Part shown: piece after piece, positions 1 through 64,000 of the stretch
How the letters are laid out: every line of letters starts with the position of its first letter
How positions within the stretch are numbered: the first letter of the stretch is position 1
Sequence record: NC_061441.1
DNA length: 64,000 bases
Reading direction: 5' to 3' (one strand)
Notes under the pieces: model-generated
Seen by the model: only the letters and a program-made list of their open reading frames with translations
Databases searched by the model: none
Told to the model about the DNA's origin: nothing
Made by a program: the position numbers and the translations under genes

Positions 1-49
1 ACATCTTGATGTTGCTGGTGAAGCCAGATTTCACAATCAGTTTGTTCAT
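1..49 (-). CDS. 5' end of a gene running off the window (MNKLIVKSGFTSNIKM...)
   Basis: ATG at 49 with an AAGGGA RBS, just downstream of the stop of 68..1054. Confidence 0.5.
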   Translation of the reverse strand, partial: MNKLIVKSGFTSNIKM

Positions 50-67
50 GAGTCGTTATCCCCTTAA

Positions 68-1054
68 TTAAGCCGCGTCGCCAGTACCGATAGGAAGCAT
101 CAGACGCATACCACGGTTGTCTTTACCGTTTGCGTTCATGCCCAGGTACTTGGTTTTGTTAGTCGCTTTCAGCGGGTTCAACTGTACTTCTGAACCAGCA
201 GAGAGAACGTCAGCAGAGGTGTAACCCAGCATGTCCAGTGTAGCGAAGTACACATAGCGTTGGGTGTTAATCATCTGCGGGAACAGCACAATGGCGCGGT
301 TACCTTCTGCAATCATAACCTGTTGGAGCGGGTTGATGATTGGCGCGGAGTCAGGAGTCGGCTGCACGGCAGACAGAGGAACTGTCGCACTGTAGATACC
401 TGCTTCGATAACAGTGAAGCGCTGAATTGCTTCAGGCTTGATGGTATCAGGGTCGCCGGCCAGACCGCCACCACAGGAGAAGATGCAGAACAGTGGGCTA
501 TGATCGCCTGGCTTGGTATCGCCAGTCTGTACGCCGCGCTGCGCAACGAACCAACTGAACGCAGTACCAGTGTTGTCGAAACCTTCTGCGTTGATGTGCA
601 GAGCGATGCCGTGGTCGGTGGTGATGAAGTCATAGGTCAGCGGATATGCTGCCATGTCAGCGGTCGCGTCCATCTTCCAGTCAGCAACCAGATCGATGAA
701 GCTGTTAGCAAGCAGGCCAGACTTGGACAGACGGCCGATTTCTACGGTAGCAGAACGCTTCGCCGCAGTGTAGTCGTTCTCACTCACCTGAAGGTCAGGC
801 AGAACGTTGATTGACAGAGTTTTGGCCGTGTCGTCAGCTTTGAGGATGATACCCCATTGCTGTGTATCGAACAGCGGATCAACTGCATCAGAAGCCATCA
901 GGTAGAATGCTTTACCATCTGGTTTGATCTGAGTACCAGCAGTACCATCGACTGCAACGAGTTCAAAACCCGCAGCAACCATTTTAGCCACCAGGTCACG
1001 GGTCAGAGCTTCCAGACCAATGATCTTAGTGGCAGTTACACGTTGAATAGCCAT
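68..1054 (-). CDS. hypothetical protein, probably virion structural (tail/baseplate region)
   Basis: 328 aa ORF co-oriented in an operon with fibre genes; GGAG RBS; no recognised motif. Confidence 0.6.
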   Translation of the reverse strand: MAIQRVTATKIIGLEALTRDLVAKMVAAGFELVAVDGTAGTQIKPDGKAFYLMASDAVDPLFDTQQWGIILKADDTAKTLSINVLPDLQVSENDYTAAKRSATVEIGRLSKSGLLANSFIDLVADWKMDATADMAAYPLTYDFITTDHGIALHINAEGFDNTGTAFSWFVAQRGVQTGDTKPGDHSPLFCIFSCGGGLAGDPDTIKPEAIQRFTVIEAGIYSATVPLSAVQPTPDSAPIINPLQQVMIAEGNRAIVLFPQMINTQRYVYFATLDMLGYTSADVLSAGSEVQLNPLKATNKTKYLGMNANGKDNRGMRLMLPIGTGDAA

Positions 1055-1061
1055 AAGTTAA

Positions 1062-1847
1062 TCACTCCATTACCAGATAGGTTACAGTGAGTTTCGGTTT
1101 CGACGGCGAGGTGCCGATATTCTTCATACGCCACGAGATTGTAGGCGTGTTGTCCTTATTGGACAAGAAGCTGTATCGGCGCAGCTTACGAATGACAGGA
1201 TTGCCTTCGCTATCCACATCAGAGAACACGCCGTCATCTTCAAGAAAATTAGCAGTGGAGCGGAATAAATACGGATTTCTGTCGTCGCGTTGCGCTGTAG
1301 GGAATGCGGAGAGTTCCACATCAAACGCATTGAGTTGAACAGAAAGCAGCATCACGGTGCGGTTCATCTGCAAATCAAAATCAATCTGCTGACCAGGAGT
1401 AATGTACGAAGGTGATTCGTACTCCACAGTCTTACGCACACCAGCACTCTCATTGCCGCTCAAGTCGGCCCAGAACATTGTACCATTAGCGCCAGACACG
1501 AGGGTCATCCCTGCGTATTCAGGCTCAGGCACTTGTTTACTTGGGTCGAGGCCTACAACAGTCAGACCTGTCTCATCCACAGCAGTAACGAAAGGCGACT
1601 CGAACTTATACTCCGAGCCACCAAATTTCGCTTCTTCCCATGTCACGTTGTCTGCACCAAGCTGATACATCTTCTTGGTCTCGGTCACGTAACACAACAT
1701 CCCAGGCTTTTTATTACCTACGGACATTGTGTCACGCAACGCGAGTGTAGCAAGACAACGCATACCCCCACGAAGATAAACATCCTCGAGGAGGTATGGG
1801 AGAGCTGCGGATGCTGGTAACAGGAACGAAGTCATCATTACCGGCAT
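1062..1847 (-). CDS. putative tail-fibre/collar-associated protein
   Basis: 261 aa; N-terminal GGMR...LRDTM...KPGMLCYVTETKKMYQL resembles a motif common in phage fibre proteins; located in the fibre operon. Confidence 0.5.
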   Translation of the reverse strand: MPVMMTSFLLPASAALPYLLEDVYLRGGMRCLATLALRDTMSVGNKKPGMLCYVTETKKMYQLGADNVTWEEAKFGGSEYKFESPFVTAVDETGLTVVGLDPSKQVPEPEYAGMTLVSGANGTMFWADLSGNESAGVRKTVEYESPSYITPGQQIDFDLQMNRTVMLLSVQLNAFDVELSAFPTAQRDDRNPYLFRSTANFLEDDGVFSDVDSEGNPVIRKLRRYSFLSNKDNTPTISWRMKNIGTSPSKPKLTVTYLVME

Positions 1848-1857
1848 CTTATTCTCC

Positions 1858-4800
1858 TTACGCGGTACCTGAACCTGGGGTCGAAGAACCGTAGGTCAGT
1901 TTAAACGTATACGCCAGATTATCAAACGGGAAGTCGTTACGATAGACAACGTAATCAACACCATTGATAGTCACTTCGGCAGGACCAGCAAAGTTGAAGT
2001 CGTCGAACTCCAACGCACCATCCCATGAACCAGCGAAGCCTTGAGCAGACTCGACGAAGTAACCATAGCCCAGAGACTTCGGCCACGCAACGTAGAAGAA
2101 CACGTTGTTCGTAGAGGTACTCGTTCCACCAGGACAGTTCAGGAGTTGCTGACCCGTCAGAGTCAACGCAGTTTGCAGACCCTGCACGAACGCTGCGTCA
2201 TAACCAGAGACAGACTTGATCTTAGAGTGCCAGCCGAAGCGAGCGCCCAGGTCAGAAGACTGTTGTGGTTTGAGCGTAACGTCTTTCGTTGCAGTAACAG
2301 TCTTACCGTTCTTGACATACGACACAGTGATAGTTACCACAGCGTCAGCAGTCACAGCGTTAGACTTCAACGAACCGCCTACAACGCTCAGGCCAGTCAC
2401 CGTACCAGACTTCACAGCCACAGACCACGTTGTACCGCTATCAGCAGTAACGTCAGGTGTGGTACCATCTGACAGAGTTGCCGTTGCAGTGTATGCAGTG
2501 GTCACGCCACCAATGATAGAAGCAGGTCCAGTGATAACCACTGAGTCAGGCGTTGGTGGAGCTGGCGTGTTCGTCACAGTCAGGTTCGCAGTTTGCGCTT
2601 GGCTGTTATACGAAGCAGTACCAGTGATCACCGCAGTCTGCGTCGTGCTCACAGTGTTACCAGTGATGGTGTTGTTGCCATTGAACGTGAAGCCTGTAGT
2701 GGAGCCAGAGCTACGCGTTACAACAGGTGTCAGATCAACCGTCGTGTTATCAGAGAACGTCAGGCGCAGGATATAGGTACCTGTCTCACCTTTGTTCACA
2801 GCAGTAGGACCAATCAGCTCGCGCTTAGTGATCGTTGCTGCCTGATTGATAATCTGGATGGTCTTCTCTGGTGCATACGTTTTACCGTCAACGACGACAT
2901 TAGCAGCACGGAGAATTACCGTCTGGTTTTGCGTGATGGAGTTTGGCGGTGAAGTCAACTTCGCACGAGTCGAAGTAGTACCAACACCGAGCGTCACATA
3001 TGCAGCACCTTGAGGCAATGACCAAGTAGGCAGAGAAGTGTACTCAACCTGCGAGCCAGACAGACGAGTGATACGCACCAGATAGTCGCCAGATGCAGTA
3101 CCTTCGGTGATGCTGTCTGCGCCGATGATTTCTACAGTGCTCACGTCATCCGTAGGACCAGTGACAGTGAACTGAACGCTACCAGTCTTCGTTACGCTGC
3201 CAACAGTAGCGACAACGTTAAGCTGGAAGGTCAGAGTACCGAAGAAGCCAGTCAGAGCAGCTTTCGTACGGATGCGCCATCCTGTTGTTCCACCAGCAAC
3301 AATCTCAAAGTAAGTTTGTGCATTAGAGGACAACGTATAGCTAAGTTCGCCGCTTGTACCCTCACGAGTAGAAGAATCAGAGAACGTCAGAGTGCTATGC
3401 AGGTCACGGGTCACAGCCGCAGCGGTACCGTAATCAAACGCAGGCGATGGAGCCAGAGGTTGAACGGACAGCAGACTGATCACGATGATGTTTTTAACCA
3501 GCACAGACTTCTGCGCGTTACGACCATCGTAAGTAGCACGAATCAGAACAGTGGTGTCCTGAGTCACTTCACCTGCCGACAGGATGCCCGTCTGCGCGAT
3601 GCTTGCGATTGCGCTACCCTGAATGACAGACCACGTTGGCGCAGTTACCTGACGCTCTGTACCGTTTGAAAGAATCTCCCACGCTGTAAACTGCGACGTG
3701 GTGTTTTCGTTCATCTGGTCAGCACCGCGAACTTCCAGTGAGGTCACAACCGGTGGATTACCAACGATAGTTACGCCCAGAGTCGCAGTCTTAGTGATAC
3801 CGTTTTCAGTGTACGATGCGTAGATCGTTACGCTGGTATTTGCAATGTCTACCGCACCAGCAACAAGGTTGGAGTTGGTGAACGTTGCGTAGTTCGACGG
3901 CTGCTGCAAGCGGAACTCGTTAGGAGTAATCGTCGCAGTGTGACCATCAGAGTAAGTAGCCAGCACGGTATACGGCGTGGTGGTCTTCTCTTGTACGGAC
4001 GATGGCCCAACAATCTTGATGCTCGACAGGTCAACAACAGGCACAACGTTCACGATAAGAATATCGAGTGTCGCGCTCTTAGTGATGCCGTTCTCCGTGT
4101 ACGTTGCAGACAGCTTCACAGGAATGTCAGAAGACACTTTGCCTGCGTTAACGGTCTTGTTCACGATAGTCACAACATCCAGACGGTCGGCAGTGAAGGT
4201 CGTCGGGTCAATCAGCTTCGTGCTTCCGTCAGAGTAGGTAGCGAGGAACGTATAGTTCGCGCTTTCCTCGCTGCGGATTGTGTTCGCACCCTGGATTGTC
4301 AGAGAGGACAGCACAACAGCTTCGGTCTCTTTCAGAATCGTAACGTTCTTCGTGCCAGTCACTGTCTGGTCGGCAGTGATGTACGTTGCAGTCAACACAA
4401 TCTGACGGTCAGAGACAGTCTCTTTACGAGCCGTGACCACGTTGCCACTGATAGTGGTGTACGTTGTAGGTGCAGCCGTGAAGGAGTTCTGCGTAACCAT
4501 TTCGGTATCGCCGTTCGACCACGTAATACGGAACGTGTATGTCGCGCTCTGCTGAGAAACGATGGTAGAAGCACCAAGCACCTCAAGCTGAGTAATCAAC
4601 TGCGCTTTAACCGTCACGTTCTTATTCGCCGTGAAGGTAACGCCGTTGTACACGTAGGTCGCAGTCAGTTTGACGACGGTATCGACAGAGACTTTCTTCG
4701 CAGTACCCTGCAGGCCAACGAGGTCCAGAGCGTTTGCGTTATCAACCACGAAGTTCGTAGGCATGATAGTCGCAACGTTACCAGACTTGTAGCGAGCAGT

Positions 4801-5868
4801 GACGGTGTAGGTCTCTTTCTGTTTGTAGAACAGAGTACCTGTGCCCACAATTGAGATAGACACCAGCTCATCGTCGATGATGAAGGTATTCTTGATCAGC
4901 AAGTTGTAGGTGGCTGTTACCCAGTTACCGTAAACAGGGTCACGCTTACGTGCAGTCACTTTCAACACAACGTCAGCAGCGAGGTCAGGAGCAGTAACAG
5001 TGCCGTCCTGAGAGATAGTCACACCGATAACGTTTTCTTCGATAGACCACTCAACGCCAGCAGGCTGGTGCTCGATACGGTCAGACCATTCAGCGTCGAT
5101 GTTCAGCTTGACGCTACTGTTATCCGACATGTAGCTCGCGTTACCAGGCAGGCTGATACGCAAGTTCATCAGGTGAGGAGATTCCCACTCGACGTTATCA
5201 GCAGTAGGCTTAACCCACTTACCAATGTACTTGTTCGGATTCGTTGGGTCTTGGTCAACGATAGCCAGCACGTAGCCTTCTTGCGGTTCGTTAGAGCTTG
5301 AGACTTCAACGAATGCAGTGGCGTTCAGACGAATCATGGTACGAGCATAGTCAGGATGATCGTGATTCGTCGGATAACGTGCGTTAGACATGCGCGGGTC
5401 AGAGCTGGACACAGCAACAGTCTCGTCCGAAGAAGCAGGCTCGTCTTTAGTGACGACACTACCCAAACGGTTAGTAGTTGCGTGTGGTATTTCCAGCTCA
5501 CCTACGTCGATGCCGAGGTCGCCAGCGTTCTCCACAACAAAGCGGAAGAACTGTTTCTGGCTAAACAACTGCGCGTAGTCATTCACGGTGACCCATGAGC
5601 CACGGTGATTACCATCAGACACGCTACTGGTACGGCGCAGCACATACATATACTGCGGGCTACCAGAGTTGGCATCAATCCAAATCAGGTTGTACGGCTT
5701 TTCAGAAAACGACGGCTCGGTCATAGACACGACAACCTGATGCACTTCCGTTTGATCGTTCGCGTTAGGTCGGAACAAGAAAGTGATTGGGTTACGTGGC
5801 GTCAGACCGCGAGTGCGAGCCAGGCCGATATACTGTTTAGCAAAGCCGTCGATCGTGGTTACGCTCAT
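1858..5868 (-). CDS. large Ig-like repeat fibre/whisker protein (about 10 tandem Ig-like domains)
   Basis: 1336 aa, T/V/S rich; ten ~95 aa repeats of pattern (L/V)xSxxIxG...Y/FTxxATYSDG; N-terminal domain shared with 5872..6498 and 6508..7146; C-terminal domain shared with 7181..7876. Confidence 0.8.
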   Translation of the reverse strand: MSVTTIDGFAKQYIGLARTRGLTPRNPITFLFRPNANDQTEVHQVVVSMTEPSFSEKPYNLIWIDANSGSPQYMYVLRRTSSVSDGNHRGSWVTVNDYAQLFSQKQFFRFVVENAGDLGIDVGELEIPHATTNRLGSVVTKDEPASSDETVAVSSSDPRMSNARYPTNHDHPDYARTMIRLNATAFVEVSSSNEPQEGYVLAIVDQDPTNPNKYIGKWVKPTADNVEWESPHLMNLRISLPGNASYMSDNSSVKLNIDAEWSDRIEHQPAGVEWSIEENVIGVTISQDGTVTAPDLAADVVLKVTARKRDPVYGNWVTATYNLLIKNTFIIDDELVSISIVGTGTLFYKQKETYTVTARYKSGNVATIMPTNFVVDNANALDLVGLQGTAKKVSVDTVVKLTATYVYNGVTFTANKNVTVKAQLITQLEVLGASTIVSQQSATYTFRITWSNGDTEMVTQNSFTAAPTTYTTISGNVVTARKETVSDRQIVLTATYITADQTVTGTKNVTILKETEAVVLSSLTIQGANTIRSEESANYTFLATYSDGSTKLIDPTTFTADRLDVVTIVNKTVNAGKVSSDIPVKLSATYTENGITKSATLDILIVNVVPVVDLSSIKIVGPSSVQEKTTTPYTVLATYSDGHTATITPNEFRLQQPSNYATFTNSNLVAGAVDIANTSVTIYASYTENGITKTATLGVTIVGNPPVVTSLEVRGADQMNENTTSQFTAWEILSNGTERQVTAPTWSVIQGSAIASIAQTGILSAGEVTQDTTVLIRATYDGRNAQKSVLVKNIIVISLLSVQPLAPSPAFDYGTAAAVTRDLHSTLTFSDSSTREGTSGELSYTLSSNAQTYFEIVAGGTTGWRIRTKAALTGFFGTLTFQLNVVATVGSVTKTGSVQFTVTGPTDDVSTVEIIGADSITEGTASGDYLVRITRLSGSQVEYTSLPTWSLPQGAAYVTLGVGTTSTRAKLTSPPNSITQNQTVILRAANVVVDGKTYAPEKTIQIINQAATITKRELIGPTAVNKGETGTYILRLTFSDNTTVDLTPVVTRSSGSTTGFTFNGNNTITGNTVSTTQTAVITGTASYNSQAQTANLTVTNTPAPPTPDSVVITGPASIIGGVTTAYTATATLSDGTTPDVTADSGTTWSVAVKSGTVTGLSVVGGSLKSNAVTADAVVTITVSYVKNGKTVTATKDVTLKPQQSSDLGARFGWHSKIKSVSGYDAAFVQGLQTALTLTGQQLLNCPGGTSTSTNNVFFYVAWPKSLGYGYFVESAQGFAGSWDGALEFDDFNFAGPAEVTINGVDYVVYRNDFPFDNLAYTFKLTYGSSTPGSGTA

Positions 5869-5871
5869 TCA

Positions 5872-6498
5872 TTATTCTCCAAGAATGTCGGTCGCAATCA
5901 GATGGCCGTATGATGCTTTCACGTTAATGTCAGCAATGAACGTAGAACCGTTGTCGCCAACGTCTGCATCCATGTTCACTTTGTCCTGCACGGTCTTCAC
6001 TTCAACCAGCGGCTTCTCTGGGTGCATTTCATCATGCGGCAGAGGAGTACGCTTGTCGGTGTTACGTGGGTCCGTTGTAGACACGAACGTAGGACGACCA
6101 ACAGCAGCAGGCTCAGTAGTCAGACGCGCAATACCGTATTCGTCCACAGACGCGTTCGGGATGTTGTCGCTACCACTGATATCAGACGGATCGTAATACT
6201 GCGGTGCCCAGAACGAGTTGAAGTTCTTCACTTCTTCCCAGGTATTCTGGAAGCCACCAGCAGGCGTCTTAGACTTACGTGCAAGGAACTTACGATAGTA
6301 AATGCTATCGCGTACCATGCACAGCCAGACGACGTTCATTGGCAGCACGATGCCTACAGGCTCTTCCTGCGCAATGATGTGCGTACAACTGATGTTGAGT
6401 GTCGGGTTAATCTGACGAACAACTTGCTCTTTAGCAGTGTCGTCCATGAATCCCGTTACAGCCAACAGAGCAGCAGCGATATCGTTCAGTGTAGTCAT
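5872..6498 (-). CDS. fibre-family protein, paralog of the N-terminus of 1858..5868
   Basis: shared blocks P.N.(I/V)W(I/L), W..., P.A+....G, DPR..+.R.P..H..HP. Confidence 0.65.
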   Translation of the reverse strand: MTTLNDIAAALLAVTGFMDDTAKEQVVRQINPTLNISCTHIIAQEEPVGIVLPMNVVWLCMVRDSIYYRKFLARKSKTPAGGFQNTWEEVKNFNSFWAPQYYDPSDISGSDNIPNASVDEYGIARLTTEPAAVGRPTFVSTTDPRNTDKRTPLPHDEMHPEKPLVEVKTVQDKVNMDADVGDNGSTFIADINVKASYGHLIATDILGE

Positions 6499-6507
6499 AA
6501 CCGCTCC

Positions 6508-7146
6508 TTAATCAGTAGGCTGGCCGAGTTCAGATTCACGCACCTTACGCCATTGAAGCGTGGAGTCTTCAAGCACCATGACCTGATTCACAGCAGGAAC
6601 CAGCTGGTCTTTAATCGGTACGTGTTCTTCGCCATAACTACCGTTGATGCTGATCATGGTAGCAGGCTTCTCAGGGTGCGTGTGGTCAAGCGGGTCACGA
6701 TTGTTAGTGAGTGTTTCATCACCTTCAATCAGAACGCGAGACTCTGCTTCGGGATAAGACAGATATCCCACACCACGAGTGATTGAAGTCGCAAGTGGTG
6801 GCAGCGCACGGTTGATGATTTGCAGATCGTTCGGGTCATACGTCTGTTCCATCATGGCATCATCATAGAAATACAGCGCAGTCCAAACATCCTGATACGG
6901 GTCTGAATTGTTCTTGGCAGTACGTTTGAACGCAGTACCATACGTGGACGATTCAGGGTTGTAGTCAATCCAGATCGCATTGATCGGAAGGACCACGAAA
7001 CGCGGAACTGCATACGAGCAGTAGAACAACAGGCCCAACTGAGAACCATCTTTGGGAAGACGGAACATGATTGGGTTTTTGTTCTGCTGGTGGATATTCG
7101 TAAGCAACTCAACGTTACTGATGAACTGTTCAAGTTTCAGTTCCAT
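6508..7146 (-). CDS. fibre-family protein, paralog of 5872..6498
   Basis: VLPINAIWIDY vs VLPMNVVWLCM; YDPND vs YDPSD; HTHPEKP vs MHPEKP. Confidence 0.65.
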   Translation of the reverse strand: MELKLEQFISNVELLTNIHQQNKNPIMFRLPKDGSQLGLLFYCSYAVPRFVVLPINAIWIDYNPESSTYGTAFKRTAKNNSDPYQDVWTALYFYDDAMMEQTYDPNDLQIINRALPPLATSITRGVGYLSYPEAESRVLIEGDETLTNNRDPLDHTHPEKPATMISINGSYGEEHVPIKDQLVPAVNQVMVLEDSTLQWRKVRESELGQPTD

Positions 7147-7177
7147 TGTGTTCTCCGTTTACCAGAAGCGGTGGTTA

Positions 7178-7184
7178 AAATTAT
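7178..7184 (-). promoter_or_regulatory. class 2 (virion/late-type) motif ATAATTT
   Basis: 32 nt upstream of the ATG at 7146; overlaps the stop codon of the upstream gene. Confidence 0.4.
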
Positions 7185-7876
7185 ACAGGGTCACCGGACT
7201 TAGGACTGGTGGAACCGTATTTAATGCGGAACACATAGTCGAGACTATCGAACGGGAAATCGTTCCTGTACACGACATAATCAAAGCCACCAAGTGATAC
7301 CTCCGCTGCGCCTACAAAGTTGAAGTCGTTAAACTCCATGGCGCCATCCCACGAACCAGAGAAGCCCTGCACCGTCTCTTGGAAATACCCATAGAGCAGT
7401 CGCTTAGGCCAGGCCACGTAAAAGAAGCGGTTGTTATCAGAAGTAGATTGGTTAGGTGGGCAAGTGATTTGTTGCGGACTAGTCTCACCCAAAATGGTAG
7501 GGAGAGAACGGAAGAAGGTGTCGTTGTAATCAAGTATCGACAACACTTTATCGTGAACGCCGAAGCGTGGACCATACTCACCACTGAACGGCACAGACAC
7601 TCTTACTTTGTTTGACGTAGCGTTGAGCGTCGTGCTGACGTTATACGCCTTAGCAACAAGGTCGTGTTCACCAGTATCGAATGGCAAAGTGAAGTCAAAG
7701 TAGGCAGTCGAACCTGACGTTGGCATATCAAGTTTCTTGAGCACCGTACCCGCAGCGTTTTCAATCTGGAGTGTGCCACGCAGTGGTGGGTTGTCCATGC
7801 TGACCAAGAAGCGGAGCTCCTTGTTACGCAGCGAGAAGCAGTATTCCAAGTTACCTTGAATGGTCAAAGTAAGCAT
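7181..7876 (-). CDS. single-Ig protein with a C-terminal domain paralogous to the tip of 1858..5868
   Basis: FFYVAWPK..YGYF.E..QGF.GSWDGA.EF.DFNF.G.AEV...G.DYVVYRNDFPFD shared with 1858..5868. Confidence 0.75.
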   Translation of the reverse strand: MLTLTIQGNLEYCFSLRNKELRFLVSMDNPPLRGTLQIENAAGTVLKKLDMPTSGSTAYFDFTLPFDTGEHDLVAKAYNVSTTLNATSNKVRVSVPFSGEYGPRFGVHDKVLSILDYNDTFFRSLPTILGETSPQQITCPPNQSTSDNNRFFYVAWPKRLLYGYFQETVQGFSGSWDGAMEFNDFNFVGAAEVSLGGFDYVVYRNDFPFDSLDYVFRIKYGSTSPKSGDPV

Positions 7877-7892
7877 AGAACCTCACAATACG

Positions 7893-7918
7893 AAAAAAGG
7901 AGGACCGAAGCCCTCCTT
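7893..7918 (-). terminator. intrinsic terminator after the tail sheath gene
   Basis: minus-strand GC hairpin with UUCG loop followed by a U6 tract. Confidence 0.75.
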
Positions 7919-7922
7919 AGTG

Positions 7923-9599
7923 TTACAGACTCAGACTTGTGGAGGTACTGCCTGACGGGTTGATGTTGAAGCGATAGATCAGACGCTTGGTAGTGCGCGT
8001 CGGGTCTAACACGATATCCAGAATCAAATCGCCGTTAGCGATAGTCTGGTTCGTGTTGTTGTTCTCATCACACACAACCACATAGCCTTGAGAGCCAGAG
8101 CTACCGCCACGAAGACCTCGAGCGAGTTTAATCTCCTCGAGGAACTTCTCAACAATACCCTTCAGGTAACCACGAAGGATGTTGTCGTTCGGGTCGAACA
8201 GGCCGACTTTACAGGTGCGATGGCACACCTCAAGCACGTAGCCAACCATACGCTGAATCTGAATCTGCTGGAAGGCAGAGTTCATGTTATACTGCGTACT
8301 CGCTTCCCAAACTGCGTAGCCACCACCAGAGATATCTGGCAGCTTACGGATGTAGTTGACCTGCTCACGGGTCATAGCATCACGGTCGTCCTGATCATAC
8401 TTCTGCGCGATAGCGAGGAAGTCGAGAGGGCTAGATGCAGTGATACCTGCAGGTGCGAACCACGTACCTCGGTTGTTGTCAGTGTACGCAAACACAGCAC
8501 AGATCTGACCGACACAGGCTGTCCACAGGTAGCGGCCAGTATCTTCATCGAAGATTTTAATGTCAGGCGTATACAGTGCCATGTTGGTGTCGTTCACGTT
8601 CAACGTCTGGCGACGATAGCGAATCGCTTTAGACACAGACTGCTCGGCAGAAGGGATGCCGCAGATAACGAAGCAGTTGATGTGAGCAGCAGCCGCAGCT
8701 TTCATACCACGGTGAATGATGTAGTCCTGAGTAGGACTAATCAGCAGCGTCACACGAACTTCTTCTGGATCACCGAAGTAGTCCTGATACGCTTGCGCCA
8801 GTTGGTCAGAACCAACAGTATCACCGTCTGAGCCACCTTGGAAGAAGATGAAGTCAGTGGTGAAGAAGTCGATATCAGTCGTGAAATATTCGTTACGGAT
8901 GAAACGGAAGTTTGAACTCTCGTTCTCCATAGCGTGATCAACACGATACTGACGGTCGAACTCATCGGCATAGTCAAACAGACTGCACTGATAAGAGTTT
9001 ACTGGCGCACTGCCGTTCTGGTAGTTCTCGAACTCGTCGATGTAGAACAGCTTCGTGTTGTACGATTTGCGGTCGTCGAACGGGTCGAGGCCACGTGGCG
9101 TAGCAGGACGAATCTGCAACGACATTGCGTTGTTCCAGTCACCTGGGTTTTCCAGAATGATGTAACCGATGATGTTTTCATTCAGCGGGTCATCAGGCAG
9201 GAAGCCTAGCTGGTCTGGAGAATCTACGCCAACGATATTACCTTCATCGTCAGTGTACGGAGTCAGGCGAAGTACAGGCTGTACAGCCGACGCGTCATCC
9301 ACAGTCAGAACACCAACAGCGTACTTCGCGTTTTTAGTCACACGAACGTATTTGAGCTGATTGGTCTGTTTGGCTACAGGCAACGCTAAATATAAGCCGA
9401 GGCCATACTTGGGATCTTTTGCACCGAAGATGTTTTTCAAATCATCTTTATTACGCACATCAACACGCTGATTAACAGGACCTCGACGGGCCTGACCAAC
9501 GATGCCTACGACGGACGTAGATAAAGACGTTGCACCAACGGAGAGATCCCGTACACCGGTGTAAACACCAGCAGAGGAATGCGTTGAGTTAACGGGCAT
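7923..9599 (-). CDS. contractile tail sheath protein
   Basis: 558 aa; N-terminal AGVY...S...GIVG...RGPV; C-terminal WFAPAG, GYVVVCDENNNT...I.NG.L..DI...P typical of sheath proteins. Confidence 0.92.
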   Translation of the reverse strand: MPVNSTHSSAGVYTGVRDLSVGATSLSTSVVGIVGQARRGPVNQRVDVRNKDDLKNIFGAKDPKYGLGLYLALPVAKQTNQLKYVRVTKNAKYAVGVLTVDDASAVQPVLRLTPYTDDEGNIVGVDSPDQLGFLPDDPLNENIIGYIILENPGDWNNAMSLQIRPATPRGLDPFDDRKSYNTKLFYIDEFENYQNGSAPVNSYQCSLFDYADEFDRQYRVDHAMENESSNFRFIRNEYFTTDIDFFTTDFIFFQGGSDGDTVGSDQLAQAYQDYFGDPEEVRVTLLISPTQDYIIHRGMKAAAAAHINCFVICGIPSAEQSVSKAIRYRRQTLNVNDTNMALYTPDIKIFDEDTGRYLWTACVGQICAVFAYTDNNRGTWFAPAGITASSPLDFLAIAQKYDQDDRDAMTREQVNYIRKLPDISGGGYAVWEASTQYNMNSAFQQIQIQRMVGYVLEVCHRTCKVGLFDPNDNILRGYLKGIVEKFLEEIKLARGLRGGSSGSQGYVVVCDENNNTNQTIANGDLILDIVLDPTRTTKRLIYRFNINPSGSTSTSLSL

Positions 9600-9625
9600 G
9601 TTTCGTCTCCTTATATGACTGTCTG

Positions 9626-9632
9626 AAATTAT
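9626..9632 (-). promoter_or_regulatory. class 2 motif ATAATTT upstream of the sheath gene
   Basis: 27 nt upstream of ATG 9599 in an intergenic region. Confidence 0.55.
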
Positions 9633-9683
9633 TGAATGGACGGCCTAGAACAAGGAGAAGGGTGCTATTTGGGTTAGAAATGC

Positions 9684-9710
9684 AAAAAGGGCAGCCGAAG
9701 CCACCCTTTT
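9684..9710 (-). terminator. intrinsic terminator
   Basis: GGGUGGC-UUCG-GCUGCCC plus U tract on the minus strand. Confidence 0.75.
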
Positions 9711-9712
9711 GA

Positions 9713-10795
9713 TTAGCAATCACAACCTACTGAGTCGAAATCCAGTTTCAGGCCAGGATAGAGTTGGTTAAACTCCTCCAGAGGCATATTGAAACCCGCA
9801 GCACTAACATGTCCATCACCACCGCGCGAACGTGCGATGAAACGAGCACTACCCGCATGACCTTCAGGATAACCTTTAGAACGGCAGCTAACGTAAACCT
9901 TTGTGGGGTCACGATGGCCCTTACGCACCAGCATCACTGTTTGGAAGTGAGCATAGTTGTCATAGACGTAAGTGCCTGTCTCGGATGCAATGCCCTTATC
10001 GCAAGGCACCACTGCATGTTTCACACCAATCAGATGATTGGGTTCCGAGAAGAAGCTGTTCGTTTCAATCAGACCGCGAATTACTTCGTTGCGTTCTTCG
10101 ATAGCGACAAAACCTTGTGCGATGATCTGTTCGATATCACCAGACAGGATAATCTTGTACGCAGCGCGAACGGTAGGAGGCATGTCAGTGTAGAAGCGAC
10201 CACACTTCTCAACTTCCTTGAATACGTCCTTAACGTAGCCTTCATAGAAAGCGAAAGCACGTTCATTGGTACGAATCCACAGGTCACGGTCAGACACCAG
10301 TTGCGCCATGCGAATGATGTTATCAGTGCAGGCATATTGGTGTTGCTGGAAGTCAGATACGTGCGCCATGTAGGCAAGCAGAGTACCACTACCACCAGCT
10401 TTGAACGTCAGGTCGAGAGGCGATACACCCAGCGCAGCACATTCTTTGGCATACAGCTCTGGTTCACGGCAATCATGGTGGTCAAGCACCTTGAAGTTAC
10501 CGCCAAAGCGTTTTGTCATGACTGCCATCTGGCGCTCAGTCAGAGAGAAGTCAACAACGACAACGCGCGTGTAGCCTGTTGGGTTTTTAATGAAATCGCC
10601 TTTATCGTCTTTGATACCTTCGAGACCCTTCATGTCTTCGAACTTAGTACCTTCGGCGTCAACGATATCTCCCTGGTCATTCGCGTAGACAGCAGGGAAG
10701 AAGTGGAGAGTATCGTTCGGGTACGCAAGTGCTGTAATGGCAGCGGCGAAACTACCATCAGCACATCCTTGATGATAGACAACAAGTGTAGTCAT
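9713..10795 (-). CDS. DHH/DHHA1 family phosphoesterase
   Basis: YHQGCADG, VVVVDFS, VLDHH and GDGHVSAAGF motifs. Confidence 0.85.
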   Translation of the reverse strand: MTTLVVYHQGCADGSFAAAITALAYPNDTLHFFPAVYANDQGDIVDAEGTKFEDMKGLEGIKDDKGDFIKNPTGYTRVVVVDFSLTERQMAVMTKRFGGNFKVLDHHDCREPELYAKECAALGVSPLDLTFKAGGSGTLLAYMAHVSDFQQHQYACTDNIIRMAQLVSDRDLWIRTNERAFAFYEGYVKDVFKEVEKCGRFYTDMPPTVRAAYKIILSGDIEQIIAQGFVAIEERNEVIRGLIETNSFFSEPNHLIGVKHAVVPCDKGIASETGTYVYDNYAHFQTVMLVRKGHRDPTKVYVSCRSKGYPEGHAGSARFIARSRGGDGHVSAAGFNMPLEEFNQLYPGLKLDFDSVGCDC

Positions 10796-10797
10796 TG

Positions 10798-11658
10798 TTA
10801 AACCCAGTGGTTATTGTGATTTGCTCCAGATTGGACGCTACGCATATGCTCAAGCATTTGGCGCAGGCCCGCCAGCGTCTGTTCTAACGACATGCGGTAT
10901 TGGTCAGAGGCAACGCTCTCTCCATAATGCAGTGAGAGAACGTACAGCGACCATTCTTCGGACTGGCGCAGGCGCTCCATTTTCTTATAGAGGTCTTGAC
11001 GGCGTTCACGCGCACGTAACAGACGCTCCATTAAATTAAGTGAATCGTGAGATTTTTTCAGCAACTCGATATGAATCGCGTCGAGCCCCTCATAGTCCAA
11101 ACGAATCACTGCCTCTTTTGCCTTAAGGAACAACTCGCGGCGCCGCTTCTGTTCTTCGGCAGGAAGATTGCGGCATTTGTCTGGATGCGTAATACGTGCG
11201 ATGATCTTATATAGCGCTTTGCACTTCTTACGTAGGATGGCTTTGGAGATTATCGCGTTAGACGCTTCACGGTCCGCTGCTTCTTCGTTGTCTTCCGTTT
11301 CGTGCTCGGTGTCCTGAACGAAGTTATCATCCATGAGCTTTTTCAGATCTTCTGCATTCGCCTGGTCTTCGAGATCGTCAGAGTCAGCCATCTGCAACAT
11401 CAAGGCTTGAATCTGATTGTTAGTGATCTCAATCTCGGCGATGATTGGACGGTGTGTTGCATTGAGTCCGTCCACCAGCTTTGTAACACGTTCGCAGTCT
11501 GCGCCGTAACGCAGTTCAAGCGCGGCAACTTCTTCGAGAATCTCATCGAGAGTTTCGCCTGTCGCTTCTTCAAACTGCTGTACTTCTTCTGCCAGGTCCA
11601 TGTTTGGTGGAACTGGTACTGGGAGTTGAGGGATAACCATCAACTGTGTATTTGTCAT
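10798..11658 (-). CDS. J-domain (DnaJ-like) protein with coiled-coil N-terminus
   Basis: KALYKIIARITHPDK contains the HPD motif in a J-domain helix context. Confidence 0.8.
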   Translation of the reverse strand: MTNTQLMVIPQLPVPVPPNMDLAEEVQQFEEATGETLDEILEEVAALELRYGADCERVTKLVDGLNATHRPIIAEIEITNNQIQALMLQMADSDDLEDQANAEDLKKLMDDNFVQDTEHETEDNEEAADREASNAIISKAILRKKCKALYKIIARITHPDKCRNLPAEEQKRRRELFLKAKEAVIRLDYEGLDAIHIELLKKSHDSLNLMERLLRARERRQDLYKKMERLRQSEEWSLYVLSLHYGESVASDQYRMSLEQTLAGLRQMLEHMRSVQSGANHNNHWV

Positions 11659-11849
11659 GGGCGCACAAGCTCCGAAATAGGTTTAGCTACCAGCTCTGCA
11701 ATGCGCTGTGGACATTGCGGGTTGCGCTTCAAGTTCTTGTGCAACCACTGCAAGTTGTTACCTGACGTAGATACCTCAGCACGGAAGCTGGGAAGTTTAA
11801 GCTCGTCACGGTGTTTGTTTAACAGCGCATTCAGTTCGTTCAGTAACAT
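11655..11849 (-). CDS. hypothetical protein
   Basis: 64 aa; AAGGA RBS; stop overlaps the next start. Confidence 0.55.
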   Translation of the reverse strand: MLLNELNALLNKHRDELKLPSFRAEVSTSGNNLQWLHKNLKRNPQCPQRIAELVAKPISELVRP

Positions 11850-11858
11850 CGTTTTTCC

Positions 11859-12479
11859 TTAAAGAGATGAGGTCATTAATTCGAGAACGTTTGATACCAC
11901 ATGCGCAGGCCCGATTGAAATACCAGTGTGCGCCTGCAGGTGAATACGTTTAGTGAATAGCTCTAACGGGTCTGGCCCGCCACCAGTCACTACGATGCGA
12001 GGTATCTTCGGGAACATCTCAAGGATATCGCGCAGTCGTTCAATCTTATAACTGGTGCTGTCCATTGTTACGTTTGTCAGCACCAACAACGATGGTCGTT
12101 TCTGTTTGAGTTGTTCGTAGTCGAAACGATCACCATACAACGTTACCCAGCGTGGCTTTAACGCAGTTGCCTCACTATCCTCTACTGCCGCATTGAAGAT
12201 AGACAACGCAGCCATCTTCGCACGATAATCATTTGGGAAACTACTGATCACCGTGATACGCGGGTCAAACGAGAAAGGGTTTTGAATCATCTTCGCAAGG
12301 TGCGTAAGCTGTTTGGTCTTACTTACTACCTTGCCTTTAAAGTAAGGCGACAGTGGCTTATAGTCCTGCGCGGCTTCGGCCACATCAAACTGTTCACGTT
12401 TACCGAATAATAGCTGTGGGTCAACGCCCAGAGTCTGCATCTGCTTTGCTACAGCAGGTTCAAAGTCAAATGTTAGCAC
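11859..12479 (-). CDS. possible degenerate DnaC/IstB-like (helicase loader-like) AAA protein
   Basis: hydrophobic strand LLVLTNV at a Walker B-like position, PRIVVT sensor-like strand, no intact Walker A; GTG start with GAGG RBS. Confidence 0.35.
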   Translation of the reverse strand: MLTFDFEPAVAKQMQTLGVDPQLLFGKREQFDVAEAAQDYKPLSPYFKGKVVSKTKQLTHLAKMIQNPFSFDPRITVISSFPNDYRAKMAALSIFNAAVEDSEATALKPRWVTLYGDRFDYEQLKQKRPSLLVLTNVTMDSTSYKIERLRDILEMFPKIPRIVVTGGGPDPLELFTKRIHLQAHTGISIGPAHVVSNVLELMTSSL

Positions 12480-12499
12480 AATACCCTCCGTTGTTCATG

Positions 12500-12862
12500 T
12501 TAGGTATTTACAGATTCTGGCGAGCGCTGCCACACAACGAATTTGACGTTCAGAGCCAGCTCCTCCGTTTCAGCAGCAAGCCTAGGCTCGTACTTATGTG
12601 CGTAGCCACGCAAACACTCAGGCCGGACTGCAAGCTGCACATTAATCTTTTGGATTGGGTTCGGCACCTGACTATATGAATGGTCTTCAATGATAACAAG
12701 GTTATCAATACGGAGAACACCAGGAACTTCAAACACTGTGGGCAGTATGCCTGGTTTGAATGCTGAACCCATAACTGTCTCATGGTATTCAACAAGCGCT
12801 TTAACCAACAAGCGGCCGGCAGACTGACTCAGTGTAAGATTGTACTCGGTACGGAATTCCAT
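12500..12862 (-). CDS. hypothetical protein
   Basis: 120 aa ORF with GGAG RBS. Confidence 0.55.
   Translation of the reverse strand: MEFRTEYNLTLSQSAGRLLVKALVEYHETVMGSAFKPGILPTVFEVPGVLRIDNLVIIEDHSYSQVPNPIQKINVQLAVRPECLRGYAHKYEPRLAAETEELALNVKFVVWQRSPESVNT
12505..12513 (-). promoter_or_regulatory. class 1 motif CTGTAAATA
   Basis: 26 nt upstream of start 12479; exact consensus. Confidence 0.55.
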
Positions 12863-12878
12863 GATGTTCTCCTTGATA

Positions 12879-13250
12879 TTACATCAGTGCCAGTTCAGGG
12901 TCGATATACGTGTACGAGAATACAACGTTCCAACCAGAAGCGGCATCTTTGTTTGGGTGATAGCGGAAGCCGTAGATCATCAGCTTGCCTTTAGTATCAG
13001 GCTCAAGCGTAGGCTCATACTCAAGCCACGCTGCTTCCAGCTTCATCTTCTCGGCAATGTCTTTCGACCAGCCATCGAAGTCATACGGACCTTCTGGTAC
13101 TTCCCACGACAGCGAATGCTTAGTCCAATGTTCGGCCTGCATATCAGTGTCTTTGGAAATCCAGTCGAGATGGGTAACGCCCATGTGATAAGCAATGGCA
13201 TGTGCGTAACCACGCTCTTTCATGTAGCGCTGTAGTTGATCAAGACGCAT
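12879..13250 (-). CDS. hypothetical protein (start moved to MRLDQ at 13250)
   Basis: ATG 13250 overlaps the 3' end of the upstream ORF; the longer annotated start would overlap it heavily. Confidence 0.55.
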   Translation of the reverse strand: MRLDQLQRYMKERGYAHAIAYHMGVTHLDWISKDTDMQAEHWTKHSLSWEVPEGPYDFDGWSKDIAEKMKLEAAWLEYEPTLEPDTKGKLMIYGFRYHPNKDAASGWNVVFSYTYIDPELALM

Positions 13251-13560
13251 TAGGCTGCTCCTTGTAGCGTGGGAATACAGTAACGCTAATGCGCGTAGTG
13301 TCCTTCTGGTACGGCTGTTCATCATGCGACACAAGCAGGACGTCGGTGACCTCCAGTGTGTTACGAATCAGAATAAGCAACTGACCTACAACGGACAAAG
13401 GATGGATGAAGTTAGAGACAACCATATTGATCTCAGTTACATGATCATGGTCGCCTACACTAACATCACCATCCCATTTTTCTACGTGCATACACGCACG
13501 GACAGCTTCACTCTTGAGCATATCCATATCGAGAGTGAAGGGTAATCGCTCTTTCATCAT
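13240..13560 (-). CDS. hypothetical protein
   Basis: 106 aa; AAGGAG RBS. Confidence 0.55.
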   Translation of the reverse strand: MMKERLPFTLDMDMLKSEAVRACMHVEKWDGDVSVGDHDHVTEINMVVSNFIHPLSVVGQLLILIRNTLEVTDVLLVSHDEQPYQKDTTRISVTVFPRYKEQPNAS

Positions 13561-13599
13561 AAACTCCTTATAGGCTGCTGAAAAGAGACAGTCTATAAA

Positions 13600-14064
13600 T
13601 TAGAGAGCGACACCCTTAAGGAACGTCCGAGCGAATTTAATGAAGATCTTTTGCTTGGCTTCGGGCAGCTTACGATAGCGTTGGAGAATGTCCTCCAGCG
13701 AGTCGTCTTCCGATAGATCAACAGGCGAGACTACACCTTCTTCGCCTTTGTGCCAGTTTGCTTTCGTGACAGTTAACAGGAACGTGCCTCGAACTTCTTC
13801 CGCAACGCGCTCACCAGGACCACCTACAGGAACACGCACCTTAGTGTGATCGATATCAGCAATGCGCTGGATAGCAACACCATCTGGGAACTGGGCGAAC
13901 ACCTCAGTCAGATCGATATCGGCTTCGTTGTTCGGCGCAGGGTTTTTAGCAGTGAACGCCACGCGAAACGTAATGCCACCATCAACGTCATACTGACCGT
14001 CGAAGATGATCTTTTTGTTTGCGCGTAGCGTGTTGCAGATTAGAGTATGCAGTGAATCAAACAT
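13600..14064 (-). CDS. hypothetical protein
   Basis: 154 aa; GAGG RBS; C-terminal helix resembles XRE-regulator tails. Confidence 0.55.
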   Translation of the reverse strand: MFDSLHTLICNTLRANKKIIFDGQYDVDGGITFRVAFTAKNPAPNNEADIDLTEVFAQFPDGVAIQRIADIDHTKVRVPVGGPGERVAEEVRGTFLLTVTKANWHKGEEGVVSPVDLSEDDSLEDILQRYRKLPEAKQKIFIKFARTFLKGVAL

Positions 14065-14065
14065 G

Positions 14066-14554
14066 TTACTTCCTCAGATAGTCGGCCAGCATTTCAACAT
14101 GATTACGAATCATCTTTCTCTGGTCGATAGTGAGCTTGCTGAAAGGCGGCAGGTCTGGATAGATTCCCTGCATCGCCAGATACGTTGTCTGGATATTGCG
14201 CTTAGGTGCAGGCTCTTCTCCAACCGCAAAGATACAGTCTTTGAATAAATACGATGGAGGGCAGCCAAATGGAGTGTCCAGAACCTCAATGAGGCCACAT
14301 CCAAGTAGCATCAGACAGTTACCTAAAGTCTTACGCACATCACTCATACCTAAGACGGACAGCTTTTCGTAGGTAGCATCAACAATGCTGGTGGCTGCAC
14401 CTTCGATAGAAATTTTGACTGTCACGTCCAGAGTCGCCGTGGCCGCACCCAATACGGACTGGTGCACAAGAGTAATGCCCTCCTCCGCGAGGGCACGCCG
14501 CAATAAAGTTTCAAGGTCTCCGTGCGGCTTGGATTGCACTTCATGAAGATTCAT
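14066..14554 (-). CDS. hypothetical protein, possibly HTH-like
   Basis: 162 aa; translationally coupled to the helicase gene. Confidence 0.5.
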   Translation of the reverse strand: MNLHEVQSKPHGDLETLLRRALAEEGITLVHQSVLGAATATLDVTVKISIEGAATSIVDATYEKLSVLGMSDVRKTLGNCLMLLGCGLIEVLDTPFGCPPSYLFKDCIFAVGEEPAPKRNIQTTYLAMQGIYPDLPPFSKLTIDQRKMIRNHVEMLADYLRK

Positions 14555-16155
14555 CAGAATCGCCTCATACCTAAGTTAGACGGCTGGCCTTTCACACGCG
14601 CTTCTGGTTCAAAGAAATCTGGCAGTTCTCCATCGAGCGCTTCTTCTCTCGACACGACCCCCATCCAGTCACGCAGTTTCTTCGGTGTACGCTTCGCTTT
14701 CGCGTAACCAAACTTCCAGCACATCTTGAGAACTGAACGAGCACACTGCATCGAACGGTCCATCTTAGGATCAATGAACATACGAATAACAGGTGTGCGT
14801 TTGTTTTCCATCGGCGTCAGAATACGGCACGATTCCTGTTTCCAGTTCGGTTCGTTATTCATTGGCATGATGTAGTACAGCGTGTCCCACTTCGGAACGT
14901 TCAGGCCGCGCTGCATCAATTTCCTCATACCGACGACACAACGAATCTTACCTTCACGCGCTGCATCAATGATTGGCTTACGCCGCTTCGCCTCTTTCGC
15001 ACCTCCGAGGAACACGGCCGCGACTTCTTCCATGTAATGCTCATTGATACGCTGCACCAGACGACGAGCCTGATCAGTGAACATAATAGGTATCGCAATA
15101 CTTCGACCAGCATCGAGGTCTTTGATAATCCATTCAAAGATTTTGTCGTTACGGTCTGGATGATTTGCGAGGAACTTACAGAAGCGCACCCAACCACTTT
15201 TGTTGTTGTAGTTCGCTTTCGACTGCACACGCGATGAGGTCTTGTGCAATGTTACTTTCGGCACAAGCTCTTCCACGAATGCTTCGGCAATCACAGGCCC
15301 GAAGATAGATTCAATCAGGTAGTGACGTCCGTCTTTACGCTTAGGTGTTGCAGTCAGGCCAAAACGATACTTCATCTTGAGCGAGGCCAGTACGCGGCTG
15401 TAGCAGCTTGCGTTACCAGCGTGACACTCATCGACGAACAACGTACCGTAGTTCTCGTTCAGCAACTTGAGTCGCTTCTTCGAGTTCTTACTGTCAGAGA
15501 TCAACGACTGATAGGTCACCAGAATGATCTGGAAGTTCTTATAGTCATCGAGAGTTTTAGGGAAGCCATACAGCTTCTTACCTGTCTTCTCCTCCAGCTC
15601 TGGCAGGTTCGTCATCTGCTCGATAGTCTCCAAGAAACCATCAAGGAAGTCTTTCTGGTCAGCCATAATGACTGTACGGAATCCAGAGTGACACGCACCA
15701 GCAGTACCGATAACTGTCTTACCAGAACGAGGCGGTGCTTTAAACACACCACACAGTTCGCCGAACATCTTCTCGAACGGCTCTTCCTGATAATCACGCA
15801 GCTTACCAGTGAACTTCACTTTATAGTCGAATGGCACACGGCTCGTACCATTGACGAACTTCACTTCTTTCAGGCTTAACCCTGCTGTACGTTCGAAGCG
15901 GTGCATCTCGCCGTAAGGAATCGAAACGTAACGCTTACCCTTAATGTCAGAGTATTTGGCCAGCACGGTTATATCAACCAGTCCACCTTTAGAACACTGA
16001 CGGCATTCTTCGGACGGACGTATAGAACGAAACTCACAGTTCTTACAAGCGGCGTTGTCGAACTCGTAGTGAGTCATCTTCTTGATGATGTTGTCAGCGT
16101 CTACATGCTTAACAGGAATGTGCAGACGGCTATCGACCAATACTTTGGCAGTCAC
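14554..16155 (-). CDS. superfamily 2 DNA helicase (UvsW/XPB-like)
   Basis: APPRSGKT (Walker A), LFVDECH (DExH), GLTATPKR (motif III), RGLNVP (motif V). Confidence 0.9.
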   Translation of the reverse strand: MTAKVLVDSRLHIPVKHVDADNIIKKMTHYEFDNAACKNCEFRSIRPSEECRQCSKGGLVDITVLAKYSDIKGKRYVSIPYGEMHRFERTAGLSLKEVKFVNGTSRVPFDYKVKFTGKLRDYQEEPFEKMFGELCGVFKAPPRSGKTVIGTAGACHSGFRTVIMADQKDFLDGFLETIEQMTNLPELEEKTGKKLYGFPKTLDDYKNFQIILVTYQSLISDSKNSKKRLKLLNENYGTLFVDECHAGNASCYSRVLASLKMKYRFGLTATPKRKDGRHYLIESIFGPVIAEAFVEELVPKVTLHKTSSRVQSKANYNNKSGWVRFCKFLANHPDRNDKIFEWIIKDLDAGRSIAIPIMFTDQARRLVQRINEHYMEEVAAVFLGGAKEAKRRKPIIDAAREGKIRCVVGMRKLMQRGLNVPKWDTLYYIMPMNNEPNWKQESCRILTPMENKRTPVIRMFIDPKMDRSMQCARSVLKMCWKFGYAKAKRTPKKLRDWMGVVSREEALDGELPDFFEPEARVKGQPSNLGMRRF

Positions 16156-16157
16156 AT

Positions 16158-16709
16158 CTATTTCCTTGAGTTCGGCAGACCGTACTCACGCTGATTGATC
16201 AGGCTCATCGTATCAACCAGTGCGCGATAAGCAAAGCCACACTTGTCGATATCCTTGATATACAAATCAAGTTCCTCTTTGAGCAAATCAAGTTGATCAG
16301 CGTAACGGTAATACTCCGCCATAATGTTTCTGACACAACGCTCACGCTCTTTGGCGGCGCCGACGGCTTTCAGATCTTTTGCATACGTGACCGAAGCGTA
16401 ATCCTGAAATCGTTCCAACATGTCATTTAACAGTTTCGAGGCTGCGTGAACATGCGTCATAATCTCAGTCATACGGCTTCTGTACGATTGATCTTGAATT
16501 ATCGACTCAGCCACCTTGTTGAGAGCGTTAGGGTCACCAGAGACATTCAGCGTTCTGACTTTACGAATCTTAAACAACTGCCGAGCTTCATCCTGATACT
16601 CTGCTAATGGCAGTTGAAACAGATCGTTGGTCTTATAGATATCGCGCAACTTTTTGTAGCGCTTATCCTCTTTGACCTTTAATCGTATACGCTTTAGGTC
16701 GTCCATCAA
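16158..16709 (-). CDS. coiled-coil protein (position and size reminiscent of a UvsY-like mediator)
   Basis: 183 aa, all-helical, adjacent to the UvsW-like helicase; function call is inference. Confidence 0.4.
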   Translation of the reverse strand: MMDDLKRIRLKVKEDKRYKKLRDIYKTNDLFQLPLAEYQDEARQLFKIRKVRTLNVSGDPNALNKVAESIIQDQSYRSRMTEIMTHVHAASKLLNDMLERFQDYASVTYAKDLKAVGAAKERERCVRNIMAEYYRYADQLDLLKEELDLYIKDIDKCGFAYRALVDTMSLINQREYGLPNSRK

Positions 16710-17140
16710 TCACCTCTATCGGTTACCAACAAAGGACTGTCTGGAGTCTTGTGCGGCATAGCGAAGAAACTACCATGCTCATCACGATACACCAACAGAC
16801 CTCCAGATGACCCTTCAATCGGGCAGGTAAAGTTAAATATCTTTTCAAGAGGCGGCATATAGCTAACAGACACGTCATTAAACGTGCACCACTTGGCAGA
16901 CACTTCAATCAACGAACCAACGACGGTATCGGCAAGGCGCAGGTAAGACTGCTTGAAGTGGTAACTATGTTCGATAGGAGCCACACTATCAATCGTCAGC
17001 TCATCACCGTACACAGCCTTATAAATTAGGCAGAAGCGGCGACGGCCACGAGGAGCATTCGGTATTTCATACAGTACATCATGTATGAGTGAAGAAACGT
17101 CCCCACAGAGGACGTTTTTCTTGACCACCAGATTGATCAT
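16706..17140 (-). CDS. hypothetical protein
   Basis: 144 aa; ATGA overlaps on both sides. Confidence 0.55.
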   Translation of the reverse strand: MINLVVKKNVLCGDVSSLIHDVLYEIPNAPRGRRRFCLIYKAVYGDELTIDSVAPIEHSYHFKQSYLRLADTVVGSLIEVSAKWCTFNDVSVSYMPPLEKIFNFTCPIEGSSGGLLVYRDEHGSFFAMPHKTPDSPLLVTDRGD

Positions 17141-18315
17141 GCTGGCAGGTAACCGAAGTACAACAGCGTGTGTGTATCGAACTTGTAGTTCAGGCTGAAT
17201 GCGTTCAGGCTATTGATGCTGCTGCCATGGAAGCCCATGTTGTGGCGTTCTTCACGACCGATGTTACGCAGCAACTCACGGATGATACGCATATCGAGAG
17301 CAGTAGTGAACTCCTTCTCGATTGGTTTCGCCAGCTTGAGACTGTCCTGTACGCTGCCGCTATCGTTACCAAACTTGAGTCGAAACTCTTGCTTCTTAAC
17401 GTGGAGCTTCGCGTTCGTGTTACCCTTCTTCTCAATCAACGTCGAGATGTTGGCGAACGGTGCAGACAGGTCACCTTTGATTACACAACCCAGAATCGGT
17501 TTACCGAGTTGTGCAATCATGTTGTCCATGTAGCGGTAGTCTTCATCGCTCGCCTGAATCGGAGGCAGAGTCAGTACGAACGATTCCGCTTCGGCAGCAA
17601 ACGAACTGCTATCAACATGGAACGTTACCTTCTCCTCACCGCAGAAGCGATACACCAGATCGAACATCTCGCCAGTCATACTGAAACGGAACGGCTTCAC
17701 TTTCTTTTTCAGTTCCGAACGATAACGAGAAGACGTCCAGTGACCAGGACTAACGAGCGACAGACTTGTACCGTCACAGATAACGCGACACATAACAGTC
17801 TGACCGGTGATGGTATCTTTCAGGCGAGTCAGCTTAACGCCTTGAGTCATCGCGTCGATTACTTCACGCGTCATCTCATGGCCACCTTCGATATGGTGAT
17901 GCAGACCCTGTTCAACCATCGGGATTTGTTCGGCGGACACAGGACGCAATTTAAGCTCGGCCTTGTATTTACCTTTCTGTTCGCTGATGTGCAGCACCTT
18001 ACCGTCGAACTCAACGTCCAGCTCTTTACGCTTGTTGATCAAGCCAGTCAACTGAATCGGGTCGATGTTCATAACCGTATCGGCGTCAGCAGTTGCGCCA
18101 GGTACCAGATACGCAACGAAGGTATCTGGAGTACGGCCCAACACGAACACGTCAGACTTGTACGTTACCAGCAGATGGATATGCGTCAACTTATCGTCCG
18201 ACTCAGAGAAGCGCGTTACCAGATCAACACGTTTCAGAATGTCTGACAGGAAGCTACCATTCAGTGTCAGGTTGCACTTCTTAGCGGGGTTCTTCGGCAG
18301 TCGGCAAGTCTTCAT
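17137..18315 (-). CDS. dnaN: DNA polymerase III beta-like sliding clamp
   Basis: 392 aa; three-domain alpha/beta periodicity similar to beta clamp; next to the DNA polymerase; gamma/tau-like loader in the same window. Confidence 0.6.
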   Translation of the reverse strand: MKTCRLPKNPAKKCNLTLNGSFLSDILKRVDLVTRFSESDDKLTHIHLLVTYKSDVFVLGRTPDTFVAYLVPGATADADTVMNIDPIQLTGLINKRKELDVEFDGKVLHISEQKGKYKAELKLRPVSAEQIPMVEQGLHHHIEGGHEMTREVIDAMTQGVKLTRLKDTITGQTVMCRVICDGTSLSLVSPGHWTSSRYRSELKKKVKPFRFSMTGEMFDLVYRFCGEEKVTFHVDSSSFAAEAESFVLTLPPIQASDEDYRYMDNMIAQLGKPILGCVIKGDLSAPFANISTLIEKKGNTNAKLHVKKQEFRLKFGNDSGSVQDSLKLAKPIEKEFTTALDMRIIRELLRNIGREERHNMGFHGSSINSLNAFSLNYKFDTHTLLYFGYLPA

Positions 18316-18577
18316 CTCTATCCTCTAAAACAAATTGTAGTGTGCCCTGTATATTTACAGCTTCAAGGCGCTTACCTGTAGGCATTAACAGGCCATTCAA
18401 CACACCCAGCATATCAGCGCTGTGGCAGTCAGGTGCTATCTGGTGAACGTAGATATCATCAGGCACATCACCTGGGTTAAGCTGCCAAGCAGTACGCAAG
18501 GCAGCACCCATGAATGCCGGACGCTCTACCAGATGCCTGTTCAAAAATGAACATACGTCTTCGGCGCTCAACGTCAT
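18281..18577 (-). CDS. hypothetical protein
   Basis: 98 aa; ATGA overlap with the polymerase stop. Confidence 0.45.
   Translation of the reverse strand: MTLSAEDVCSFLNRHLVERPAFMGAALRTAWQLNPGDVPDDIYVHQIAPDCHSADMLGVLNGLLMPTGKRLEAVNIQGTLQFVLEDRDEDLPTAEEPR
18352..18360 (-). promoter_or_regulatory. class 1 motif CTGTAAATA
   Basis: 37 nt upstream of the clamp start. Confidence 0.55.
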
Positions 18578-21500
18578 TTCTTACCAATCCCCTTAAGTGC
18601 GGAACGGAGCATCGACTTACTGATTTTGATTTTCTTAGGAGCACCATCACCCATCGCAGCCGCTGCTTTCTTAGCTTTCTCGTCTGCTTCGTATTTCTCA
18701 AAGGTTTTGATGTTCTTCGGAAGTTCGGCAAGCCACTCTTTGATGTTCTTCTTGTCCTTGTTGGTGAGTGGATTGACCTTGTCCATCGACCGAATCTTAA
18801 TGTCGTTGGCCCAAAGTTGTTTCTTCATCCAATCGGACATAAGGTGATACTGGTCCTGCATGATGCTGTCAGTCACCTTATCAACATCGAGGTCCTTCTC
18901 ACCAAGCTCATCACGTTTGACGATCAGACCATCACGGATGAGTTTCTTGAGTTGAACGTAAGAGAAGTTCCAACCCTGTACGTCTTTCTCCGATGCACCG
19001 ATTTCAAAGTCAATCTCAGGCACGGATGTGAACGCAAATCCTTCGTGGCGTTTCTGTACGACTTCGACCACTGCGCTGGTCATCGCACGTTCGATCATAT
19101 CGAGCGCAAGGAAGATCCATTTATAATCGCAGTCAACAGTCAAGGAGTCGTGTACCGATACGTTCATATCGAAGTCAGGGTACTCACCATTCGCTTTGAA
19201 GTAGTCATACTTCATACGGTCCAGAATACGAATCGCACTCATCATCAAGTCAGAACCGAAACCCTGTACTGGACTGTTTACCGCACGACGGTCACAAGCG
19301 GCATGAACCATGTTCGCTTCTTTGTGTGACTCAGGCAGCATCAGGCCCCAGAGATGACGACGACGACCGACTGGCGATTCGACATAGAAGTTCTCGTGTG
19401 CAAACTTCTTGATCTTGTCGAACCATTTTAAGCCAACAGGGAAACGAGTAAGGAACTTGCCTTTGATTTCGGCAATCTCTTTCACGTCACGACCAGTAGA
19501 CTTCGCAAGACCTTTATCGCCCTGCTGATAGATCAGACCGAAGATTACGGTCTTAACCGCGTTACGTACGGACTTGGTTACGTCCATTACGTTTGGAATA
19601 CCGAAGAAGTATGCGGCGTTGATTTTGTGAACGTCACCTTCTGCTTCGACGCGGTGCTCGATCCACGGGTCAGGTACTGTACGGAAACGATGACGTAACT
19701 TACGGCCTTGCTCGAATACGTCTGCAACGCCTTGGTCACCTGAGATGATCGACCAGCCCCTTACTTCGTGGGCTGAGTAGTCGACCTTGATTAGTAAACG
19801 GTTCTTACGCGCAATCAAGATACGCTTGATCAGTTTACCCATCTCACTACGGCTCGGTACCTGTTGCAAGTTCGGGTCAGACGCTGAGGTACGACCCGTT
19901 ACAACTCCAAGATAACCATACGTCGGTCGGATTGATCTATCGTGTTTGAAGTCTTCCGATTCGCCCCAGAGTTTAAGCAAGCTGTTAACGTAGGCGTTCT
20001 TGAGCTTGTACGCTTTTCCGAGTTTCGAGTAGAGAGCAACAAGCGGTATATCTGCATACGCCGCTTGGAAGTCCTTGTCCAGCTTGCCCGTCTTCTTACC
20101 GTTCTCACGTAGCTGTTCCCCTTCTTTCAGAGGCTTGAGTTTCATCACGTCGAAGAACAGGATTTGCTTATGCTCTGACTTCGACATATCGAACTTCGTG
20201 ACCTCGACTTTGCCCATAAGACCCATCTTAGGAACATTGTCGTCTTTGCAGATCAGTTTGTTCGCAGCCTTAACTTCAGGGCTGTTCATGAACTCACGCT
20301 CTACGTTTCGAATCTCCTCGTTAATAGGAGAGTTTGGCAGGTTGAGCTTAAACAGGTAGTCGATATCAGCACCAGCGCCTGTCGTCTCCAGAATCGAGAA
20401 CGCATGAATCTGGTCGGAGATTTGCTCACTGACCATAGACTCATATTTGGCATACTTGATATCGTTGGCTCGCTTGAGTTGTTGCTCTGCGATGCGGAAC
20501 GGAACGATAACGTCGAGGCCAGCATATTCCTGAACACTTTCGTCCAAGTCAACGTCGGCAATCGTCGCTCGCATCTCTTTACCGAACGATACTTCATGAT
20601 ACACCTGACAGCCGTACTGCATCGTCAGGTTCGCTAAGTTGTAATAACCAGCGCCCGTAACGTTAAGCAATGACTTGGCGTTCTCATCGTTCGCAAACTC
20701 ACCAGCCTGAATATCCCACACGTTCGCGGCGTAACTACGAATGCCAAAGTTGGAGCGCATTACGTTTAGGTCGAACTTCGCGTTGGTGTAGATTTGATAC
20801 TTGTTCGAGTTCTCCTCAAAGAAGTCTTTGAATAGCTCACGAACCTTGCGCAGTTCTTTCGGACTGAATGGACTGTCGCGGTGATAAATAGGAATGACAT
20901 ATGCCTTCTGACCGTCATCCGATAACTGCACCGTTAAGATTTTATTCTTGATACGGTTCAGGTTCTCGGTTTCGGTATCGACTGCAACCTTCTTGGCGCG
21001 CTTCATACGCTTCAAGATTTTCTCAAGTTGCTTGACCTTCGTTACATACACGAGGTCCCAGTTACGCTTCTTACCACACGTAACCTCTGCGATCTTATAG
21101 CGCATCCCCTTGTTAAGCCACGGCAACATCCAGCGAGCCATGTAGCCGAGCGTGTACGATGAACCAGCAATGTGCATCGGGTTTAGAACGGTGTGATAGC
21201 TAACGTTCGGCAGATGGACGAAGCTGTGTTTCTTCGAACCATGTTTGACCTTCGTCGGTATCTCAACACCGTACCAGTGCTCATAGTGATCTTTCGAGAA
21301 CTGAATCTTCTCGTTGTTCAGCGCTTTGAACGGCGCCTTACCAAACGTCAGCACGTAGTCAGGTTTGTAGTCTACAATGATTTCCCGAATACGGTCAGCG
21401 AACGCGGCATCGGCATCTTCCTTAAACTGTTCACCCTTGTCATAGGTCTTGAACATGTTGTACGAGACAACGAGGAAGTTCCAATCGTCGAGAGTCGTCT

Positions 21501-21741
21501 TGGTCGGAAACGTATCTTCAAGATACTGAATCTGGTTTAGAAACAACTCACCTTCTGTCGAAGTAAAGATTCTGCCGCTACGCAGATCTTCGGTCGGCAT
21601 ATGATCGAGGACGAGAAGTGCTTTGCCACCTTTAGCGCTTTTACTTACGCTTTTCAAAAGTCGAACGCCATCGTAGGTCTGCATGTCTGCAAACTGTTCA
21701 GGCGGATCGAAGTCGAGGGATATAAACTTTGGTTTTTCCAC
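18574..21741 (-). CDS. polA: family A DNA polymerase with N-terminal uracil-DNA-glycosylase-like domain and 3'-5' exonuclease
   Basis: Exo VAVDTET; TGRTSASDPNLQQVP; motif A VDYSAHEVR; motif B RNAVKTVIFGLIY; motif C VSVHDSL; N-terminal KPDYVLTFGKAP similar to family-4 UDG. Confidence 0.95.
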   Translation of the reverse strand: MEKPKFISLDFDPPEQFADMQTYDGVRLLKSVSKSAKGGKALLVLDHMPTEDLRSGRIFTSTEGELFLNQIQYLEDTFPTKTTLDDWNFLVVSYNMFKTYDKGEQFKEDADAAFADRIREIIVDYKPDYVLTFGKAPFKALNNEKIQFSKDHYEHWYGVEIPTKVKHGSKKHSFVHLPNVSYHTVLNPMHIAGSSYTLGYMARWMLPWLNKGMRYKIAEVTCGKKRNWDLVYVTKVKQLEKILKRMKRAKKVAVDTETENLNRIKNKILTVQLSDDGQKAYVIPIYHRDSPFSPKELRKVRELFKDFFEENSNKYQIYTNAKFDLNVMRSNFGIRSYAANVWDIQAGEFANDENAKSLLNVTGAGYYNLANLTMQYGCQVYHEVSFGKEMRATIADVDLDESVQEYAGLDVIVPFRIAEQQLKRANDIKYAKYESMVSEQISDQIHAFSILETTGAGADIDYLFKLNLPNSPINEEIRNVEREFMNSPEVKAANKLICKDDNVPKMGLMGKVEVTKFDMSKSEHKQILFFDVMKLKPLKEGEQLRENGKKTGKLDKDFQAAYADIPLVALYSKLGKAYKLKNAYVNSLLKLWGESEDFKHDRSIRPTYGYLGVVTGRTSASDPNLQQVPSRSEMGKLIKRILIARKNRLLIKVDYSAHEVRGWSIISGDQGVADVFEQGRKLRHRFRTVPDPWIEHRVEAEGDVHKINAAYFFGIPNVMDVTKSVRNAVKTVIFGLIYQQGDKGLAKSTGRDVKEIAEIKGKFLTRFPVGLKWFDKIKKFAHENFYVESPVGRRRHLWGLMLPESHKEANMVHAACDRRAVNSPVQGFGSDLMMSAIRILDRMKYDYFKANGEYPDFDMNVSVHDSLTVDCDYKWIFLALDMIERAMTSAVVEVVQKRHEGFAFTSVPEIDFEIGASEKDVQGWNFSYVQLKKLIRDGLIVKRDELGEKDLDVDKVTDSIMQDQYHLMSDWMKKQLWANDIKIRSMDKVNPLTNKDKKNIKEWLAELPKNIKTFEKYEADEKAKKAAAAMGDGAPKKIKISKSMLRSALKGIGKK

Positions 21742-21779
21742 CAGCTAGTCCTATCAATGTCTCACAATGTGATGGCAGT

Positions 21780-21788
21780 TATTTACAG
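21780..21788 (-). promoter_or_regulatory. class 1 motif CTGTAAATA
   Basis: 39 nt upstream of the polymerase start, just after a terminator. Confidence 0.6.
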
Positions 21789-21800
21789 ATTTTAGAAACG

Positions 21801-21827
21801 AAAAAGGGCACCCTAAGGCACCCTTTT
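21801..21827 (-). terminator. intrinsic terminator
   Basis: GGGUGCC-UUAG-GGUGCCC plus U5. Confidence 0.7.
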
Positions 21828-21830
21828 AGA

Positions 21831-23018
21831 TTAAAGTTTACGCAGACCTTTCTTAATGGCCGCTTGCGCTTGAGCCGCTGTAGGGTCTTTCGTCGCAAAC
21901 AGTTCGATAACGTTCTTGATTGATTCCAGCTCACCCAGATGAATCTGAACGTTCTGCACTTTCTTCAAGTGGTCACCGATGAACGTCATCAGCCATCCCT
22001 TCTGCTTCATAACGACGGAAACTTCCAGACCCTTATACTCGAAGGAGAACTGGTTGCCCGTAGTACGAAGCAGTTTAGCAGCGCCCGGTGTAGGCTCAAC
22101 AGCACGGATGAACTTCGGCGCGTACTTGCTGGCTGTCTGAGTACGCAATACTGAGTAAGCAGGGTCGAATGCCACAGCACCCGCAGTCACAGTCGCAGCT
22201 TTCTTACCTTTCGCGCCTGGCGTACCGACTTTGCCGACCAGCTTAGTGATTGCAGCAGCGAAAGCAGCAGGCGTAGGACGACGCAATTCCTGCCCGATTA
22301 CAATACCACCAGTGTTGGTAGTAGCGCCGATATGCCATGAAGTCGAACGCTCGTACTCATGGAACTCATACGGTGGGTCGATATGAATCTCACGGTAGCG
22401 GGCGTTAGGGTTTGCAGCACTGAACGTCCAGTCAGACGACTGACCATTGCTTGGTGTGTGCTCGCCAACAAACGTCAGGCCTGTTGCTTCTGACAACGCG
22501 GCTGCAATAGAATCAATCTGCGTCTGCGTCACGTTGTTCATGAACTTAGGACCGATACGTGCGAGATCGATCTTAGGCAGAGAGGCATTCTGATTAACAC
22601 GCTGCGCTACGACTTTGGCAGGCTTGGTGCCTGTATCGCCTTTAGTTTTAGCGACACGCTGAGGCTTGACAGCGGCTTTGGCCGTATCGTTCGGAGCAGT
22701 CACTTTGATCTTGATTGCACGAAGACCATTGATGGTAGCCACCAGCGTCTTCGCCTTGTACAGGTTCTTGATCGCAGTGACTGCATTTTTACCAGCAGCC
22801 TTCTTCACAAACGCGTTGGTCGCTTCGGTATCTTTCAGGATATCGAGAATGGCTTCGAGCTTAGACGTGTCCAGCTCTTTGATTTTTACCAGCTCGTCGA
22901 TACGCTTGATCAGCACTTTGGCGTTCTTACCAAAGAGGATTTCTGCATTAGCGACCTGAGCTTTGGTGGCAGCAGAGACAGACACCACTGCACCACTGTT
23001 CATTGTCATTTCGTACAT
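21831..23018 (-). CDS. basic Ala/Lys-rich protein with N-terminal SVSA tag, probable internal virion protein
   Basis: 395 aa; VVSVSAATK near the N-terminus; composition. Confidence 0.5.
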   Translation of the reverse strand: MYEMTMNSGAVVSVSAATKAQVANAEILFGKNAKVLIKRIDELVKIKELDTSKLEAILDILKDTEATNAFVKKAAGKNAVTAIKNLYKAKTLVATINGLRAIKIKVTAPNDTAKAAVKPQRVAKTKGDTGTKPAKVVAQRVNQNASLPKIDLARIGPKFMNNVTQTQIDSIAAALSEATGLTFVGEHTPSNGQSSDWTFSAANPNARYREIHIDPPYEFHEYERSTSWHIGATTNTGGIVIGQELRRPTPAAFAAAITKLVGKVGTPGAKGKKAATVTAGAVAFDPAYSVLRTQTASKYAPKFIRAVEPTPGAAKLLRTTGNQFSFEYKGLEVSVVMKQKGWLMTFIGDHLKKVQNVQIHLGELESIKNVIELFATKDPTAAQAQAAIKKGLRKL

Positions 23019-23027
23019 TGCTGTTCC

Positions 23028-23582
23028 TTATCGCTTCTTGGTCCAGTTGGAGTTCTGCTTAGGCTGCTGGTTATTTGCAGGCGCTGGTGCAGGCGTGTTG
23101 TCGTCCTCAATGTCATCTTCTTCATCGTCGATGACTTCTTCTTTTTCAGGCTCAGGCGCTTTCACCTGAGTGTTGAGGACAGATGCTGCGAGTGGTGCTT
23201 GCTGCACTGTATTTACAGTAGCAACAGGCTCTTGCACTGCGGCAGTACGCGCAACAGCAGCTTCACCTACAGCGTGTTCACGGACCATATCAACAGTGAC
23301 CAATTGACCTTTCTCTTTCAAGATCTCATCGGCGCGAGCTTGATCCCACTTGTCCCAAAGAATGTCGAGGCCTTTGTGCATGTAGTTCATGCCGGCAGGG
23401 AGTTTACCACGACCGTTGAAAGGCAGACCGTTCGAAGGAGTAGCTGGCTCGAACTCGTCCATCATCTCCCACTTACGTTTTGCTTCAATACACTTAGGGC
23501 CCCAGACACCGTCACACAGACCATCATAGAGTCCCATCATGGTCATGATAAGCTGGAGCTTCTGGTAGAATTTATTGAGCAT
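23028..23582 (-). CDS. protein with N-terminal peptidoglycan-binding-like domain and low-complexity tail
   Basis: QKLQ...MGLYDGLCDGVWGPKC matches the PG_binding_1 pattern (Q..L...G...DG.fGp.t). Confidence 0.55.
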   Translation of the reverse strand: MLNKFYQKLQLIMTMMGLYDGLCDGVWGPKCIEAKRKWEMMDEFEPATPSNGLPFNGRGKLPAGMNYMHKGLDILWDKWDQARADEILKEKGQLVTVDMVREHAVGEAAVARTAAVQEPVATVNTVQQAPLAASVLNTQVKAPEPEKEEVIDDEEDDIEDDNTPAPAPANNQQPKQNSNWTKKR

Positions 23583-23604
23583 TATGTTTTCCTTGCGGCA
23601 AATG

Positions 23605-23623
23605 AAAGGGGCCGAAGCCCCTT
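23605..23623 (-). terminator. intrinsic terminator
   Basis: AAGGGGC-UUCG-GCCCCUUU. Confidence 0.7.
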
Positions 23624-23629
23624 ATCTGA

Positions 23630-26600
23630 TTACACTGCCTTGTTCTTGGTAGTGGTCAGTTTCAGACGGTCAAGAGCCGTCGTCAACTTCTTGATGTTCG
23701 TGATGTTGTAGCCTGCTTTCACGATCTTGTTGATACGTGCTTTCGCAGTAGCGACATTCTTCACGAAGCCAATCCACATGCCTGGCGACACATCGAAGGT
23801 ACCAAACTTACGAGTGTTCGGAATCTTCGTACCGACGAAACGTTTCATCTGCGGGTTAGTGTTCAGGTCGAACATGATACGCAGACGATCTTCCATTACC
23901 ATCGGGTATGCCTTGACGTGTTTCTTATCAGAGGCTGCCTTGTGACGAATCAGGAAGAACTGTTTCAACTGCTCCTGAGCTTTCAACGCCAGTTTGATGT
24001 TGAAGCCCATACGCGGCGTAGACTCGTCGAAGAAGTCCAGCACGAACTCCAAGCGCTTCTCGGAAGGCTTGTCGAATGCCAGTTTCTTCTTAACCTCAAT
24101 GAAGTCGAGCATCTTCTCGAAGTCTTCATAGTAGGCACAGTCGTAATACACGTAGTCACCGAACTCCACGAAGTCGAATGCCTTGAGGGCTTTCGCATCC
24201 GGGTCGGTAGCGTTCGCGTAAATAGCCACGAAGCCGTTGTACACGGTAGGCGTCAGTTCGAGCGCCATGTCTGCACCAGTCGCTTCTTCGACAGCGGCAG
24301 CAACAGGTTTCTTACGACGAGTCGTGTTGTCCAACACAGGCAGATCAGCAGGCTTACGACGACGAACACGGCCAGCAGCCTCAGCAACACCTTCGTTGAT
24401 TGGCTTACCTTCTGCTTTGTTCGTAGCACGTTGTTTGGCGCGAGCGGTCTTACGCGCTACAGCCACAACCTTCTTCTCTGTCTCAACGGTATCGGCAGTT
24501 TCTGTCTCGTCCTTAATCGTATCTTCAATTTCAATACGATTCGCTTCGGCCGTAGCACGTTTGCGATCTTTCTCGTTCGCCCACGGTTTACGCGCTTCGA
24601 AGAACTTCTTGAGATCAGCCTTGTCGACCTTAGTTGCGATGTGAACTTTGTTGGCAGAAATGCTAACAGTTTCACCTGTACCCGCCAGACGCACACGCAC
24701 CGTGCTGATAGGACTATCTGCACGGAGTTTGCCGTCAACTGTACGCGCAGTCACAGACACGATAACACCATTGCCGTACTCAGTAACGACAGGTGCACGG
24801 TTCAGAGAATCTTTCAGGTTCTCACCGTTCGTGAAGTTGCGGTTACGTGTCCAGTCCAGCAGACGCTCCAGACCCCAGCCGTAGCGATCAGGAATCTTCT
24901 GGTTGGCAACAAACGGAGTCTGCTCCATAACACGGAAGTCGTTCAGCGCCGGCGTAGCGGGTAGTGCCTGCATAGCCGCAACAGTCGTCTTACGCATCTC
25001 ATGGAATTCCTGAGACTCGATTTCGTTCAGGTCGCGCTTGGCAAAGAAGTACTGGGCGAAGTCTTCCATCGTGTTGTTGTCGATGAGCAGTTTCGCGCTC
25101 ATCTTGATCGGGTCCAGTTTGTACTGATCGAGTGCTTCGTAACGCTGGTTGCCCTTCTCATCAAAGCGCGTTTTCTCCAGTGTCTTCCACATCAGACGAG
25201 CGACCTTACCAACTTCAAGGGTCTTGTTCGTCATTACCCAGTCAATGAACACAACCTCACGAGCCATGTCGCCGGGCTTACCGTTCTCGTCCAACTTCGC
25301 AGCAGCAACGTCAGGACGGAAGATACGCGCAGTAGACTGATCGTAAGTACCCGGTGACCACGGAGTATCGCAGCGGATGATACGGCTACCCATCTGCATG
25401 TTGTGGCCTTCGGAGATTGCCTGTTCGTTCGCAATCAGAATCTGGACGTTGTTGTCCGTTTTGAATGCGTCGAGGTTAGCGTCTTTGTTCTGGCCCAGCT
25501 TACCAACTTCACCGTGATACACTACAGCAACTTTCTTGTAGTTCTCAGGCAGAGCGTTGTAGATAGCGTTAGCCGCACGAACGTAGCGCGTGAAGACAAT
25601 CAGCTTGCCCTGCACCTCTGGTTTCCAGTAGTCCGGATCGTCCGGAGGCGGAACCATTGAAGGCGGTAAGGCTTGACGTTTGTACTCTTCGGACTGCTTA
25701 CGTGCCAGATACTTCTGACCGTTGTAGACAGCAATGTCCAGTTCACGAGGAGTAACGCCTGGCTTCCAGTCGAAGATCTGCTGTTCACCAACCATCGGGT
25801 CACGTTCAGGCTGCACTTCGAAGTGCTTCTTGATACGGTCGATAATGGTCAGCACTTTCGCAGATACGAAGTTGGTAACACCAGCGGCTTCAAACGTCAG
25901 ACGTGCAACGTCATCACCCATCGGGTCAGTCAACATCATTTCCATACGCTGGAAGTACATGTTCAGGTCGGCGTTACCTGCAAGCAGTGCGCCCAGGTCA
26001 TCACCTTCCTCGATATCGTCTTCGTCAATGTCGGAAGCGTTATCATCAGCGCCACCAGCATCATCGTCTTCGTCATCGTTACCAGCAGAGGCTTTGCGTT
26101 TCGCAGCGTTGGCCGCGTCTTGCAATTTCTCCAGCACCTGTTCGTACATCGCGTTATACACCTCTTGGTGCAGCGCAGAGTTAGGAACAGACGGGTCATC
26201 GATCTCAACCTGAATGAAGGTGTCAATCGGGTTAGGCAGCATGAACGCCCAGTGCTTACGCTTGAACGAGATGAATGCAGTGTGGTTCGCCATACGAGAG
26301 TGAGCACGACGAATCATTTCGATATCGTCTTTCGCACCATCATACGCAACATCCAGTGAGTCACCGAACATTGCAGGCGTCATCAGCGCGGCCTGACCAA
26401 CGATATCACGCACACGGTCCGTTACCAGCGTACCAGTAGCGATACGAGCATAGCGAACGGACGGAGCAGTGAATACCGCTTTGGTGTTGAAGTGAACCTG
26501 CGAGCCAGCCTGACCACCAGAGAAGTTCTTCACTTTATGCGACTCATCGAGCAGCACATAGCTGAAACGGAAGCGGTTAACGAACTCTACAGCACCACGC

Positions 26601-29479
26601 ACACGAACACGCACACCGCCGATATCAACGTTGAACGTACCAGTCTGGAGGAAGCTCAGGCCAACGATATAGATCGTGTTGCGCGGAGCCTGCTGGATAA
26701 CGTCATACATGCGGTCTTCGCCCCACGTATTAACAGTGTCAGCAGTGATAGGCACTGCGTTCCAACCATCAACAACTTTGTGGAGGTCATCACACCAGTT
26801 CGCTACGAGGTTAGACGGACAGATGATCAGAGGACGAATCGTTTCTTCGCCAAGGTCATCCAGCTCTTTGATTAGAGCAGCAACGTCGGTCAGACCGATG
26901 ATTGTCTTACCGCCACCCGGTGCGATAAAGATTGTTGCGAAGCGTGGACGACGACGCAGAGTTTTGTGCGCTTCAACCTGATGCGGCAGTAACGCTGCAC
27001 CTGCTTTCAGACCTGGGATACGGATATCTTCAATCGTGATACCGCTATCCGGTTTCAGCTTCTCAATCTCCACTTCGGCCTGTTCGAAGTATTCGAGTGA
27101 TTTAGGAATCACGTCGCTGTACATCGTGGCGAACGGCAGAATGATTTGTTGCAGACGGTCAGAGCCTGGGGCCTGTTCGTCTTCAATCAGAGAGCTGAAC
27201 AACTTCTTACGATCACTACGAGCCAGAGCCTGAGTCATCTCACGATACAGCGCGCCACCGAAGTAGTTATTCAGTCGCGCCATGTCAGACAGCTTGGAGC
27301 TTTCACCCATCACGAAGTAGTGAGTGTGGTTCGGCAGAGATTCGGTTGCAGCCTGAATGCTACCCATCTCATTGAGAGAGGTCATAATCAGGTTAGACCC
27401 ACGCAGACCAGCAGCATCGTTCAGCACACGGAGCATCACGCGCATCATCGTCATTGCAGGACGTTCGTTAGCGAGGTCTGGAATTGAGAAGTCGTTCTCA
27501 ATCAGGTTCTGATACAGGTTCTGGTCCATCGGGCTTTCGGCCAATGAAGCATTCTCTGCGTCCATACCGATAGCAACACGCGCCTGCTGCACCAGAGTTT
27601 TCAGATCAGGAACTTGTTTGTTCTTGAGCATGAACTCATAGGTCTGACAGGTAGATGCGATAATCTGCACCAGCTCGTGGAGGTTAGAACCTTCGGTGCT
27701 GTTGTACTTGATGGTGCTGTCCGAAACAGCTTCCACCAGACGGCCAGCGCCAGATTCTGCTTTCGCCGCTTCGATCATCATGTCGTTAGACACTCGATAT
27801 GCAGCCATACCACCAGAAGACTGATTGTGGTGGATGTTACCGATTACGTTAGATGCAGAACGGAAGTTAGGTGCTTCACCAGGCTCTGCGAAGTCGTAGC
27901 CAAGTGAGTCGGCAACGTCCAGAGAGTTCGGCGCTTTCATGCCTACGGTACGTGTCTCTTTAACATCGAGACCGCCACCATTAGACGTGTTCACGATCAG
28001 CGCGAAGTCAGGGTCAATGCCGATGCACACGTTACTGAAACGAGAGAGCGACTTGGCCTTGGTCTGCACTTCACGGTCGAAGTCCAGATTACCGTTCTGA
28101 ATTGCGAACATGTTGGTACGCAGGGTATCGTGCTCGGTGGACAGAGGCACACCCTTTTCGAACAGGTCTTCGAGTACGCTGTTGAGAGAAGACTCGTAGG
28201 TCTTAACCATCTCAATGTCGATATCTTCACGACGAGGAAGCACTGCGAGAGTACCATTCGGCATGATCGTCAGACCGTTATCGTCTGCAACCACATCGTT
28301 TACCACATAGCCAAACTTCTCACGGAGTTTCTTCAACTCAGGCAGAGTGGTGGCCGAGGTAACGTAGCGTGGGATACGCGCAGCACGAGTGATACCAGTA
28401 CGAGTAGAGCCAGCAACACGGAAGTAGTAGCTCGCCCAACCCTGGAACCAACGATACAGACACATGGTCTGCGTGTCAGCGCCCTGAGAGATGTACTCGA
28501 CCATTTCTTTTTCGAAGTTAACGATCAGGCCGCCTTCAACGCGAACGTCAGTAGCGAGAGCGACAGGGTTAAAATCGACAGGCGTATCGTGGCTGATTTT
28601 CATCGCTTGAATCTTGCGATCAATCATCGCCTTGCCTGGGATAGGACGAATACCGATCGTCATGAAATCGCCCAGCGCTTCGGCAGCACCTTTGTCCAGA
28701 TTACGGAACAGGTCGATATCCATGTTGTGCATCAGCGGGTGAATGGAGCGCAGAGCCGCGTTATACACAGTCCAGTCTTTATCGAGAGGAATGCGGACCA
28801 TCTTCGTTTCGAATGCGTTGGAGTTGGTGCGTTCAACGCCGAAGATATCTTTGTACAGAGTCTTCGCCACACGAATCGCAGCCTGTGCAATATCAGAACT
28901 GTAGGTCTGAATGTTGGCACGTTCGAAGTTGGCGTCATTGTCCACACGAGGACGGTCGCTACCCTGATTGTTCAGAACGTTGAAGTTACCGTTCGAGGCC
29001 AGAGGACTTGTCGGGCATGGCGTACCAGACATGATAATGTCACGACCACCTGGGAAGCGCGTACTGTTTTCAATCACGGCACCAGATGCTGCGGACAGGT
29101 GTTCAGCCAGAGAGGTCTTAATCTCACGACTCAACTTGTCGCCGTTCAGTGACATATTGATACGCATGATGGACAGATCGATGTTGTTCTTAACACGCTT
29201 AACAAAATCGTCTGGCGCTACTTCCAGCATGTCTTCGAACTCTGCACCGTTGGTAACGATGTAGTTGATCAAATCGAATGCGGCGTAGATGCGAGCAACG
29301 GTAGATGCGGTGAACACTGCAAGGGTTTCGTAGTTACGACGAGACTTCCCTGTAGCGTACATTTTCGACATTTTACCATCGAACTCGGGCGGCAACGTCT
29401 TCACAGCCAGAGCCTGATTAAACGTATCGGCGATCTGCTGGGTTGCGGTTGCTGAGGTACTGATCATTTGATTCATCAT
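23630..29479 (-). CDS. giant SNF2-family helicase/translocase (1949 aa)
   Basis: LLPHQ (Q motif), APGGGKT, LLDESHKVK, IATGT, GHNMQ, PWSP...DQSTARIFR; N-terminal ISTSA tag. Confidence 0.85.
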   Translation of the reverse strand: MMNQMISTSATATQQIADTFNQALAVKTLPPEFDGKMSKMYATGKSRRNYETLAVFTASTVARIYAAFDLINYIVTNGAEFEDMLEVAPDDFVKRVKNNIDLSIMRINMSLNGDKLSREIKTSLAEHLSAASGAVIENSTRFPGGRDIIMSGTPCPTSPLASNGNFNVLNNQGSDRPRVDNDANFERANIQTYSSDIAQAAIRVAKTLYKDIFGVERTNSNAFETKMVRIPLDKDWTVYNAALRSIHPLMHNMDIDLFRNLDKGAAEALGDFMTIGIRPIPGKAMIDRKIQAMKISHDTPVDFNPVALATDVRVEGGLIVNFEKEMVEYISQGADTQTMCLYRWFQGWASYYFRVAGSTRTGITRAARIPRYVTSATTLPELKKLREKFGYVVNDVVADDNGLTIMPNGTLAVLPRREDIDIEMVKTYESSLNSVLEDLFEKGVPLSTEHDTLRTNMFAIQNGNLDFDREVQTKAKSLSRFSNVCIGIDPDFALIVNTSNGGGLDVKETRTVGMKAPNSLDVADSLGYDFAEPGEAPNFRSASNVIGNIHHNQSSGGMAAYRVSNDMMIEAAKAESGAGRLVEAVSDSTIKYNSTEGSNLHELVQIIASTCQTYEFMLKNKQVPDLKTLVQQARVAIGMDAENASLAESPMDQNLYQNLIENDFSIPDLANERPAMTMMRVMLRVLNDAAGLRGSNLIMTSLNEMGSIQAATESLPNHTHYFVMGESSKLSDMARLNNYFGGALYREMTQALARSDRKKLFSSLIEDEQAPGSDRLQQIILPFATMYSDVIPKSLEYFEQAEVEIEKLKPDSGITIEDIRIPGLKAGAALLPHQVEAHKTLRRRPRFATIFIAPGGGKTIIGLTDVAALIKELDDLGEETIRPLIICPSNLVANWCDDLHKVVDGWNAVPITADTVNTWGEDRMYDVIQQAPRNTIYIVGLSFLQTGTFNVDIGGVRVRVRGAVEFVNRFRFSYVLLDESHKVKNFSGGQAGSQVHFNTKAVFTAPSVRYARIATGTLVTDRVRDIVGQAALMTPAMFGDSLDVAYDGAKDDIEMIRRAHSRMANHTAFISFKRKHWAFMLPNPIDTFIQVEIDDPSVPNSALHQEVYNAMYEQVLEKLQDAANAAKRKASAGNDDEDDDAGGADDNASDIDEDDIEEGDDLGALLAGNADLNMYFQRMEMMLTDPMGDDVARLTFEAAGVTNFVSAKVLTIIDRIKKHFEVQPERDPMVGEQQIFDWKPGVTPRELDIAVYNGQKYLARKQSEEYKRQALPPSMVPPPDDPDYWKPEVQGKLIVFTRYVRAANAIYNALPENYKKVAVVYHGEVGKLGQNKDANLDAFKTDNNVQILIANEQAISEGHNMQMGSRIIRCDTPWSPGTYDQSTARIFRPDVAAAKLDENGKPGDMAREVVFIDWVMTNKTLEVGKVARLMWKTLEKTRFDEKGNQRYEALDQYKLDPIKMSAKLLIDNNTMEDFAQYFFAKRDLNEIESQEFHEMRKTTVAAMQALPATPALNDFRVMEQTPFVANQKIPDRYGWGLERLLDWTRNRNFTNGENLKDSLNRAPVVTEYGNGVIVSVTARTVDGKLRADSPISTVRVRLAGTGETVSISANKVHIATKVDKADLKKFFEARKPWANEKDRKRATAEANRIEIEDTIKDETETADTVETEKKVVAVARKTARAKQRATNKAEGKPINEGVAEAAGRVRRRKPADLPVLDNTTRRKKPVAAAVEEATGADMALELTPTVYNGFVAIYANATDPDAKALKAFDFVEFGDYVYYDCAYYEDFEKMLDFIEVKKKLAFDKPSEKRLEFVLDFFDESTPRMGFNIKLALKAQEQLKQFFLIRHKAASDKKHVKAYPMVMEDRLRIMFDLNTNPQMKRFVGTKIPNTRKFGTFDVSPGMWIGFVKNVATAKARINKIVKAGYNITNIKKLTTALDRLKLTTTKNKAV

Positions 29480-29973
29480 TCACCCAGTTTAATATAGTTG
29501 TCGATTACAGACGTCCACACTCCAGGTACAGGCAGGTTTCGGTCGGCAGCGATATCAGAAAGCACGATAGCCAGTGCGTAAGCACGAAGCGGTTCGAGGC
29601 CTTCAAACTTATCACGCGTAAACACAGACGTGAGTTGTTCGTTGGTCAGCGTCTGATACTGCGCACGGTACTCCGTCAAGTACAGGCGATACTTGCCGTC
29701 ATCGACAGGAGTAGTGTCTGGTGTGCTCTGCACATACAGCAGTGCTTTACCCAGCGCATCCAGAAGCAGCAGCAGATCGTTCTGATCGTACGGCGTAATT
29801 TCTGGAACGTTGGAACTGCCCATCAGTTCGATGACCGAATCAGGCAGTTGAATAGGCTCTTTCGCCTCAGAGATGGACTCGATAATCCCTTGAGCCGCAT
29901 TTGCGTAGCGCTTATCGCTCGTCGCAATGCCAGACAGCAAGGAATGGAGCCGCGTATTTACGTCGTGCGTCAC
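29476..29973 (-). CDS. hypothetical protein (GTG start at 29973)
   Basis: AGGAG RBS 7 nt before GTG; stop overlaps the SNF2 start. Confidence 0.55.
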   Translation of the reverse strand: MTHDVNTRLHSLLSGIATSDKRYANAAQGIIESISEAKEPIQLPDSVIELMGSSNVPEITPYDQNDLLLLLDALGKALLYVQSTPDTTPVDDGKYRLYLTEYRAQYQTLTNEQLTSVFTRDKFEGLEPLRAYALAIVLSDIAADRNLPVPGVWTSVIDNYIKLGE

Positions 29974-29983
29974 GGTTCTTCTC

Positions 29984-30766
29984 CTAGATAAAAATGCTCT
30001 TGACCAGAGAGTTGAGTCGCTTTTCCACGGCGTGTCGTTTGTGTGTCGTAAGGAAACAGCACATACGGCGCGACTGTAGATGCAGCGCAATGGCATTGCC
30101 CTTGACGCGAGCGCAGTCAATCCCAAGGTCAATGTTCCACGGATGCCAAGCACGAGGTGCAAGCATCACCTGTTGGATGTTCGGATAAGTGTCCATCAAT
30201 ACAGGAATCGCAGACTTTGCCAGTTTCTTGGTCAAATTATCAGTTTTGAACAAAGCCTTAGGCTGTTTGTTCGAAAACCAGTACGGAACCTGCTTGTGGA
30301 GTATCTCCCCGACTTTAGGAATGCCACCACGAGTAGTCTGAGGCACATACACCAGATAGATATCGATCGTGGTGTTGATGCAGTTCGCTACGCGGTTGTA
30401 ATCGCTGTTAGTACGCGAATGCACCTCGGCCAGTCTGAACTTATTGCTGAACTCGATACGCTGCAACCACTGGCGCAAGTCCTGGTGCTGCAACTTGAGA
30501 AGGACACGGGCCTGCTCCAGAGAATGCTTAGTCACAGACGGGATTGGGCGTATCAGATACTTCGTGGTAGTCTTAGACAGCGAGGACATGAAGCCTTCAA
30601 CAACACGCTGCATACCAAGAGGCTGCGGCAGTGAGTGAAAGAGATCGACTGCGGTTTGGGTTGTGATGTACGAACCCCACGCCTCAATATACTCAGGGTC
30701 AATGCAGTCTGGGAAAGCACGTAGGTTCAATCCTACTTCGGAGCCATATGTTTTCAAACGACTCAC
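29984..30766 (-). CDS. hypothetical protein
   Basis: 260 aa; coupled to the HNH gene; GGAGG RBS. Confidence 0.55.
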   Translation of the reverse strand: MSRLKTYGSEVGLNLRAFPDCIDPEYIEAWGSYITTQTAVDLFHSLPQPLGMQRVVEGFMSSLSKTTTKYLIRPIPSVTKHSLEQARVLLKLQHQDLRQWLQRIEFSNKFRLAEVHSRTNSDYNRVANCINTTIDIYLVYVPQTTRGGIPKVGEILHKQVPYWFSNKQPKALFKTDNLTKKLAKSAIPVLMDTYPNIQQVMLAPRAWHPWNIDLGIDCARVKGNAIALHLQSRRMCCFLTTHKRHAVEKRLNSLVKSIFI

Positions 30767-31128
30767 TTTCTACCTCCGTGAAGCAATCGAGAGCCGCGTC
30801 GGTTTGCAGTACCGATTTGGTTATTGTCGCACGTATAGCACAGCAGTTCAAGGTTATGCTTCATGTTAGAACCACCATTGGCATGTGCAACTTTATGGTT
30901 GAGAATCAATTCGCGTGTGGGCTTACCACAGCGCTCGCAGTAGTAACCGCGCTCGTCGATGATGCTCATCTTGAGTTTGGTCCAGTCTGCTCTGTCCATG
31001 CGAACGTGTGTACCTGCTCGGGCACGTTCAAATCCCGTTACGCCAGCAAGACGTTGGGAAGTAGACAGAGTACGTCCACGTCCACCTTGCGTTCGAGCGG
31101 CGATGCCGCCTCTTGGTCTGTATGCCAT
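30763..31128 (-). CDS. HNH endonuclease (Zn-binding, gp74/McrA-like)
   Basis: CERCG...LNHKVAHANGGSNMKHNLELLCYTC. Confidence 0.8.
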   Translation of the reverse strand: MAYRPRGGIAARTQGGRGRTLSTSQRLAGVTGFERARAGTHVRMDRADWTKLKMSIIDERGYYCERCGKPTRELILNHKVAHANGGSNMKHNLELLCYTCDNNQIGTANRRGSRLLHGGRK

Positions 31129-31150
31129 GATGTTCTCCTAAATACAATGA

Positions 31151-31159
31151 TATTTACAG
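31151..31159 (-). promoter_or_regulatory. class 1 motif CTGTAAATA
   Basis: 23 nt upstream of the HNH start. Confidence 0.55.
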
Positions 31160-31161
31160 AC

Positions 31162-31974
31162 TTATGCAGAGGCGGAGAAGATCTGTACCGTCTTATCCAG
31201 ACCAGCTTGATAGGACTGTTCGATATCTTTGGCTGAACGGCTGATAATCTGCTTAGTTGAGTTAGACGCAGCAGCAATCAATTCAACAGGCAGATTCTTT
31301 TTGTTCCATGCGTTAATCTGGTGGAATACTGAAACGAGAACGGTACCAGCAGACTCGGCGAACGGACCAAGCACCTCAGCATTGAGGATCTCAGCCAACT
31401 GACCAACATCGCGCAGCGCACGAAGGTCAGCAATGATTTCGCGCATCTGGTCATAGAGTTTCATCAGCGCATAAATATCACGACTCTGTTTCTTTTGCAG
31501 GTACAGGTTTTCGCACTCACGCGCCATAGCCTGACACTGCTTGAACATGGTCATGTATTCTTGAATCTGGTCATTCTCCTGCTTGATGGCGTCAGGGATA
31601 TCAGCCATGACCTCCATCAATTGACCCTCAAGCACTGCAACATCAGTGCCAAGCGCTTTCCTGTCTTTCTTTTTCTTCTTCTTGATGACCTCTACGGCGT
31701 TCTCTTTTTTCTTTTTCTTCTTCGCTTTCGGTTTGTCTTCAATGGAAGCGATTGCCTTTTGGGTACTGGCGATATCAGCGTAAAGTTCTTCTGGGTTAAG
31801 CACACCAGGCATGATATCACTCGAAGGGTCTTTCTTTTTCTTCTTTTTGACCTTCACGCCTTTGCTAACTGTCTTAGCTTTAACGGCGGTGGTCTTAGCT
31901 TTCACTTTCGCTTTGCCTTTCTTTTTAGCAGGCTGTGCGTAAGAGCCAATGTCATCCAAGCTTATGGCCGCCAT
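31162..31974 (-). CDS. Lys-rich N-terminus / helical C-terminus protein (possible small terminase or DNA-binding protein)
   Basis: 270 aa with poly-K runs; function is inference only. Confidence 0.45.
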   Translation of the reverse strand: MAAISLDDIGSYAQPAKKKGKAKVKAKTTAVKAKTVSKGVKVKKKKKKDPSSDIMPGVLNPEELYADIASTQKAIASIEDKPKAKKKKKKENAVEVIKKKKKKDRKALGTDVAVLEGQLMEVMADIPDAIKQENDQIQEYMTMFKQCQAMARECENLYLQKKQSRDIYALMKLYDQMREIIADLRALRDVGQLAEILNAEVLGPFAESAGTVLVSVFHQINAWNKKNLPVELIAAASNSTKQIISRSAKDIEQSYQAGLDKTVQIFSASA

Positions 31975-31996
31975 GTGAAAATCCTCTGTAGAAACG

Positions 31997-32024
31997 AAAA
32001 AGGGAACCCCGCGAGGCTCCCTTT
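31997..32024 (-). terminator. intrinsic terminator
   Basis: AGGGAGCC...GGUUCCCU plus U tract on the minus strand. Confidence 0.65.
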
Positions 32025-32033
32025 AGGGTTTGA

Positions 32034-32840
32034 TTAGAAGCTGTGACCTTTGATGATACCAGCAATCTTGCTGTAGTAGTCCGGGCTATAACGGAATACC
32101 TGAGCGTAATAGCTCAACAGCTTAGGCACGTCAACGCCAGCAGCGGCAGACACGCTATCGACAGCAGGGAACTGGTTAGGGTCCAGCTCGTCACCAGACA
32201 GTACAGCAACCATAGACATGGAGCTGATCTGTTCTTCGTTACCCTGCTCGTCAACCACCAGCATGGTGTTGTCGTCGGTAACGTTAGCAGCAACGAAACC
32301 AACTTTCAGGTCACCGCTGTTTGATACGAAGCTGATCATATCGCCACCAACAGCAGCAGCCAGAATCGCTTCATTGCGCATGATAGCCTGAGCCAGTTCA
32401 GGACGCTGGGCAGCGAAGTTAACGCTCTGTGCGCCACTGACAGAACGAATCATATCGATCAGTTCGGCGTTGTCGTTAGCAGAGCTATCGCGTACCAGAA
32501 CGTCTTCGCCAGATTCAGAACGACGAACATGCCACATGCGCTCGCTCTTGTCCATGTACATGTTCTTAGACAGTGCCTGGAACTGGTCGCCCATCTGAGA
32601 CACAGGAATGATATCCTGCATACGGTTCATGATGGTGCGCACGAAGCTGGTGGTCTTGCCGCCTTCGATCAGAGTCGAAGCGCCTTCAACTGGCAGGAAC
32701 TCGCGGTCGCATGAAGCGCTCACGATTGCGCCGAAGTTGTCAGCGATGTTCTCACCGTGTGAGTGAGTTAATTGCACGATAGCCACGCTCTGGTTGTCGT
32801 TGAGCTGGTCAATCTGTTTGATGAAAGCCTTCATTGTCAT
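32034..32840 (-). CDS. probable virion/head-associated protein
   Basis: 268 aa; class 2 motif upstream; internal DSVSAAA. Confidence 0.45.
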   Translation of the reverse strand: MTMKAFIKQIDQLNDNQSVAIVQLTHSHGENIADNFGAIVSASCDREFLPVEGASTLIEGGKTTSFVRTIMNRMQDIIPVSQMGDQFQALSKNMYMDKSERMWHVRRSESGEDVLVRDSSANDNAELIDMIRSVSGAQSVNFAAQRPELAQAIMRNEAILAAAVGGDMISFVSNSGDLKVGFVAANVTDDNTMLVVDEQGNEEQISSMSMVAVLSGDELDPNQFPAVDSVSAAAGVDVPKLLSYYAQVFRYSPDYYSKIAGIIKGHSF

Positions 32841-32863
32841 CTCCTGAATAGTTCGACAATATG

Positions 32864-32870
32864 AAATTAG
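32864..32870 (-). promoter_or_regulatory. class 2 motif CTAATTT
   Basis: 24 nt upstream of start 32840. Confidence 0.55.
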
Positions 32871-32881
32871 TATTTCGAGGG

Positions 32882-34045
32882 TTAGCCAGTGACGCGATAA
32901 CGTGCATTGACCCAGATACTGCGGTTACCAACAGTAGCCCATTTGGTGGTTGGGCTGTTTGTGATGCCGAGCTTGCCGAGTGAACGTGCACCGTCAATCG
33001 CATTGGCACCCTGAGAACCATCACCGTCGTTTATTCCGGCTTTAGACAGCTTGTTCTTCAAGTTCGTAACAGGACCTTGTATCTCTGTCTCAAGTCTGCC
33101 TAACGCAGATTCAATTGACGGAGTACGGTCCATGTTTAAGTTAACGACCTGACCTGTGAAGTCAAACGCTAACTGACCCTCTGCCTGTAGTTGCGCGGCG
33201 AGAGCGTAATACGAAGCGCAGATAACCCAACCGTTAAGAATGGTTCCCTGCATGTTCGTACCGTTGAAGCCTGTAACACGAGGACCAATCGTGTTGAACA
33301 ACGCAAGTCCACGATACAGGTAGTTCATGATATCAGCCTGGGTGTATTCCAACTCAGGGATAACGTTCATTGCTCGGGCTTTGTTGATGTGGTCTTCAAC
33401 CATTGACGCTGCGATAAGAATCTGCGGCGTTACAACCCAGAGCTTGTACGTGAACATCTTCGTGGTCTTGCGTGTGTTCGAAGTATGCTGTGCGATTAAG
33501 CTGATAGGCTCCAATCGACGAACAGCAACCCAGACAGGAATCTGGAACACGCAGGTCTTGGCGCGATTCACAACCATCTTCACACCAGAATCGCCAGAGT
33601 CGATATCAGATGCGATGATTTGGTTGTTGAGTGCCAGTTGGAATTTCAGCTTATCGCCGCGCGTGTCGTAGTGAAACGGTAACGTCATCTCAAACGTTTC
33701 GTCATCACCGAACAGGCATACGATATCTGTCACACGGTTTTCAGTCAGTGGCTCAACGATGAGTTCCTGACGAGACTGCATGATTCCTTCTTCGGACTCA
33801 TAGCGCCATGAAAGCAGCAGACGCTTATCGTCCACCAGCCCCATGTTCGGCACGGCAACATCAGCGGTCCATGCGCCAGGAATTTCACCAGGCGTTGCAA
33901 CCACTTGAGCCAGTACCGATCTATCTTCGGGGTCAATGAGGCTTACTACAGGCCCCATGTCATCCGATAGTGGGTACAGTGGTTCGTCGAGGTCGTTATA
34001 GAAACTCTCCTCGACTACCAGTACGTTACCTTCTGTTGTGCGCAT
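32882..34045 (-). CDS. putative neck / head-tail adaptor protein
   Basis: C-terminal helical adaptor-like region (YLYRGLALFN...DFTGQVVNLNMDRT); start moved to MRTTEG next to the upstream stop. Confidence 0.45.
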   Translation of the reverse strand: MRTTEGNVLVVEESFYNDLDEPLYPLSDDMGPVVSLIDPEDRSVLAQVVATPGEIPGAWTADVAVPNMGLVDDKRLLLSWRYESEEGIMQSRQELIVEPLTENRVTDIVCLFGDDETFEMTLPFHYDTRGDKLKFQLALNNQIIASDIDSGDSGVKMVVNRAKTCVFQIPVWVAVRRLEPISLIAQHTSNTRKTTKMFTYKLWVVTPQILIAASMVEDHINKARAMNVIPELEYTQADIMNYLYRGLALFNTIGPRVTGFNGTNMQGTILNGWVICASYYALAAQLQAEGQLAFDFTGQVVNLNMDRTPSIESALGRLETEIQGPVTNLKNKLSKAGINDGDGSQGANAIDGARSLGKLGITNSPTTKWATVGNRSIWVNARYRVTG

Positions 34046-34046
34046 A

Positions 34047-35153
34047 TCAGTCTGCCTTAGTGAGTCCCAGATACTCAATCAGATTGCGTAGCTGGTCGTT
34101 ATACCCACCTTCGATTAGCGCTCTCGCCATTGACACGTGGTTGGAGTTCGCTGTACGCACTACCTTAGCCTGATAGTCAGGAACGTTTTGCATGTTCTGA
34201 TTCAGGTTGTAGAAGTAGCTACGCACGAAGTTCGTTCGTTCCACGTTACTCGCTTCCATGTCACTGGTGTCCTGTGTAGGAGTCAGCAACAGGTAGAGGG
34301 CAGCAAGCAGTTCAGGACTCTGGTCAACAATCGGCGAGGCGAGCGAAGCAGCAATCTTCATCAGGCCTTTTGCAACGAAGTCAACCACAGTCTTCTCGAT
34401 GTACGCCGTGCCAGCTTTGCCAACGTTAGGCAGATACAGGCCAGGCAGAATGAAGATACAGAAGTACAGCGGAAAGTCTTTACGCATCACGTCGGGGATA
34501 AGCATCTCCGAGTAATCTTTCCAGATGTTCACGTTGAAGTGCCACTCATCGTATGGCACTGTACGCATCAGGTTCGATACCGATAGGTCTTTCACTTGGT
34601 TCGCCTGCGATGCAAGATCGCGAGCGCTCTGCGAAGGAGCAAGGTTCGAACTCGATACCAGTTGAACGTAGTTGCGAGTGACAACACCCACAGTGTTATA
34701 CGTCACATTCAACATCTCAACGCCGTTACCGTTCAGGCCGAAGATAACAGAACGAGGAAGACCGATAGTGATGTACTCGTTGTTATTGTCCACGCCCCAC
34801 AAGCGCCAGTAACGCCCGCGACCAAGTTGAGTCATAGGCTGCGGGAGAATACGGTTGGCGCGAGCTTTCAGGCAGAACGTGAAACAGATACCGCTGTCAA
34901 TCATAATCACCGAATCATCTGGACGATTCGAATAACCCATCGACATATCGTTATCGGTACTGTACACGTTTACCAGAGTGAAGTTCTGAGCCTTAGTGAA
35001 AGGCATCTGCGCTTCAATCAAATAGCCGAGGACTTGTCGCAGGATAGTATCGAGCACATAAGGAGAAGCAGAACGCATTTGCTGTGGACGGTACTGACCA
35101 CTATACGTGTTCTCCTTGAATGTGCGATCTACCTTGAAGTGCGTCAACGCCAT
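34047..35153 (-). CDS. hypothetical protein, probably structural
   Basis: 368 aa in an operon behind a class 2 motif; TAATG coupling. Confidence 0.5.
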   Translation of the reverse strand: MALTHFKVDRTFKENTYSGQYRPQQMRSASPYVLDTILRQVLGYLIEAQMPFTKAQNFTLVNVYSTDNDMSMGYSNRPDDSVIMIDSGICFTFCLKARANRILPQPMTQLGRGRYWRLWGVDNNNEYITIGLPRSVIFGLNGNGVEMLNVTYNTVGVVTRNYVQLVSSSNLAPSQSARDLASQANQVKDLSVSNLMRTVPYDEWHFNVNIWKDYSEMLIPDVMRKDFPLYFCIFILPGLYLPNVGKAGTAYIEKTVVDFVAKGLMKIAASLASPIVDQSPELLAALYLLLTPTQDTSDMEASNVERTNFVRSYFYNLNQNMQNVPDYQAKVVRTANSNHVSMARALIEGGYNDQLRNLIEYLGLTKAD

Positions 35154-36442
35154 TACTTAACCGACTGCTTGAGCAAACGTTTCTGCTGCGGGTTCAGGCC
35201 CATAACGTCTGCGATCTCATCGATCTTACGCAGCGTCAACACGCCTTTAGCAGTACCGCCAGAACCTGTCAGGCTGACCTTAACGAACTCGCGTCCGTTA
35301 CGACCGTTAACGATCTGGTGAATGATACTGTTCTTACCGCCGCGGCCGGCGCGAAGTGCGGTGCTAGCCATGCCCAGAATTTCTGTGATAGCTTCTTTCT
35401 TCTCGGTTGGGCTGAGGCCCTGCACCAGACGAACATACAGGCTATCATTCTGCACACGCACGTTGTCGAAGATCTCTTTCTTACGACCACGAATATCGTG
35501 TTGAGCATTACCAAGCTGAGTTGTATCACGCAGGTTCTGAGTAGAGCGGTTGATTGGCTTACGTTCGCTGTAGTTCAGGAAGCCGTCAACAGCCATGAGC
35601 TGGTTGATAGTACGCTTCATTTCTGGAGCAGTAGCAATCAGACGACCCATAGGGAATGATCCAGGAACTTTCTCGTCAACGAGTGACGTCAGGAAGTTCT
35701 CACTGATACCGCTTGCAACCGCGATCGTGGTAGACAGCACCAGAGCGTAGTTCGGATAATGCAGACCTTCGGAGTTCACGAAGTTATCAATGAACACATA
35801 GGTCTGGAAGCAGATAGGGTCAGTGCCCGACGCGATGAAGGTACGTGTACGAATCTTCGAATAGTCTTCTTTATTCAGAATCTTCGACAGGTAGTTAGCG
35901 ATAGTCGCAGCCAGCTTGGTGTGTTCTTTCGGAGCGCCGTTCTTAACGTCGATGCTCATCAGTTTGACCAGCTTCTGCTGTTGGTTCTTCGCTTGCTCGA
36001 TGACGCTCAACAGGCTCTTGGCAGCGGCATTCTGATCTTTGAACGCGCTGAAAGTTTTGCTGCTGAGAATCTGGTAGGCAACAGACAGTTCACCGATTGC
36101 CTGAGAGAGATTGCTCACCTGTTGGTTGTACTGTGCTTTAGAACGCACGTCAGTGATATCAATCTTCGTCAGGTCAATAACCTGGTTGAGGTCAATCGCT
36201 TTAGCCTGTTTGCCTTTGATTTTACCTTCGAGATCTGCCAGCTCAACAGCCTTAGGGCTAGCGCTGACAGACAGGAGTTTCTTAGGAATAGTGACTGAGG
36301 TGGCGTTAGCGATTACTTTATCAAGTACGTTACGGAATTCTTTCGCTGTGCGAGCACCACGCAGGGCAGCCATATTCCCAGAGTTATAGTCAACAGATGC
36401 GCTGATACTGCTAACTTCATTGTTTTTGGCAGTCTTAGCCAT
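35153..36442 (-). CDS. probable virion protein with N-terminal SISA tag
   Basis: EVSSISASVD and LLSVSASP; GAGG RBS; class 2 motif upstream. Confidence 0.5.
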   Translation of the reverse strand: MAKTAKNNEVSSISASVDYNSGNMAALRGARTAKEFRNVLDKVIANATSVTIPKKLLSVSASPKAVELADLEGKIKGKQAKAIDLNQVIDLTKIDITDVRSKAQYNQQVSNLSQAIGELSVAYQILSSKTFSAFKDQNAAAKSLLSVIEQAKNQQQKLVKLMSIDVKNGAPKEHTKLAATIANYLSKILNKEDYSKIRTRTFIASGTDPICFQTYVFIDNFVNSEGLHYPNYALVLSTTIAVASGISENFLTSLVDEKVPGSFPMGRLIATAPEMKRTINQLMAVDGFLNYSERKPINRSTQNLRDTTQLGNAQHDIRGRKKEIFDNVRVQNDSLYVRLVQGLSPTEKKEAITEILGMASTALRAGRGGKNSIIHQIVNGRNGREFVKVSLTGSGGTAKGVLTLRKIDEIADVMGLNPQQKRLLKQSVK

Positions 36443-36480
36443 GATCATCCTCTACTGGGTCTATTATTCATGTCGAGTAA

Positions 36481-36487
36481 AAATTAG
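36481..36487 (-). promoter_or_regulatory. class 2 motif CTAATTT
   Basis: 39 nt upstream of start 36442. Confidence 0.55.
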
Positions 36488-36555
36488 CGACTAAGGTCAG
36501 TTTTACCCAACATAGTATACTCGAACACTTTACAAATTTTGGGTGCAGAAACGAC

Positions 36556-36583
36556 AAAAGGGGCAGCCGAAGCCACCCCTTTT
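36556..36583 (-). terminator. intrinsic terminator
   Basis: GGGGUGGC-UUCG-GCUGCCCC plus U tract. Confidence 0.75.
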
Positions 36584-36613
36584 GTTTTTGTAACGTCATA
36601 CCGACCAGGTCGA

Positions 36614-37285
36614 TTAAACGACTACTTTACCTTTTGCTTTGGTCTTAGCGGCTTTCTTGCCACCAGCTTTCTGCGCTGCGGTACCTTTGTGCTTAACGAC
36701 TTTAGCAGTGGTTTCTTTACCACCTTTCAGACGCGGCATTGGTTTCAGCTTAGGCTTGACCAGAGTTACGGCTTTCGGTGCTACTTTCGGAGTCACCAGT
36801 TTGCCGTCTTTGATGCTTGGCTTACGTGCTTTGCGCGCGGCCAGACGAGCTTTCTGTTTCAGGATCAGGTTTTTGTAACCAGCTTTCTGTTTAGCAGCCA
36901 GGTTGCTCTTAGCAACAGCCTGACGTTTCAGCAGGAGCTTACGCACTTTACCCTGGGAAACAGCGGTCGCTTTCAGGCCAGCCTGGTATTTAGCCAGACG
37001 TTCCTTCAGGCGCTGCTCGATGGTTTTCGCTTTGCCTTTCTTAGCCTGCTTACGCAGGTGAGTTGCACGTTCGTTGTCGTACTTCTTCTCGGAAGCGGTA
37101 CGCTTCGGTGCAGCTTTCTTAGGCTTAGCAGCCTTAGGTGCAGCGGTTTTCTTCGCAGCTTTCGGCTTAGCAGCCTTAGGAGCAGCGGCTTTCTTCGCAG
37201 CAGGTTTTTTACCAGCGGCTTTCTTAGCCTTGGAGCCGCCTTTAACCGGGTCGGTCGGGGAAGTGGTTTTGCGTTTTACGGCCAT
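36614..37285 (-). CDS. histone H1/HC2-like Lys/Ala-rich DNA-binding protein
   Basis: 223 aa; KKAAAPKAAKPK-type repeats; extremely basic. Confidence 0.75.
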   Translation of the reverse strand: MAVKRKTTSPTDPVKGGSKAKKAAGKKPAAKKAAAPKAAKPKAAKKTAAPKAAKPKKAAPKRTASEKKYDNERATHLRKQAKKGKAKTIEQRLKERLAKYQAGLKATAVSQGKVRKLLLKRQAVAKSNLAAKQKAGYKNLILKQKARLAARKARKPSIKDGKLVTPKVAPKAVTLVKPKLKPMPRLKGGKETTAKVVKHKGTAAQKAGGKKAAKTKAKGKVVV

Positions 37286-37355
37286 GATTATATCCTCAAG
37301 TTACAATTGAACTTTCGTCCTTCGGGACATTAAAGTTTTTGAAATCAGCATGTAA

Positions 37356-37362
37356 AAATTAG
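37356..37362 (-). promoter_or_regulatory. class 2 motif CTAATTT
   Basis: in the AT-rich intergenic region upstream of the histone-like gene. Confidence 0.5.
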
Positions 37363-37405
37363 TATAATCTCTCCAGGATTCCTGAGGAAATTTCCTAAAA
37401 ACTTT

Positions 37406-38479
37406 TTACATAGCAGTATACCCTATTTCAGATAACACCGCGTTAAGTTCCTTGCGAGCACTAACCCGCAAAGACTTTTTAATTCCAGAAGCCTTCAGGT
37501 ATTCCTTTAGGCCATCACGTGGGTCAATATCCGCAAGCGCCAGCTCGCTAACATCAACTGTATCTATATTATCGAGATCGACACGTTTATTCGTGGAATT
37601 TATTTGAGAAATATTTGGAACGCGAGTACGAATATCTGCTGGGATTGACACCGTATCTTTGACGACAACACGATATCGGATCGCAGGGTTTACCTCAAGG
37701 CGTGACCAATCCTTTTGGTTTTCAATCACAACTGTTTCGAGTCTAAAGCCCGGCTTACTATCGACAAACTTACGCTTAACCACCAGCTCTTTGTTCTTGT
37801 ACTGAGCACGAATATGAATGAATCCTTTCGGTAATGCTTCTCCAAATGTTTTCTGATACGGTGAGCCACAATATTCGAAGCGCTTCTTCTCCAGCACCTG
37901 AGCCAAGTGGATGTGCCCACTGATTGTGTAATCGCGTGGGTCTACTTTGATATCGTGTTTCGTCTTGAGTGGACGACCGTTATCGCCAAGAGCGCCAACA
38001 GCTTCAACGTGGCAGAAGTTAAGGCATGGCTTCTTGTGCTTGATACTTTCTCTTGCAGGGTGAGCCAAGAAGTTAACCACGATACCGTCAATTTCTACCT
38101 GCTCAGGGCGGAGATAGATGTGCAGCGACTTGAGGAAGTCCCATTCACAAAACGTTTTGATAAGGTCCACACTGGTGCTCGTCATATCTGCCCAGTCATG
38201 GTTGCCGCCACAGTACCACGTATCAATGATGCCGTCATACTTCAAGAAGAACTGGAGCAGCTTACGCTTCGTGTCATCGTCCATCTTGAACTTGTCAGTG
38301 ATATCACCAGGAACGAAGATGTGTTTGATGCCGTGCTCCAGTGCGTACTGATAGATACGGTCGATCGTTTCAAGCTGACGGTCAATGTGGTCAACAGGGA
38401 AGTGACTCGACAGACCTTCTAAGTGCCAGTCAGAAGTTACAAGCGCTTCAAGGAAAGCCGCTACTTTGTTCTTTTTCAT
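37406..38479 (-). CDS. sbcD: SbcD/Mre11-like metallophosphoesterase nuclease
   Basis: TSDWH, PGDI, GGNHD, FCH, SGHIH motifs. Confidence 0.9.
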   Translation of the reverse strand: MKKNKVAAFLEALVTSDWHLEGLSSHFPVDHIDRQLETIDRIYQYALEHGIKHIFVPGDITDKFKMDDDTKRKLLQFFLKYDGIIDTWYCGGNHDWADMTSTSVDLIKTFCEWDFLKSLHIYLRPEQVEIDGIVVNFLAHPARESIKHKKPCLNFCHVEAVGALGDNGRPLKTKHDIKVDPRDYTISGHIHLAQVLEKKRFEYCGSPYQKTFGEALPKGFIHIRAQYKNKELVVKRKFVDSKPGFRLETVVIENQKDWSRLEVNPAIRYRVVVKDTVSIPADIRTRVPNISQINSTNKRVDLDNIDTVDVSELALADIDPRDGLKEYLKASGIKKSLRVSARKELNAVLSEIGYTAM

Positions 38480-38508
38480 TGGTGTAATCCACAGGTTTCA
38501 ATGTAAGC

Positions 38509-38517
38509 TATTTACAG
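38509..38517 (-). promoter_or_regulatory. class 1 motif CTGTAAATA
   Basis: 30 nt upstream of the SbcD start, right after a terminator. Confidence 0.6.
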
Positions 38518-38545
38518 AAAAATGGGCACCCGAAGGCACCCATTT
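38518..38545 (-). terminator. intrinsic terminator
   Basis: AUGGGUGCC-UUCG-GGUGCCCAU plus U tract. Confidence 0.75.
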
Positions 38546-38549
38546 GGAT

Positions 38550-40430
38550 TTATTTCTTGGCTCGTAGTCTTCTGGCCTTAGCTTCATCTCTGAGGTCAAT
38601 CAATGAATCCAGAGACTCTTCCATGCCGAGTTCGATAGCACGTTTGATGACAGACTCTTTTATCACTTTCGAGGACTGACCCGACGCAACCAACAGATAG
38701 AGTCCAGAACGTGACATGTTGGTCGCTTCCGGGTACAACTCTTCCGACGCTTGCTGCAACAGGAAGTCACCATCAAGTCGATGCAGGAGAATGCCGACCT
38801 CTTTCTGTTTGATTTTAGGCTTAGGATTGTTGATCAGTGCATCACGCATACGAGGGCGGAGGTCTAGTCGATCATCGAATGCAATCAGCTTATCTCCGTC
38901 CATGATGCGAGTGATAACATCGTAGTAGCGAGGACTAAGCATGTCCTTGTGTCGTTCCAAACTCGCACGATTCGCAGCAGGGCACTTTGGATTCTGTGCA
39001 GCGAATGCAGCGGCAGCAGGTAGGAGCACATACTCCGTGTACATGCTTCCTGTATAGCTTCCGAACTCCTCGTCCACATACTGCGTCTGCGTACCAGCAC
39101 TGTTAATGCGCGAAGCGTTGTACCAGAACATTTGCTCTGGGTTCTTAGAGTATTTGGCGAATGACCAAATCTCCGAGAGCGCAGCAGGGAAGGCACCATC
39201 AACAGTCGCATCCGTATTGTCACGATACAGGTCCATCGAGCCTAAGTTAGCGTCCAGGAAACTATCACGCTGACTGTTAGGCAGGGCTTCGATAAACATC
39301 ATAAGCGGTTGTGGTTTTCCGGACAGACTCTCCCACACCTTCGACATAACGTAATCGTCAAGCTCGAAGTTCTCAAACAACGTATCGAAGTAACGACGTA
39401 ATTCGGTCAGGTGCCCGTTATTAATCAGCAGCGATACGCAACGACTATAGAAACGAGTCTGGCCCCATTTCTGTTTCGCCAGTGCAGTAGCAATCTGAGG
39501 GAATCGGTCCATGTACTCCAGAGCTATATCTTCTGCTTCTTTGGAGCGACTAGCAATCAGACCCTGAATGAAAGCGTTAACATCACCACGCATCATGGGA
39601 CCTTCGAGATCGTAGTTGAACTGACCCCTTGAATCAATATACAACTTACTGGCCATCTCGTACACGCCTTTACGTTCAGTAGTAGCGATAAACGGATTGA
39701 CCTTCTCGTTCAACCAATCTTGCAGCGTGTGGATGAATGGCATCTTGTTGTCAGGATAAGCGTACTCGACCATGTACATGGCGTTCACTTTATCGGAGCC
39801 GACGAACTTATCAGCAGCTTTCGCCTTAGTGCGTTCAAAGAAAGGCTTGGCAAGACAACGACCAATAGGCTTGTTGATGTTCTTATCCTGAGGGTCAATC
39901 AAGTAAGCAATCAGAGTACCATTTGCGATATCCTGTTTGATATACTTCTTGTTGCTGCCTGTTTTCAAATTCATGCAGCTCACCCATCCACGATCGGTAC
40001 TCATACCAGCGATATCATACGGGTGCATTGAGATACAGATCAGCTGGTGGTTACGCGTTGCGTTAACAAGTGACTTGCGCTTAGGGTCCGAATCAAACAT
40101 CTTCTTGAGTTCGGGCAGCTTCGCAAGATACTTACCGATTTTAACAATACGTCCGTGCGAATCTTTACCTGTGCCGGCAACGTAATCCACCAGCACGATA
40201 TTCTTTTCGGCAAGTGCGTCAACGATCTCAATAGGTGCCACAACGTTTTGTGCAACATTCTTGATCACGGTATCGGTCTTTGCGTCGATATAGATACGCA
40301 TCGCCTTGTGACCTTTCTTGCCACTAATCTTTTCGAAGATACCCAACAGTGTTGGATTTGGCTTCCAGCCTTTTCTGTACTTGCGATACATTGAAGGAGG
40401 TAGCGCAGACAAACTAACCATTATTTCCAT
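38550..40430 (-). CDS. large hypothetical protein with MEIMVSLSA N-terminus (start moved to 40430)
   Basis: the longer annotated start overlaps 40489..41007; class 2 motif 30 nt upstream of 40430. Confidence 0.6.
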   Translation of the reverse strand: MEIMVSLSALPPSMYRKYRKGWKPNPTLLGIFEKISGKKGHKAMRIYIDAKTDTVIKNVAQNVVAPIEIVDALAEKNIVLVDYVAGTGKDSHGRIVKIGKYLAKLPELKKMFDSDPKRKSLVNATRNHQLICISMHPYDIAGMSTDRGWVSCMNLKTGSNKKYIKQDIANGTLIAYLIDPQDKNINKPIGRCLAKPFFERTKAKAADKFVGSDKVNAMYMVEYAYPDNKMPFIHTLQDWLNEKVNPFIATTERKGVYEMASKLYIDSRGQFNYDLEGPMMRGDVNAFIQGLIASRSKEAEDIALEYMDRFPQIATALAKQKWGQTRFYSRCVSLLINNGHLTELRRYFDTLFENFELDDYVMSKVWESLSGKPQPLMMFIEALPNSQRDSFLDANLGSMDLYRDNTDATVDGAFPAALSEIWSFAKYSKNPEQMFWYNASRINSAGTQTQYVDEEFGSYTGSMYTEYVLLPAAAAFAAQNPKCPAANRASLERHKDMLSPRYYDVITRIMDGDKLIAFDDRLDLRPRMRDALINNPKPKIKQKEVGILLHRLDGDFLLQQASEELYPEATNMSRSGLYLLVASGQSSKVIKESVIKRAIELGMEESLDSLIDLRDEAKARRLRAKK

Positions 40431-40459
40431 GATGTTTCTCGTTATTCGGGTGTTACGAA

Positions 40460-40466
40460 AAATTAG
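40460..40466 (-). promoter_or_regulatory. class 2 motif CTAATTT
   Basis: 30 nt upstream of ATG 40430. Confidence 0.55.
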
Positions 40467-40488
40467 CGTTGAAATGACAAACGCCCCG

Positions 40489-41007
40489 TTAGGAGCGTTT
40501 ATAGCGTTCGTTGAATCTCTGCCAGTCTTTCCACCAGTACTCAACACGCTTACCATTTCGAAGCGCATAGTCGATGCAGTTCTGTGTACCAGAAGGTGCA
40601 CCGCAACAAAGAGAAGCAAGACGGTCAGTGTTGTCCACCATGAAATGATTCCGCTTATTTAGCGCAAACACCTCTTGTCCATCCATATGTACCCAGTCCT
40701 CTTTGGACGTTACGATATGAACTTCGTGGCTTTTATTCAACAGACCGTCAAGCTCAAACACACTGGACATATTCCAGCGGTTATTAAATCCGAGATAAGG
40801 GATACATGACACAACACGGTGTCCTTGCTCGATAGCAGCATTGGCGATTGCCATGTCAAAGCCGAGAGCGCAACCAACCCAAATTTCAGTGTCGTTCTCG
40901 ATACGCAGCAATCTTCTATGAGCAAAAGTATAGAGGCGGCGTTTTGCCTCAGGGCCGAAGCCACCTAGATACTGTGGTCGATGGCCGGTGAAGGATAGTT
41001 TTTCCAT
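40489..41007 (-). CDS. SLOG superfamily (YspA/DUF1273-like) protein
   Basis: LSFTGHRP, GCALGFD, RNHFMVD, SGTQNCIDYA. Confidence 0.8.
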   Translation of the reverse strand: MEKLSFTGHRPQYLGGFGPEAKRRLYTFAHRRLLRIENDTEIWVGCALGFDMAIANAAIEQGHRVVSCIPYLGFNNRWNMSSVFELDGLLNKSHEVHIVTSKEDWVHMDGQEVFALNKRNHFMVDNTDRLASLCCGAPSGTQNCIDYALRNGKRVEYWWKDWQRFNERYKRS

Positions 41008-41013
41008 GCTCTG

Positions 41014-41022
41014 TATTTACAG
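41014..41022 (-). promoter_or_regulatory. class 1 motif CTGTAAATA
   Basis: only 7 nt upstream of ATG 41007, so a leaderless or near-leaderless transcript is possible. Confidence 0.45.
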
Positions 41023-41028
41023 AACTTA

Positions 41029-41919
41029 TCAGACGGCGATATCAAACGATTTTATGTTGATACCGACATTGATTGGATATCGTTTCCCTGGAGTACACGC
41101 TGCGCCCGCATTAACTGAAAAGTCAGCACTGGTTAGCGTCAGCACTCTGTCACCTGCGATGAAAGCCATTAGATTAGGCTTCACCTGTTCCGTATCAGGA
41201 TAAGGAGTCATTCCGCCTCTACCTAAGTACAGTTGTGGGCGTGTGCCTTTGAGGTCAGGCGGATCTGTTAGACCACCAGATCTACTGAATGAACGTGCAG
41301 TCAGAATGAAGGGCTTGGCCATATATGTAGGAGTGTCTTTGTATTCCATACGACAATCCCATGTGGTCATAATCGATCCTATTGCAGCATTGGTTGAACC
41401 GAAGTTCATCTCCTTACCGAAAGCAACAGCACTCTGCGAAGTAAGGCTGCACAATGTGGCGTCATATCGAGGACGACAGTTCATATTATTATTGGCGACT
41501 TGGCTGCGAACGTACATACCAAGATAACCATCACCACCGTTATACCCTTGAATGAATCTAGGCGTCCATTCAGGAATTATCCATGACATGCGATTGTTTT
41601 CTTCGCCTACTGAGTAATCCGTGTATGAGACAGGAGTACCAGATTTAGCCAACAGCAAATCATTGAATGTGTAGGGCATATCAGGAGCAGAGAACTTCAA
41701 GTTCGTGTAGTACCTGATATAAGTTTCGTTGCCTGCAACAATCGTTGTATTGCCGTCACTGCCTAAACAGCATCGCGCCTTTGATACGTTCGCAATCAAA
41801 TCAGAAACAGAATTGAACGACGAAGGTACGCCAGAGTCTAACACGGTATCAAACAGAAATATCTCAGGAAGGTTTTGCGCTTCACTGAAATCAAAGTTGT
41901 TTCCATTAACGTATTGCAT
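41029..41919 (-). CDS. MQY-family paralog A (variable-core protein)
   Basis: start MQYVNG with GGAGG RBS; ends similar to 42335..43162 and 46381..47265. Confidence 0.6.
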   Translation of the reverse strand: MQYVNGNNFDFSEAQNLPEIFLFDTVLDSGVPSSFNSVSDLIANVSKARCCLGSDGNTTIVAGNETYIRYYTNLKFSAPDMPYTFNDLLLAKSGTPVSYTDYSVGEENNRMSWIIPEWTPRFIQGYNGGDGYLGMYVRSQVANNNMNCRPRYDATLCSLTSQSAVAFGKEMNFGSTNAAIGSIMTTWDCRMEYKDTPTYMAKPFILTARSFSRSGGLTDPPDLKGTRPQLYLGRGGMTPYPDTEQVKPNLMAFIAGDRVLTLTSADFSVNAGAACTPGKRYPINVGINIKSFDIAV

Positions 41920-41959
41920 GTGAGTCCTCCTTGAGACACGTCCTTGTGTCACATAGCGA

Positions 41960-42325
41960 TTAAGCCACTACTTCAAGGTCATGATCACCAGAGTTCCACA
42001 CAAGCTCACGAATGTTGCGTGGCATGATGATACAACCAGACGATGCAGTCCCTGGTGCTTTGATACTATCACCGTGCATCTGGAACGCAGAGCGGCCGAA
42101 CATCACGTTCTCTTTTGCTGGAGTCAAGTCCATTGCATACGGACCAGTCTTCTGACTTTGGCGTGGAGCATTCAGTGTGTAATGCCCTACAGGCAGAGGA
42201 CCTAGGCCAACGATGTTCTGACTATCGTGTTTGTTCTTGTGCTCGCCTTTACCGGCATAACCAGTAGCGACAAGTTTATTAGCCGAGTTATACAGACGGC
42301 CTGTTGTTTGCTCATACTTCCACAT
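41960..42325 (-). CDS. DUF2778/Tlde1-like L,D-transpeptidase-fold protein
   Basis: GPLPVGHY...FGRSAFQMHGD...ASSGCII contains the His/Cys catalytic pattern HG-x-S-x-GC. Confidence 0.75.
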   Translation of the reverse strand: MWKYEQTTGRLYNSANKLVATGYAGKGEHKNKHDSQNIVGLGPLPVGHYTLNAPRQSQKTGPYAMDLTPAKENVMFGRSAFQMHGDSIKAPGTASSGCIIMPRNIRELVWNSGDHDLEVVA

Positions 42326-42334
42326 ATACGCTCC

Positions 42335-43162
42335 TTATAGCTCTGTGTGGTTTTTGGGGAAATCAATGTACGGGCGTGTGCCAGGTTCGAGATTCTCGCT
42401 AGTCACGAAGTCTACACCTGCGGTCAATCGCATAAAGACATTATCTGCCATGGCCATTATTGCATGACTCAGATTGATGGCCTCATCCACTTGGGTGAGG
42501 TTCTCACCGAGTGCAGTGTACGGAGTAGGTCCAGAGTTTTGATACGGACGGTTTGTACCATTGGACGACTCGCTGGAGATCTGTGTCATGCAGTCGATGA
42601 ATCGCACGTCAGGAGTGATGCCAGCAAACGCAGGACTGATTGTATTGTATCTGGACACGTATGTAGTAGACCACGACTTGCCTGTAAGTGTCTGACCGTC
42701 AGACAGCAGATAACTGACATAGATGGATCGTCCCATGGAGGTTTCTACCTGCCACGAAGGATAGTTAAGAGTCTCAACGCCACCGGGATTAAGTACAGAC
42801 ACTCGGGCCTGTGCTTGGTTTGTCCAATAGTAAGTCGGTCCTTGTCTATATACGTCTCCTCCATTAGATGTATGATGGTGGATGGTACCGACATTGCGCG
42901 AAGCCGTTGTGATAGTTGGTGCATCAGCGTAAGCACCCGTGCCGTTCTTGGCGTACTTCAAAAATGTGAGGAAGTAGTTTTCGCCTAAACGGCCTCGGAC
43001 AGGATTAAGTTGATTGGCTGTACCTAAGACCGTACGCGCTTGACGCAACGTATCGTCGATGGTGTCTAAGGTAAATTCAGGAAGATCGTCATGGTCATCA
43101 AAGAACAGGACGGCGGGATGCACCGCTTCGTTGAGAGGTGCGAAACTGGATAAATATTGCAT
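42335..43162 (-). CDS. MQY-family paralog B
   Basis: VLFFD, ARTVLG...LNPVRG, PGTRP shared with paralog C. Confidence 0.6.
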   Translation of the reverse strand: MQYLSSFAPLNEAVHPAVLFFDDHDDLPEFTLDTIDDTLRQARTVLGTANQLNPVRGRLGENYFLTFLKYAKNGTGAYADAPTITTASRNVGTIHHHTSNGGDVYRQGPTYYWTNQAQARVSVLNPGGVETLNYPSWQVETSMGRSIYVSYLLSDGQTLTGKSWSTTYVSRYNTISPAFAGITPDVRFIDCMTQISSESSNGTNRPYQNSGPTPYTALGENLTQVDEAINLSHAIMAMADNVFMRLTAGVDFVTSENLEPGTRPYIDFPKNHTEL

Positions 43163-43204
43163 GTTATAAGCCTTGGTTTTTATTGTGGAACCACGGCATA
43201 GCAC

Positions 43205-43237
43205 AAAAGGGCCTACACCTTTCGATGCAAGCCCTTT
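43205..43237 (-). terminator. possible intrinsic terminator
   Basis: AAAGGGC...GGCCCUUUU imperfect hairpin. Confidence 0.45.
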
Positions 43238-43242
43238 GGGTG

Positions 43243-43380
43243 TCAGACTATAACTGTCTTGATCACATTACGGTTCTTCTTTGGGTCGAACCATACTTCT
43301 TCAATAATCTTGCCCATGCCGAAGTTGATCATCTGCACCGTGCGCCGTGAAACGAGTTGCAGACGTTTTGACTGGAACAT
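43243..43380 (-). CDS. small 45 aa protein not in the ORF track (MFQSKRLQLVSRRTVQMINFGMGKIIEEVWFDPKKNRNVIKTVIV)
   Basis: AAGGAG RBS, fills the gap between the ART gene and the terminator. Confidence 0.55.
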   Translation of the reverse strand: MFQSKRLQLVSRRTVQMINFGMGKIIEEVWFDPKKNRNVIKTVIV

Positions 43381-43382
43381 GA

Positions 43383-43892
43383 TTACTCCTTAATCATTTT
43401 GACACGCGTGTGGTCGAAGATGCCAAAGGTAGGAACATCATTATGCTCACCTTCGTTACCTTTGATTGAGTCATACCCAGCAAGTTTGAGTATCTTGCTG
43501 ATCTCGGTATACTCGTCCCACCACATGTAGACTCGCTTATACTGCGATGCAGGTATAAGTTTGTTTAGCGCGTCTAACCTTTTAACGAGAGTCATCGCTT
43601 CATCTTTGCCAACCAGATGCAACTGGAAGGCTTCCATGATAAGCTGTTTCACTCGTCTATGAATCTCAGCGAACTTTACTTCCGTCCACAGAGAACGGAA
43701 TTTCAGGCTGGCGTATCGGCCTGGGTCCGCATGAAATTTGTAGAGGCGCCCATCCTCCGCATACTTCTCGGCATACGCACGATCTGGAGTTACCCAAGTC
43801 ATGTGTTGCTTCTTAGCATGTTCATCTGACCAGTCTTCTGCAAGACCGCGATAGTAGATTGTGGGCGCACTCAGGCTGACAAAGATCTGCAA
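43383..43892 (-). CDS. putative ADP-ribosyltransferase (ART-PolyVal-like) with MQIFVSLSA tag
   Basis: IYYRG, WVTPDRAYAEKYA, LAGYDSI...E...FGIFD pattern of polyvalent-protein ARTs. Confidence 0.55.
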   Translation of the reverse strand: MQIFVSLSAPTIYYRGLAEDWSDEHAKKQHMTWVTPDRAYAEKYAEDGRLYKFHADPGRYASLKFRSLWTEVKFAEIHRRVKQLIMEAFQLHLVGKDEAMTLVKRLDALNKLIPASQYKRVYMWWDEYTEISKILKLAGYDSIKGNEGEHNDVPTFGIFDHTRVKMIKE

Positions 43893-43895
43893 CTG

Positions 43896-44819
43896 TTACT
43901 TGCTCAGGCGTTTGAACGTAGCGCCCTTGTCGTTGTAGGTGATGCTGACAACGCCAGGAATTTCAAAGCCGTCTTTCTTACGAACAATCGGGATGTTTTT
44001 GTCTGCGAAGTGATGACGCATTTCGGTAACAACTACACCAGCACCGTTACCGAGCGACTTACCTTCGGAGTTAGTGATTGTGCCGCTTGCTTTAGAGAAG
44101 TCTGCTTTAGCGCCGACAGTTCTCAGAATAGCCTTAGAGCGTTTCTCTACTTTATCACTCAGCTTCTTATCCGCGCCAGCTGCGGCTGGTTTACTTGGCT
44201 TTTTAGCGGCAGGAGCTTCTTTCGCTTTCTGCGTTTTCTTAACAGAAGCGCGAGGTCCCATGCCAGGTTTAGCCGTAGACGTCTTCTGACCGATAGCGTC
44301 AAACGCAGCTTCTTTCAGGAACTTCGGCTTGAAGGTACCACGCTTACCTGTAACGCCGAACTCAGTCAGCTTGGTAGCACGGATAGCTTTCAGTGCCTTG
44401 TCAGCACCTACACCAGTTTTGATATCAGCAGCAGACAGAGGCAGATTCAGACCACCCAGACCGTGAGCTTTAGCAACCTTGTTCGCTTCACGCAGAGCAG
44501 CCTTAGCCGTTTTGATTTCGGCAGTAGCTTTAGCCTTCTCAGTTTTACGAGTGGCCATCAGCTTGGTGCGCTTATCACCACGAGGCAGTTGGCGAGCCTT
44601 TGTCGAAGCAGTGTTGGATTTGATTGAGGCAGTAATGCCGGCAACAGCAGCAGTCTTAGCTTTTTTCAAATGACCAACAACAGTCTGCAACTCTGCTTTC
44701 TTGGCAGAGTTGACTAGCAGCGTAGTTGCGCCACCAAACTTATACACACGGTATGCCGGTTTCTTTGCAGCGGATTCTGACACCAGAGAGTCAGCAATAT
44801 TGATACGAATGAGAGCCAT
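43896..44819 (-). CDS. very basic Lys/Ala-rich protein with VSESA tag (start MALIR at 44819)
   Basis: AAGGA RBS before 44819; composition. Confidence 0.55.
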   Translation of the reverse strand: MALIRINIADSLVSESAAKKPAYRVYKFGGATTLLVNSAKKAELQTVVGHLKKAKTAAVAGITASIKSNTASTKARQLPRGDKRTKLMATRKTEKAKATAEIKTAKAALREANKVAKAHGLGGLNLPLSAADIKTGVGADKALKAIRATKLTEFGVTGKRGTFKPKFLKEAAFDAIGQKTSTAKPGMGPRASVKKTQKAKEAPAAKKPSKPAAAGADKKLSDKVEKRSKAILRTVGAKADFSKASGTITNSEGKSLGNGAGVVVTEMRHHFADKNIPIVRKKDGFEIPGVVSITYNDKGATFKRLSK

Positions 44820-44829
44820 TTTGTTTTCC

Positions 44830-45435
44830 TTATACCAGGGCGCGGCCCGGGGTATCAAAATTTTTACCAGCGGAGTAGTCACCCAGCGCTTGGTAGAGAG
44901 AGTTACGCAACATCTGTTCGATGATATCGGAGTTATGAGCCGATGCGTCTTTGAACGCAACTTCAATCGAATCAGTTCTCGGATTCACTACAGCATAACG
45001 CAGAGGGCAGATCGTTTGCGCTTCACACCAGGCATCAATACGCGGCTGTAAGTCAGGCGTGATTGGAATCTGGAAGTCGGCTAGCGTAAACACTACGCTT
45101 TGAATAGGCGGTGGTGCAGACAGCGAATTGTATTTACCTTTCGTGTCGAGTCGCTCCATGGCCATAGAGGCATCATAGACAGACTGATAACCTTCGCCAA
45201 CGGTTTTGATATCAGCCAGCTTGAAGCTATGCGTTGACAAGCCTTTGCGAATCAGCTTGGCGATCTTGAGATCGTAATCACCAGAATCGTCAGTAGCAAA
45301 GGCAACGAACGCGTAGAAGGAGATCCCATCAGTTTCGCGCAGCAGACGATGGTCCAACACACGAAAGCCCACGACACTCGAAAGTGCCTGGGCTGTTACC
45401 TGAGGCCCCTTAGATAAGGAGACGAAGATTTGCAT
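44830..45435 (-). CDS. hypothetical protein with MQIFVSLSK tag
   Basis: 201 aa; TAATG coupling. Confidence 0.55.
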   Translation of the reverse strand: MQIFVSLSKGPQVTAQALSSVVGFRVLDHRLLRETDGISFYAFVAFATDDSGDYDLKIAKLIRKGLSTHSFKLADIKTVGEGYQSVYDASMAMERLDTKGKYNSLSAPPPIQSVVFTLADFQIPITPDLQPRIDAWCEAQTICPLRYAVVNPRTDSIEVAFKDASAHNSDIIEQMLRNSLYQALGDYSAGKNFDTPGRALV

Positions 45436-45773
45436 TAACGCAGAGTCTTCAACGCCTGTTTAGCTTTCGCCAAATCAGTGAAGTATTTAGCGTCGTCATC
45501 GAACTCTGGTTCCATGCGAATCTCGATGCCAGATACGTTGAAGCCGATATCTTCATCTTCATCTTTGGTGACCATGCCGAAACGAGCTACGCCTTCTTTG
45601 TAGCTAATGAAACGGAAGTCGATGATATCTTCCGGACCGCTCAGGTCAGAAGGCATACCATCGTCCAGCAGATCGAAGAACTCTTTCTTCGTCAGCTTAG
45701 TGAACACGCTTGCCATAGCGTTGGCAGAAGTAGACGCTACAGATTCGTCGAGATTCAGTTTGATAAGAGTCAT
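45435..45773 (-). CDS. hypothetical acidic protein with ASTSA tag
   Basis: 112 aa ORF in the operon. Confidence 0.55.
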   Translation of the reverse strand: MTLIKLNLDESVASTSANAMASVFTKLTKKEFFDLLDDGMPSDLSGPEDIIDFRFISYKEGVARFGMVTKDEDEDIGFNVSGIEIRMEPEFDDDAKYFTDLAKAKQALKTLR

Positions 45774-45775
45774 AG

Positions 45776-46345
45776 TTAAATTCCAACCTGTTTAGTGATT
45801 GTGATAACACGCTGGTACCAACCATAAATGTTATCTTCCTGGGTTTCATCTGCCTTAGCGATGTTCTTCAACTTCGCAATACGACAGCCGTTGTAGGCAT
45901 AAGCCAATACTTTGATATCGCGTACCTTGACATAGGCGTCAAGTGCGGCCAGTGTCTTAGGTCCGATATTTGCAGCAGGAGCAAAGTCTGGGTAGAGTTT
46001 GCCGCGCTGGTTCAGGATATTCAACTGGTCTTGCAGTTCAGCAATCGCAGCTGGTGGTCCTGAGTTAACTGCATAGTCAAATACCCACAGCGCCAGTTCT
46101 TGGCTGTACTTAGCAAGCTGATCGCATTTGCAGAAGTCCCAGAAATTAGCGCTGTAGATAGCGTATGCGATTTCGTACGGCAGATTTTGCATATCGCCTT
46201 TATAGCCATATGCACGAGCATTCTTCTCCGTGACACCCCAACGTGTAGGGCCACCACGATCCGCCGCGCGATTTGTATACTTCTCACCACCTTCTCGGTC
46301 GATGACCTCGGCAATGGCTTTCTTACGAAACGTCATAGCGTCCAT
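45776..46345 (-). CDS. glycoside hydrolase family 108 endolysin with C-terminal PG-binding region
   Basis: EGG..YTN...DRGGPTRWGVT; FDYAVNSG; IGPKTLAAL. Confidence 0.9.
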   Translation of the reverse strand: MDAMTFRKKAIAEVIDREGGEKYTNRAADRGGPTRWGVTEKNARAYGYKGDMQNLPYEIAYAIYSANFWDFCKCDQLAKYSQELALWVFDYAVNSGPPAAIAELQDQLNILNQRGKLYPDFAPAANIGPKTLAALDAYVKVRDIKVLAYAYNGCRIAKLKNIAKADETQEDNIYGWYQRVITITKQVGI

Positions 46346-46371
46346 AATGAGTCCTCTTGATCGACATATCA

Positions 46372-46378
46372 AAATTAT
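46372..46378 (-). promoter_or_regulatory. class 2 motif ATAATTT
   Basis: 27 nt upstream of the endolysin ATG 46345. Confidence 0.5.
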
Positions 46379-46380
46379 CG

Positions 46381-47265
46381 TCAGATGGACAATCTCGTAG
46401 CTTTGAACTTAAATGCAGGGCGTGTTCCTGGAATGAGTTCAGCGGGCAGATCATAGTCATTGTCGTCCAGCATAACCAACGTATTTAATGCTTTCCAGTA
46501 GAAAAGACCGAACGCCAGATTGACTGTTTCGTCCGCAGCTTCTCTCGGTGCCCAGAAGATACCATCATCTCTGTACGACAGGTGCATGTCCGCGAAGTTA
46601 CCGCCGTCCGTACCAACAGAGCAGGCTTTCATGGCCATAGCATATTGGAAATTAACGTCAGTAGTCGTGTACACATCGACAGGCGCAATGGGAGGAAAAC
46701 CATATCCTGTTTTAAACTGGTCTGAATACGTCGGTGCCGTGGTGACGACTGAGCCATTATATGTTTTCAAGTGAAGCGTACTAGGGAAGCGTCCGAACTG
46801 GCTGCTTGTACCAGACGTTGCGAGAGCAGCACACTTAGGGAAGTGCATCTTAACGTCAAACGGACAGTTGAAGATTACGGTACCTTTCCGAATTGTATAA
46901 TCCGGGAAATACTCGGCTCGGGTTGCATCGTAACTCTGATAGTCCACGACTCCTGGTTCCGATACATGCGGCGAAAAGCCTACGGTGTTCTCCTGCATTA
47001 TGATATCGTAGGTTGCGGGCGCCCAGTTCTTATCTGAGGCATACTTTGCGAAGGTTGGGAAGTATTTGTTTCCGTGCTGCCCTGCGACTGGATTGAGCTT
47101 ACTGCCTACGCCAAGAACCGAGCGAGCCTTATGTGCATTCTGTTTCGCAAAGGTCATATCTCGCATTTGAGTTTTGGTGATGCCGTCTCTTGCATCAAAG
47201 AAAAGAACGTTAGGCATGTTCGTTTCTTTCGAAGCCAATCCAAAGAGTGTTGCTATGTATTGCAT
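46381..47265 (-). CDS. MQY-family paralog C
   Basis: VLFFD, ARSVLG...LNPVAG, PGTRP. Confidence 0.6.
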   Translation of the reverse strand: MQYIATLFGLASKETNMPNVLFFDARDGITKTQMRDMTFAKQNAHKARSVLGVGSKLNPVAGQHGNKYFPTFAKYASDKNWAPATYDIIMQENTVGFSPHVSEPGVVDYQSYDATRAEYFPDYTIRKGTVIFNCPFDVKMHFPKCAALATSGTSSQFGRFPSTLHLKTYNGSVVTTAPTYSDQFKTGYGFPPIAPVDVYTTTDVNFQYAMAMKACSVGTDGGNFADMHLSYRDDGIFWAPREAADETVNLAFGLFYWKALNTLVMLDDNDYDLPAELIPGTRPAFKFKATRLSI

Positions 47266-47313
47266 TGTGTATCACCTCAATGGTCTGTCGAAGGTACTAC
47301 GCGCTTGTGCCTA

Positions 47314-47320
47314 AAATTAG
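47314..47320 (-). promoter_or_regulatory. class 2 motif CTAATTT
   Basis: 49 nt upstream of 47265, right after a terminator. Confidence 0.55.
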
Positions 47321-47333
47321 CTCCAAGATCGAC

Positions 47334-47353
47334 AAAAGGGGCCGAAGCCCCTT
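47334..47353 (-). terminator. intrinsic terminator
   Basis: AAGGGGC-UUCG-GCCCCUUUUG. Confidence 0.75.
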
Positions 47354-47693
47354 AGAATGTCCAACGAGTAGCCCAAGCGATTAAGCCTGAGATAATACCG
47401 ATATGTGCCAGATAACCGTACTGCAACACATAGCCTCTGACATAGTGCTTCATGCCGCCCTCATACGCACCATCATACACGGCAGAGATCATCGTGAACG
47501 ACATAACGTAGGTGAACACATGCCACGTTGTCATCTCCATCACTTCGTTGCAGAACACTATTAGGAATAATGAAACTGCCATGATGTACACTGTGCGTTT
47601 GGTTTCGGTTAGATTGATACCAAGCACAACAGGGCGCATCAAGAAGGACGCGAATATCGAAACCAACATTAGCGTTTCATAGTCGGCTGACAT
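47352..47693 (-). CDS. small multi-pass membrane protein
   Basis: 113 aa with 3-4 hydrophobic segments. Confidence 0.6.
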   Translation of the reverse strand: MSADYETLMLVSIFASFLMRPVVLGINLTETKRTVYIMAVSLFLIVFCNEVMEMTTWHVFTYVMSFTMISAVYDGAYEGGMKHYVRGYVLQYGYLAHIGIISGLIAWATRWTF

Positions 47694-47998
47694 GCGGCGT
47701 CTACCTGTTCAGGAGTGATGTGTGCTTTTCTACGCAGGTCGAGCGCCAGTTGTGCTTTACGTCCAATGCGAGCATACGACTCAAGATCATCGTCGGAGTA
47801 ACCGCTCATGCTTTCGCGTACATGGGACAGCTCGGCCATTTGGCGTGGACTCAGTTCATTCGAACGCGCATAGGCAGTCGCATGATCAATGTTACCTACA
47901 TTAAAGCCTGCACAACGATTCCAGATAGGCTCGGCATTAGGGTCCGTCTGCACCATCAACGTACCGTGACGATCAACGTCATGAATATTACGACTCAT
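47669..47998 (-). CDS. hypothetical protein (start MSRNI at 47998)
   Basis: GGGAG RBS; avoids overlap with 48000..48713. Confidence 0.5.
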   Translation of the reverse strand: MSRNIHDVDRHGTLMVQTDPNAEPIWNRCAGFNVGNIDHATAYARSNELSPRQMAELSHVRESMSGYSDDDLESYARIGRKAQLALDLRRKAHITPEQVDAACQPTMKR

Positions 47999-47999
47999 A

Positions 48000-48713
48000 T
48001 CAAACTCCCTGGTTAGAAACGTAGGTGTCGGTGATGTTCGCAGTCTTCTCCACGTTACCACGAATGTACCCGAGTTCAAACACCTGCACGTTATGTTTGA
48101 CGACTGCTTCACCTGCTGTCTCACAGGCACCGCTGTGGAGATCAAGGAAGGCCTGACACAAACGATCTGCAACAGGCTTTGCCAAAATCTTCATCAGTGT
48201 ATGCCTCTGCATAGCAGTGAGCTTGATAGGCATCGCGTCAATCTCGCGTTCGATATTCTTACGACCACCGTTAAATATCCACTTACAGATTGTCGCAGTC
48301 AAAGGCTTCTGGTGAGTCTTCGACGGCAAGGTGTAGATGAATGTCATCAGACTGTAGAACAGGCTGCCGTCGATAGCGCGTTTCTTGAGGTCATCAAGGT
48401 ACTGACCAACAGGCTGCAACTTACCGCGCTGAGGCTGCATCTCATCCAGCTTGAGGTCAACGTCTAGGCCGAAACGCTTCAACGACTCGGAATGCCCAAA
48501 CACATAGACGATATGATTAGGCATATCACGAATAGCAACAGCGTTACGGCTATACTCCCGTGCACCAACGACAAACAAATACTTGCGATATTTCTTCGAC
48601 GGGTCAATGGTGCCACCGATAGGGACAAACGTTACTCGGTCGGCATGACCTTTCTTTTTCAGCCAGCCCATAACCTGCTCTGGGCTTTGACGTGTTACCG
48701 CGATTACAGGCAT
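48000..48713 (-). CDS. hypothetical protein
   Basis: 237 aa in the SbcC operon. Confidence 0.55.
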   Translation of the reverse strand: MPVIAVTRQSPEQVMGWLKKKGHADRVTFVPIGGTIDPSKKYRKYLFVVGAREYSRNAVAIRDMPNHIVYVFGHSESLKRFGLDVDLKLDEMQPQRGKLQPVGQYLDDLKKRAIDGSLFYSLMTFIYTLPSKTHQKPLTATICKWIFNGGRKNIEREIDAMPIKLTAMQRHTLMKILAKPVADRLCQAFLDLHSGACETAGEAVVKHNVQVFELGYIRGNVEKTANITDTYVSNQGV

Positions 48714-48715
48714 CG

Positions 48716-49039
48716 TTACTCCACAGTGTTGAGCGCTTTAGCCGTGTACTCACGCAGAGTACGTTCGATGTTTTCTGCCAGAGTAGGATGACAGATGAGC
48801 TGGTGGTCTTTCATGAAGACACGCAGCGACGGACGCATTACTTTACGCGTCTGCATCTTCATGCGCAGCGCACGGTGCATAGCGGTAGCGTAATATTCTT
48901 CCTCACGCTCCTCCATGCAGTTCGCATTTGCCACTACTTCGTACTTGGCGAAGATGTGTGGATTACGATTGATGTACGCCGGGTCCATCGGCACACTATT
49001 CTTTTCGTGATCACGACTGAGTTGACCGAAGATCATCAT
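48716..49039 (-). CDS. hypothetical protein
   Basis: 107 aa; coupled to the SbcC stop. Confidence 0.5.
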   Translation of the reverse strand: MMIFGQLSRDHEKNSVPMDPAYINRNPHIFAKYEVVANANCMEEREEEYYATAMHRALRMKMQTRKVMRPSLRVFMKDHQLICHPTLAENIERTLREYTAKALNTVE

Positions 49040-51369
49040 ATCACCTTACGGGACAGACTGGACGTTCCACCTTTCTTGGTGACTGTCCATTGATTGTTAG
49101 AGAAGTGCTCGACGTCATTAGGAGTTATCCAGTAGATGTTCGGGATAATCTGTTTGAGAATCGGCAGGAAGTTTTCAACGATGTGATTACTCACCGCAGG
49201 GCTACAACTGTTATCAGGCTCATCGAGGATGATAAAGTTCGTGCGACGGTTCGCTGGGATAAACGGCATGATCGCTACAGCGAACAGCAGTCTAAAGCAG
49301 TTAGTCTCCGCGCCGCTCATGATACCAATGTCCGTAGTCTTTTTCGAGATCATACGAGTCACGGTAGCACCAACACCCTGCTTGGTCGTAAACAGTTCGA
49401 ATCGCATAGGCTCAGGGAAGACGAGGCCAGAGTATTCGTTCAGCTTGGCTTCGATTTGTTTCAATCGACTCTCAACGGCTTTCAATTTGAGCGCGTTGTT
49501 GCTGTATGCCTTATACAAGACTTCGAACACCTTGCGCTTATCAATCAACGGCTGGAGCTTGGCGAGCTTGGTACGGAGTTCACGTAATGTTTCCTCGTAG
49601 TGCTCATGCTCCTGCACACGCATCTGGATGCCTTGCGCCTTGCGCTCTTTCTTGTCGATATCGTTACGCAGAGATTCAGCTTCCTGTTCAATCTTTTTGT
49701 AACGTCCGTCAAGAATGTAGAACGGATCTTCTGGCTCACCGATAGCTTTCATTGCAGCGCGAAGGTCTTTCAGAATCTCAAGGTCCTTGATTCGGTTCTT
49801 GATTGTCTTACGGGCTTTCTTAGGCTGCTTGACCGCTTTAGGTTTCTTGAGCGCTGCCTTACGTGCTTGCAGCTTCTCCAGCTTCTTGGCCTGTTCGAAT
49901 TGTTCTTCGATCTGGTCAAGCTGTTTGCCTGCTGTCTTGAGTTTCTTCTCAAGCGCTTTGCGATCATGCTTCGGCTTCTTCACTTTGTCTGACTGCAACG
50001 CGGTGAGTTCGGCATTCAGCTTGTGATAGTCGATATCAGTAATGCACTCGTCAATGATAGCCTGCGCTTTGGTTGCTGCGCGTGACATGGCTTTGATATC
50101 AACATCCTGACCGCAAGTAGGACAGGAGTTATCATCGTGCTCATGCTCCTCAAAAGCACGATACGCCTGAACTATTGCTTTGGATTCTGCTCTGGCATCC
50201 TGTGCCTCTTCCTGAGTTCGTTTAGGACTTTTGAGCTTAGACAACCGTTTGGTGAGCTTTTCACAGGCTTCTCGCCAGTCGTCGTATTCTTCTTGTTGCT
50301 CATCTACCTTCTCCAGTAGCTCTTGGAGTTCTTCTTCCTCTTTAACCAGCTTGCCGTGTTTCTTACGCAACTTCTTGTTATCGAGATCAGCAACATCACC
50401 AAGTGCCTTGATGCGTTTCTTAACTTCGGCCAGCTCTGCTTCGTATTCCTCCAGAGCTTCCACGTAATCTTCGTAACGGTCATGCTCGATAAGCTGGCCA
50501 CGCAGGTCATTCAGTTCGCCTTTGAGATCAGTAGTTTCAATGCCAAGAGTGTCCAGTTGGTGTTTCAGCTTCTCGTACTTACGCGCATTGCTACGCGCCG
50601 TACTGAGTTCGACCAGTTTACCATTCAGGTCATTACGTCTGGCTTTCATCTTATCGAGATGCTTGATGATAGCAGCCAGAGTATTCTTTTCTTCGGCGTG
50701 AATGTTCAGCGCGTTTTGTTTACGCTGCGTCACGTCGAACATATCAGCCAGGCCTTTCGATTCTGTCTCGGCGTCTTTGGCCAAGTCCAGCTTCTTCTTC
50801 AACGCCATACGAATGTTGTCGAAGATATCGAGGTTGAATAACGAGGTCAGATACTTGAGGCGATCAGCAGGTGCAGCGCGTTGAAACGGATGCGAGATCT
50901 GCGACTGAATATAACAGTAGCTGTAGAACTCATCTTTGGACAGAGGCCAGTGCTTCTGTACCCAACCACGCGCAACGTCCTGACGACCAACCTTCTGGTC
51001 TTCACCATTGAAGAACACTTGATACTTCGTGGCCGACTGTACGATACGCACAATGCCACCAAGCGGAGATTCCCACGACAGGTCGATTGAACTACCTTTG
51101 CCGAGCATGTTCCCCTTGTCTTTCTTTTTCATCGCAAGAGGGTCAGCTTCATACAGCAAGGTAGGTATCGCAGCGAACAGCATACTTTTGCCTACGCCGT
51201 TCGTGTTGTCTTTAACGTTCGTACTATCGAGGTTCTTTCCGCAGATTGTTGCGAAGCCCTCGTTGTCAAGGCCGTCAATATCGAGTTCCTTATACACGCC
51301 AACATCGCGCAAGTGAATCTCTTTCAGGCCGATACCGTGCTGCTGTTTCTGCTTTTGCTTCTTGGCCAT
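49036..51369 (-). CDS. sbcC: SbcC/Rad50-like SMC ATPase
   Basis: NGVGKS Walker A, long coiled coil with CPTCG zinc hook, MSGAE signature, IILDEP Walker B. Confidence 0.92.
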   Translation of the reverse strand: MAKKQKQKQQHGIGLKEIHLRDVGVYKELDIDGLDNEGFATICGKNLDSTNVKDNTNGVGKSMLFAAIPTLLYEADPLAMKKKDKGNMLGKGSSIDLSWESPLGGIVRIVQSATKYQVFFNGEDQKVGRQDVARGWVQKHWPLSKDEFYSYCYIQSQISHPFQRAAPADRLKYLTSLFNLDIFDNIRMALKKKLDLAKDAETESKGLADMFDVTQRKQNALNIHAEEKNTLAAIIKHLDKMKARRNDLNGKLVELSTARSNARKYEKLKHQLDTLGIETTDLKGELNDLRGQLIEHDRYEDYVEALEEYEAELAEVKKRIKALGDVADLDNKKLRKKHGKLVKEEEELQELLEKVDEQQEEYDDWREACEKLTKRLSKLKSPKRTQEEAQDARAESKAIVQAYRAFEEHEHDDNSCPTCGQDVDIKAMSRAATKAQAIIDECITDIDYHKLNAELTALQSDKVKKPKHDRKALEKKLKTAGKQLDQIEEQFEQAKKLEKLQARKAALKKPKAVKQPKKARKTIKNRIKDLEILKDLRAAMKAIGEPEDPFYILDGRYKKIEQEAESLRNDIDKKERKAQGIQMRVQEHEHYEETLRELRTKLAKLQPLIDKRKVFEVLYKAYSNNALKLKAVESRLKQIEAKLNEYSGLVFPEPMRFELFTTKQGVGATVTRMISKKTTDIGIMSGAETNCFRLLFAVAIMPFIPANRRTNFIILDEPDNSCSPAVSNHIVENFLPILKQIIPNIYWITPNDVEHFSNNQWTVTKKGGTSSLSRKVI

Positions 51370-51581
51370 TAGAAATACTCGACAGTTTCTTCCTGTATCA
51401 GACCTTTACCATGCGTCTGCTCAAACACTTCGATTTCGTCCTGCGTGTACTCTGAGGACGATTCGGCGATCACATCATACGAGATGGATTCTTCGCGTGT
51501 GTCAGAAATGATTGGCTTGAGAATACGCCACAGAGGCAGAGCGATTGTTTCGCGCTTCAAGATTTTTGCTACGGCAACCAT
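51369..51581 (-). CDS. small hypothetical protein (start MVAVAK at 51581)
   Basis: TAATG coupling on both sides. Confidence 0.5.
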   Translation of the reverse strand: MVAVAKILKRETIALPLWRILKPIISDTREESISYDVIAESSSEYTQDEIEVFEQTHGKGLIQEETVEYF

Positions 51582-51796
51582 TAGTGAAATACTCCAGCTG
51601 GTTCTACCCACAGTTCAGGCGCGTTGTACTGCGCACGTAATTCGTTCAGGCGATCATCAGTCAGTGGACGATCGGAGACTAAGATGCACTGCGGCACCTT
51701 TTCTTCTTTACCTGTTACAGGATGAATGTCGCGGTCGTGGCGCATGACATTCCAACGTTTTGATACGGAGATATTGATGAAGGTATTGCGTTCCAT
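51581..51796 (-). CDS. small hypothetical protein (start MERNT at 51796)
   Basis: class 1 motif 39 nt upstream. Confidence 0.5.
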   Translation of the reverse strand: MERNTFINISVSKRWNVMRHDRDIHPVTGKEEKVPQCILVSDRPLTDDRLNELRAQYNAPELWVEPAGVFH

Positions 51797-51834
51797 AGTC
51801 AAGGACCTATGTATAGTGTATGAATGATACTCGC

Positions 51835-51843
51835 TATTTACAG
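51835..51843 (-). promoter_or_regulatory. class 1 motif CTGTAAATA
   Basis: upstream of the operon leading to SbcC; follows a terminator. Confidence 0.6.
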
Positions 51844-51860
51844 TTTTTGAGGGTATAGAC

Positions 51861-51890
51861 AAAAAGAAGGGCCACCGTTAGGCAGCCCCT
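51861..51890 (-). terminator. intrinsic terminator
   Basis: GGGCUGCC-UAAC-GGUGGCCC plus U-rich tail. Confidence 0.6.
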
Positions 51891-52162
51891 GCGAATACTT
51901 TGCGCACCCCGTTATCCAGATAGTGATCTGCATAGAAGGGTCCATTTTCGTTTTCAATACCAATGCGCCTACATAGCTGACGACGTAAGCGTCTAGGCCA
52001 TACCAGCTCATCTTCAATCAGATGGATGACAGCCGGTAGTGCTTCCAGTTGCGTCATAGTCAGGTCACGAATCTTGTCGTCAATGCGACACAGCTCCGCA
52101 TAGTCCTGTTCAGGTGTTGGTACGTTGCGCACAGGCTTAGAAAGATCTACGGTGAGTTCCAT
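51878..52162 (-). CDS. hypothetical protein
   Basis: 94 aa; GGAG RBS. Confidence 0.55.
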   Translation of the reverse strand: MELTVDLSKPVRNVPTPEQDYAELCRIDDKIRDLTMTQLEALPAVIHLIEDELVWPRRLRRQLCRRIGIENENGPFYADHYLDNGVRKVFAGAA

Positions 52163-52608
52163 CAGTATCTCCGTGGCTTCTTAGGTTTCTTGATAGTGGA
52201 TTTAGGGCGCTTGATTGCTCTCAGAGCTTTACGCGCTTCAATAATCTGCTTGGACAATTCAGAGCGACGAGCCTTAATCTGGTCAGTGTCTTGCTCAGTG
52301 CCTTTGAGTTTATCAAGGCGATTCCATTCTTTGACCAGACGATCAACTACACCAGCACGAGACACGCGCTGCTGATTGGTACGCACAATGTCCTGCTGCG
52401 TCTTCACCGAATCGCGTGTACGATTAACTTCTTCACGCGCTGACTTAACGCCTTTGGTATCACCCTCAGATTGTTTGTCGTTCAGCTTCTTACGCGCTAA
52501 CTGCGAGCGGCGTTGTGCTCCCTTGAGATCATCTTTCGAATTGTCCAAGGAGACTTGAGTATCTTCGAGCGGGCTGGTACGCGCACTCAAACTGATAAGT
52601 ATCTTCAT
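52162..52608 (-). CDS. basic coiled-coil protein with MKILISLSA tag
   Basis: 148 aa; GAGG RBS. Confidence 0.55.
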   Translation of the reverse strand: MKILISLSARTSPLEDTQVSLDNSKDDLKGAQRRSQLARKKLNDKQSEGDTKGVKSAREEVNRTRDSVKTQQDIVRTNQQRVSRAGVVDRLVKEWNRLDKLKGTEQDTDQIKARRSELSKQIIEARKALRAIKRPKSTIKKPKKPRRY

Positions 52609-52622
52609 AAGACCTCAAAACG

Positions 52623-52648
52623 AAAAAGGGCGACCCGAAGGCCACCCT
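52623..52648 (-). terminator. intrinsic terminator
   Basis: AGGGUGGCC-UUCG-GGUCGCCCU plus U tract. Confidence 0.7.
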
Positions 52649-52739
52649 GTGTAGAATGGCGCGCTATGCACCCGACTGGCTAGGTCTACTACGATTATTT
52701 AACCTCGCAGTAGTGAGCGAGGAGATGGGGATCACCTCC

Positions 52740-53276
52740 TCATGCGGATTGAAGTTGAAGAATTTCTTCGTCTTCGATATCCGCGCCAGACCACGAACGA
52801 ATCACGGATGCGTTTCCACGATTGCCTGTCAGCATCATCTTAACTGATGGCTTGGCATCGCGTTCTGCGTAATAGTCGGCGAGAGCTTTCTCTGTACCGA
52901 ACCATAAAATGGAGTGACCACCCTTAGGGCAGATCAAGAATTGAGTAGGACGTTGTGGAACGTTCAACGTCAGATAGAAGTCACCAGCGCCAGTAGGACC
53001 AAGCATTGGCATAGGCTTCATGATCTGCTGAAAGTCTCCAGCATCTTTAAGACGTGTATCGCCCAACAACCAGATAGCACCTTCTTCGCCCTCACGCACA
53101 GCACTCAAGGTACCTTTACGTGTTGTGATAGAGCCGAAAGTGTCTTGATCGAAACGGGCTAGACCGAAGATGAGTGATGCGAGTTTCTTCAGGTCAGGGG
53201 TCGTGCATGGACTATCAATTTTGGCCATGCCCTCGGACCCTACTGTAATCTTCGAGAGTGATACAAAGATTTCCAT
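52740..53276 (-). CDS. hypothetical protein with MEIFVSLSK tag
   Basis: 178 aa; class 2 motif upstream. Confidence 0.55.
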   Translation of the reverse strand: MEIFVSLSKITVGSEGMAKIDSPCTTPDLKKLASLIFGLARFDQDTFGSITTRKGTLSAVREGEEGAIWLLGDTRLKDAGDFQQIMKPMPMLGPTGAGDFYLTLNVPQRPTQFLICPKGGHSILWFGTEKALADYYAERDAKPSVKMMLTGNRGNASVIRSWSGADIEDEEILQLQSA

Positions 53277-53312
53277 ATTGTCTTCCAGAGCTGTATGATT
53301 AATTGTGGTATA

Positions 53313-53319
53313 AAATTAG
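53313..53319 (-). promoter_or_regulatory. class 2 motif CTAATTT
   Basis: 37 nt upstream of 53276, after a terminator. Confidence 0.55.
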
Positions 53320-53343
53320 TGTTTGATCAGACAATTCTGAAAC

Positions 53344-53375
53344 AAAAATGGGCAGCACAAAGGCCACCCATTTTT
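53344..53375 (-). terminator. intrinsic terminator
   Basis: AUGGGUGGC...GCUGCCCAU plus U5. Confidence 0.65.
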
Positions 53376-53382
53376 CACTTAT

Positions 53383-54666
53383 TTACTTCTTCTTCTTTTT
53401 CTTTTCTTTCTTCGGCTTGTCGTCTTCGTCGTCTTCGCCCATCTTGACTGCCAGCTTACCTTCATAGATATCAGCCATGAGAGTAAGCACTTTGGACTCC
53501 AACATAATGTCTGCTGGTACGGACGTTGAGTTGAAAGCTACTTCGGCATCAGCCAGTGCGGATTGCAGATAGACCATGCTAACCAGATTGACTTTGATGT
53601 TGTCTTTCTTGGTCATGTTCATGAACATCTTGAGGCCAGCCGACTGCCACTTATTAGTTTCGGCATAATGACCTAACACGCCGTGAATAATCCAACGAGC
53701 TTTCGCAACGATTGCACGTGGGTTGTTCGCTTCACGCAGGAACTGAATAACACCAATCAGGTCCATCGCCAGATACGCACCAATCATCTGGACAGCTTTC
53801 GCTTCCATATCGATCTCTGGATCTGCTGCTGCGAGTTCGGCAACGAGGTTCTTATCGAAGTCCTCACCACCTTTCACGGACGCATAGATATTCTGCAACA
53901 TGGTGATTGCGCCACGCATCTGACCACCAGCATACTCTGCAACCTGATGCAGTGCTGCTTCTGCTTTATCACGCGCCTTATCTTTCTTCGGCATGATATC
54001 AAGCTGGTCACTGATCTCCAACAGACGCTTATGAATCACGTCAGTAGGAATCGGCCTGATAGGCAATTGCGTCATGCGACTGATCATCGTGTTCTTCATC
54101 TTCTCTGGGTTCGTTGTTACGAAGATGAATACAACGTGCGCTGGTGGCTGCTCGGTGATCTTAAGGAACTTCGATTCGGCCGCGCTTGACATGAGGTGCG
54201 ATTCGTCGAAGATGAATACGCGACGTTTGAACATCGGACTCAGCGGTGCGCTGTCTACGATCTTCTGGCTGCCTTCAACTTTACCAGCATCGCCACCCAT
54301 ATCGAACTCTTGCTCATCAGGGTGTGCGCCACGGTCGTGCATCTCACACGAACGACATTTGCCGCAGGCCGAGAACGTGTCGCAGTTGATATACTTCGCT
54401 ACCAGACGCGCAAACGTTGTTTTACCTGAACCCAAATGACCAGTAATGATCATTGTCGATGGAATCGTTTTCGACTTCTGCCAACCCTTCATGATCTTAA
54501 CGATGTGGTCTTGACCAACATAGTCTTCAATCTTCTTTGGTCGGAATTGGTCTGCAAAGTTAATCGTTGTCAGTTCAACTGACTCGGAAGAATCGCCTTT
54601 CTTTTTCTTTGGAGTATCACCACCAAAGGAACGCGACTTCTTCTTTTTCTTTTCTTCTTTAGCCAT
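53383..54666 (-). CDS. dnaX: DNA polymerase III gamma/tau-like clamp loader subunit
   Basis: FRPKKIEDYVGQDHI, GHLGSGKTT, CGKCRSC Zn module, FIFDESH, ISRMT (SRC-like), GGQMRGA. Confidence 0.9.
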   Translation of the reverse strand: MAKEEKKKKKSRSFGGDTPKKKKGDSSESVELTTINFADQFRPKKIEDYVGQDHIVKIMKGWQKSKTIPSTMIITGHLGSGKTTFARLVAKYINCDTFSACGKCRSCEMHDRGAHPDEQEFDMGGDAGKVEGSQKIVDSAPLSPMFKRRVFIFDESHLMSSAAESKFLKITEQPPAHVVFIFVTTNPEKMKNTMISRMTQLPIRPIPTDVIHKRLLEISDQLDIMPKKDKARDKAEAALHQVAEYAGGQMRGAITMLQNIYASVKGGEDFDKNLVAELAAADPEIDMEAKAVQMIGAYLAMDLIGVIQFLREANNPRAIVAKARWIIHGVLGHYAETNKWQSAGLKMFMNMTKKDNIKVNLVSMVYLQSALADAEVAFNSTSVPADIMLESKVLTLMADIYEGKLAVKMGEDDEDDKPKKEKKKKKK

Positions 54667-54703
54667 TTTCAATTCGCCCTTAGTTCTAATGCGTTACACC
54701 AGT

Positions 54704-54712
54704 TATTTACAG
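54704..54712 (-). promoter_or_regulatory. class 1 motif CTGTAAATA
   Basis: 38 nt upstream of the clamp loader start. Confidence 0.6.
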
Positions 54713-54721
54713 ATTTTAGAC

Positions 54722-54757
54722 AAAAAGAAAGGACCACATCCAAAACGGAGGGTCCTT
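54722..54757 (-). terminator. probable intrinsic terminator
   Basis: AGGACC...GGUCCU hairpin plus UUUCUUUUU. Confidence 0.5.
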
Positions 54758-54807
54758 ACGTGTTACAATGGTTTGAATGATAACGCATCGGCAGTGGGCG
54801 CTGTCGA

Positions 54808-55005
54808 TTAGGCAAAGCTCATCTCCCAACGCGGTACAACGCGGAAGAATTGCTTAAAGTGGGACGGTGGGTTCTGCTTGATGGACTCAAGTTTCTTTTC
54901 CACAACGTCATAATCTTTTATGCCACTCTCAACGCAGTGAGTGGTGAATGTACCGTCAGCCTCAATCAAATCGGCGACAACACGGTAGCTTGGTTTTCTC
55001 AGCAT
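54808..55005 (-). CDS. small hypothetical protein
   Basis: 65 aa; AGGAG RBS; class 1 variant upstream. Confidence 0.55.
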   Translation of the reverse strand: MLRKPSYRVVADLIEADGTFTTHCVESGIKDYDVVEKKLESIKQNPPSHFKQFFRVVPRWEMSFA

Positions 55006-55044
55006 CTAGTCTCCTGAAAACGAAATTCTCATTGCTCTGAATTA

Positions 55045-55053
55045 TGTTTACAG
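55045..55053 (-). promoter_or_regulatory. class 1 variant CTGTAAACA
   Basis: 40 nt upstream of 55005. Confidence 0.45.
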
Positions 55054-55069
55054 ATTACTGGAGTAGTCA

Positions 55070-55435
55070 CAAAAGAATAAAGTAAGACAAATCTTAAACT
55101 CCAATAGGGACTCGCTGGAATTCCTATTGGAGTTCACCCTCAACCGATGACGGTCGGCGGAAGGTGTTCTCCCCGTGCTTTTCGATTGCACCAGCACGGT
55201 AGCGCTTGCGGTCTTACGCTCTTGTCATGCAGCGGGCCGGCAGGGATGGTAGCATTTCCCGCCGCAAAGAGCAGCCGCTTTCGGCCATTAGCGATAACGC
55301 GGTGTTACGCTTAACGGCCCGACTCTGTGGCCGAGTCTGTACAAAAAAGAGTTCGGCCTATTCCCCAATTCGGCAAAAAGAAATAAGCCGAACTAAACAG
55401 TCAACGCACACTCCATATGCGCTGTTTTGTACTGT
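55070..55435 (-). ncRNA. candidate structured non-coding RNA (~370 nt), family unknown
   Basis: no credible ORF; at least 7 consecutive helices whose imperfect pairs are mostly G-U on the minus strand; GNRA-type segments; class 2 motif immediately upstream; ends in a 12 bp perfect stem plus U-rich tail. Confidence 0.6.
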
Positions 55436-55438
55436 AAC

Positions 55439-55445
55439 AAATTAG
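55439..55445 (-). promoter_or_regulatory. class 2 motif CTAATTT upstream of the candidate ncRNA
   Basis: exact motif, with no protein gene downstream for over 400 nt. Confidence 0.5.
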
Positions 55446-55472
55446 AAACATCCTGCAATATTCAGACAATTC

Positions 55473-56060
55473 TTAGTTCAACATCGGAACAAGATTTTGC
55501 AAGAAATGTTTGCGGTCAAACGAACTGATTCGGTGCGGATGATCGACGTGCATGTTCCATCCTTTGTTGAACAGCAGCACGTTCTTCGGCAGGACAACGT
55601 TAAGGCCAACGCGAGTGAACGAATCACGAACGGCAGTCACTGGATTGTCGTCAACCAGAATCCAAGTACCTTCACCGTACTTCTCGTTCAGGTAAGCAAT
55701 CTTATCAGGATGCTGGCGTGAGTCCAGGCAGTCGATGTGGTCAAACAATGACAGGTGCTTCTCCAACACCTTGCGTGTGTAGCGTTCACCTTTGGCGTGA
55801 TAGCCACGATGCGTACAAATGCCAACACTGAAACCGTCGCGCACCAGCATTGCAACCGTTTGGATGAAGTAGTCACGCATGTTAGCTTCGAGCATGAAGC
55901 GACCGTCAGCCAGCATTTCCACGAAAGGTTCGTGACCATTCTCTGGCGTAATGTACGTGTCGGTACCTGGGTAGATCCCAAAGTTCATCAGATAGCACAG
56001 CATGAAGTTATGCGTATCGAATGCCGTGTCGTCCATGTCGAAGAAAATATATTTAATCAT
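55473..56060 (-). CDS. HAD-superfamily phosphatase / 5'-nucleotidase-like
   Basis: YIFFDMDDT (DxD motif I), ICTHR (motif II), K, ILVDD (motif IV). Confidence 0.8.
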   Translation of the reverse strand: MIKYIFFDMDDTAFDTHNFMLCYLMNFGIYPGTDTYITPENGHEPFVEMLADGRFMLEANMRDYFIQTVAMLVRDGFSVGICTHRGYHAKGERYTRKVLEKHLSLFDHIDCLDSRQHPDKIAYLNEKYGEGTWILVDDNPVTAVRDSFTRVGLNVVLPKNVLLFNKGWNMHVDHPHRISSFDRKHFLQNLVPMLN

Positions 56061-56398
56061 TAATGCCTCGTGCTGTTGCACAGAAAAGGTGTATCGTTGA
56101 TGAAGCCTAGATTCAACTGACAGGCAAGGTGAGTCAGTCGCATCTCATCGGCGTTGGTTACGATCATAACGTTAGCGTATGGGTCGAGTCGGAAGTTTGG
56201 AACTTCGATCAACTCAACGTTGAATGGACCAGACTCGTTCTCATTAATGAAGTACGCGCCAAGCATCCACGTTGTACCGTTATCATCTGGAAGTAGGTGA
56301 CCGATGATGCAATCCTCGTCCTGCATAACAATATGCAGTGGTCTATCGAAGTCCATATCTTCTGCACCAAATTCAAAATGGAAATCATCATCGCTCAT
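56060..56398 (-). CDS. hypothetical acidic protein
   Basis: 112 aa; TAATG coupling. Confidence 0.5.
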   Translation of the reverse strand: MSDDDFHFEFGAEDMDFDRPLHIVMQDEDCIIGHLLPDDNGTTWMLGAYFINENESGPFNVELIEVPNFRLDPYANVMIVTNADEMRLTHLACQLNLGFINDTPFLCNSTRH

Positions 56399-56400
56399 GG

Positions 56401-56976
56401 TTACGCCCTCAGATCAACAAGTATCGACGCACTCAAATCTCGAAGCATGTCACGGCCGAGAGAGGTGTACATCGTTTGAGAAACAACTATACGTTCAAGG
56501 AACAGGCGGGAACCAATGACGTCCCTGCCTAACTTCTGCTGAACGAACTCAATGATTGAAGACGGAGGCTGAATGAGGAACGTGAGTATCTCGGCATCGT
56601 GGAGAACGTTGCCCATAGCCGTCACAGGTCGCATTTCTGTTTCCTGATCAAGGATGTATGAGATGACTCGGTCTGCATTGCCTATGTTTGGATAGCGCTT
56701 GAAGAATCTACGCACCGCTTCTACGGTGTGCATGAAATCGTATTCCGGTCGGGTCGGCATACGAAGAAAGAGTGAAGCGAGCAACAGGTTTATTTCTAAC
56801 TGCGGACCTTGTTCAATGTTCAACATCGCATGTGCGGTCAGCACAACATTCAACGAGAAGTCACGAGTATAGAGCGGGTGAGAGGTCGCTGTCTGATCGA
56901 AATAGTCAAGGGCCTGACGCAACCCTTGACGTATTAACAGGTGCTCTGCTTTAATGCGGGACAGGCGTTGCATCAC
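56401..56976 (-). CDS. possible degenerate HD-domain-like helical protein
   Basis: helical pattern ending VLHDAEIL as in HD phosphohydrolase C-terminal motifs; HD dyad not intact. Confidence 0.35.
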   Translation of the reverse strand: MMQRLSRIKAEHLLIRQGLRQALDYFDQTATSHPLYTRDFSLNVVLTAHAMLNIEQGPQLEINLLLASLFLRMPTRPEYDFMHTVEAVRRFFKRYPNIGNADRVISYILDQETEMRPVTAMGNVLHDAEILTFLIQPPSSIIEFVQQKLGRDVIGSRLFLERIVVSQTMYTSLGRDMLRDLSASILVDLRA

Positions 56977-57947
56977 TCAGCGCCGCGAATCTCTTTCAGG
57001 CTATTCTTGATCGCTTTGCGCAGCGTCTTGCCTACATCAATGCCGTCAATGTGACGAGCAAACACGTTAGCGAATAGCGTGGTTGGATTCTTCATGATCG
57101 CTTTGTCGAGGTCAGGACGACCTTCTGCGATCTGTAACTCACCCGGCCAGAGTTCGGCAACCGCCGCGCTATCGTTAGCAGCAATCAGTTCCAGTTCACG
57201 GACCGAGATAGAGTTCTGCCGTGCAATCGTACGGAAGATTATGTCAACGAAAGGCAGCATGTCTTCGCTAACAACGTTCTTCACGTCTTTGGCATCACCA
57301 GCACGTTGGAAATCTTCCAACAGACCTTCGAGATGCGTCTGCGTGATCTTCTGGACGTTACGCAGTTTCTTGAACAGCATCATCCAGCGAACTTTACGCT
57401 TAGAACTCAGCAGGTGAGTCCACACTGATTCACCGAGTGCGATCATCAGACGGTTGTACACGTCAACGCTCAGGCTGTCACGATCAACGAAGACCGTGAT
57501 CTCATCATGCCATTCATCTTTACGGAATTTGCTGCGGAACGCATGAGTCTTCGAACCTGACTGCTGGACGAAGTTGATTTGTTTGCAGCGGCGTACAGCT
57601 TCCGCCAGATGATATTTCTCAATCACCTTAGGAAGTTTCTTAACGCCAACACGACACGCTTTTGCAACTTCGGCCTCACGACCGAAAAGAGATAGACGAG
57701 GCAGTCCGCCATAAACAGGCATCGAAGCGTATGGTCTGACTGTCACGCCACACACTGACATACCTGGCTCAGGGTCTGGTCCGAGAACACACAACACATC
57801 ACCAGACTTCGGACTGAACTTGATCGTCTCAGGGTCTGGCGTACTCAGCGTGTTGGCCAAAAGACCAACAGTGTTGCCGGTAGCCAGTACCAAATGGTTT
57901 TTGTTACCCTGCCTTACAACAAGGTAATCTTTTTCACTATGTTTCAT
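56973..57947 (-). CDS. hypothetical protein (possible inactive zincin-like C-terminal fold)
   Basis: 324 aa; IALGESVW and NPTTLFANVF at HExxH / ExFAE-like positions. Confidence 0.45.
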   Translation of the reverse strand: MKHSEKDYLVVRQGNKNHLVLATGNTVGLLANTLSTPDPETIKFSPKSGDVLCVLGPDPEPGMSVCGVTVRPYASMPVYGGLPRLSLFGREAEVAKACRVGVKKLPKVIEKYHLAEAVRRCKQINFVQQSGSKTHAFRSKFRKDEWHDEITVFVDRDSLSVDVYNRLMIALGESVWTHLLSSKRKVRWMMLFKKLRNVQKITQTHLEGLLEDFQRAGDAKDVKNVVSEDMLPFVDIIFRTIARQNSISVRELELIAANDSAAVAELWPGELQIAEGRPDLDKAIMKNPTTLFANVFARHIDGIDVGKTLRKAIKNSLKEIRGAE

Positions 57948-57955
57948 AACGACCT

Positions 57956-58486
57956 TTATAGTTGATCAACGATGTTCATCGTGTGAACTTCCGCTGTGTA
58001 GCCCTGACGGAAGATGCGACCTTCTGCGCGGCCTGTTGCCTGCTCTGCGGAAGGGACGCCCCAGCTTGTTGCGGGCTCAACCGAGATGAGTGCCTGCTCA
58101 TCCCACATGTCACCGTCTTCAAGGTAGTCGGCAATCATCTGGAGAGCAGCAGGACGATCGAGGCCCAAGTGCGCAAGCTCGGCGATAATGAGTTTCGGCG
58201 CAGTGGCGTCTTTCATTTCGTCGAGTTCGTATTGCAGATCGGAAAGCGAGTTAACCTGACGGCAGTCAGCGCTAGTCAGTCCGGCATACTCGTCTTGTCC
58301 AAAATAAGCAATTGCAAAGTCAGGAACATCAAGTTGACTGGAAAAGAAATGAGGAGCGTCCACCAAAACAGAAGGCGCGGCGCTCATCTGGAGAAAACTC
58401 ATGTATGGGCGTTGCATCTCATGAGCTTCTACCGAACAGGACTTCCCAGCAAGATCTTTCATTATGCTGTGTGCGAGATTATTCAT
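57956..58486 (-). CDS. hypothetical protein
   Basis: 176 aa; GAGG RBS. Confidence 0.5.
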   Translation of the reverse strand: MNNLAHSIMKDLAGKSCSVEAHEMQRPYMSFLQMSAAPSVLVDAPHFFSSQLDVPDFAIAYFGQDEYAGLTSADCRQVNSLSDLQYELDEMKDATAPKLIIAELAHLGLDRPAALQMIADYLEDGDMWDEQALISVEPATSWGVPSAEQATGRAEGRIFRQGYTAEVHTMNIVDQL

Positions 58487-58493
58487 TGTAACC

Positions 58494-58709
58494 TCATTTC
58501 TCAGGAGTAGGAGTAAAAGGGCTGTGGGTGTACGGAGTTAACTTATCCACGTACAGGAAACGAGATGAAGCACTACTGTAGCCAGAGCGTGGTACCGATT
58601 GCTTTTTCTTGGCTTCGGCCTCACGTCTATCCAGCTCGTCAAAGATACCTACGCGACGGGCGTACTTAAACTTCGGGTGTACGGAGATATGTTTGACGAT
58701 AGCTGTCAT
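58494..58709 (-). CDS. small basic hypothetical protein
   Basis: 71 aa; start overlaps the stop of the TnpB-like gene. Confidence 0.45.
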   Translation of the reverse strand: MTAIVKHISVHPKFKYARRVGIFDELDRREAEAKKKQSVPRSGYSSASSRFLYVDKLTPYTHSPFTPTPEK

Positions 58710-59737
58710 TTTTTATATTGTCCTGTAACAATGTAGACAAGGGATTTTTTGGAGACACGCGCATTGACGATCAAGTATTTGAACTCTTTCGTCGGCTCAA
58801 GTTCTCCAGCCGTCACACGAACTATTGGAATGTTCTGAATCTCACCGAACGTAAGTGTCGTCCCCATCTCATTGATTGAGCAGGAAGATGAAAGCGAAAC
58901 ACTATTCAACGACTTCTTTGAAATCATCGAAGGATGTTTACCGTGCTGGCGTTTGGCATCCAACCATTTTTGCCAGTCGGCTGTCGCGTGGTGCATTGAA
59001 CGTTTAATCAAAGAGCGTGGAACATCGCCTTCATACTGCTTGCGAAACTCCGTAATGACTTTCGAGTCAGGAGCACCTGCGGTTACGCGTCGTTTGTCCT
59101 TAAGCGCCCCCTTCAAATGCTCTGACCAATGGTCGTAGGCATCGCCACGGATCTGGATGTAATCATCCATCATCTGAGCTTGCGCCAAACTACATTCAAT
59201 TTCGAATGTCACCAACTTACCGCGATAGCTTGGCGTATCAGCCGAGTGCCGTTCAGCGAGTTTTGCCGCGCGTGTTTCAGCGATAAGTTTCTCTTTGATA
59301 CAAGCTGCCCATGAGTACACAAACGTCAATCGCAGATCAGGACCTTGCGCCAGCAAGTCAGGACAGAACTGCATTAACAGTGGGATAGCATAACCGAGAT
59401 AGCAACGACGTTCGATGAACGCGGACTTTAGGTCATCAGGATTGATTTTACCTTCACCGAGATTCGCAAACAGTTTTCGAGACTGCTTATACGACTCGGA
59501 GATATGGGAGCCATCATACACAACATCATCAATGGTAATTCCCGACTCAATGACTTTGGTGTACGCTTCTTCGATTGTAACATCAGGCCACGTCCTGTAC
59601 CCAACATCGGCCAGCAGAAAATTCTTATGGCAGAAGAACTCATACATGTGCAAAAAGTCCGCGACAGGCAGACTTTCTGGATATACGAATTGTTTGGGCG
59701 CTTTCTTTGGCGTGATACTAGCTTTCTTCTTAATCAT
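58706..59737 (-). CDS. TnpB-derived protein: unknown N-terminal domain plus TnpB WED/REC-like region, lacking RuvC
   Basis: aa ~171-343 align by eye with the IS200/IS605 TnpB N-terminal half (RGK...LAQ...YDHW...ALK; DVP..LIKRSM...ADWQKWL; GKHPSM.SKK; TLTFGEI; KYLIV...YIV); ORF ends where the RuvC-I strand would begin. Confidence 0.6.
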   Translation of the reverse strand: MIKKKASITPKKAPKQFVYPESLPVADFLHMYEFFCHKNFLLADVGYRTWPDVTIEEAYTKVIESGITIDDVVYDGSHISESYKQSRKLFANLGEGKINPDDLKSAFIERRCYLGYAIPLLMQFCPDLLAQGPDLRLTFVYSWAACIKEKLIAETRAAKLAERHSADTPSYRGKLVTFEIECSLAQAQMMDDYIQIRGDAYDHWSEHLKGALKDKRRVTAGAPDSKVITEFRKQYEGDVPRSLIKRSMHHATADWQKWLDAKRQHGKHPSMISKKSLNSVSLSSSCSINEMGTTLTFGEIQNIPIVRVTAGELEPTKEFKYLIVNARVSKKSLVYIVTGQYKK

Positions 59738-59744
59738 CGCTTTC

Positions 59745-61424
59745 TCACTGGAGTTTGCTGGCTATTTTCAGATACTCGCTATTTACAGTTTCCACATCCG
59801 TGTAACCCCTGCTGGCTGTAACGTCACGGCGTAGATCACCCATGCGGTAACCGTTTTCCCATAGACGCATAAACAACAGGCTGTTAAGAGTCGGCTGCAT
59901 GAACGGTTTTTCTTTCAATGCAACATCACCCTTATATTCGGTCAAGAGTATCGCGCCATCAAATTCGGCACTGCACCATTCGGCTTCCGCTAAAATTTTA
60001 AGCAGGTTATGATTCTCCATGCCTTGGATTAAATGACTAAGCACCGTGTACTGTTCCCGCTTGAAGCGATGCGCAGGTACTTGGTGTGAGCATCCTGAAT
60101 CGTTTTTGAAATAGTACGCACCGTTACGAGAATAAGAGGAATCTCGTATGCGCTCGCACAATTCACTGACGACTTCGGACGCAGGCTTAAACATCGCCTT
60201 CCACTTATCCCAAATAAATCCAACATGCTGGTGCATCTCTTTTTCATTCAGTCGAAGTTTCTTAACCGCATTGACGATCTTCGTGTCATTCAACAACTGA
60301 CGATAAATATCAGTAGCCATAGGCTTTTGTTGTTCGTTGTCCGTGCGTGTCTCGAATGATTGCTTGAAATATTTCTGGTTACTCCAGCCGCTATAAATTC
60401 CCCCGTAGTTGAGAGTCTTGGCTGTGCTGCGCGTAATGTTCAACTGCCGTGCAACCCTATCGTGATTGAGTTGCTCAAGTTCAGGACAATCTAGTCCATA
60501 CTGTGCCATCAGGTCTAAAAGCAAAACCATCTGAGCATTAGGCATGTCGAAGTTACGGCCATACGAATGATCGAAACATAACAGCTTCACCAATTTAGGT
60601 AGAGCGGCCGTAGTTCCAAACAATCGTGACCCAACGTGGTTCATTGTGTATTCGTCGTAAAACTCCACCAGCCTGTCGTTTGGATTATCGTTAACAAGCC
60701 TAAACCCGAAGCGACAAATCTTTTTCAGGAACGAATTGAGCCTGAGGTGCAGTTTCTTTCGGCGATTCGTTTTTGTATTGTGCATTATATCCAAGAATCG
60801 ATCGAGGTACAACCGATACGGACGTTGATTGGCCTGAGCCTTGTTTATCAGTTCGATAACCTCACCGCAATATGCTCTGCGATTTTCGAAGTTATGGGGA
60901 CGAATAAACGAGCGTGGCTTTATTTCGGAGCAGAACGAAGACGTTACCAAGTCGGCTTCGTTTTTATAGAGGGCCCTTCTACGCACAGGCTTCATGAGAT
61001 TGTACAGAGGCTCATCAAGCAAGGTCAGTTCGCAGAATATGTCCGTAAACACCTTATTAAGCGTGTACTTACGGGCGATCCCCTTAATGTAATCGTAACG
61101 AGTGTGGTCAACCTTTCGACCTAACCACGTAGCTACGGAGTATTCCTTGTGATACACCATCGCGTACCGCATCTTTTCGTGCTGACGCAGATAGGTGTGG
61201 GTCACTACCGTTTCGTTATAGACGTTTCTGCGTTCCATAACGCCCGATTTATCGAGAAGGTGCATGAAAAACCATGCAAGGCTCTCGTAAAACTTATCCG
61301 ATTTTGCTTTAGGTGGCTTAGGGCAAGAATAAATCGTGTCCCAGAAGAACTTGTGGGCCGATTTATTAACCGTGAACGCCCATCCTGGCATCACGGCCTT
61401 CTTGCGGTACACGGGCTTTGCCAT
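59745..61424 (-). CDS. divergent family A (TV-Pol-like) polymerase/primase, no exonuclease or helicase domain
   Basis: GSRLFG...LPK; motif A NFDMPNAQ; motif B RSTAKTLNYGGIY; LIQGMEN; motif C AEFDGA; start MAKPV has a GAGG RBS. Confidence 0.65.
   Translation of the reverse strand: MAKPVYRKKAVMPGWAFTVNKSAHKFFWDTIYSCPKPPKAKSDKFYESLAWFFMHLLDKSGVMERRNVYNETVVTHTYLRQHEKMRYAMVYHKEYSVATWLGRKVDHTRYDYIKGIARKYTLNKVFTDIFCELTLLDEPLYNLMKPVRRRALYKNEADLVTSSFCSEIKPRSFIRPHNFENRRAYCGEVIELINKAQANQRPYRLYLDRFLDIMHNTKTNRRKKLHLRLNSFLKKICRFGFRLVNDNPNDRLVEFYDEYTMNHVGSRLFGTTAALPKLVKLLCFDHSYGRNFDMPNAQMVLLLDLMAQYGLDCPELEQLNHDRVARQLNITRSTAKTLNYGGIYSGWSNQKYFKQSFETRTDNEQQKPMATDIYRQLLNDTKIVNAVKKLRLNEKEMHQHVGFIWDKWKAMFKPASEVVSELCERIRDSSYSRNGAYYFKNDSGCSHQVPAHRFKREQYTVLSHLIQGMENHNLLKILAEAEWCSAEFDGAILLTEYKGDVALKEKPFMQPTLNSLLFMRLWENGYRMGDLRRDVTASRGYTDVETVNSEYLKIASKLQ
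59780..59788 (-). promoter_or_regulatory. class 1 motif CTGTAAATA
   Basis: 43 nt upstream of 59737, inside the 3' end of the TV-Pol-like gene. Confidence 0.55.
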
Positions 61425-61455
61425 TTGGACCTCAAAACATGCGTTTCGTGGGTGA

Positions 61456-61464
61456 TCTTTACAG
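61456..61464 (-). promoter_or_regulatory. class 1 variant CTGTAAAGA
   Basis: 32 nt upstream of ATG 61424. Confidence 0.45.
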
Positions 61465-61755
61465 AATCCGTCTTTTTCTCGTGGTATGGAACTCAAATTG
61501 CATCATCAGATTAGGTAGATAGGAGATATCAGCATGTTCATGCAGCATGAGCGCACTATAGTCACAAGAAATCAGCAGTCTGAAACCAGAACCCTGCTCC
61601 CAGGAAGCATATCCCTTTGAAATAACCATGCCGAAACAGGCGAAAACGTACAACCTTGAATAGACTGGTTATTTGGTGTCAATGCAGAGGATTCTTAATC
61701 CCAGCATGTGGACGTGCAAAGGGAGTGCTCCCGGGATGAATCTACAGGAAAGTGG

Positions 61756-62415
61756 TTATTTTTTGCGCGAAACGCGCTTACCCAGTTTTACACCGATTTG
61801 CGTCATAATGCGCTTCACGGTCTCTCCGTCATGGTCCTCAATGGCGTTTGCGAGTTTTTCGCCCTGCTCGCGTGAAAGCTCAGGCATAATCAGTTTTAGC
61901 ATCTGCGAACGCATTTTCGCAGACTTTGATTTGCCGCGTGATAGAGATTGTGTGTCCATTTCGTTTGCAACACGGCTCATGGTGCGCTGCACACGACGAT
62001 CTGCGAAGATATCAGCAAAGATATTGCCGAACAGGTCCTGGAACGAACGTCCACCGCCCATAATGTCGTCTTTTGTGAAACGAACAGGCTGTCCAAGCGC
62101 ATTCTGCTTATTGCAGTGCGTGGATTCCACTTCGTTTTGAGTACGTCCACCAGCACGGAAGTTCTCATCAGGGCGTGACGCTTTACCCTCTGCGCCTGGT
62201 TTAGTGTTGCCGTTGCGCAGATCTGCATCGCCTTCAACAGCCTTATCTGGGTCGAACATGTCGTCCGCTGTCTCGCTTTGGTTAGCGTCAAACGGAATCT
62301 TGCCCGTCAGCTTATTCGGGTCAGGCCAGCTCTTTGGAATATCAGAAGCAGGTTGCGCTTTGTTCGTCATATCGCCGTTAGCTTCGCTATTCAGGCTGAT
62401 CATAATACGTGCCAT
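61756..62415 (-). CDS. hypothetical protein with a MARIMISLNSEA tag variant, probably virion-associated
   Basis: 219 aa; AGGAG RBS; in operon behind a class 2 motif. Confidence 0.5.
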   Translation of the reverse strand: MARIMISLNSEANGDMTNKAQPASDIPKSWPDPNKLTGKIPFDANQSETADDMFDPDKAVEGDADLRNGNTKPGAEGKASRPDENFRAGGRTQNEVESTHCNKQNALGQPVRFTKDDIMGGGRSFQDLFGNIFADIFADRRVQRTMSRVANEMDTQSLSRGKSKSAKMRSQMLKLIMPELSREQGEKLANAIEDHDGETVKRIMTQIGVKLGKRVSRKK

Positions 62416-62424
62416 TCGAATCTC

Positions 62425-63531
62425 CTATCGGATTTTATAGCCTTTGAAAATGTTGTACGCAACTTCTTTGCGCTGTACAGGACGAGTGGTACACACCCAT
62501 TCCCACTGATCGTTCTTGGCCGTGCGTTTCTTCGGTGCTTCCATTACTTTCAGCACGTAGTTTTTGAAAGGCACAACAAGAATGTCCTCCGGTTCCAGAG
62601 GGCCACAACGTGCAGGCAGAACGACTGTGAGGTTGCCGACAGTCAGTTCCTGATCGTAGTTCAACACGTTGGCCTCTTCGCTGAGGTTACCTTTAACCGC
62701 AGGCACACCTAAATCGAAGATGATTGTGGCGTGTGTGAAAGCCTCAACGCCTTTGACGCGCACAATCACATGCTTACCCCGCCACGGCTCCAGATTAGCA
62801 GCAGTCAGCTCCTGTTCTACACCGTTAACAACCAGTACAGGGCGTGGGAATGCAGGCAGCAACTGTTCATTCAATCGTACCGAATAAGTCGCCTGCGTAA
62901 AGTATTTTGGAATAAGCTGATCGAAATCAACGTGTCCGTCTTTACGTACCTGCCTGAATGTCGCAGGGCTGGTGGATTGATCGAGCGTATACGCCGTCAG
63001 TGTTTTGGCGTGATGGTGCGTCATGACGTTGTAGATAAAGCCTGTGCTGATAAAGCCAGGCACAATGCCCTGACGGAAGCAGATGCCGCAGTTCGCAACG
63101 TTACCTGCGTCCCATCCGTTCGACACTTCCTCGTCGCCGTTGCCCATGAGATCGGCAGCGCCCATTACAGCGTTCATGCCGTCGTCGATATCATCAAGGC
63201 TTACTGTTTGGCGTCCACCACCAAACATACCTTTCGATACTGGTGCGATCTTAACGTTCGCGTCCATTACAGATGATTCGCGGCCAATCGACTTCATGCC
63301 GCCCACCTGTTCGTCGAAGATATCGTTGTCCACTTTGTTGCAGCTACAGGTTAGACCCATCTTCGCTTTCTTGAAGATGACGATATCGGTCGCATCAACC
63401 TGTAACGCCTGTTCAACTTTCGACTGCACAACCTTCTGCACCGAGTCGAGGCGTTGCTGGACGCGTTCGGTTTCGTAGGTCTTATGGCGGTCGTAAGCAG
63501 TTCGCGGTCTTCCGCGTTCAATCCAGCTCAT
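62425..63531 (-). CDS. putative head-closure / neck protein
   Basis: CSC and CGICF..G..PGF Cys motifs; C-terminal beta-barrel-like segment LTVVLP...DILVV...Y.LKV. Confidence 0.4.
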   Translation of the reverse strand: MSWIERGRPRTAYDRHKTYETERVQQRLDSVQKVVQSKVEQALQVDATDIVIFKKAKMGLTCSCNKVDNDIFDEQVGGMKSIGRESSVMDANVKIAPVSKGMFGGGRQTVSLDDIDDGMNAVMGAADLMGNGDEEVSNGWDAGNVANCGICFRQGIVPGFISTGFIYNVMTHHHAKTLTAYTLDQSTSPATFRQVRKDGHVDFDQLIPKYFTQATYSVRLNEQLLPAFPRPVLVVNGVEQELTAANLEPWRGKHVIVRVKGVEAFTHATIIFDLGVPAVKGNLSEEANVLNYDQELTVGNLTVVLPARCGPLEPEDILVVPFKNYVLKVMEAPKKRTAKNDQWEWVCTTRPVQRKEVAYNIFKGYKIR

Positions 63532-63554
63532 AATCGTTCTCCTCTGTGTGGCTT

Positions 63555-63561
63555 AAATTAG
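63555..63561 (-). promoter_or_regulatory. class 2 motif CTAATTT
   Basis: 24 nt upstream of 63531. Confidence 0.55.
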
Positions 63562-63586
63562 TGTACAAAATTTAGGACCTTGCCCC

Positions 63587-63595
63587 TAGTAAATA
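63587..63595 (+). promoter_or_regulatory. class 1 variant TAGTAAATA on the plus strand
   Basis: 35 nt upstream of the only plus-strand gene; motif orientation flips with gene orientation. Confidence 0.45.
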
Positions 63596-63629
63596 CTTAT
63601 TTAGAGTACGTTAAAACACGGAGCCTTTT

Positions 63630-64000
63630 ATGCGTATTCTTTCAGGCGACCCGGGCAAAGTGAACTTCGCGTTGGCTGTTCAGGAATTTAAGGACAAACG
63701 CATTACAGTGCTCGGTACGCGGATGTTTCAACATCCTATCCAGAATCTGCACCACGACATGCGACAGCCCACCAAGGAGTTTTTGGCAGAGCTGGAACTG
63801 ATGTGGAAGCTATACGGACCATTCGATGCTATGTGCTTCGAACGCTTTCAGTCGCGTGGTCTAGGTGGTAACACGATTGAGGCTATCAGTCTCATGCTTG
63901 GTGTTATCTCGTTCTTCGCCCTCAAAAAGAAATGCCCACTCGATTTGATTACGGCTAGCCAGTGGAAGAACGCATTCAACCGCACAATGGACCTCAAAGG
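63630..64000 (+). CDS. ruvC: RuvC-like Holliday junction resolvase (partial, runs off the window)
   Basis: MRILSGDPGKVNFALAV (catalytic Asp strand), MCFERFQ (catalytic Glu), ITASQWK; GGAG RBS. Confidence 0.75.
   Translation, partial: MRILSGDPGKVNFALAVQEFKDKRITVLGTRMFQHPIQNLHHDMRQPTKEFLAELELMWKLYGPFDAMCFERFQSRGLGGNTIEAISLMLGVISFFALKKKCPLDLITASQWKNAFNRTMDLK

Follow-up and report, generated by a model that had tools for sequence, protein, structure and literature searches.

Why do about ten proteins of one phage locus, unrelated in the rest of their sequences, begin with nearly the same few residues? The window analyzed here, a stretch of 64,000 nucleotides from NC_061441.1, belongs to the 267-kb genome of the Erwinia jumbo phage pEa_SNUABM_16/18 (Alexandravirus, PaBG/Lu11/Y3 group). 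About 80% of the genes in phages of this group are hypothetical. A sequence-only reading of the window had listed eleven N-termini and had proposed that they carry a tag analogous to the capsid-targeting sequence (CTS) of T4. All eleven are found on the minus strand at the positions given there and at RefSeq starts, with the reservations that gp180 is annotated one codon downstream (29476) and that gp197 starts with TTG. The shared N-terminus is predicted to be a leader for virion (most likely capsid) targeting and maturation cleavage, with a probability of about 0.7, judging from the sequence comparisons and the T4 analogy described below.

Definition and enrichment of the tag

The strong form of the tag, M-x-I-Φ-V-S-L-S-[AK], opens five window proteins (gp191, gp197, gp199, gp211, and gp212). 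A degenerate back-translated DNA pattern for M-x-I-Φ-[VI]-S-L-S has exactly five matches in the window against 0.08 expected, a number reached in none of 100 shuffles, and no match in the rest of the 267-kb genome. The serine codons of the five copies come from both families (AGY and TCN) and most of the synonymous sites differ, showing that selection acts on the protein, not on the DNA. A DNA-level repeat and a promoter or RBS artefact are ruled out by the differing codons. The five strongest copies all lie inside one 13-kb span.

The enrichment of S-x-S-[AK] over shuffled controls, suggested as a check in the sequence-only reading, is clearly observed: the motif is present within residues 1–20 in 12 of the 69 window proteins, compared with 1.07 expected from its internal frequency and with a mean of 0.62 (maximum 3) in the shuffles. 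The pattern [VILMF][VIAS]-S-x-S-A gives eight N-terminal matches versus one in 18,663 internal positions of the window. When the next residue is left free, 10 of the 69 proteins have [VILMF][VILMAS]-S-x-S within residues 1–20 (0.65 expected), and removal of the five strong copies leaves five against 0.61 expected (p about 4e-4, an optimistic value, as are all p-values for the tag, because the motif was partly defined after looking). The S-x-S core of the originally proposed S-x-S-[A/K] is kept, whereas the residue after the second serine varies. From these sequences, the tag should be refined to Φ-(Φ)-S-x-S followed by a variable residue. As judged from the aligned N-termini, the short form is eight residues, M-x-[IVL]-Φ-[VI]-S-[LIM]-S, and the long form is 14–18 residues, M-x-L-I-[KR]-[IL]-N-[IL]-...-Φ-x-S-x-S.

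Proteins bearing the short and long forms

All coordinates in this section are on the minus strand. gp191 (gene 38550–40430, 626 aa, function not assigned) begins with MEIMVSLSA at 40404–40430; its orthologs in JA29 begin with MEIQVSLSA and MEIEVSLSA, and its paralogs in L033 with MLHISTSAL and MINISTSAL. gp197, which belongs to an effector-type module (gene 43383–43892, 169 aa), has MQIFVSLSA at 43866–43892. The N-terminus of gp199 is MQIFVSLSK (45409–45435; gene 44830–45435, 201 aa), and that of its JA29 ortholog, at 25% identity, is MEILVSISA. The remaining strong copies are MKILISLSA in gp211 (52582–52608; gene 52162–52608, 148 aa) and MEIFVSLSK in gp212 (53250–53276; gene 52740–53276, 178 aa), the latter with the promoter-like motif CTAATTTT 43 nt upstream. 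A degenerate short tag, MELTVDLSK, is located at the start of gp210 (52136–52162; gene 51878–52162, 94 aa), whose L028 ortholog has the canonical MKRFVSLSN. The SNF2 helicase reported among the tagged proteins is gp180, an SNF2-type protein of 1948 aa (gene 23630–29476) with MNQMISTSA at 29450–29476. The starts of its orthologs are MINISTSA in Y3 and MGSLFTLNSLSA, an LNSLSA leader, in PaBG gp202.

Long leaders are found in gp198 (MALIRINIADSLVSESA, 44769–44819; gene 43896–44819, 307 aa) and gp200 (MTLIKLNLDESVASTSAN, 45720–45773; gene 45435–45773, 112 aa). Fifteen distinct orthologs, the most distant at 25% identity, share the S-E-S-A of gp198, and in Yersinia phage fHe-Yen9-02 a leader of this type sits internally in a fused ORF. 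gp178 has VVSVSA at residues 11–16 (22971–23018; gene 21831–23018, 395 aa), and a canonical long leader, MSLIKLGNLDGDVVESTSA, opens its Y3 ortholog. In gp188, VSSISA is at residues 11–16 (36395–36442; gene 35153–36442, 429 aa); its orthologs keep S-x-S with varying next residues (SIS-T, STS-I, and SAS-V). A second candidate site in gp188, LLSVSA, is at residues 57–62.

The eleventh listed N-terminus, the uncertain variant MARIMISLNSEA of gp223 (62380–62415; gene 61756–62415), lacks S-x-S. Its MISLNSEA is identical in the Y3 ortholog, but the entire N-terminus is conserved there, leaving membership of gp223 unsupported. Four further proteins with the tag, again at RefSeq starts, are encoded elsewhere in the genome: gp124 (NUDIX, MMINVSLSA), gp137 (MLILLSESA) and gp153 (MILSVSA), both KMPT-N (PF20294), and gp253 (MSLIKIEGVQSLSA). 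The estimate of about ten tagged proteins agrees with the 10–11 in the window, to which these four are added. With gp223 dropped, the cargo set defined by the tag is predicted from sequence to comprise about 15 proteins in the genome (gp124, gp137, gp153, gp178, gp180, gp188, gp191, gp197, gp198, gp199, gp200, gp210, gp211, gp212, and gp253), and the PaBG ortholog of one of them, the helicase, is present in the virion gel, as described later.

Conservation of the tag and its position outside the folded domain

The tag is conserved more than the sequence after it. In 35 ortholog pairs with overall identity of 80% or less, the identity is 0.78 for residues 1–8, 0.53 for residues 9–16, and 0.60 for residues 17–44. 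The tag is retained even in orthologs of 25–36% identity. Contrarily, among the tagged proteins themselves, no similarity is detected past the leader (past residue 9 in the alignment), and their Pfam and PHROG assignments differ or are absent; the downstream sequences are indeed unrelated, as had been noticed at first.

In the AF2 model of gp197, which is of moderate quality (one of the five models is good), residues 1–9 have pLDDT below 50 and form no secondary structure, and the fold begins at residue 11. Remote gp197 homologs align only from about residue 9–13 and bear other leaders. The model and the alignments place the tag outside the folded, homologous domain. Hidden paralogy is ruled out by these domain boundaries in remote homologs together with the alignment, Pfam, and PHROGs.

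The gp197 domain has a conserved Y-R-G motif and is also found within giant proteins of 2,291–5,144 aa. A Pfam search with gp197 gave no match. The best Foldseek matches in the PDB are RES and ParT toxins (E ≥ 0.29, TM about 0.4), none of them significant. The description of a tagged protein as ART-like is therefore weakly supported for gp197 by these E-values, but it is appropriate for relatives, in which true ART-PolyVal proteins (PF18760; JA29 and L033) are tagged.

Different leaders on the same domains

The leaders of standalone gp197-family homologs should be noted. Six of them have the S-L-S tag, and 12 have M-K-x-F-x-x-F-[IL]-x-E immediately before the same Y-R-G domain, the carriers of the latter being in T4-like contigs. 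One T4-like contig has seven clustered genes with this leader, one of which encodes an ART-PolyVal protein, and the homologs of that protein in JA29 and L033 have the S-L-S tag. In the published T4 CTS, residues 4 and 7 are responsible for targeting and residues 8 and 10 for processing (PMC9026906), and the layout of M-K-x-F-x-x-F-[IL]-x-E agrees with this arrangement. As read from these sequences, the gp197 family and ART-PolyVal proteins exhibit a lineage-specific leader swap, in which the jumbo-phage tag and the T4-type leader occupy the same position. This swap suggests that effector modules are traded between lineages and re-addressed via a leader of about ten residues.

The motif in head proteins

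In the portal protein, a Φ-x-S-x-S island lies inside the variable N-terminal linker; of 119 homologs, extending down to 45% identity, 107 have both of its serines. The conservation of Ser51 and of Ser53 is 91%, compared with 13–24% in the adjacent columns, and 114 of the 119 homologs have a hydrophobic residue at position 49. The capsid protein has V-H-S-T-S-A at residues 64–69, where S-x-S is present in all 27 homologs of at least 70% identity and, at residues 66–68, in 12 of 87 relatives below 55% identity. Another sequence, A-L-S-x-S-T at residues 31–36, is family-wide (S-x-S at 33–35). We infer that the Φ-x-S-x-S positions in the portal and capsid proteins are candidate processing sites. 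The PaBG capsid protein is reported to lose about 20%, and this loss coincides with no conserved S-x-S. The PaBG capsid protein lacks S-x-S at 66–68, yet the helicase and portal protein of PaBG have S-x-S.

The head-module protein gp145 has five sites, and its PaBG homolog has seven. The gp182–gp188 module (29984–36442, minus strand), which surrounds the head-tail connector gp186, contains 7 of the 11 internal Φ-Φ-S-x-S sites of the window and, on this distribution, probably encodes head-associated substrates. The internal sites of gp182 and gp185 are also conserved in Y3.

Virion proteins of PaBG and candidate proteases

PaBG gp202, the ortholog of the tagged helicase gp180, forms band 1, a major band, in the gel of purified virions (PMC7412058, Table 1). 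PaBG gp83 is also a virion gel protein (PMC7412058, Table 1). It starts with MLIKINLLEAV, a long-type leader, and has A-A-K-A in place of S-x-S, suggesting that targeting and cleavage may be separable. A tblastn search with the KMPT-N protein gp146 gave no match to a PaBG virion protein. In the GenBank record of Y3, no protein is marked as detected by mass spectrometry, and the paper on the Dickeya phage contains no proteomics.

The candidate head protease is gp147, which matches PHROG 18299 (head maturation protease) with E = 2.6e-126. Its gene belongs to the block for the capsid and scaffold, and its conservation reaches 95% among phages that share about 80% identity in their other proteins. 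gp147 gave no Pfam match at E ≤ 10 and no match in a PDB sequence search, and hhalign detected no similarity to T4 gp21 (probability about 1%). Its AF2 model (pLDDT 44) is unusable. A peptidase annotation is also given to gp218, and a Zn-metalloprotease annotation to its PaBG ortholog, gp182.

Proposed function of the leader and alternative explanations

All computational tests that we ran (the motif in the portal and capsid proteins, the comparison with PaBG virion proteins, the promoter-like motif common with structural operons, the domain boundary, and the leader swap) agree with the originally proposed analogy to the T4 CTS. In the mechanism that we infer, the leader would dock the protein on the assembling prohead core or portal through its hydrophobic, strand-like start. 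The head maturation protease would then recognize Φ-x-S-x-S and cut between the second serine and the variable residue; this cut position is proposed because of the conservation pattern and the T4 analogy. The mature protein would thereby be freed inside the head and could exit with the DNA at infection. A wider proposal, which we regard as having about an even chance of being correct on the available sequences, is that the head protease of the PaBG/Lu11/Y3/Alexandra lineage is Ser-x-Ser-specific, unlike the Glu-specific T4/phiKZ-type enzymes, that the eight-residue leader is complete and portable, and that anti-host effectors (ART-PolyVal, the gp197 family, and others) cross phage lineages and are refitted with the leader of the recipient. 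No report of an S-x-S leader was found in the searchable literature.

The mechanism would differ if virion targeting by the leader is not followed by its cleavage, or if a protease other than gp147, such as gp218, makes the cut. The lack of a match between gp147 and any protease family in Pfam, the PDB, and hhalign is in line with this possibility, as are the peptidase annotations of gp218 and PaBG gp182, the long leader of PaBG gp83 without S-x-S, and the frequent processing of polyvalent proteins by metallopeptidase domains (PMC5512222). However, the pairing of an invariant S-x-S with a variable next residue resembles a protease site, the same motif is in the variable portal linker and gp145 as if used across head proteins, and gp147 is encoded in the capsid-scaffold block with conservation far above that of other proteins. 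Such an arrangement is considered rather unlikely. A role unrelated to the virion, as an export signal, an element for translation efficiency, a handle for a chaperone or assembly factor, or a degron that times turnover, is more improbable still. The NUDIX protein and the helicase resemble ordinary metabolic or replication enzymes, as would be expected in that case, but the synonymous variation excludes an mRNA element, and a Sec signal would need a longer sequence with a hydrophobic core. A Sec signal peptide is ruled out, as the eight-residue leader is unlike the signal peptide of gp297 (MKFTAIAIALVMSASASA). Further, the major virion band of PaBG, the conserved motif in the portal protein, the T4-type capsid-targeting leader held at the same position in T4-like phages, and the promoter-like motif common with structural operons all argue for a virion-related role.

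Finally, the similarity could originate from chance, a DNA repeat, or diverged paralogs that conserve a first β-strand. The location of the five strongest copies within 13 kb could be taken as a trace of such an origin. The excess of these copies over expectation and the encoding of the same residues by different codons contradict chance and a repeat, and paralogy conflicts with the absence of similarity past residue 9, the different or absent Pfam and PHROG assignments, the alignment of remote gp197 homologs from residue 9–13 only, with other leaders, and the disorder of the tag in the gp197 model. This explanation is hardly tenable.

Comparison with known systems

The predicted targeting and cleavage leader resembles the T4 CTS (IPI–III and Alt; removed by gp21) in several respects. 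Both are short, extreme N-terminal leaders on unrelated, fast-turnover, clustered small proteins. The front of each is hydrophobic or aromatic, and the end has fixed residues at i and i+2 with a variable residue after them. Which of the two leaders is borne by gp197-family and ART-PolyVal proteins depends on the lineage. Contrarily, the leader in this phage ends with S-[LIM]-S or S-x-S without Glu, whereas that of T4 ends with [LI]-x-Glu, and the short leader is eight residues, compared with 10–19 in T4. The motif is also in the portal protein here, while a published table gives T4 gp20 as uncleaved (PMC9026906), and the local protease gp147 has no detectable similarity to gp21. In this comparison, packaging and cleavage are predictions from sequence on the side of the jumbo phage.

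In the jumbo phages phiKZ, 201phi2-1, and SPN3US (protease, SPN3US gp245), N-terminal propeptides are removed from many head and ejection proteins, the portal and capsid proteins among them, at a common short motif; a similar cut is predicted here. SPN3US proteins are cut after Glu at an A-x-E-type ([AGS]-x-E) motif; most of the propeptides are 111–254 residues and two are short, 20 and 24 residues (PMC10052503). The present phage differs in its S-x-S motif, its leaders of 8–18 residues, and its separate PaBG/Lu11/Y3 lineage.

The repertoire of ART-PolyVal, NUDIX, SNF2 helicase, and KMPT-N is that of the polyvalent proteins, for which packaging and injection are predicted (Iyer et al. 2017). 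Unlike those giant polypeptides, most of the effectors here are small individual proteins that bear leaders of their own, and no such leader was described in that work. As in the A-x-A rule of Sec signal peptides, small residues are located at −3 and −1 of the putative cleavage point, but a positively charged n-region with a 7–15-residue hydrophobic core is absent and the cargo consists of cytoplasmic-type enzymes.

If the prediction is correct, a one-line regular expression would give the injected proteome of the whole phage group, including a 220-kDa SNF2 helicase and a NUDIX hydrolase, and a simple sequence rule would predict the head-packed, host-delivered proteins of a poorly understood group of jumbo phages. 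The predicted cargo holds likely counter-defence enzymes, namely the NUDIX protein, ART-type domains, and the giant SNF2 helicase. Cleavage as proposed would represent a new maturation-protease specificity with Ser at P1 and P3, and re-addressing of effectors, if true, would be a general principle in the evolution of injected proteomes. The T4 CTS has already been used to load reporter proteins into capsids, and the eight-residue tag could be a similar handle for the capsids of this group.

Promoter-like motif upstream of tagged genes

The motif CTAATTTT is located upstream of gp191 (40459–40466), gp188 (36480–36487), and gp212 (53312–53319), and further copies are associated with gp189 (37355–37362) and with gp202 of the window (47313–47320), all on the minus strand. 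A broader form, CTAATTT, is common to tagged genes and structural operons; of its 30 occurrences, 29 are on the coding strand, and most are intergenic.

Shared N-terminal leader in the window

The window shows 100% identity to two Alexandravirus jumbo phages of Erwinia amylovora, pEa_SNUABM_16 and pEa_SNUABM_18 (266.8 kb); window positions are record positions minus 124,000, and all 69 annotated window genes (gp156–gp224) lie on the minus strand. The same group includes Pseudomonas phages PaBG and Lu11, phage NCTB, Dickeya phages JA11/13/29/33 and AD1, and the Erwinia phages Y3, Yoloswag, and Alexandra (PMC7412058).

The sequence-only reading had listed about ten unrelated proteins sharing an N-terminal S-x-S-[AK] tag. 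Each listed N-terminus is present where it had been placed and begins at a RefSeq start codon, and the tag is enriched: S-x-S-[AK] occurs within the first 20 residues of 12 of the 69 proteins against 1.07 expected. The sequence M-x-I-Phi-[VI]-S-L-S-[AK] (Phi, hydrophobic residue) opens five proteins, gp191, gp197, gp199, gp211, and gp212. A degenerate DNA pattern for this strong tag matches the window at these five genes (5 versus 0.08 expected), with zero further matches in the rest of the genome. The tag serine codons vary between copies (AGT, AGC, TCC, TCA, TCT or TCG) and the majority of synonymous positions differ among the strong copies, indicating that the conserved entity is the peptide, not the DNA. 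The pattern [VILMF][VIAS]-S-x-S-A gives 8 N-terminal matches versus 1 in 18,663 internal positions, and the motif with a free next residue, the five strong copies left out, gives 5 versus 0.61 expected; since the motif was defined post hoc, the p-values err on the optimistic side, but the enrichment is large.

The tagged proteins have no similarity beyond the leader, as had been claimed. A degenerate member is gp210 (MELTVDLSK), the L028 ortholog of which begins MKRFVSLSN, while gp223, proposed as a variant, lacks S-x-S and is of doubtful membership. Outside the window, the tag is found at the RefSeq starts of gp124 (NUDIX; MMINVSLSA), gp137 (MLILLSESA), gp153 (MILSVSA), and gp253 (MSLIKIEGVQSLSA). 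The approximately 200 small plus-strand genes outside the window have no tag except gp253; one of them, gp297, has an ordinary Sec signal peptide.

Other features of these genes should be noted. A KMPT-N domain (PF20294) is common to gp137, gp153, and gp146 (L010:2847-3521, L010:18695-20557, and L010:11445-12578, L010 being the same genome outside the window); the tag directly precedes the domain in two of them, and the third is untagged and adjoins the head protease gene. Two untagged proteins lie within the putative cargo gene cluster: gp194 (41960-42325), with a Tlde1 domain (PF10908), and gp192 (40489-41007), which RefSeq names "GTP-binding domain" and which has a borderline match to the YpsA SLOG family (27.6 bits versus the Pfam gathering cut-off of 27.7 bits). 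Interspersed among the tagged genes, gp193 (41029-41919), gp195 (42335-43162), and gp202 (46381-47265), of ~275-296 aa, have a different common N-terminus, M-Q-Y/F ... [IV]-[LF]-F-F-D, also found in Y3 and Yen9-02, and look like a paralog family.

Anatomy and conservation of the leader

The leader takes two forms. The short form has 8 residues (M, [EQK], I, [FLTY], V, S, L, S in 55 distinct sequences), and the residue that comes next varies (K, A, V, R, S, N, M, or Q). The long form, carried by gp198, gp200, gp253, and the Y3 ortholog of gp178, has 14-18 residues, M-x-L-I-[KR]-[IL]-N-[IL]-x-[DE]-x-Phi-x-S-x-S-[AS]; in its JA29, L028, and Yen9-02 variants, a second Phi-x-S-x-S seems to follow a degenerate short tag. 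The invariants are S-x-S and a hydrophobic start, and the position following the second serine is free, as expected of P1'. The tag is kept in orthologs from Y3, fHe-Yen9-02, JA29, and 15 IMG/VR genomes even at 25-36% identity elsewhere. Identity is 0.78 for residues 1-8, 0.53 for residues 9-16, and 0.60 for residues 17-44 (35 pairs with overall identity ≤80%).

In the Yersinia phage fHe-Yen9-02 (L008:10001-11674), a single 557-aa ORF joins the gp199-like protein in frame to the gp198-like one, and the gp198-type leader (MKITLSLCSDVISESA) is internal to it, at residue 223. This ORF could be a natural two-cargo polyprotein or contain an internal start site.

In the AF2 model of gp197 (10-sequence alignment; best model with pLDDT 73 and pTM 0.69, the remaining four poor), residues 1-9 are unstructured (pLDDT below 50) and the fold begins at residue 11, placing the tag outside the predicted domain. 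An exhaustive HMMER search found 84 relatives of this domain, most aligning from residue 9-13 on and many embedded in proteins of 2,291-5,144 residues. The earlier description of gp197 as ART-like is tentative, drawing on the Y-R-G motif and on insignificant Foldseek matches to RES and ParT toxins.

Leader exchange with T4-like phages

Two leader types occur among standalone gp197-family proteins anchored at the conserved Y-R-G motif. The S-L-S tag is present in six (e.g. MKIFVSLAS, MRIIISLSG, and MKLILSMSA), and twelve have M-K-x-F-x-x-F-[IL]-x-E at the same position. Two of these twelve were traced, both to T4-like contigs: L032 (Pfam T4_baseplate, gp2, gp53, gp5, gp25, and gp6) and L056 (Gp23, Portal_T4, T4-gp15, and T4_gp19). 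L056 has seven clustered small genes, all with this start, in the same arrangement as a T4-type internal-protein locus. One encodes an ART-PolyVal protein whose homologs begin MELLISLSK in JA29 (BLASTP 5.5e-16) and MKIQLSMSK in L033, a 230 kb jumbo-phage contig (1.9e-11) with six clustered tagged genes. The T4 capsid-targeting sequence (CTS) spans 10-19 residues, with targeting at residues 4 and 7 and processing at residues 8 and 10 (PMC9026906), and the layout of the M-K-x-F-x-x-F-[IL]-x-E leader agrees with it. Two independent effector families thus exchange leaders by phage lineage, the S-L-S leader replacing the T4-type one, and of all the arguments for a shared function of the two leaders this exchange is the strongest.

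The gp197-family and ART-PolyVal genes adjoin in both L033:9275-10519 and L056:10001-11031, which suggests a conserved two-gene effector pair moving between lineages.

Virion proteins and putative processing sites

In the PaBG virion gel, band 1 is gp202, a 221 kDa helicase-like protein, and band 9 is gp83 (PMC7412058 Table 1). PaBG gp202, with the N-terminus MGSLFTLNSLSA, is the ortholog of the tagged gp180 (29% identity over 1,966 residues). PaBG gp83 opens with a long-type leader (MLIKINLLEAVAAKA) that lacks S-x-S, suggesting that docking and cutting may be separable. Several PaBG virion proteins are reported to be proteolytically processed, the capsid protein losing ~20% of its mass (PMC7412058).

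S-x-S sites are also present in structural proteins. Residues 48-54 of the portal gp006 are D-F-V-S-Q-S-A; S51 and S53 are each 91% conserved and occur together in 107 of 119 homologs (down to 45% identity), and position 49 is hydrophobic in 114, whereas conservation in the surrounding columns is only 13-24%, this N-terminal region being otherwise variable and rich in indels. In the capsid protein gp143, residues 63-69 are L-V-H-S-T-S-A; S-x-S at this spot, directly after a family-wide G-x-Phi-V, is found in 27/27 homologs with ≥70% identity but just 12/87 more distant ones. Its residues 31-38, A-L-S-x-S-T-G-E, are family-wide. Between the capsid and protease genes lies gp145 (L010:9343-11367), in which S-x-S-[AK] occurs five times; the PaBG homolog contains S-x-S seven times. 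Annotated "ATPase" without any Pfam match, gp145 may instead be a scaffold or core protein that is cut at several sites. Seven of the window's 11 internal Phi-Phi-S-x-S sites fall in gp182–gp188, around the head-tail connector. A precedent comes from the jumbo phage SPN3US, whose portal and capsid proteins are both processed at the N-terminus (PMC10052503).

The untagged gp189 (36614-37285) is Lys/Ala-rich and basic, with its own CTAATTTT motif. PaBG gp191, a processed virion protein, has a similar basic N-terminus and the same place just after sbcD (gp190 in pEa_SNUABM_16/18); gp189 could be an internal head protein that associates with DNA. In relatives, the portal homologs P0163 and P0211 (~1,080 aa) contain intein and LAGLIDADG domains (PF14890 and PF14528), indicating inteins in the portal of some relatives. 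An HNH endonuclease gene, gp183 (30763-31128), lies among the head-associated genes; Y3 (Y3_179) and PaBG (gp199) have it at the corresponding place, which marks it as long established and not as a recent homing insertion.

Candidate protease

The head maturation protease by PHROGs annotation is gp147, encoded in the head module and unusually conserved (95% identity among phages with ~80% identity in other proteins). Comparison of gp147 with gp21 and with Pfam and PDB families gave no link, and AF2 gave no usable model of it. Leader processing by a second peptidase, gp218, is conceivable, its PaBG homolog being annotated as a Zn-metalloprotease. The leader is predicted to work in a CTS-like way, through another motif and in another lineage, and the protease specificity behind it probably differs from that of the CTS system. 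The openly searchable full-text literature gave nothing on the tag peptides or capsid-targeting sequences in this group, and such a leader is absent from the descriptions in polyvalent-protein and jumbo-phage comparative papers.

Expression of the tagged genes

The genome has seven copies of CTAATTTT, six of them intergenic, and four of these six lie upstream of tagged genes (gp188, gp191, gp212, and gp253); gp202 also has the motif. The broader motif CTAATTT is on the coding strand in 29/30 cases genome-wide and lies upstream of the portal operon, tail genes gp113/114, PAAR gp117, gp139, gp145, gp153, and, via gp125, gp124. In the window, CTAATTT(T) occurs at 36480-36487, 37355-37362, 40459-40466, 47313-47320, and 53312-53319, with looser copies near 13596-13603, 32863-32870, and 63554-63561, at 20-75 nt 5' of start codons. 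It is likely a late-promoter element in this group of phages, which have a sigma factor of their own (gp245). Judging from this late-type appearance, expression of the tagged genes probably coincides with that of virion components.

Terminator-like GC-rich hairpins followed by T-runs lie directly upstream of gp211 (~52615-52660) and gp191 (~40470-40500), and similar sequences are found upstream of gp137 and gp154 outside the window.

Follow-up and report, generated by a model that had tools for sequence, protein, structure and literature searches.

The gap and its surroundings

The window analysed here is a stretch of 64,000 nt from sequence record NC_061441.1 and belongs to the Erwinia phage pEa_SNUABM_18/16 (Alexandravirus). 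An earlier note, made from the letters alone, had pointed to a gene-free stretch of 467 nt as the largest in the window and had placed a structured RNA within it. The annotation of positions 1-61700 agrees, with the unannotated gap at 55006-55472 ranking ahead of gaps of 331, 171 and 141 nt, and the coordinates and sequence quoted for 55070-55445 were verified. Replication genes (clamp loader, SbcC/D, DNA polymerase and helicase) surround the locus, which is composed of the following features, given in the minus-strand direction:

55473..56081 (annotated start 56060), minus strand: HAD-phosphatase-like gene with a DxDxT motif, the upstream neighbour
55464..55469, minus strand: TTGTCT element upstream of CTAATTT, invariant in the Alexandravirus and Sasquatchvirus copies
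55439..55445, minus strand: CTAATTT promoter-like motif, presumed promoter of the RNA, with a putative start a few nt downstream
55078..55438, minus strand: structured RNA of about 350 nt, its probable 5' end placed from the promoter motif and its 3' end from P13 and the U-rich tail
55047..55054, minus strand: TCTGTAAA, promoter-like motif of the next gene, outside the RNA and the downstream boundary of the RNA unit
54808..55005, minus strand: 65-aa ORF with its own ribosome-binding site, the downstream neighbour
53383-54672, minus strand: clamp-loader gene, after the 65-aa ORF

The HAD-like gene matches the profiles phrog_16292 (at 9.5e-25) and phrog_415, 'polynucleotide kinase' (at 1.1e-13), and is found immediately 5' of the RNA in every RNA-bearing lineage. 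This invariable neighbour belongs to the generic HAD hydrolases, and its more distant homologues have no adjoining RNA. The gene directly 3' of the RNA varies by lineage (65 aa, 107 aa, 119 aa, or the clamp loader itself), and the position of the RNA upstream of the replication module is constant in all lineages.

The RNA had been proposed to carry a late-type promoter of its own. CTAATTT occurs in the window in 12 copies on the minus, gene-sense strand and in none on the plus strand. Eight other copies are intergenic and precede genes, the annotated start following after 36-77 nt in seven cases, and the copy at 55439-55445 is the sole one without an ORF inside about 80 nt downstream. CTAATT is kept before the RNA in all lineages, and the recurrence of the motif on one strand, before genes and before the RNA in every lineage, gives indirect backing to the proposal of a separate promoter. 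The late-type timing is plausible, as judged from the sequence. One CTAATTT copy leads an operon containing the head-tail connector, and the tail-sheath gene has neither CTAATTT nor TCTGTAAA. A TTGTC similar to the upstream element stands 8-9 nt before several other CTAATTT copies, the spacing here being 19 nt. We rejected a sigma-70 reading, TTGTCT-17-TCTAAT, which does not recur, the recurring unit being CTAATTT.

The second motif, TCTGTAAA, has 8 minus-strand and no plus-strand copies, 7 of the 8 lying 31-48 nt before a start codon, and those of the genes with family matches are replication genes. It stands at -48 of the gene after the RNA, the three closest lineages and the JA11 type likewise have a copy before the next gene, and the record of Lu11 labels the same letters 'putative middle/late promoter'.

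The 3' boundary differs among the lineages. A scan of the window for terminator-like sites did not report P13 with its U-rich tail, no canonical U-tract follows P13 in the window, and a U-run is found at this place in some lineages only; because of the missing U-tract, read-through into the 65-aa gene is possible. In JA11 and L208 the stretch from the RNA to the clamp-loader gene contains a canonical terminator followed by the TCTGTAAA motif, and the Salmondvirus version of the RNA ends in a canonical terminator. Neither a terminator nor TCTGTAAA was seen between the RNA and the next ORF in Yoloswag and pEa_SNUABM_5 (SNU5), and so the RNA may be a long leader in these two. The next gene's own motif, together with the Salmondvirus terminator, makes a free-standing RNA the most likely arrangement, and from these sequence features the transcript is probably a unit of its own and not the leader of an mRNA.

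Folding and covariation of the minus-strand RNA

The minus strand folds with an MFE of -153.5 kcal/mol (z -7.17), which was equalled by 0 of 100 shuffles, and the plus strand with -128.2 kcal/mol (z -3.80). A comparison gap of similar size, 61425-61755, gave a z of only -1.7. The relatives also fold well (Yoloswag z -8.1, JA11 z -4.1). The RNAalifold consensus, a covariation check that the earlier note had suggested, contains 94 pairs, and 25 of these are compensatory. Since plain MAFFT misaligned the strands of the pseudoknot in distant lineages, we used helix searches in each sequence and a CM-guided alignment. Over the full length, the 95 pairs are formed in 90.2% of cases among the 24 homologues, against 30-45% in slid controls, and 33 of the 95 show double compensatory changes, against 3-12 in the slid controls. 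For the core, aligned in 17 sequences, 39 pairs are 95% paired and 15 have double changes, values equalled by 0 of 500 shuffles, although kinship inflates the shuffle statistics and the slid controls and independent lineages are the better evidence.

The imperfect pairs had been described as mostly G-U on the minus strand, and this holds in the homologues: reading the 95 pairs in 24 sequences on the minus strand, we counted 188 G-U/U-G cells and 23 A-C/C-A cells. This strand-specific excess of G-U over A-C indicates an RNA read from the minus strand rather than DNA hairpins. A coding gap was rejected, because no frame is open throughout the homologues and the indels do not come in multiples of three. 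Small ORFs are annotated within the homologous region of Yoloswag and SNU5, the two on opposite strands, and they are probably mis-annotations.

The structural elements, from 5' to 3', are as follows:

55339..55432, minus strand: 5' domain, a three-way junction of P1, P2 and P3
55425-32/55339-46, minus strand: P1, unvarying within alignment A1
55418-24/55402-08, minus strand: P2, 3 pairs with double changes
55380-94/55350-64, minus strand: P3, 15-bp hairpin, 6 pairs with double changes
55321..55337, minus strand: P4, small hairpin GACUC/GAGUC, sequence-invariant
55283..55319, minus strand: P5/P6 hairpin, one C-G to U-A change in P6, in Y3
55208..55278, minus strand: P7-P8-P9 domain (P7 55275-78/55208-11, P8 55267-71/55219-23, P9 55258-65/55229-36)
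55173..55205, minus strand: H-type pseudoknot (S1 55202-05/55188-91, S2 55193-99/55173-79) with an A-rich loop 3
55135..55172, minus strand: GGAG (55169-72) and P11 (55160-66/55135-41) around P12 (55154-58/55143-47)
55097..55134, minus strand: P13, 12-bp terminal hairpin whose upper part covaries
55078..55096, minus strand: U-rich tail after P13, 16 invariant positions in alignment A1

Seven of the eight helices quoted in the earlier note are present and kept in relatives. The exception is the outer half of the second helix, AAACAG/CUGUUU, which is unsupported and in place of which the relatives support CAGCGCA/UGCGUUG. The segments of GNRA type that had been remarked upon are present as well, located in junctions and not as tetraloops. 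P7, P11/P12 (55135-55166) and the pseudoknot stem S1 are additions to that list. A helix closing the 5' end onto the 3' end, suggested by the JA11 MFE structure, was rejected as it is absent from L208.

The 5' domain is found in Yoloswag and SNU5, and a single hairpin takes its place in the JA11 type. Its P2 carries an invariant GGAG in the loop (55411-14). The covariation of P4 is neutral, neither for nor against the hairpin, because its sequence is invariant, and its low paired percentage reflects a local misalignment of the window row. The 11-nt loop of P5/P6, UAACACCGCGU (55297-55307), is unchanged in the three closest lineages; one exact 11-nt complement of it exists in the window, at 37433-37443 on the minus strand near the end of a CDS, and we judged this to be chance. 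Double changes affect 4 pairs in P8 and 5 in P9, and P7 is longer in the SNU34 group through compensating insertions. Within this domain lie GCUACC, a conserved loop (55248-53), and the GUAAGAC junction (55211-17), in which TAAGAC is invariant in all lineages.

The junction GUAAGAC, the pseudoknot, P11/P12 and P13 form a 3' core common to all lineages, and the 5' and middle modules grow or shrink among lineages, giving total lengths of 220-440 nt. Each pseudoknot stem is 100% paired in the 17-sequence core, with double changes in 2 pairs of S1 and 5 pairs of S2. The strands follow the H-type order S1-5', S2-5', S1-3', S2-3', and both stems form, with different letters, in 14 of 14 sequences (8 sequence types), in which loop 1 measures 1-6 nt, loop 2 0-2 nt and loop 3 4-9 nt. 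The pseudoknot thus covaries in every lineage with the same topology.

Downstream of it, the P12 loop falls inside the invariant GACCGUCAUC (55146-55), and the Yoloswag and SNU5 RNAs have a hairpin with the letters of the P12 loop, but elsewhere in the RNA. The lower 7 bp of P13, ACUCCAA/UUGGAGU, are unchanged in all lineages. The RNA contains GGAG three times and CUCC once, at conserved places; the GGAG that follows the pseudoknot is able to pair with the CUCC of P13 in all lineages, in competition with the base of P13, and in L208, where this GGAG is altered, a G-U pairing with the CUCC can still form. The U-rich tail may serve as a weak tract for termination or may be functional as a single strand.

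Distribution and relation to described RNA families

The locus has near relatives in 46 GenBank records, and the RNA is annotated in 0 of the 46. Further homologues come from Yoloswagvirus, Rivsvirus, Salmondvirus and four metagenomic contigs, and the RNA is conserved with compensatory changes in at least six related lineages of phages with genomes of 255-268 kb. Searches with the model CM R1 returned a single sense copy per locus at 23-142 bits, the window scoring 138 bits; Sasquatchvirus, the SNU34 group, Rivsvirus, Yoloswagvirus, Salmondvirus and the metagenomic contigs gave one sense copy each at 23-113 bits. For the proposed family we take as defining the TAAGAC junction, followed by the H-type pseudoknot, P11/P12 and the terminal ACUCCAA/UUGGAGU hairpin, located just after a HAD-like gene, and all of these are found in the window RNA.

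A pattern scan returned 21 viral stretches, 20 of which lie within genomes of the family or score well by nhmmer. The matches listed from a loose motif scan of viral contigs were chance, as were the 23 extra stretches from a second motif scan (by nhmmer) and all 15 stretches from a pattern scan of bacterial genomes. CM R1 gave no match on 41-kb regions of PaBG and Lu11, and no RNA beside more distant relatives of the HAD gene (L185-187, L209) or in Alcaligenes phage Afa-NA1. The family is limited to a single group of jumbo phages infecting Erwinia and Dickeya. The corresponding gap of Afa-NA1, before the clamp loader, contains about seven iteron-like repeats.

The earlier note had recognised no hallmarks of tRNA, tmRNA, RNase P or group I introns, which is borne out by Rfam and ARAGORN, and the Rfam scan that it had suggested revealed no family: the 4227 covariance models of Rfam 15 have 0 matches in the whole window at gathering thresholds. 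A permissive scan of 54900-55600 with E up to 10 listed four matches of 15-17 bits, against thresholds of 56-80, among which RAGATH-13 (15.5 bits against a threshold of 80 bits) is at chance level and the only ribozyme family. The bacterial and archaeal RNase P models gave no match at E of 10 or less. A tmRNA was rejected because ARAGORN finds 0 tRNA or tmRNA genes in the window and no tag frame is open throughout the homologues. We also rejected a group I or II intron, because the upstream ORF has its stop, the downstream ORF has its own RBS and start, and no Rfam intron model matches, and a type III antitoxin RNA (ToxI-like), because the gap has no tandem repeats and its neighbours are a HAD hydrolase and the 65-aa ORF. 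Outside the unnamed candidates of a 2023 catalogue of candidate viral structured RNAs (PMC10690425), the literature searched gave no description of the RNA.

Interpretation and comparison with known systems

The claim of an undescribed, structured minus-strand noncoding RNA agrees with the covariation, the G-U bias and the negative results from Rfam and annotation, and we consider it very probable that the locus encodes a real minus-strand structured RNA of a new family. The explanation that we favour on balance is a gene for an undescribed structured noncoding RNA, extending from CTAATTT to P13 and working in trans within a ribonucleoprotein or as a regulator. Transcription from the minus strand would begin just downstream of CTAATTT (55439-55445) and would stop at or shortly past P13 (55097-55134), giving a stable RNA of roughly 350 nt. 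Its invariant loops and junctions would be recognised by one or more proteins of the phage or the host, or would make the tertiary contacts in a compact fold, the candidates being the GGAG loop, UAACACCGCGU, GCUACC, GUAAGAC, the CCGUCA loop and the ACUCCAA/UUGGAGU duplex. The RNA would then act in trans during infection, as a ribonucleoprotein or a regulatory RNA. As to its more precise role, a protein-binding scaffold or regulator is a tentative suggestion drawn from these sequence features; the earlier note had named scaffold, sponge, packaged RNA or guide as candidate roles. A bolder and unlikely version is an RNA machine of a new class, that is, a ribozyme, or the ribonucleoprotein or RNA-only core for virion morphogenesis, DNA packaging, or the capture of host RNA polymerase or ribosomes, which would be expressed from the promoter class shared with the structural-gene operon.

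The RNA might instead be a cis-acting leader, the 5' UTR of the 65-aa gene and the clamp-loader module, which would control these genes either by attenuation in response to a ligand or protein or by processive antitermination. Such a role would suit the constant position upstream of the replication module in all lineages, the aptamer-typical pattern of conserved junctions and pseudoknot with variable peripheral stems, the GGAG/CUCC pairing that rivals the base of P13 (in its G-U version in L208), and the absence of a canonical terminator after P13 in the window, with none seen in Yoloswag and SNU5. We nevertheless find a leader rather unlikely, since the three closest lineages and the JA11 type provide the next gene with a separate promoter-like motif at the customary spacing, a canonical terminator separates RNA and gene in the JA11 type, a U-run follows P13 in some lineages only, 220-440 nt is large for a leader, and the immediate downstream gene differs by lineage. 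RNA-based anti-defence is known from other phages, and a decoy acting in trans for anti-defence or host takeover, by mimicking a host RNA or sequestering a factor of the host (a nuclease, an RNA-binding protein, the ribosome or RNA polymerase, for example), could use the three GGAG and one CUCC at conserved places and the invariant loops, in a family limited to a phage group that infects Erwinia and Dickeya. This is improbable given that blastn searches of E. coli genomes and plasmids gave no match, the 15 bacterial pattern matches were chance, and the gap has no ToxI-like tandem repeats. The decoy reading overlaps with the favoured one and does not exclude it.

Three further readings concern the DNA or the chemistry of the RNA. 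The proximity of the clamp loader, SbcC/D, DNA polymerase and helicase, and the iteron-like repeats in the equivalent gap of Afa-NA1, would be expected if the transcript initiated replication from an origin within the replication cluster, serving there as a primer or forming a lasting hybrid, like the origin transcripts of plasmids and phages; there is, however, no change in GC skew at the locus and the gap lacks iterons, tandem repeats and an AT-rich unwinding tract, and a primer role leaves the pairing constraint over the whole 350 nt and the pseudoknot unexplained, so that we give this reading little credence. A large complex fold, a pseudoknot and many invariant unpaired junction nucleotides are, in general experience, enriched among ribozymes, and all are found here. 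A catalytic RNA of an undescribed class, self-cleaving or other, is still very improbable, as no Rfam ribozyme matches at E up to 10 beyond the chance-level RAGATH-13 and there is no intron context, the flanks being separate complete genes. Finally, the many inverted repeats in the gap and the small ORFs annotated in Yoloswag and SNU5 might be taken for a DNA-level element (cruciform, origin or packaging signal) or for hidden small protein genes. This is scarcely credible, given the strand-specific asymmetry of 188 to 23 between G-U and A-C, the much weaker fold of the plus strand, and the lack of a frame that is open across the homologues, the two annotated ORFs being on opposite strands.

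To our knowledge, large noncoding RNAs with complex folds are rare, and those that are understood are ribozymes, riboswitches or the cores of ribonucleoproteins. An RNA with about 95 pairs and a covarying pseudoknot is missing from all databases and annotations queried, and it offers a testable entry into what RNA does in jumbo phages that do not belong to the phiKZ group. If the RNA-machine reading were true, no earlier example of so large an RNA of this kind would be known among jumbo phages outside that group. The newness refers to the RNA family, not to a mechanism. Some of the phages that carry the RNA are reported to be candidates for the biocontrol of fire blight (PMC9686651, PMC12690260), and an unannotated conserved gene in such candidates is worth knowing.

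Among known systems, tmRNA and RNase P RNA are similar in their size of about 350 nt and in having at least one pseudoknot, but the RNA here has no tRNA-like domain (ARAGORN), no Rfam match and no conserved tag frame. The lambdoid nut/put antitermination RNAs and the pseudoknot in the T4 gene 32 leader are cis-acting phage elements near promoters or replication genes, and the RNA here likewise follows a phage promoter-like motif, lies in a replication cluster and contains an H-type pseudoknot. It differs from them in being several times larger and in that the next gene has its own motif, with a terminator in JA11, and from the gene 32 leader also in that the gene downstream does not encode a single-strand-binding protein; these systems were compared from general knowledge, without models. 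Like the phi29-type pRNA, the RNA is phage-encoded and has a three-way junction and conserved loops, and a role in virion assembly would fit the presence of CTAATTT at the head of a structural-gene operon. The two come from unrelated types of phage, however, no complementary loop pair for ring formation was seen by eye, and no Rfam model, presumably including that of pRNA, matches. GOLLD and ROOL are large orphan RNAs linked with phages and prophages, and like them the RNA here is a large, multi-domain, phage-encoded orphan that covaries and probably forms a unit of its own. The differences are that their Rfam models match nothing here, and that the RNA here is smaller (220-440 nt), occurs only in a single group of jumbo phages infecting Erwinia and Dickeya and has no adjoining tRNA genes.

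A conserved minus-strand fold

A conserved, modular and pseudoknotted RNA fold, with a recurring promoter-like motif ahead of it, occupies the minus strand at ~55078-55438. The 901 bases around it are 100% identical to the Erwinia phages pEa_SNUABM_18 and pEa_SNUABM_16 (Alexandravirus, ~266 kb), and base 1 of the window is base 124003 of the record. The RNA lies in a 467-nt gap (55006-55472), described in an earlier note, based on the sequence alone, as the largest gene-free stretch; where the window is annotated this holds, the runners-up measuring 331, 171 and 141 nt, and every annotated gene lies on the minus strand.

Genes beside the RNA
55473-56081, minus strand: HAD-type phosphatase-like gene, 202 aa, one flank of the RNA
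54808-55005, minus strand: 65-aa ORF, the other flank
53383-54672, minus strand: clamp-loader gene, after the 65-aa ORF

We describe the 202-aa product as a HAD-type phosphatase-like protein because of its DxDxT motif and its matches to PHROG families, among them one with the name 'polynucleotide kinase'. The longest ORF of its gene starts with a GTG at 56081, versus 56060 in GenBank, and the upstream gene terminates at 56060.

Folded as RNA, 55070-55445 reaches -153.5 kcal/mol (z -7.17) on the minus strand and -128.2 kcal/mol (z -3.80) on the plus strand, and a comparison gap of similar length (61425-61755) has no unusual structure (z -1.7). That 331-nt gap, the second large unannotated one in the window, is matched in just 12 phage records and might contain a small ORF or a longer 5' part of the 583-aa gene.

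Seven of the eight helices proposed in the earlier note lie where it had placed them, and the outer half of its second helix is not kept among relatives. RNAalifold, a check which that note had suggested, finds 94 pairs on an alignment of 24 of the 46 phage records that have the region, 25 of them holding through changes on both sides. In our hand-refined structure of 95 pairs and 14 helices, standard pairs fill 90.2% of cells, compared with 30-45% after a 1-3-column shift of the 3' partners, and double changes occur in 33 pairs (135 cells) versus 3-12 pairs (8-38 cells) in these shifted controls. For the 3' core (17 sequences, 39 pairs including the pseudoknot), 95.0% of cells are paired and 15 pairs have double changes; none of 500 shuffles reaches any of five measures, and slid partners leave 31-49% paired. 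Covariation is silent on helices P1, P4 and the lower 7 bp of P13, because those pairs are invariant. The imperfect pairs are mostly G-U on the minus strand, as had been noticed (188 G-U/U-G cells against 23 A-C/C-A cells), indicating that the pairing constraint acts on the minus-strand transcript and not on the DNA or the other strand.

Helices absent from the earlier note
55275-78/55208-11, minus strand: P7, closing the P8/P9 domain
55202-05/55188-91, minus strand: stem 1 of the pseudoknot
55160-66/55135-41, minus strand: P11, enclosing P12
55154-58/55143-47, minus strand: P12, inside P11

P7 is longer in the SNUABM_34 group through matching insertions in both strands. The pairing formerly drawn as a hairpin at 55173-55199 stands, not as a simple hairpin but as stem 2 of an H-type pseudoknot, whose topology is constant in every lineage while the letters of both stems differ. 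Examples at the different loci are GCGCU/GGUGC, ACGUU/GACGU, AGCGC/GCGCU, GGGCGCG/CGCGCCU, GGUGCG/CGCACU and AAGUGCCU/AGGCACUU for stem 1, and CCGUGCU/AGCACGG, CUGCACU/AGUGCAG, CCGCACG/UGUGCGG, CCCGCU/CUGCGGG and UCACGCU/UGCGUGG for stem 2. Loop 2 has 0-2 nt and loop 3 is A-rich with 4-9 nt.

Distribution and modular architecture

By blastn the RNA region is present in 46 phage records and annotated in none of them, with identities to the window of 80-100% in Alexandravirus, ~71% in Sasquatchvirus (Y3, SNUABM_52) and ~69% in an unclassified group (SNUABM_34, 13, 7, 45, 46, 21, 14, 25). More distant phages were reached via the clamp-loader protein and an alignment of the HAD-like protein, and at all of the following loci the homologue is found directly 3' of the HAD-like gene.

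RNA homologues at distant loci
L178, ~1153-1594: Yoloswag
L179, ~1133-1561: pEa_SNUABM_5
L181, ~2082-2304: Dickeya phage JA11
L206: Salmondvirus sister of JA11
L184: 72-kb metagenomic contig
L208 and L226: contigs of 256 kb and 110 kb

With a covariance model built on the 122-nt core, every RNA-bearing locus yields exactly one copy in sense orientation (23-142 bits) and the window no second one; the model's antisense matches are to the palindromic P13 only. Common to all is a 3' core with the TAAGAC junction, the pseudoknot, P11/P12, and P13 with the invariant ACUCCAA/UUGGAGU. Only the JA11 type lacks the 5' three-way junction; it has one hairpin in that place and a total of ~220 nt (folding z -4.1 in JA11), and the RNAs of Yoloswag (z -8.1) and SNUABM_5 have extra middle hairpins and total ~430-440 nt. 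These last two, as judged by eye, keep P1 with changed pairs, and they carry a hairpin with the loop letters of the window's P12 at another place in the RNA, which suggests a movable recognition module.

The RNA was not found next to more distant HAD homologues (L185-187, L209), in Alcaligenes phage Afa-NA1, or in 41-kb stretches of PaBG and Lu11 centred on the clamp-loader locus. When 185,579 genomes of bacteria and archaea were scanned with a motif, all matches were put down to chance, and similarity to E. coli chromosomes or plasmids was not found. Afa-NA1 has, upstream of its clamp-loader gene, a 482-nt gap (L180:2007-2488) with about seven iteron-like direct repeats of ~15 nt, which may be an origin of replication. 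Pseudomonas phage PaBG has two unannotated gaps of ~1.5 kb each near a tRNA cluster (L233:3750-5226 and 8397-9891), neither matched by the core model.

Promoter-like motifs and a probable transcription unit

Two promoter-like motifs recur in the window, CTAATTT with 12 copies and TCTGTAAA, usually followed by TA, with 8, all on the minus strand and none on the plus strand; a narrower query, TCTAATTT, misses the recurrence of CTAATTT.

Promoter-like motifs
55439-55445, minus strand: CTAATTT ahead of the RNA
63561, 53319, 47320, 40466, 37362, 36487, 32870, 13603, minus strand: CTAATTT upstream of genes, in intergenic gaps
46149, 17029, 1252, minus strand: CTAATTT inside genes
12514, 21789, 31160, 38518, 41023, 54713, 55054, 61465 (first base), minus strand: TCTGTAAA

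For seven of the eight other intergenic copies of CTAATTT an annotated start lies 36-77 nt away, and several copies are preceded at 8-9 nt by a TTGTC element. Only the copy at 55439-55445 lacks an ORF in the ~80 nt after it, where the structured region lies instead. Every lineage has CTAATT ahead of the RNA, in JA11 overlapping the stop codon of the HAD gene. The 'late-type' label previously given to this promoter is plausible, since one copy heads a gene run containing the head-tail connector, and no firmer than that, since the tail-sheath gene has neither motif.

A start codon follows TCTGTAAA by 31-48 nt for seven of its eight copies, the genes including the clamp loader, SbcD, two DNA polymerase genes and an HNH endonuclease. 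The same letters are annotated in the GenBank record of Lu11 as 'putative middle/late promoter', also upstream of the Lu11 clamp-loader gene, and phage-encoded sigma factors have been reported for the group of the related phage PaBG (PMC7412058). The copy at 55047-55054 provides the 65-aa gene with a promoter-like element of its own, and between the RNA and the clamp-loader gene JA11 and L208 both have a canonical hairpin, GC-rich and with a U-run, and after it TCTGTAAA. Together with the CTAATTT pattern, these signals favour a separate transcription unit for the RNA. Against this, P13 in the window has no canonical U-tract, and neither terminator nor second motif is seen 3' of the RNA in Yoloswag and SNUABM_5.

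Possible mode of action and nearest known RNAs

We favour a regulatory RNA that would bind protein or act in trans in some other way. It would be free-standing, of ~350 nt, with invariant unpaired elements and the invariant P13 duplex presumably conserved for recognition beyond pairing alone. Two highly conserved 11-nt elements that differ by one base read CGUAAGACCGC and CGUAACACCGC on the RNA strand (window 55206-55218 and 55297-55309); a junction holds one and a hairpin loop the other, and they might serve as a pair of recognition sites. The RNA also has three copies of GGAG but one CUCC. The GGAG that follows the pseudoknot could extend P11 onto the CUCC of P13, and in L208 changed letters still permit G-U pairing, which hints at mutually exclusive helices. 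Separately, the invariant loop UAACACCGCGU has one perfect 11-nt complement in the window, at 37433-37443 (minus strand), in the SbcD-like gene ~25 nt short of its stop codon (~0.03 expected by chance); we take it for a chance match.

Among four alternatives to a protein-binding or trans-acting RNA, the likeliest is a leader or attenuator acting in cis on the replication module, followed by a decoy for a host factor; an origin transcript is less likely than either, and a ribozyme the least likely.

Other identities for the region were rejected or count as unlikely. An intron is ruled out because the flanking ORFs are complete and separate; a DNA origin is disfavoured, with tandem repeats and iterons absent and no turn of the cumulative GC skew at the gap; and a protein-coding region is rejected, with no frame open across homologues. 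Small hypothetical ORFs annotated inside homologues, on opposite strands (L178:1303-1467, Yoloswag gp204; L179:1306-1431, pEa_SNUABM_5 gene 00214), are probably mis-annotations.

ARAGORN finds neither tRNA nor tmRNA, in line with the lack of their hallmarks noticed before. The Rfam scan proposed at that time gives no Rfam 15 family at threshold anywhere in the window, and a permissive scan of the gap yields four matches only (15-17 bits). We found no description of the RNA in the literature, a comparison which leaves aside the unnamed candidates of PMC10690425, and with none of the 46 records annotating it the earlier view of an undescribed phage ncRNA holds. In kind it comes nearest to the large orphan structured RNAs known from phages and prophages, and to such phage RNAs as the packaging RNA of phi29, and the tests run here gave no sign that it belongs to either group; we rate it as a new RNA family, where 'new' covers the family and not the mechanism.

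Follow-up and report, generated by a model that had tools for sequence, protein, structure and literature searches.

A jumbo-phage protein with a predicted TnpB-type recognition lobe and no nuclease half

The window analysed here, 64,000 nucleotides of record NC_061441.1, comes from pEa_SNUABM_18/16 (Alexandravirus), an Erwinia jumbo phage of the fire-blight bacterium, and contains a gene for a two-domain phage protein of 343 residues. Residues 1–167 form a helical domain unrelated to TnpB, and residues 168–343 are predicted to form a complete TnpB/Cas12-type recognition lobe, in which REC helices follow the first strand of a WED OB-barrel. The protein is an exapted module that a clade of jumbo phages of Erwinia and Dickeya has kept under strong purifying selection, and is neither an insertion sequence nor a decaying remnant. 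Structural modelling makes TnpB ancestry, together with an architecture of WED and REC without a nuclease, very probable. Non-catalytic binding of nucleic acids by the lobe appears probable, and a partnership with the 559-aa protein encoded immediately upstream is evenly poised. For the whole chain, an exapted TnpB lobe that binds nucleic acids in partnership with the 559-aa protein, we estimate a probability of roughly 0.5.

The gene and its predicted domains

The reading frame begins with ATG and has a single stop, at its end, and its product is 100% identical to the annotated protein MPK64_gp221 of Erwinia phage pEa_SNUABM_16. An earlier model-made description of this DNA (the sequence-only reading) had called the ORF intact, which it is. 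The gene, its predicted parts and the ORF that follows it are arranged as follows.

58706..59737, minus strand: gene for the 343-aa protein plus stop (MPK64_gp221, 'hypothetical protein', of pEa_SNUABM_16)
59237..59737, minus strand: N-terminal helical domain, residues 1–167 (from the model; matches nothing)
59192..59215, minus strand: predicted WED strand beta1, residues 175–182 (strand 8–14 of the 176-residue model; ISDra2 topology)
58907..59191, minus strand: predicted REC-type helical insertion, residues 183–277 (model, Foldseek and ISDra2 plan)
58709..58906, minus strand: predicted WED strands beta2–beta7, residues 278–343 (model, Foldseek and ISDra2 plan)
58494..58709, minus strand: 71-aa ORF on the downstream side, its start overlapping the stop of the 343-aa gene by 4 nt

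No sequence likeness to TnpB was found in Pfam, NCBIfam, PHROGs or the PDB sequences, either with the single sequence or with a profile. The Pfam models OrfB_IS605, HTH_OrfB_IS605 and OrfB_Zn_ribbon and the NCBIfam TnpB models matched none of nine family members even at E<=10, and among 1.84 billion proteins an HMM search recovered the protein's own family only. The fold of the C-terminal half was predicted with AlphaFold2, whose models were built here on a shallow alignment of 11–16 sequences; residues 168–343, modelled alone, gave a pLDDT of 90.6 and a pTM of 0.84. The model runs in the order one strand, three to four helices and six strands, with the helices of the REC-type insertion at residues 184–211, 225–232, 241–260 and 274–277. 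In ISDra2 TnpB, the WED domain consists of residues 1–12 and 117–176, REC (residues 13–116) lies between beta1 and beta2, and RuvC begins at residue 185 (PMC10097598).

When this model was searched against the PDB with Foldseek, ranks 1–35 were exclusively TnpB, Cas12f/k/n/m, Fanzor2 or TranC, and directly below rank 35 the probability fell to <0.1. The best match was ISDra2 TnpB (8exa_A; E 2.3e-5, probability 1.0, TMq 0.66). Entry 8ex9_A, in which only WED and REC are resolved (166 aa), gave a TMq of 0.66 and a TMt of 0.69, and the match to ISDra2 TnpB covers the entire WED+REC lobe of 166–176 residues at a TM of 0.66–0.69. In the BFVD library, giant-virus TnpB-like/Fanzor 'transposases' rank just below the protein's own family. 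Sequence identity in the structural alignments to TnpB is only 12–15%. The sequence-only reading had placed residues ~171–343 on the TnpB N-terminal plan and had proposed a fold search against TnpB/Cas12 structures; the placement is borne out at the level of the predicted fold, and its description of an architecture with WED/REC kept, RuvC deleted and a new N-terminal domain agrees with the structure prediction and both fold searches.

Within the REC-type insertion, S225, T229, R232 and P240-R241-S242 are invariant in the family. The C-terminal half is basic (pI 9.5–9.8, net charge +6 to +13) in eight of nine relatives, the exception being the Dickeya JA11 homologue with a neutral half of pI 7.0. 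The model of the N-terminal domain is made up of helices between residues 25 and 164, most 10-residue blocks having a pLDDT of 82–91, and is followed by a linker of low confidence at residues 165–174. No structural or sequence match was obtained for residues 1–167, and the Foldseek matches in the PDB and BFVD are confined to the C-terminal half. The motif T49-W50-P51 is invariant across the family.

In the model the protein ends two residues past the last WED strand, at a point where TnpB goes on to the linker and RuvC, so that the stop does fall ahead of RuvC as had been claimed. The linker, RuvC with its D-E-D triad and the TNB zinc finger are absent from the 343-aa protein, the C-terminal half contains just two cysteines, and all relatives found are 309–389 aa long, none being long enough for RuvC. 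A split TnpB with its RuvC in the downstream ORFs was considered and rejected: the 71-aa and 176-aa products show no RuvC or zinc-finger signs, in a check that took each frame singly, and the DNA of the 71-aa ORF is 98% identical to that of pEa_SNUABM_22, whose partner gene is unrelated. The 71-aa ORF, the first 27 residues of which are conserved, lies outside the exchangeable cassette described below and stands next to every type of partner.

Conservation and the exchangeable cassette

Among the jumbo phages of Erwinia and Dickeya, at least six genera carry the gene at full length, with homologues of this kind in 22 phage records of Alexandra-, Sasquatch-, Snu-, Rivs-, Yoloswag- and Salmondvirus; a search of IMG/VR for a wider distribution returned the same isolates only. 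The ORF is intact in relatives from 85% down to 26% identity. Against pEa_SNUABM_35, dN/dS is 0.067 overall, 0.073 in the N-terminal half and 0.061 in the C-terminal half, with dS >1. This comparison, of the kind proposed in the sequence-only reading, points to strong purifying selection on both halves and to no neutral decay, as expected of a gene that is not a pseudogene. tnpA is absent, no neighbouring gene has a Pfam match, and no terminal direct or inverted repeats were found around the gene or the cassette, in keeping with the earlier statements that an adjacent tnpA and visible IS ends are lacking.

The locus upstream of the gene comprises the following features.

58710..61759, no strand: exchangeable cassette, holding the intergenic region and the genes for the 559-aa and 343-aa proteins, from comparison with pEa_SNUABM_22
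59745..61424, minus strand: gene for the upstream 559-aa partner (phrog_30690, of unknown function), with weak family-A polymerase palm/fingers likeness
59780..59788, minus strand: CTGTAAATA, a promoter-like motif in the 3' end of the upstream gene, 51 nt ahead of the ATG of the 343-aa gene
61425..61755, no strand: intergenic region of the cassette, with CTGTAAAGA, a sigma70-like promoter and a palindrome inside
61456-61464, minus strand: CTGTAAAGA variant motif, within the intergenic region
61538-61550: 13-nt palindrome in the intergenic region, just downstream of the sigma70-like promoter
61555-61584, minus strand: sigma70-like promoter, within the intergenic region

The cassette measures ~3 kb. 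Its flanks are 98% and 93% identical to those in pEa_SNUABM_22, which has a different cassette, and the boundaries of the swap are the exact edges of the gene pair plus intergenic region. Close relatives carry unrelated partners of 157–165 aa at the locus instead, and the TnpB lobe is therefore dispensable to the locus. Comparison by hhalign of the N-terminal domain with the alternative 157-aa and 165-aa partners was not significant (E 0.09–0.4); the three alignments among these sequences all anchor on a common W-P motif. In the window CTGTAAATA has 11 copies where 1.0 would be expected, every one of them on the coding strand, and it lies 43–52 nt upstream of the homologue in 8/8 type-A loci, so that the earlier assignment of an own promoter motif to the gene stands. 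The same motif also precedes the genes for PolA and for sliding-clamp-like, clamp-loader, SbcD-like and small polymerase-like proteins. Both the swappable two-gene cassette and the sharing of the motif with replication genes had been missed in the sequence-only reading.

The stop of the 559-aa gene is separated by 7 nt from the start of the 343-aa gene, and the 559-aa protein and its partner at the locus diverge in step and share contigs in metagenomes. Searches of the PDB, Pfam and two large protein collections with the 559-aa protein gave its own family only, Pfam DNA_pol_A did not match it, and the phage's own PolA gave no match by hhalign. Weak matches to the fingers region of DNA polymerase gamma were obtained (E 0.4–0.9), and hhalign against a profile of seven phage family-A PolA sequences gave a collinear alignment of 120 columns over residues 223–346 (E 0.036, probability 1.4%). 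On these sequence matches the 559-aa protein may be a minimal family-A-like polymerase.

Proposed role and alternative explanations

In TnpB and TldR, the cleft between WED and REC reads the TAM duplex (PMC10097598; bioRxiv 10.64898/2026.09.22.753285). The sequence-only reading had offered a TAM/DNA-binding or RNA-binding regulator and a decoy inhibitor as candidate functions, and these are favoured only in part. A DNA- or nucleic-acid-binding role fits the phage protein because its C-terminal half is basic and the corresponding TnpB cleft has this function. The lobe would thus keep its TnpB job of gripping a DNA duplex through the TAM-reading cleft, perhaps together with the adjoining duplex or hybrid junction, and would do so with no cleavage and, probably, no guide RNA of the TnpB kind. 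The N-terminal domain would link the recognition lobe to the co-inherited 559-aa protein, and the two proteins would act as a pair in phage DNA metabolism. In a more specific version, the lobe would serve a minimal family-A-like polymerase as the subunit that recognises sites or junctions, and the cassette would be a self-contained initiation module of three parts, namely an intergenic cis site, a polymerase and a duplex reader. The reader would grip the duplex beside an RNA:DNA or primer-template junction, reusing the TAM/heteroduplex-boundary cleft of TnpB for phage DNA replication or recombination. We regard this version as a long shot.

Several other explanations were weighed. The protein might be a protein-only transcription factor or autoregulator that reads a short motif in the manner of a TAM, for example the cassette palindrome, independently of the 559-aa protein. 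Its basic C-terminal half would suit such a role, as would the exchange of the cis region and the gene as one and the position of the palindrome (61538-61550) after a -10-like hexamer, in a block that four type-A phages share almost unchanged amid diverged DNA. However, conservation of this block does not extend to pEa_SNUABM_5 and Yoloswag, which are more distant type-A phages, a monomeric TAM reader fits a palindrome poorly, and an independent regulator does not account for the tight pairing with the 559-aa gene; this explanation is unlikely.

An RNA-guided DNA-binding regulator resembling TldR, which would use a phage-encoded guide to block or recruit transcription at matching sites, is quite unlikely. 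It is suggested by the parent family and the known exaptations (TldR, dCas12f-sigmaE and Cas12k), which all use guide RNA, and by the cassette's 330 nt of non-coding DNA, in which there are conserved blocks. The WED domain of TnpB contacts guide-RNA stems (PMC10097598), but the guide-RNA scaffold of TnpB and TldR sits on WED plus RuvC (PMC10097598; bioRxiv 10.64898/2026.09.22.753285), and RuvC is wholly missing here; even removal of the C-terminal region of TldR destabilised that protein (bioRxiv 10.64898/2026.09.22.753285). Rfam gave no match at the gathering score or at E<=5, a tRNA scan returned nothing convincing as a guide RNA, and RNAalifold gave only a weak consensus fold for the intergenic region (-19 kcal/mol over 377 columns). 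The DNA directly 3' of the gene, where TnpB guides are sited, is a conserved protein-coding ORF outside the cassette. An RNA-guided role is accordingly unsupported, since the scaffold sits on WED and RuvC together in TnpB and TldR and no conserved RNA was found in these searches.

Convergence, in which an OB-barrel with a helical insertion would have arisen independently of TnpB, is improbable. OB folds are common, the identity to TnpB is low and no profile method links the two. Against this, the 35 best PDB matches all belong to the TnpB/Cas12 superfamily, with the sharp fall in probability below them, and the second library agrees. The match also takes in the whole two-part lobe together with the insertion point between beta1 and beta2, and the 176 residues of the domain equal the span of the ISDra2 lobe (1–176).

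A counter-defence decoy, a nuclease-less mimic soaking up the guides or targets of TnpB/Cas12 proteins of the host or of rival elements, is highly improbable, and no positive evidence for it emerged. The gene is phage-encoded, and the locus is polymorphic among near-identical phages, as are many arms-race loci. Nevertheless, no PADLOC defence model matches the 343-aa gene, the 559-aa gene or the alternative cassettes, and poor binding of TnpB-type guides would be expected of a lobe that lacks RuvC. Typical anti-defence genes turn over fast, unlike this one, which carries the promoter motif of replication genes and is conserved in six genera. Moreover, Erwinia amylovora carries type I CRISPR systems and is not known to carry type V. 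Finally, decay of an insertion sequence would indeed leave a shortened coding region of TnpB type, but this origin is refuted by the data on selection and conservation (dN/dS about 0.07, intact full-length ORFs even among the most distant relatives, a conserved promoter motif) and by the missing tnpA and terminal repeats, and its probability is practically nil.

Relation to known systems and significance

Like TnpB (ISDra2 and ISFba1; PDB 8exa, 8ex9 and 8iaz), the C-terminal half is predicted to have a seven-strand WED OB-barrel with REC between beta1 and beta2 in 176 residues. Unlike TnpB, the phage protein lacks the linker, RuvC, TNB zinc finger and C-terminal domain, is accompanied by neither tnpA nor transposon ends nor any detectable guide RNA, bears a 167-residue N-terminal domain ahead of beta1 and is missed by TnpB sequence models. 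TldR is likewise a TnpB derivative exapted to a non-cutting role, occurs in phages and keeps REC and WED (bioRxiv 10.64898/2026.09.22.753285). The phage protein differs from it, as had been claimed, because TldR retains a degenerate, guide-holding RuvC and an adjacent guide RNA that targets a promoter (bioRxiv 10.64898/2026.09.22.753285), whereas here RuvC is absent and no RNA was found.

Cas12k, dCas12f-sigmaE, Cas12m and TranC, all among the structural matches, similarly reuse the TnpB/Cas12 scaffold for binding rather than double-strand cutting, coupled to another machine such as a transposase or RNA polymerase; they all still have the RuvC fold along with either a guide RNA or a CRISPR array, and none is a stand-alone recognition lobe. 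The giant-virus Fanzor/TnpB-like 'transposases', next-best in the viral structure library, are also virus-encoded members of the superfamily but, in contrast to the phage protein, are full-length nucleases of 400–850 aa from eukaryotic viruses. To our knowledge, all known reuses of TnpB (Cas12 immunity, Cas12k transposition, TldR repression, dCas12f-sigmaE activation and Fanzor) keep the RuvC fold and a guide RNA. Our literature search found no description of a RuvC-less TnpB derivative or of a TnpB-like protein in these phages.

If the predicted architecture is true, the protein represents a new way of reusing this family of RNA-guided nucleases and widens the view of how such nucleases are dismantled and reused. 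A conserved protein consisting of the lobe without the nuclease would show that the recognition half is able to fold and function by itself and to be joined to other domains, and would be a very small natural DNA-reading module of 176 residues. Should the polymerase-subunit reading be true, it would be the first RuvC-less and probably guide-free exaptation of TnpB/Cas12 and the first link between this scaffold and a polymerase. For the phages themselves, which are under development against fire blight and soft rot, the predicted lobe offers a first clue to the function of this polymorphic two-gene cassette.

The phage gene and the absence of a nuclease half

Between 56000 and 62500 the window matches two Erwinia phages, pEa_SNUABM_18 and pEa_SNUABM_16, at 100% identity; both are Alexandravirus jumbo phages of ~266 kb whose host is Erwinia amylovora. 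Minus-strand genes form a long run across the window, and the gene content includes tail sheath, a family-A DNA polymerase with exonuclease, helicases, and sliding-clamp-like, clamp-loader and SbcCD-like proteins. Two very large ORFs are also present, at 23630-29479 (-) and 1858-5868 (-); the 1949-aa ORF carries SNF2-related and helicase C-terminal domains confined to its second half, and the 1336-aa ORF has no Pfam match.

18574-21741, canonical family-A polymerase, 1055 aa
56973-57947 (-), 'peptidase' gene, phrog_17197; 'endopeptidase family M34' in pEa_SNUABM_5
58494-58709 (-), 71-aa ORF; 4-nt overlap between its start and the stop of the target
58706-59737 (-), target gene, 343 aa, intact; annotated MPK64_gp221, hypothetical protein
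59745-61424 (-), 559-aa protein, phrog_30690; 'putative helicase' in pEa_SNUABM_5

The 'peptidase' gene has no Pfam or PDB sequence match, so that its annotation is thinly based.

The target protein has no match in Pfam, PHROGs, NCBIfam or PADLOC, nor among PDB sequences when queried as a single protein or as a family profile, and no TnpB-related Pfam model was found at E<=10 among nine family members. A word-indexed search of 5.8 billion proteins returned 11 clusters and an exhaustive HMM search against 1.84 billion representatives returned six, all of 309-389 aa. The 22 sequenced phage records with the gene are all of jumbo phages that infect Erwinia or Dickeya, and they span at least six genera; the locus position is constant, and the homologues (100% down to 26% identity) are nearly all full length. 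IMG/VR yielded no target-bearing phages beyond the known isolates.

Against pEa_SNUABM_35 (84% identity, dS 1.3) dN/dS is 0.067, with values of 0.073 for residues 1-170 and 0.061 for residues 171-343; other pairs with unsaturated dS give 0.09-0.27. Selection is purifying in both halves, and pseudogene decay, the outcome that the sequence-only reading had set against its own proposal, is excluded. The C-terminal half is basic (pI 9.5-9.8) in eight of nine relatives, the exception being the Dickeya JA11 protein.

The protein is devoid of RuvC, the TNB zinc ribbon and the TnpB C-terminal domain. Provision of RuvC or TNB by downstream ORFs was rejected: the 71-aa and 176-aa products show no such signs, and the DNA of the 71-aa ORF is 98% identical in a phage in which an unrelated gene replaces the target. 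The first 27 residues of the 71-aa product are strongly conserved in all genera and the rest is variable both in sequence and in length (51-112 aa). The neighbours of the target show no transposase likeness and no repeats flank the gene or its cassette, in line with the sequence-only reading, which saw no adjacent tnpA and no IS ends.

Predicted structure of the C-terminal half

In the full-length AlphaFold2 model (pLDDT 76) a helical N-terminal domain (residues 25-164) is joined to a C-terminal domain by a linker that is poorly predicted. Its best PDB matches are TnpB (ISFba1, ISDra2), Fanzor2 and Cas12f/n, with weak E-values, and in a viral structure library giant-virus TnpB-like transposases follow next after the target's own family. 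Residues 168-343, modelled separately from a 16-sequence alignment, reach a pLDDT of 90.6 and a pTM of 0.84. The sequence-only reading stood or fell with a structural match to the WED/REC lobe of TnpB, and such a match was found: Foldseek ranks 1-35 for this model all belong to the TnpB/Cas12 superfamily, all others having a probability of <=0.1. ISDra2 TnpB is matched as 8exa_A (E 2.3e-5, TMq 0.66) and as 8ex9_A, in which WED and REC alone are resolved (166 residues; TMq 0.66, TMt 0.69, rmsd 4.3 Å), and next come ISFba1 TnpB, several Cas12f, Cas12k, dCas12f, Fanzor2, Cas12n, TranC and Cas12m.

In ISDra2 TnpB, WED (residues 1-12 and 117-176) is a seven-stranded OB barrel and REC (13-116) consists of four helices inserted between β1 and β2 (PMC10097598). 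The target follows this published plan, with a predicted strand (175-181), helices at 184-211, 225-232, 241-260 and 274-277, and six strands to 341; at 176 residues the phage domain is as long as ISDra2 residues 1-176. ISDra2 TnpB continues past the last WED strand into a linker and RuvC (from 185), whereas the target ends two residues past it. Among the lobe residues that are invariant throughout the family, S225, T229, R232 and P240-R241-S242 are borne by REC helices two and three, which by simple offset, unaligned, would match the TAM-contact helices of ISDra2 TnpB.

The architecture proposed in the sequence-only reading is supported: a TnpB recognition lobe with its nuclease lobe absent and a new N-terminal domain in front, in a gene that is conserved and under selection. 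Lacking RuvC, TNB and any sequence-model match, the protein lies outside TnpB proper, though it very probably descends from it; convergence on the fold is an alternative explanation.

A swappable cassette and a shared promoter-like motif

pEa_SNUABM_22 matches the window at 98% identity as far as 58709 and at 93% identity again from 61760, with different DNA between. Nearly identical Alexandraviruses carry three versions of a cassette:

58710-61759 of the window, the version with the target gene; W-P motif at target residues 49-51
4211-6733 of the pEa_SNUABM_22 locus (L008), a 543-aa gene and a 157-aa gene; W-P motif partner at 4221-4694 (-)
about 3858-6440 of the phage Alexandra locus (L009), a 525-aa gene and a 165-aa gene; W-P motif partner at 3868-4365 (-)

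The exchanged unit consists of the intergenic region, the large gene and the partner gene, with swap boundaries exactly at gene edges, and this exchange as one unit argues that the three work together. The 71-aa ORF adjoins all three partner types. Homology between the large proteins is distant (23% identity, E 4e-13; range between types 17-23%), and the small partners show no relation to the target or to each other by BLASTP or hhalign. All three partner proteins nevertheless carry a W-P motif close to the N-terminus; it does not vary within the target family, and each of the three hhalign alignments is anchored on it. The 157-165-aa partners approximate the size of the target's N-terminal domain; from these statistically non-significant likenesses, the TnpB lobe may be a later addition to an older partner protein. 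The partner types occur in 22 (target type), 7 and 9 phage records. Of the three, the TnpB-lobe type alone was found beyond Alexandravirus (plus one unclassified phage), which probably makes it the older state.

The 559-aa protein has no significant match in any search. Its family profile matches the DNA polymerase gamma fingers region weakly (E 0.4-0.9), and hhalign against a profile built from fetched phage family-A polymerase segments gives a collinear alignment of 120 columns (residues 223-346, E 0.036, probability 1.4%); no match resulted when it was compared with the polymerase of the phage itself alone. Blocks conserved in all cassette types align collinearly but weakly to family-A palm/fingers motifs. 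A polymerase-like nature is a lead only.

Eleven copies of the 9-nt motif CTGTAAATA (one of them CTGTAAAGA) lie in the window, where 1.0 would be expected, every one on the coding strand:

12505-12513, 18352-18360, 21780-21788, 23210-23218, 31151-31159, 38509-38517, all (-)
41014-41022, 51835-51843, 54704-54712, 59780-59788, 61456-61464, all (-)

In eight cases the copy precedes a start codon by 15-51 nt. The genes concerned, for the most part of replication and recombination, encode the family-A polymerase, the clamp loader, clamp-like and SbcD-like proteins, a small polymerase-like protein, a GTP-binding protein, the 559-aa protein and the target. The copy at 59780-59788 lies within the 3' end of the upstream gene and 51 nt before the target's ATG; in each of the eight loci examined a perfect copy precedes the homologue by 43-52 nt, including the loci of 26-30% protein identity, so that the target's own promoter motif of the sequence-only reading is borne out. 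The motif looks like a phage-specific promoter element for this gene class, and the target gene appears to be co-regulated with replisome genes. Its form recalls the T4 late promoter. At 61538-61584 (-) a sigma70-like promoter, with -35-like and -10-like hexamers and an 18-nt spacer, runs directly into a 13-nt palindrome and may be an early promoter with operator; the 35-nt promoter/palindrome block is nearly invariant in four type-A phages (those with the target gene), amid diverged intergenic DNA.

Possible role of the recognition lobe

The TAM duplex is read by the WED/REC cleft in both TnpB and TldR, and the guide-RNA scaffold sits on WED together with RuvC (PMC10097598; bioRxiv 10.64898/2026.09.22.753285). 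This makes a non-catalytic module for DNA recognition, perhaps one that reads a duplex/hybrid junction as well, the most economical reading, ahead of an RNA-guided one. An RNA-guided regulator is an alternative; no RNA family match was found, and the intergenic region of the cassette has a weak consensus fold. Further alternatives are a protein-only autoregulator of its own cassette and a counter-defence decoy. Within the searchable literature, no description was found of a TnpB derivative devoid of RuvC, nor of any TnpB-like protein from these phages, and the described TnpB/Cas12 exaptations all keep the RuvC fold. The make-up of the cassette and the promoter motif shared with replisome genes both suggest that the putative DNA-recognition module acts together with the upstream protein in the DNA metabolism of the phage.
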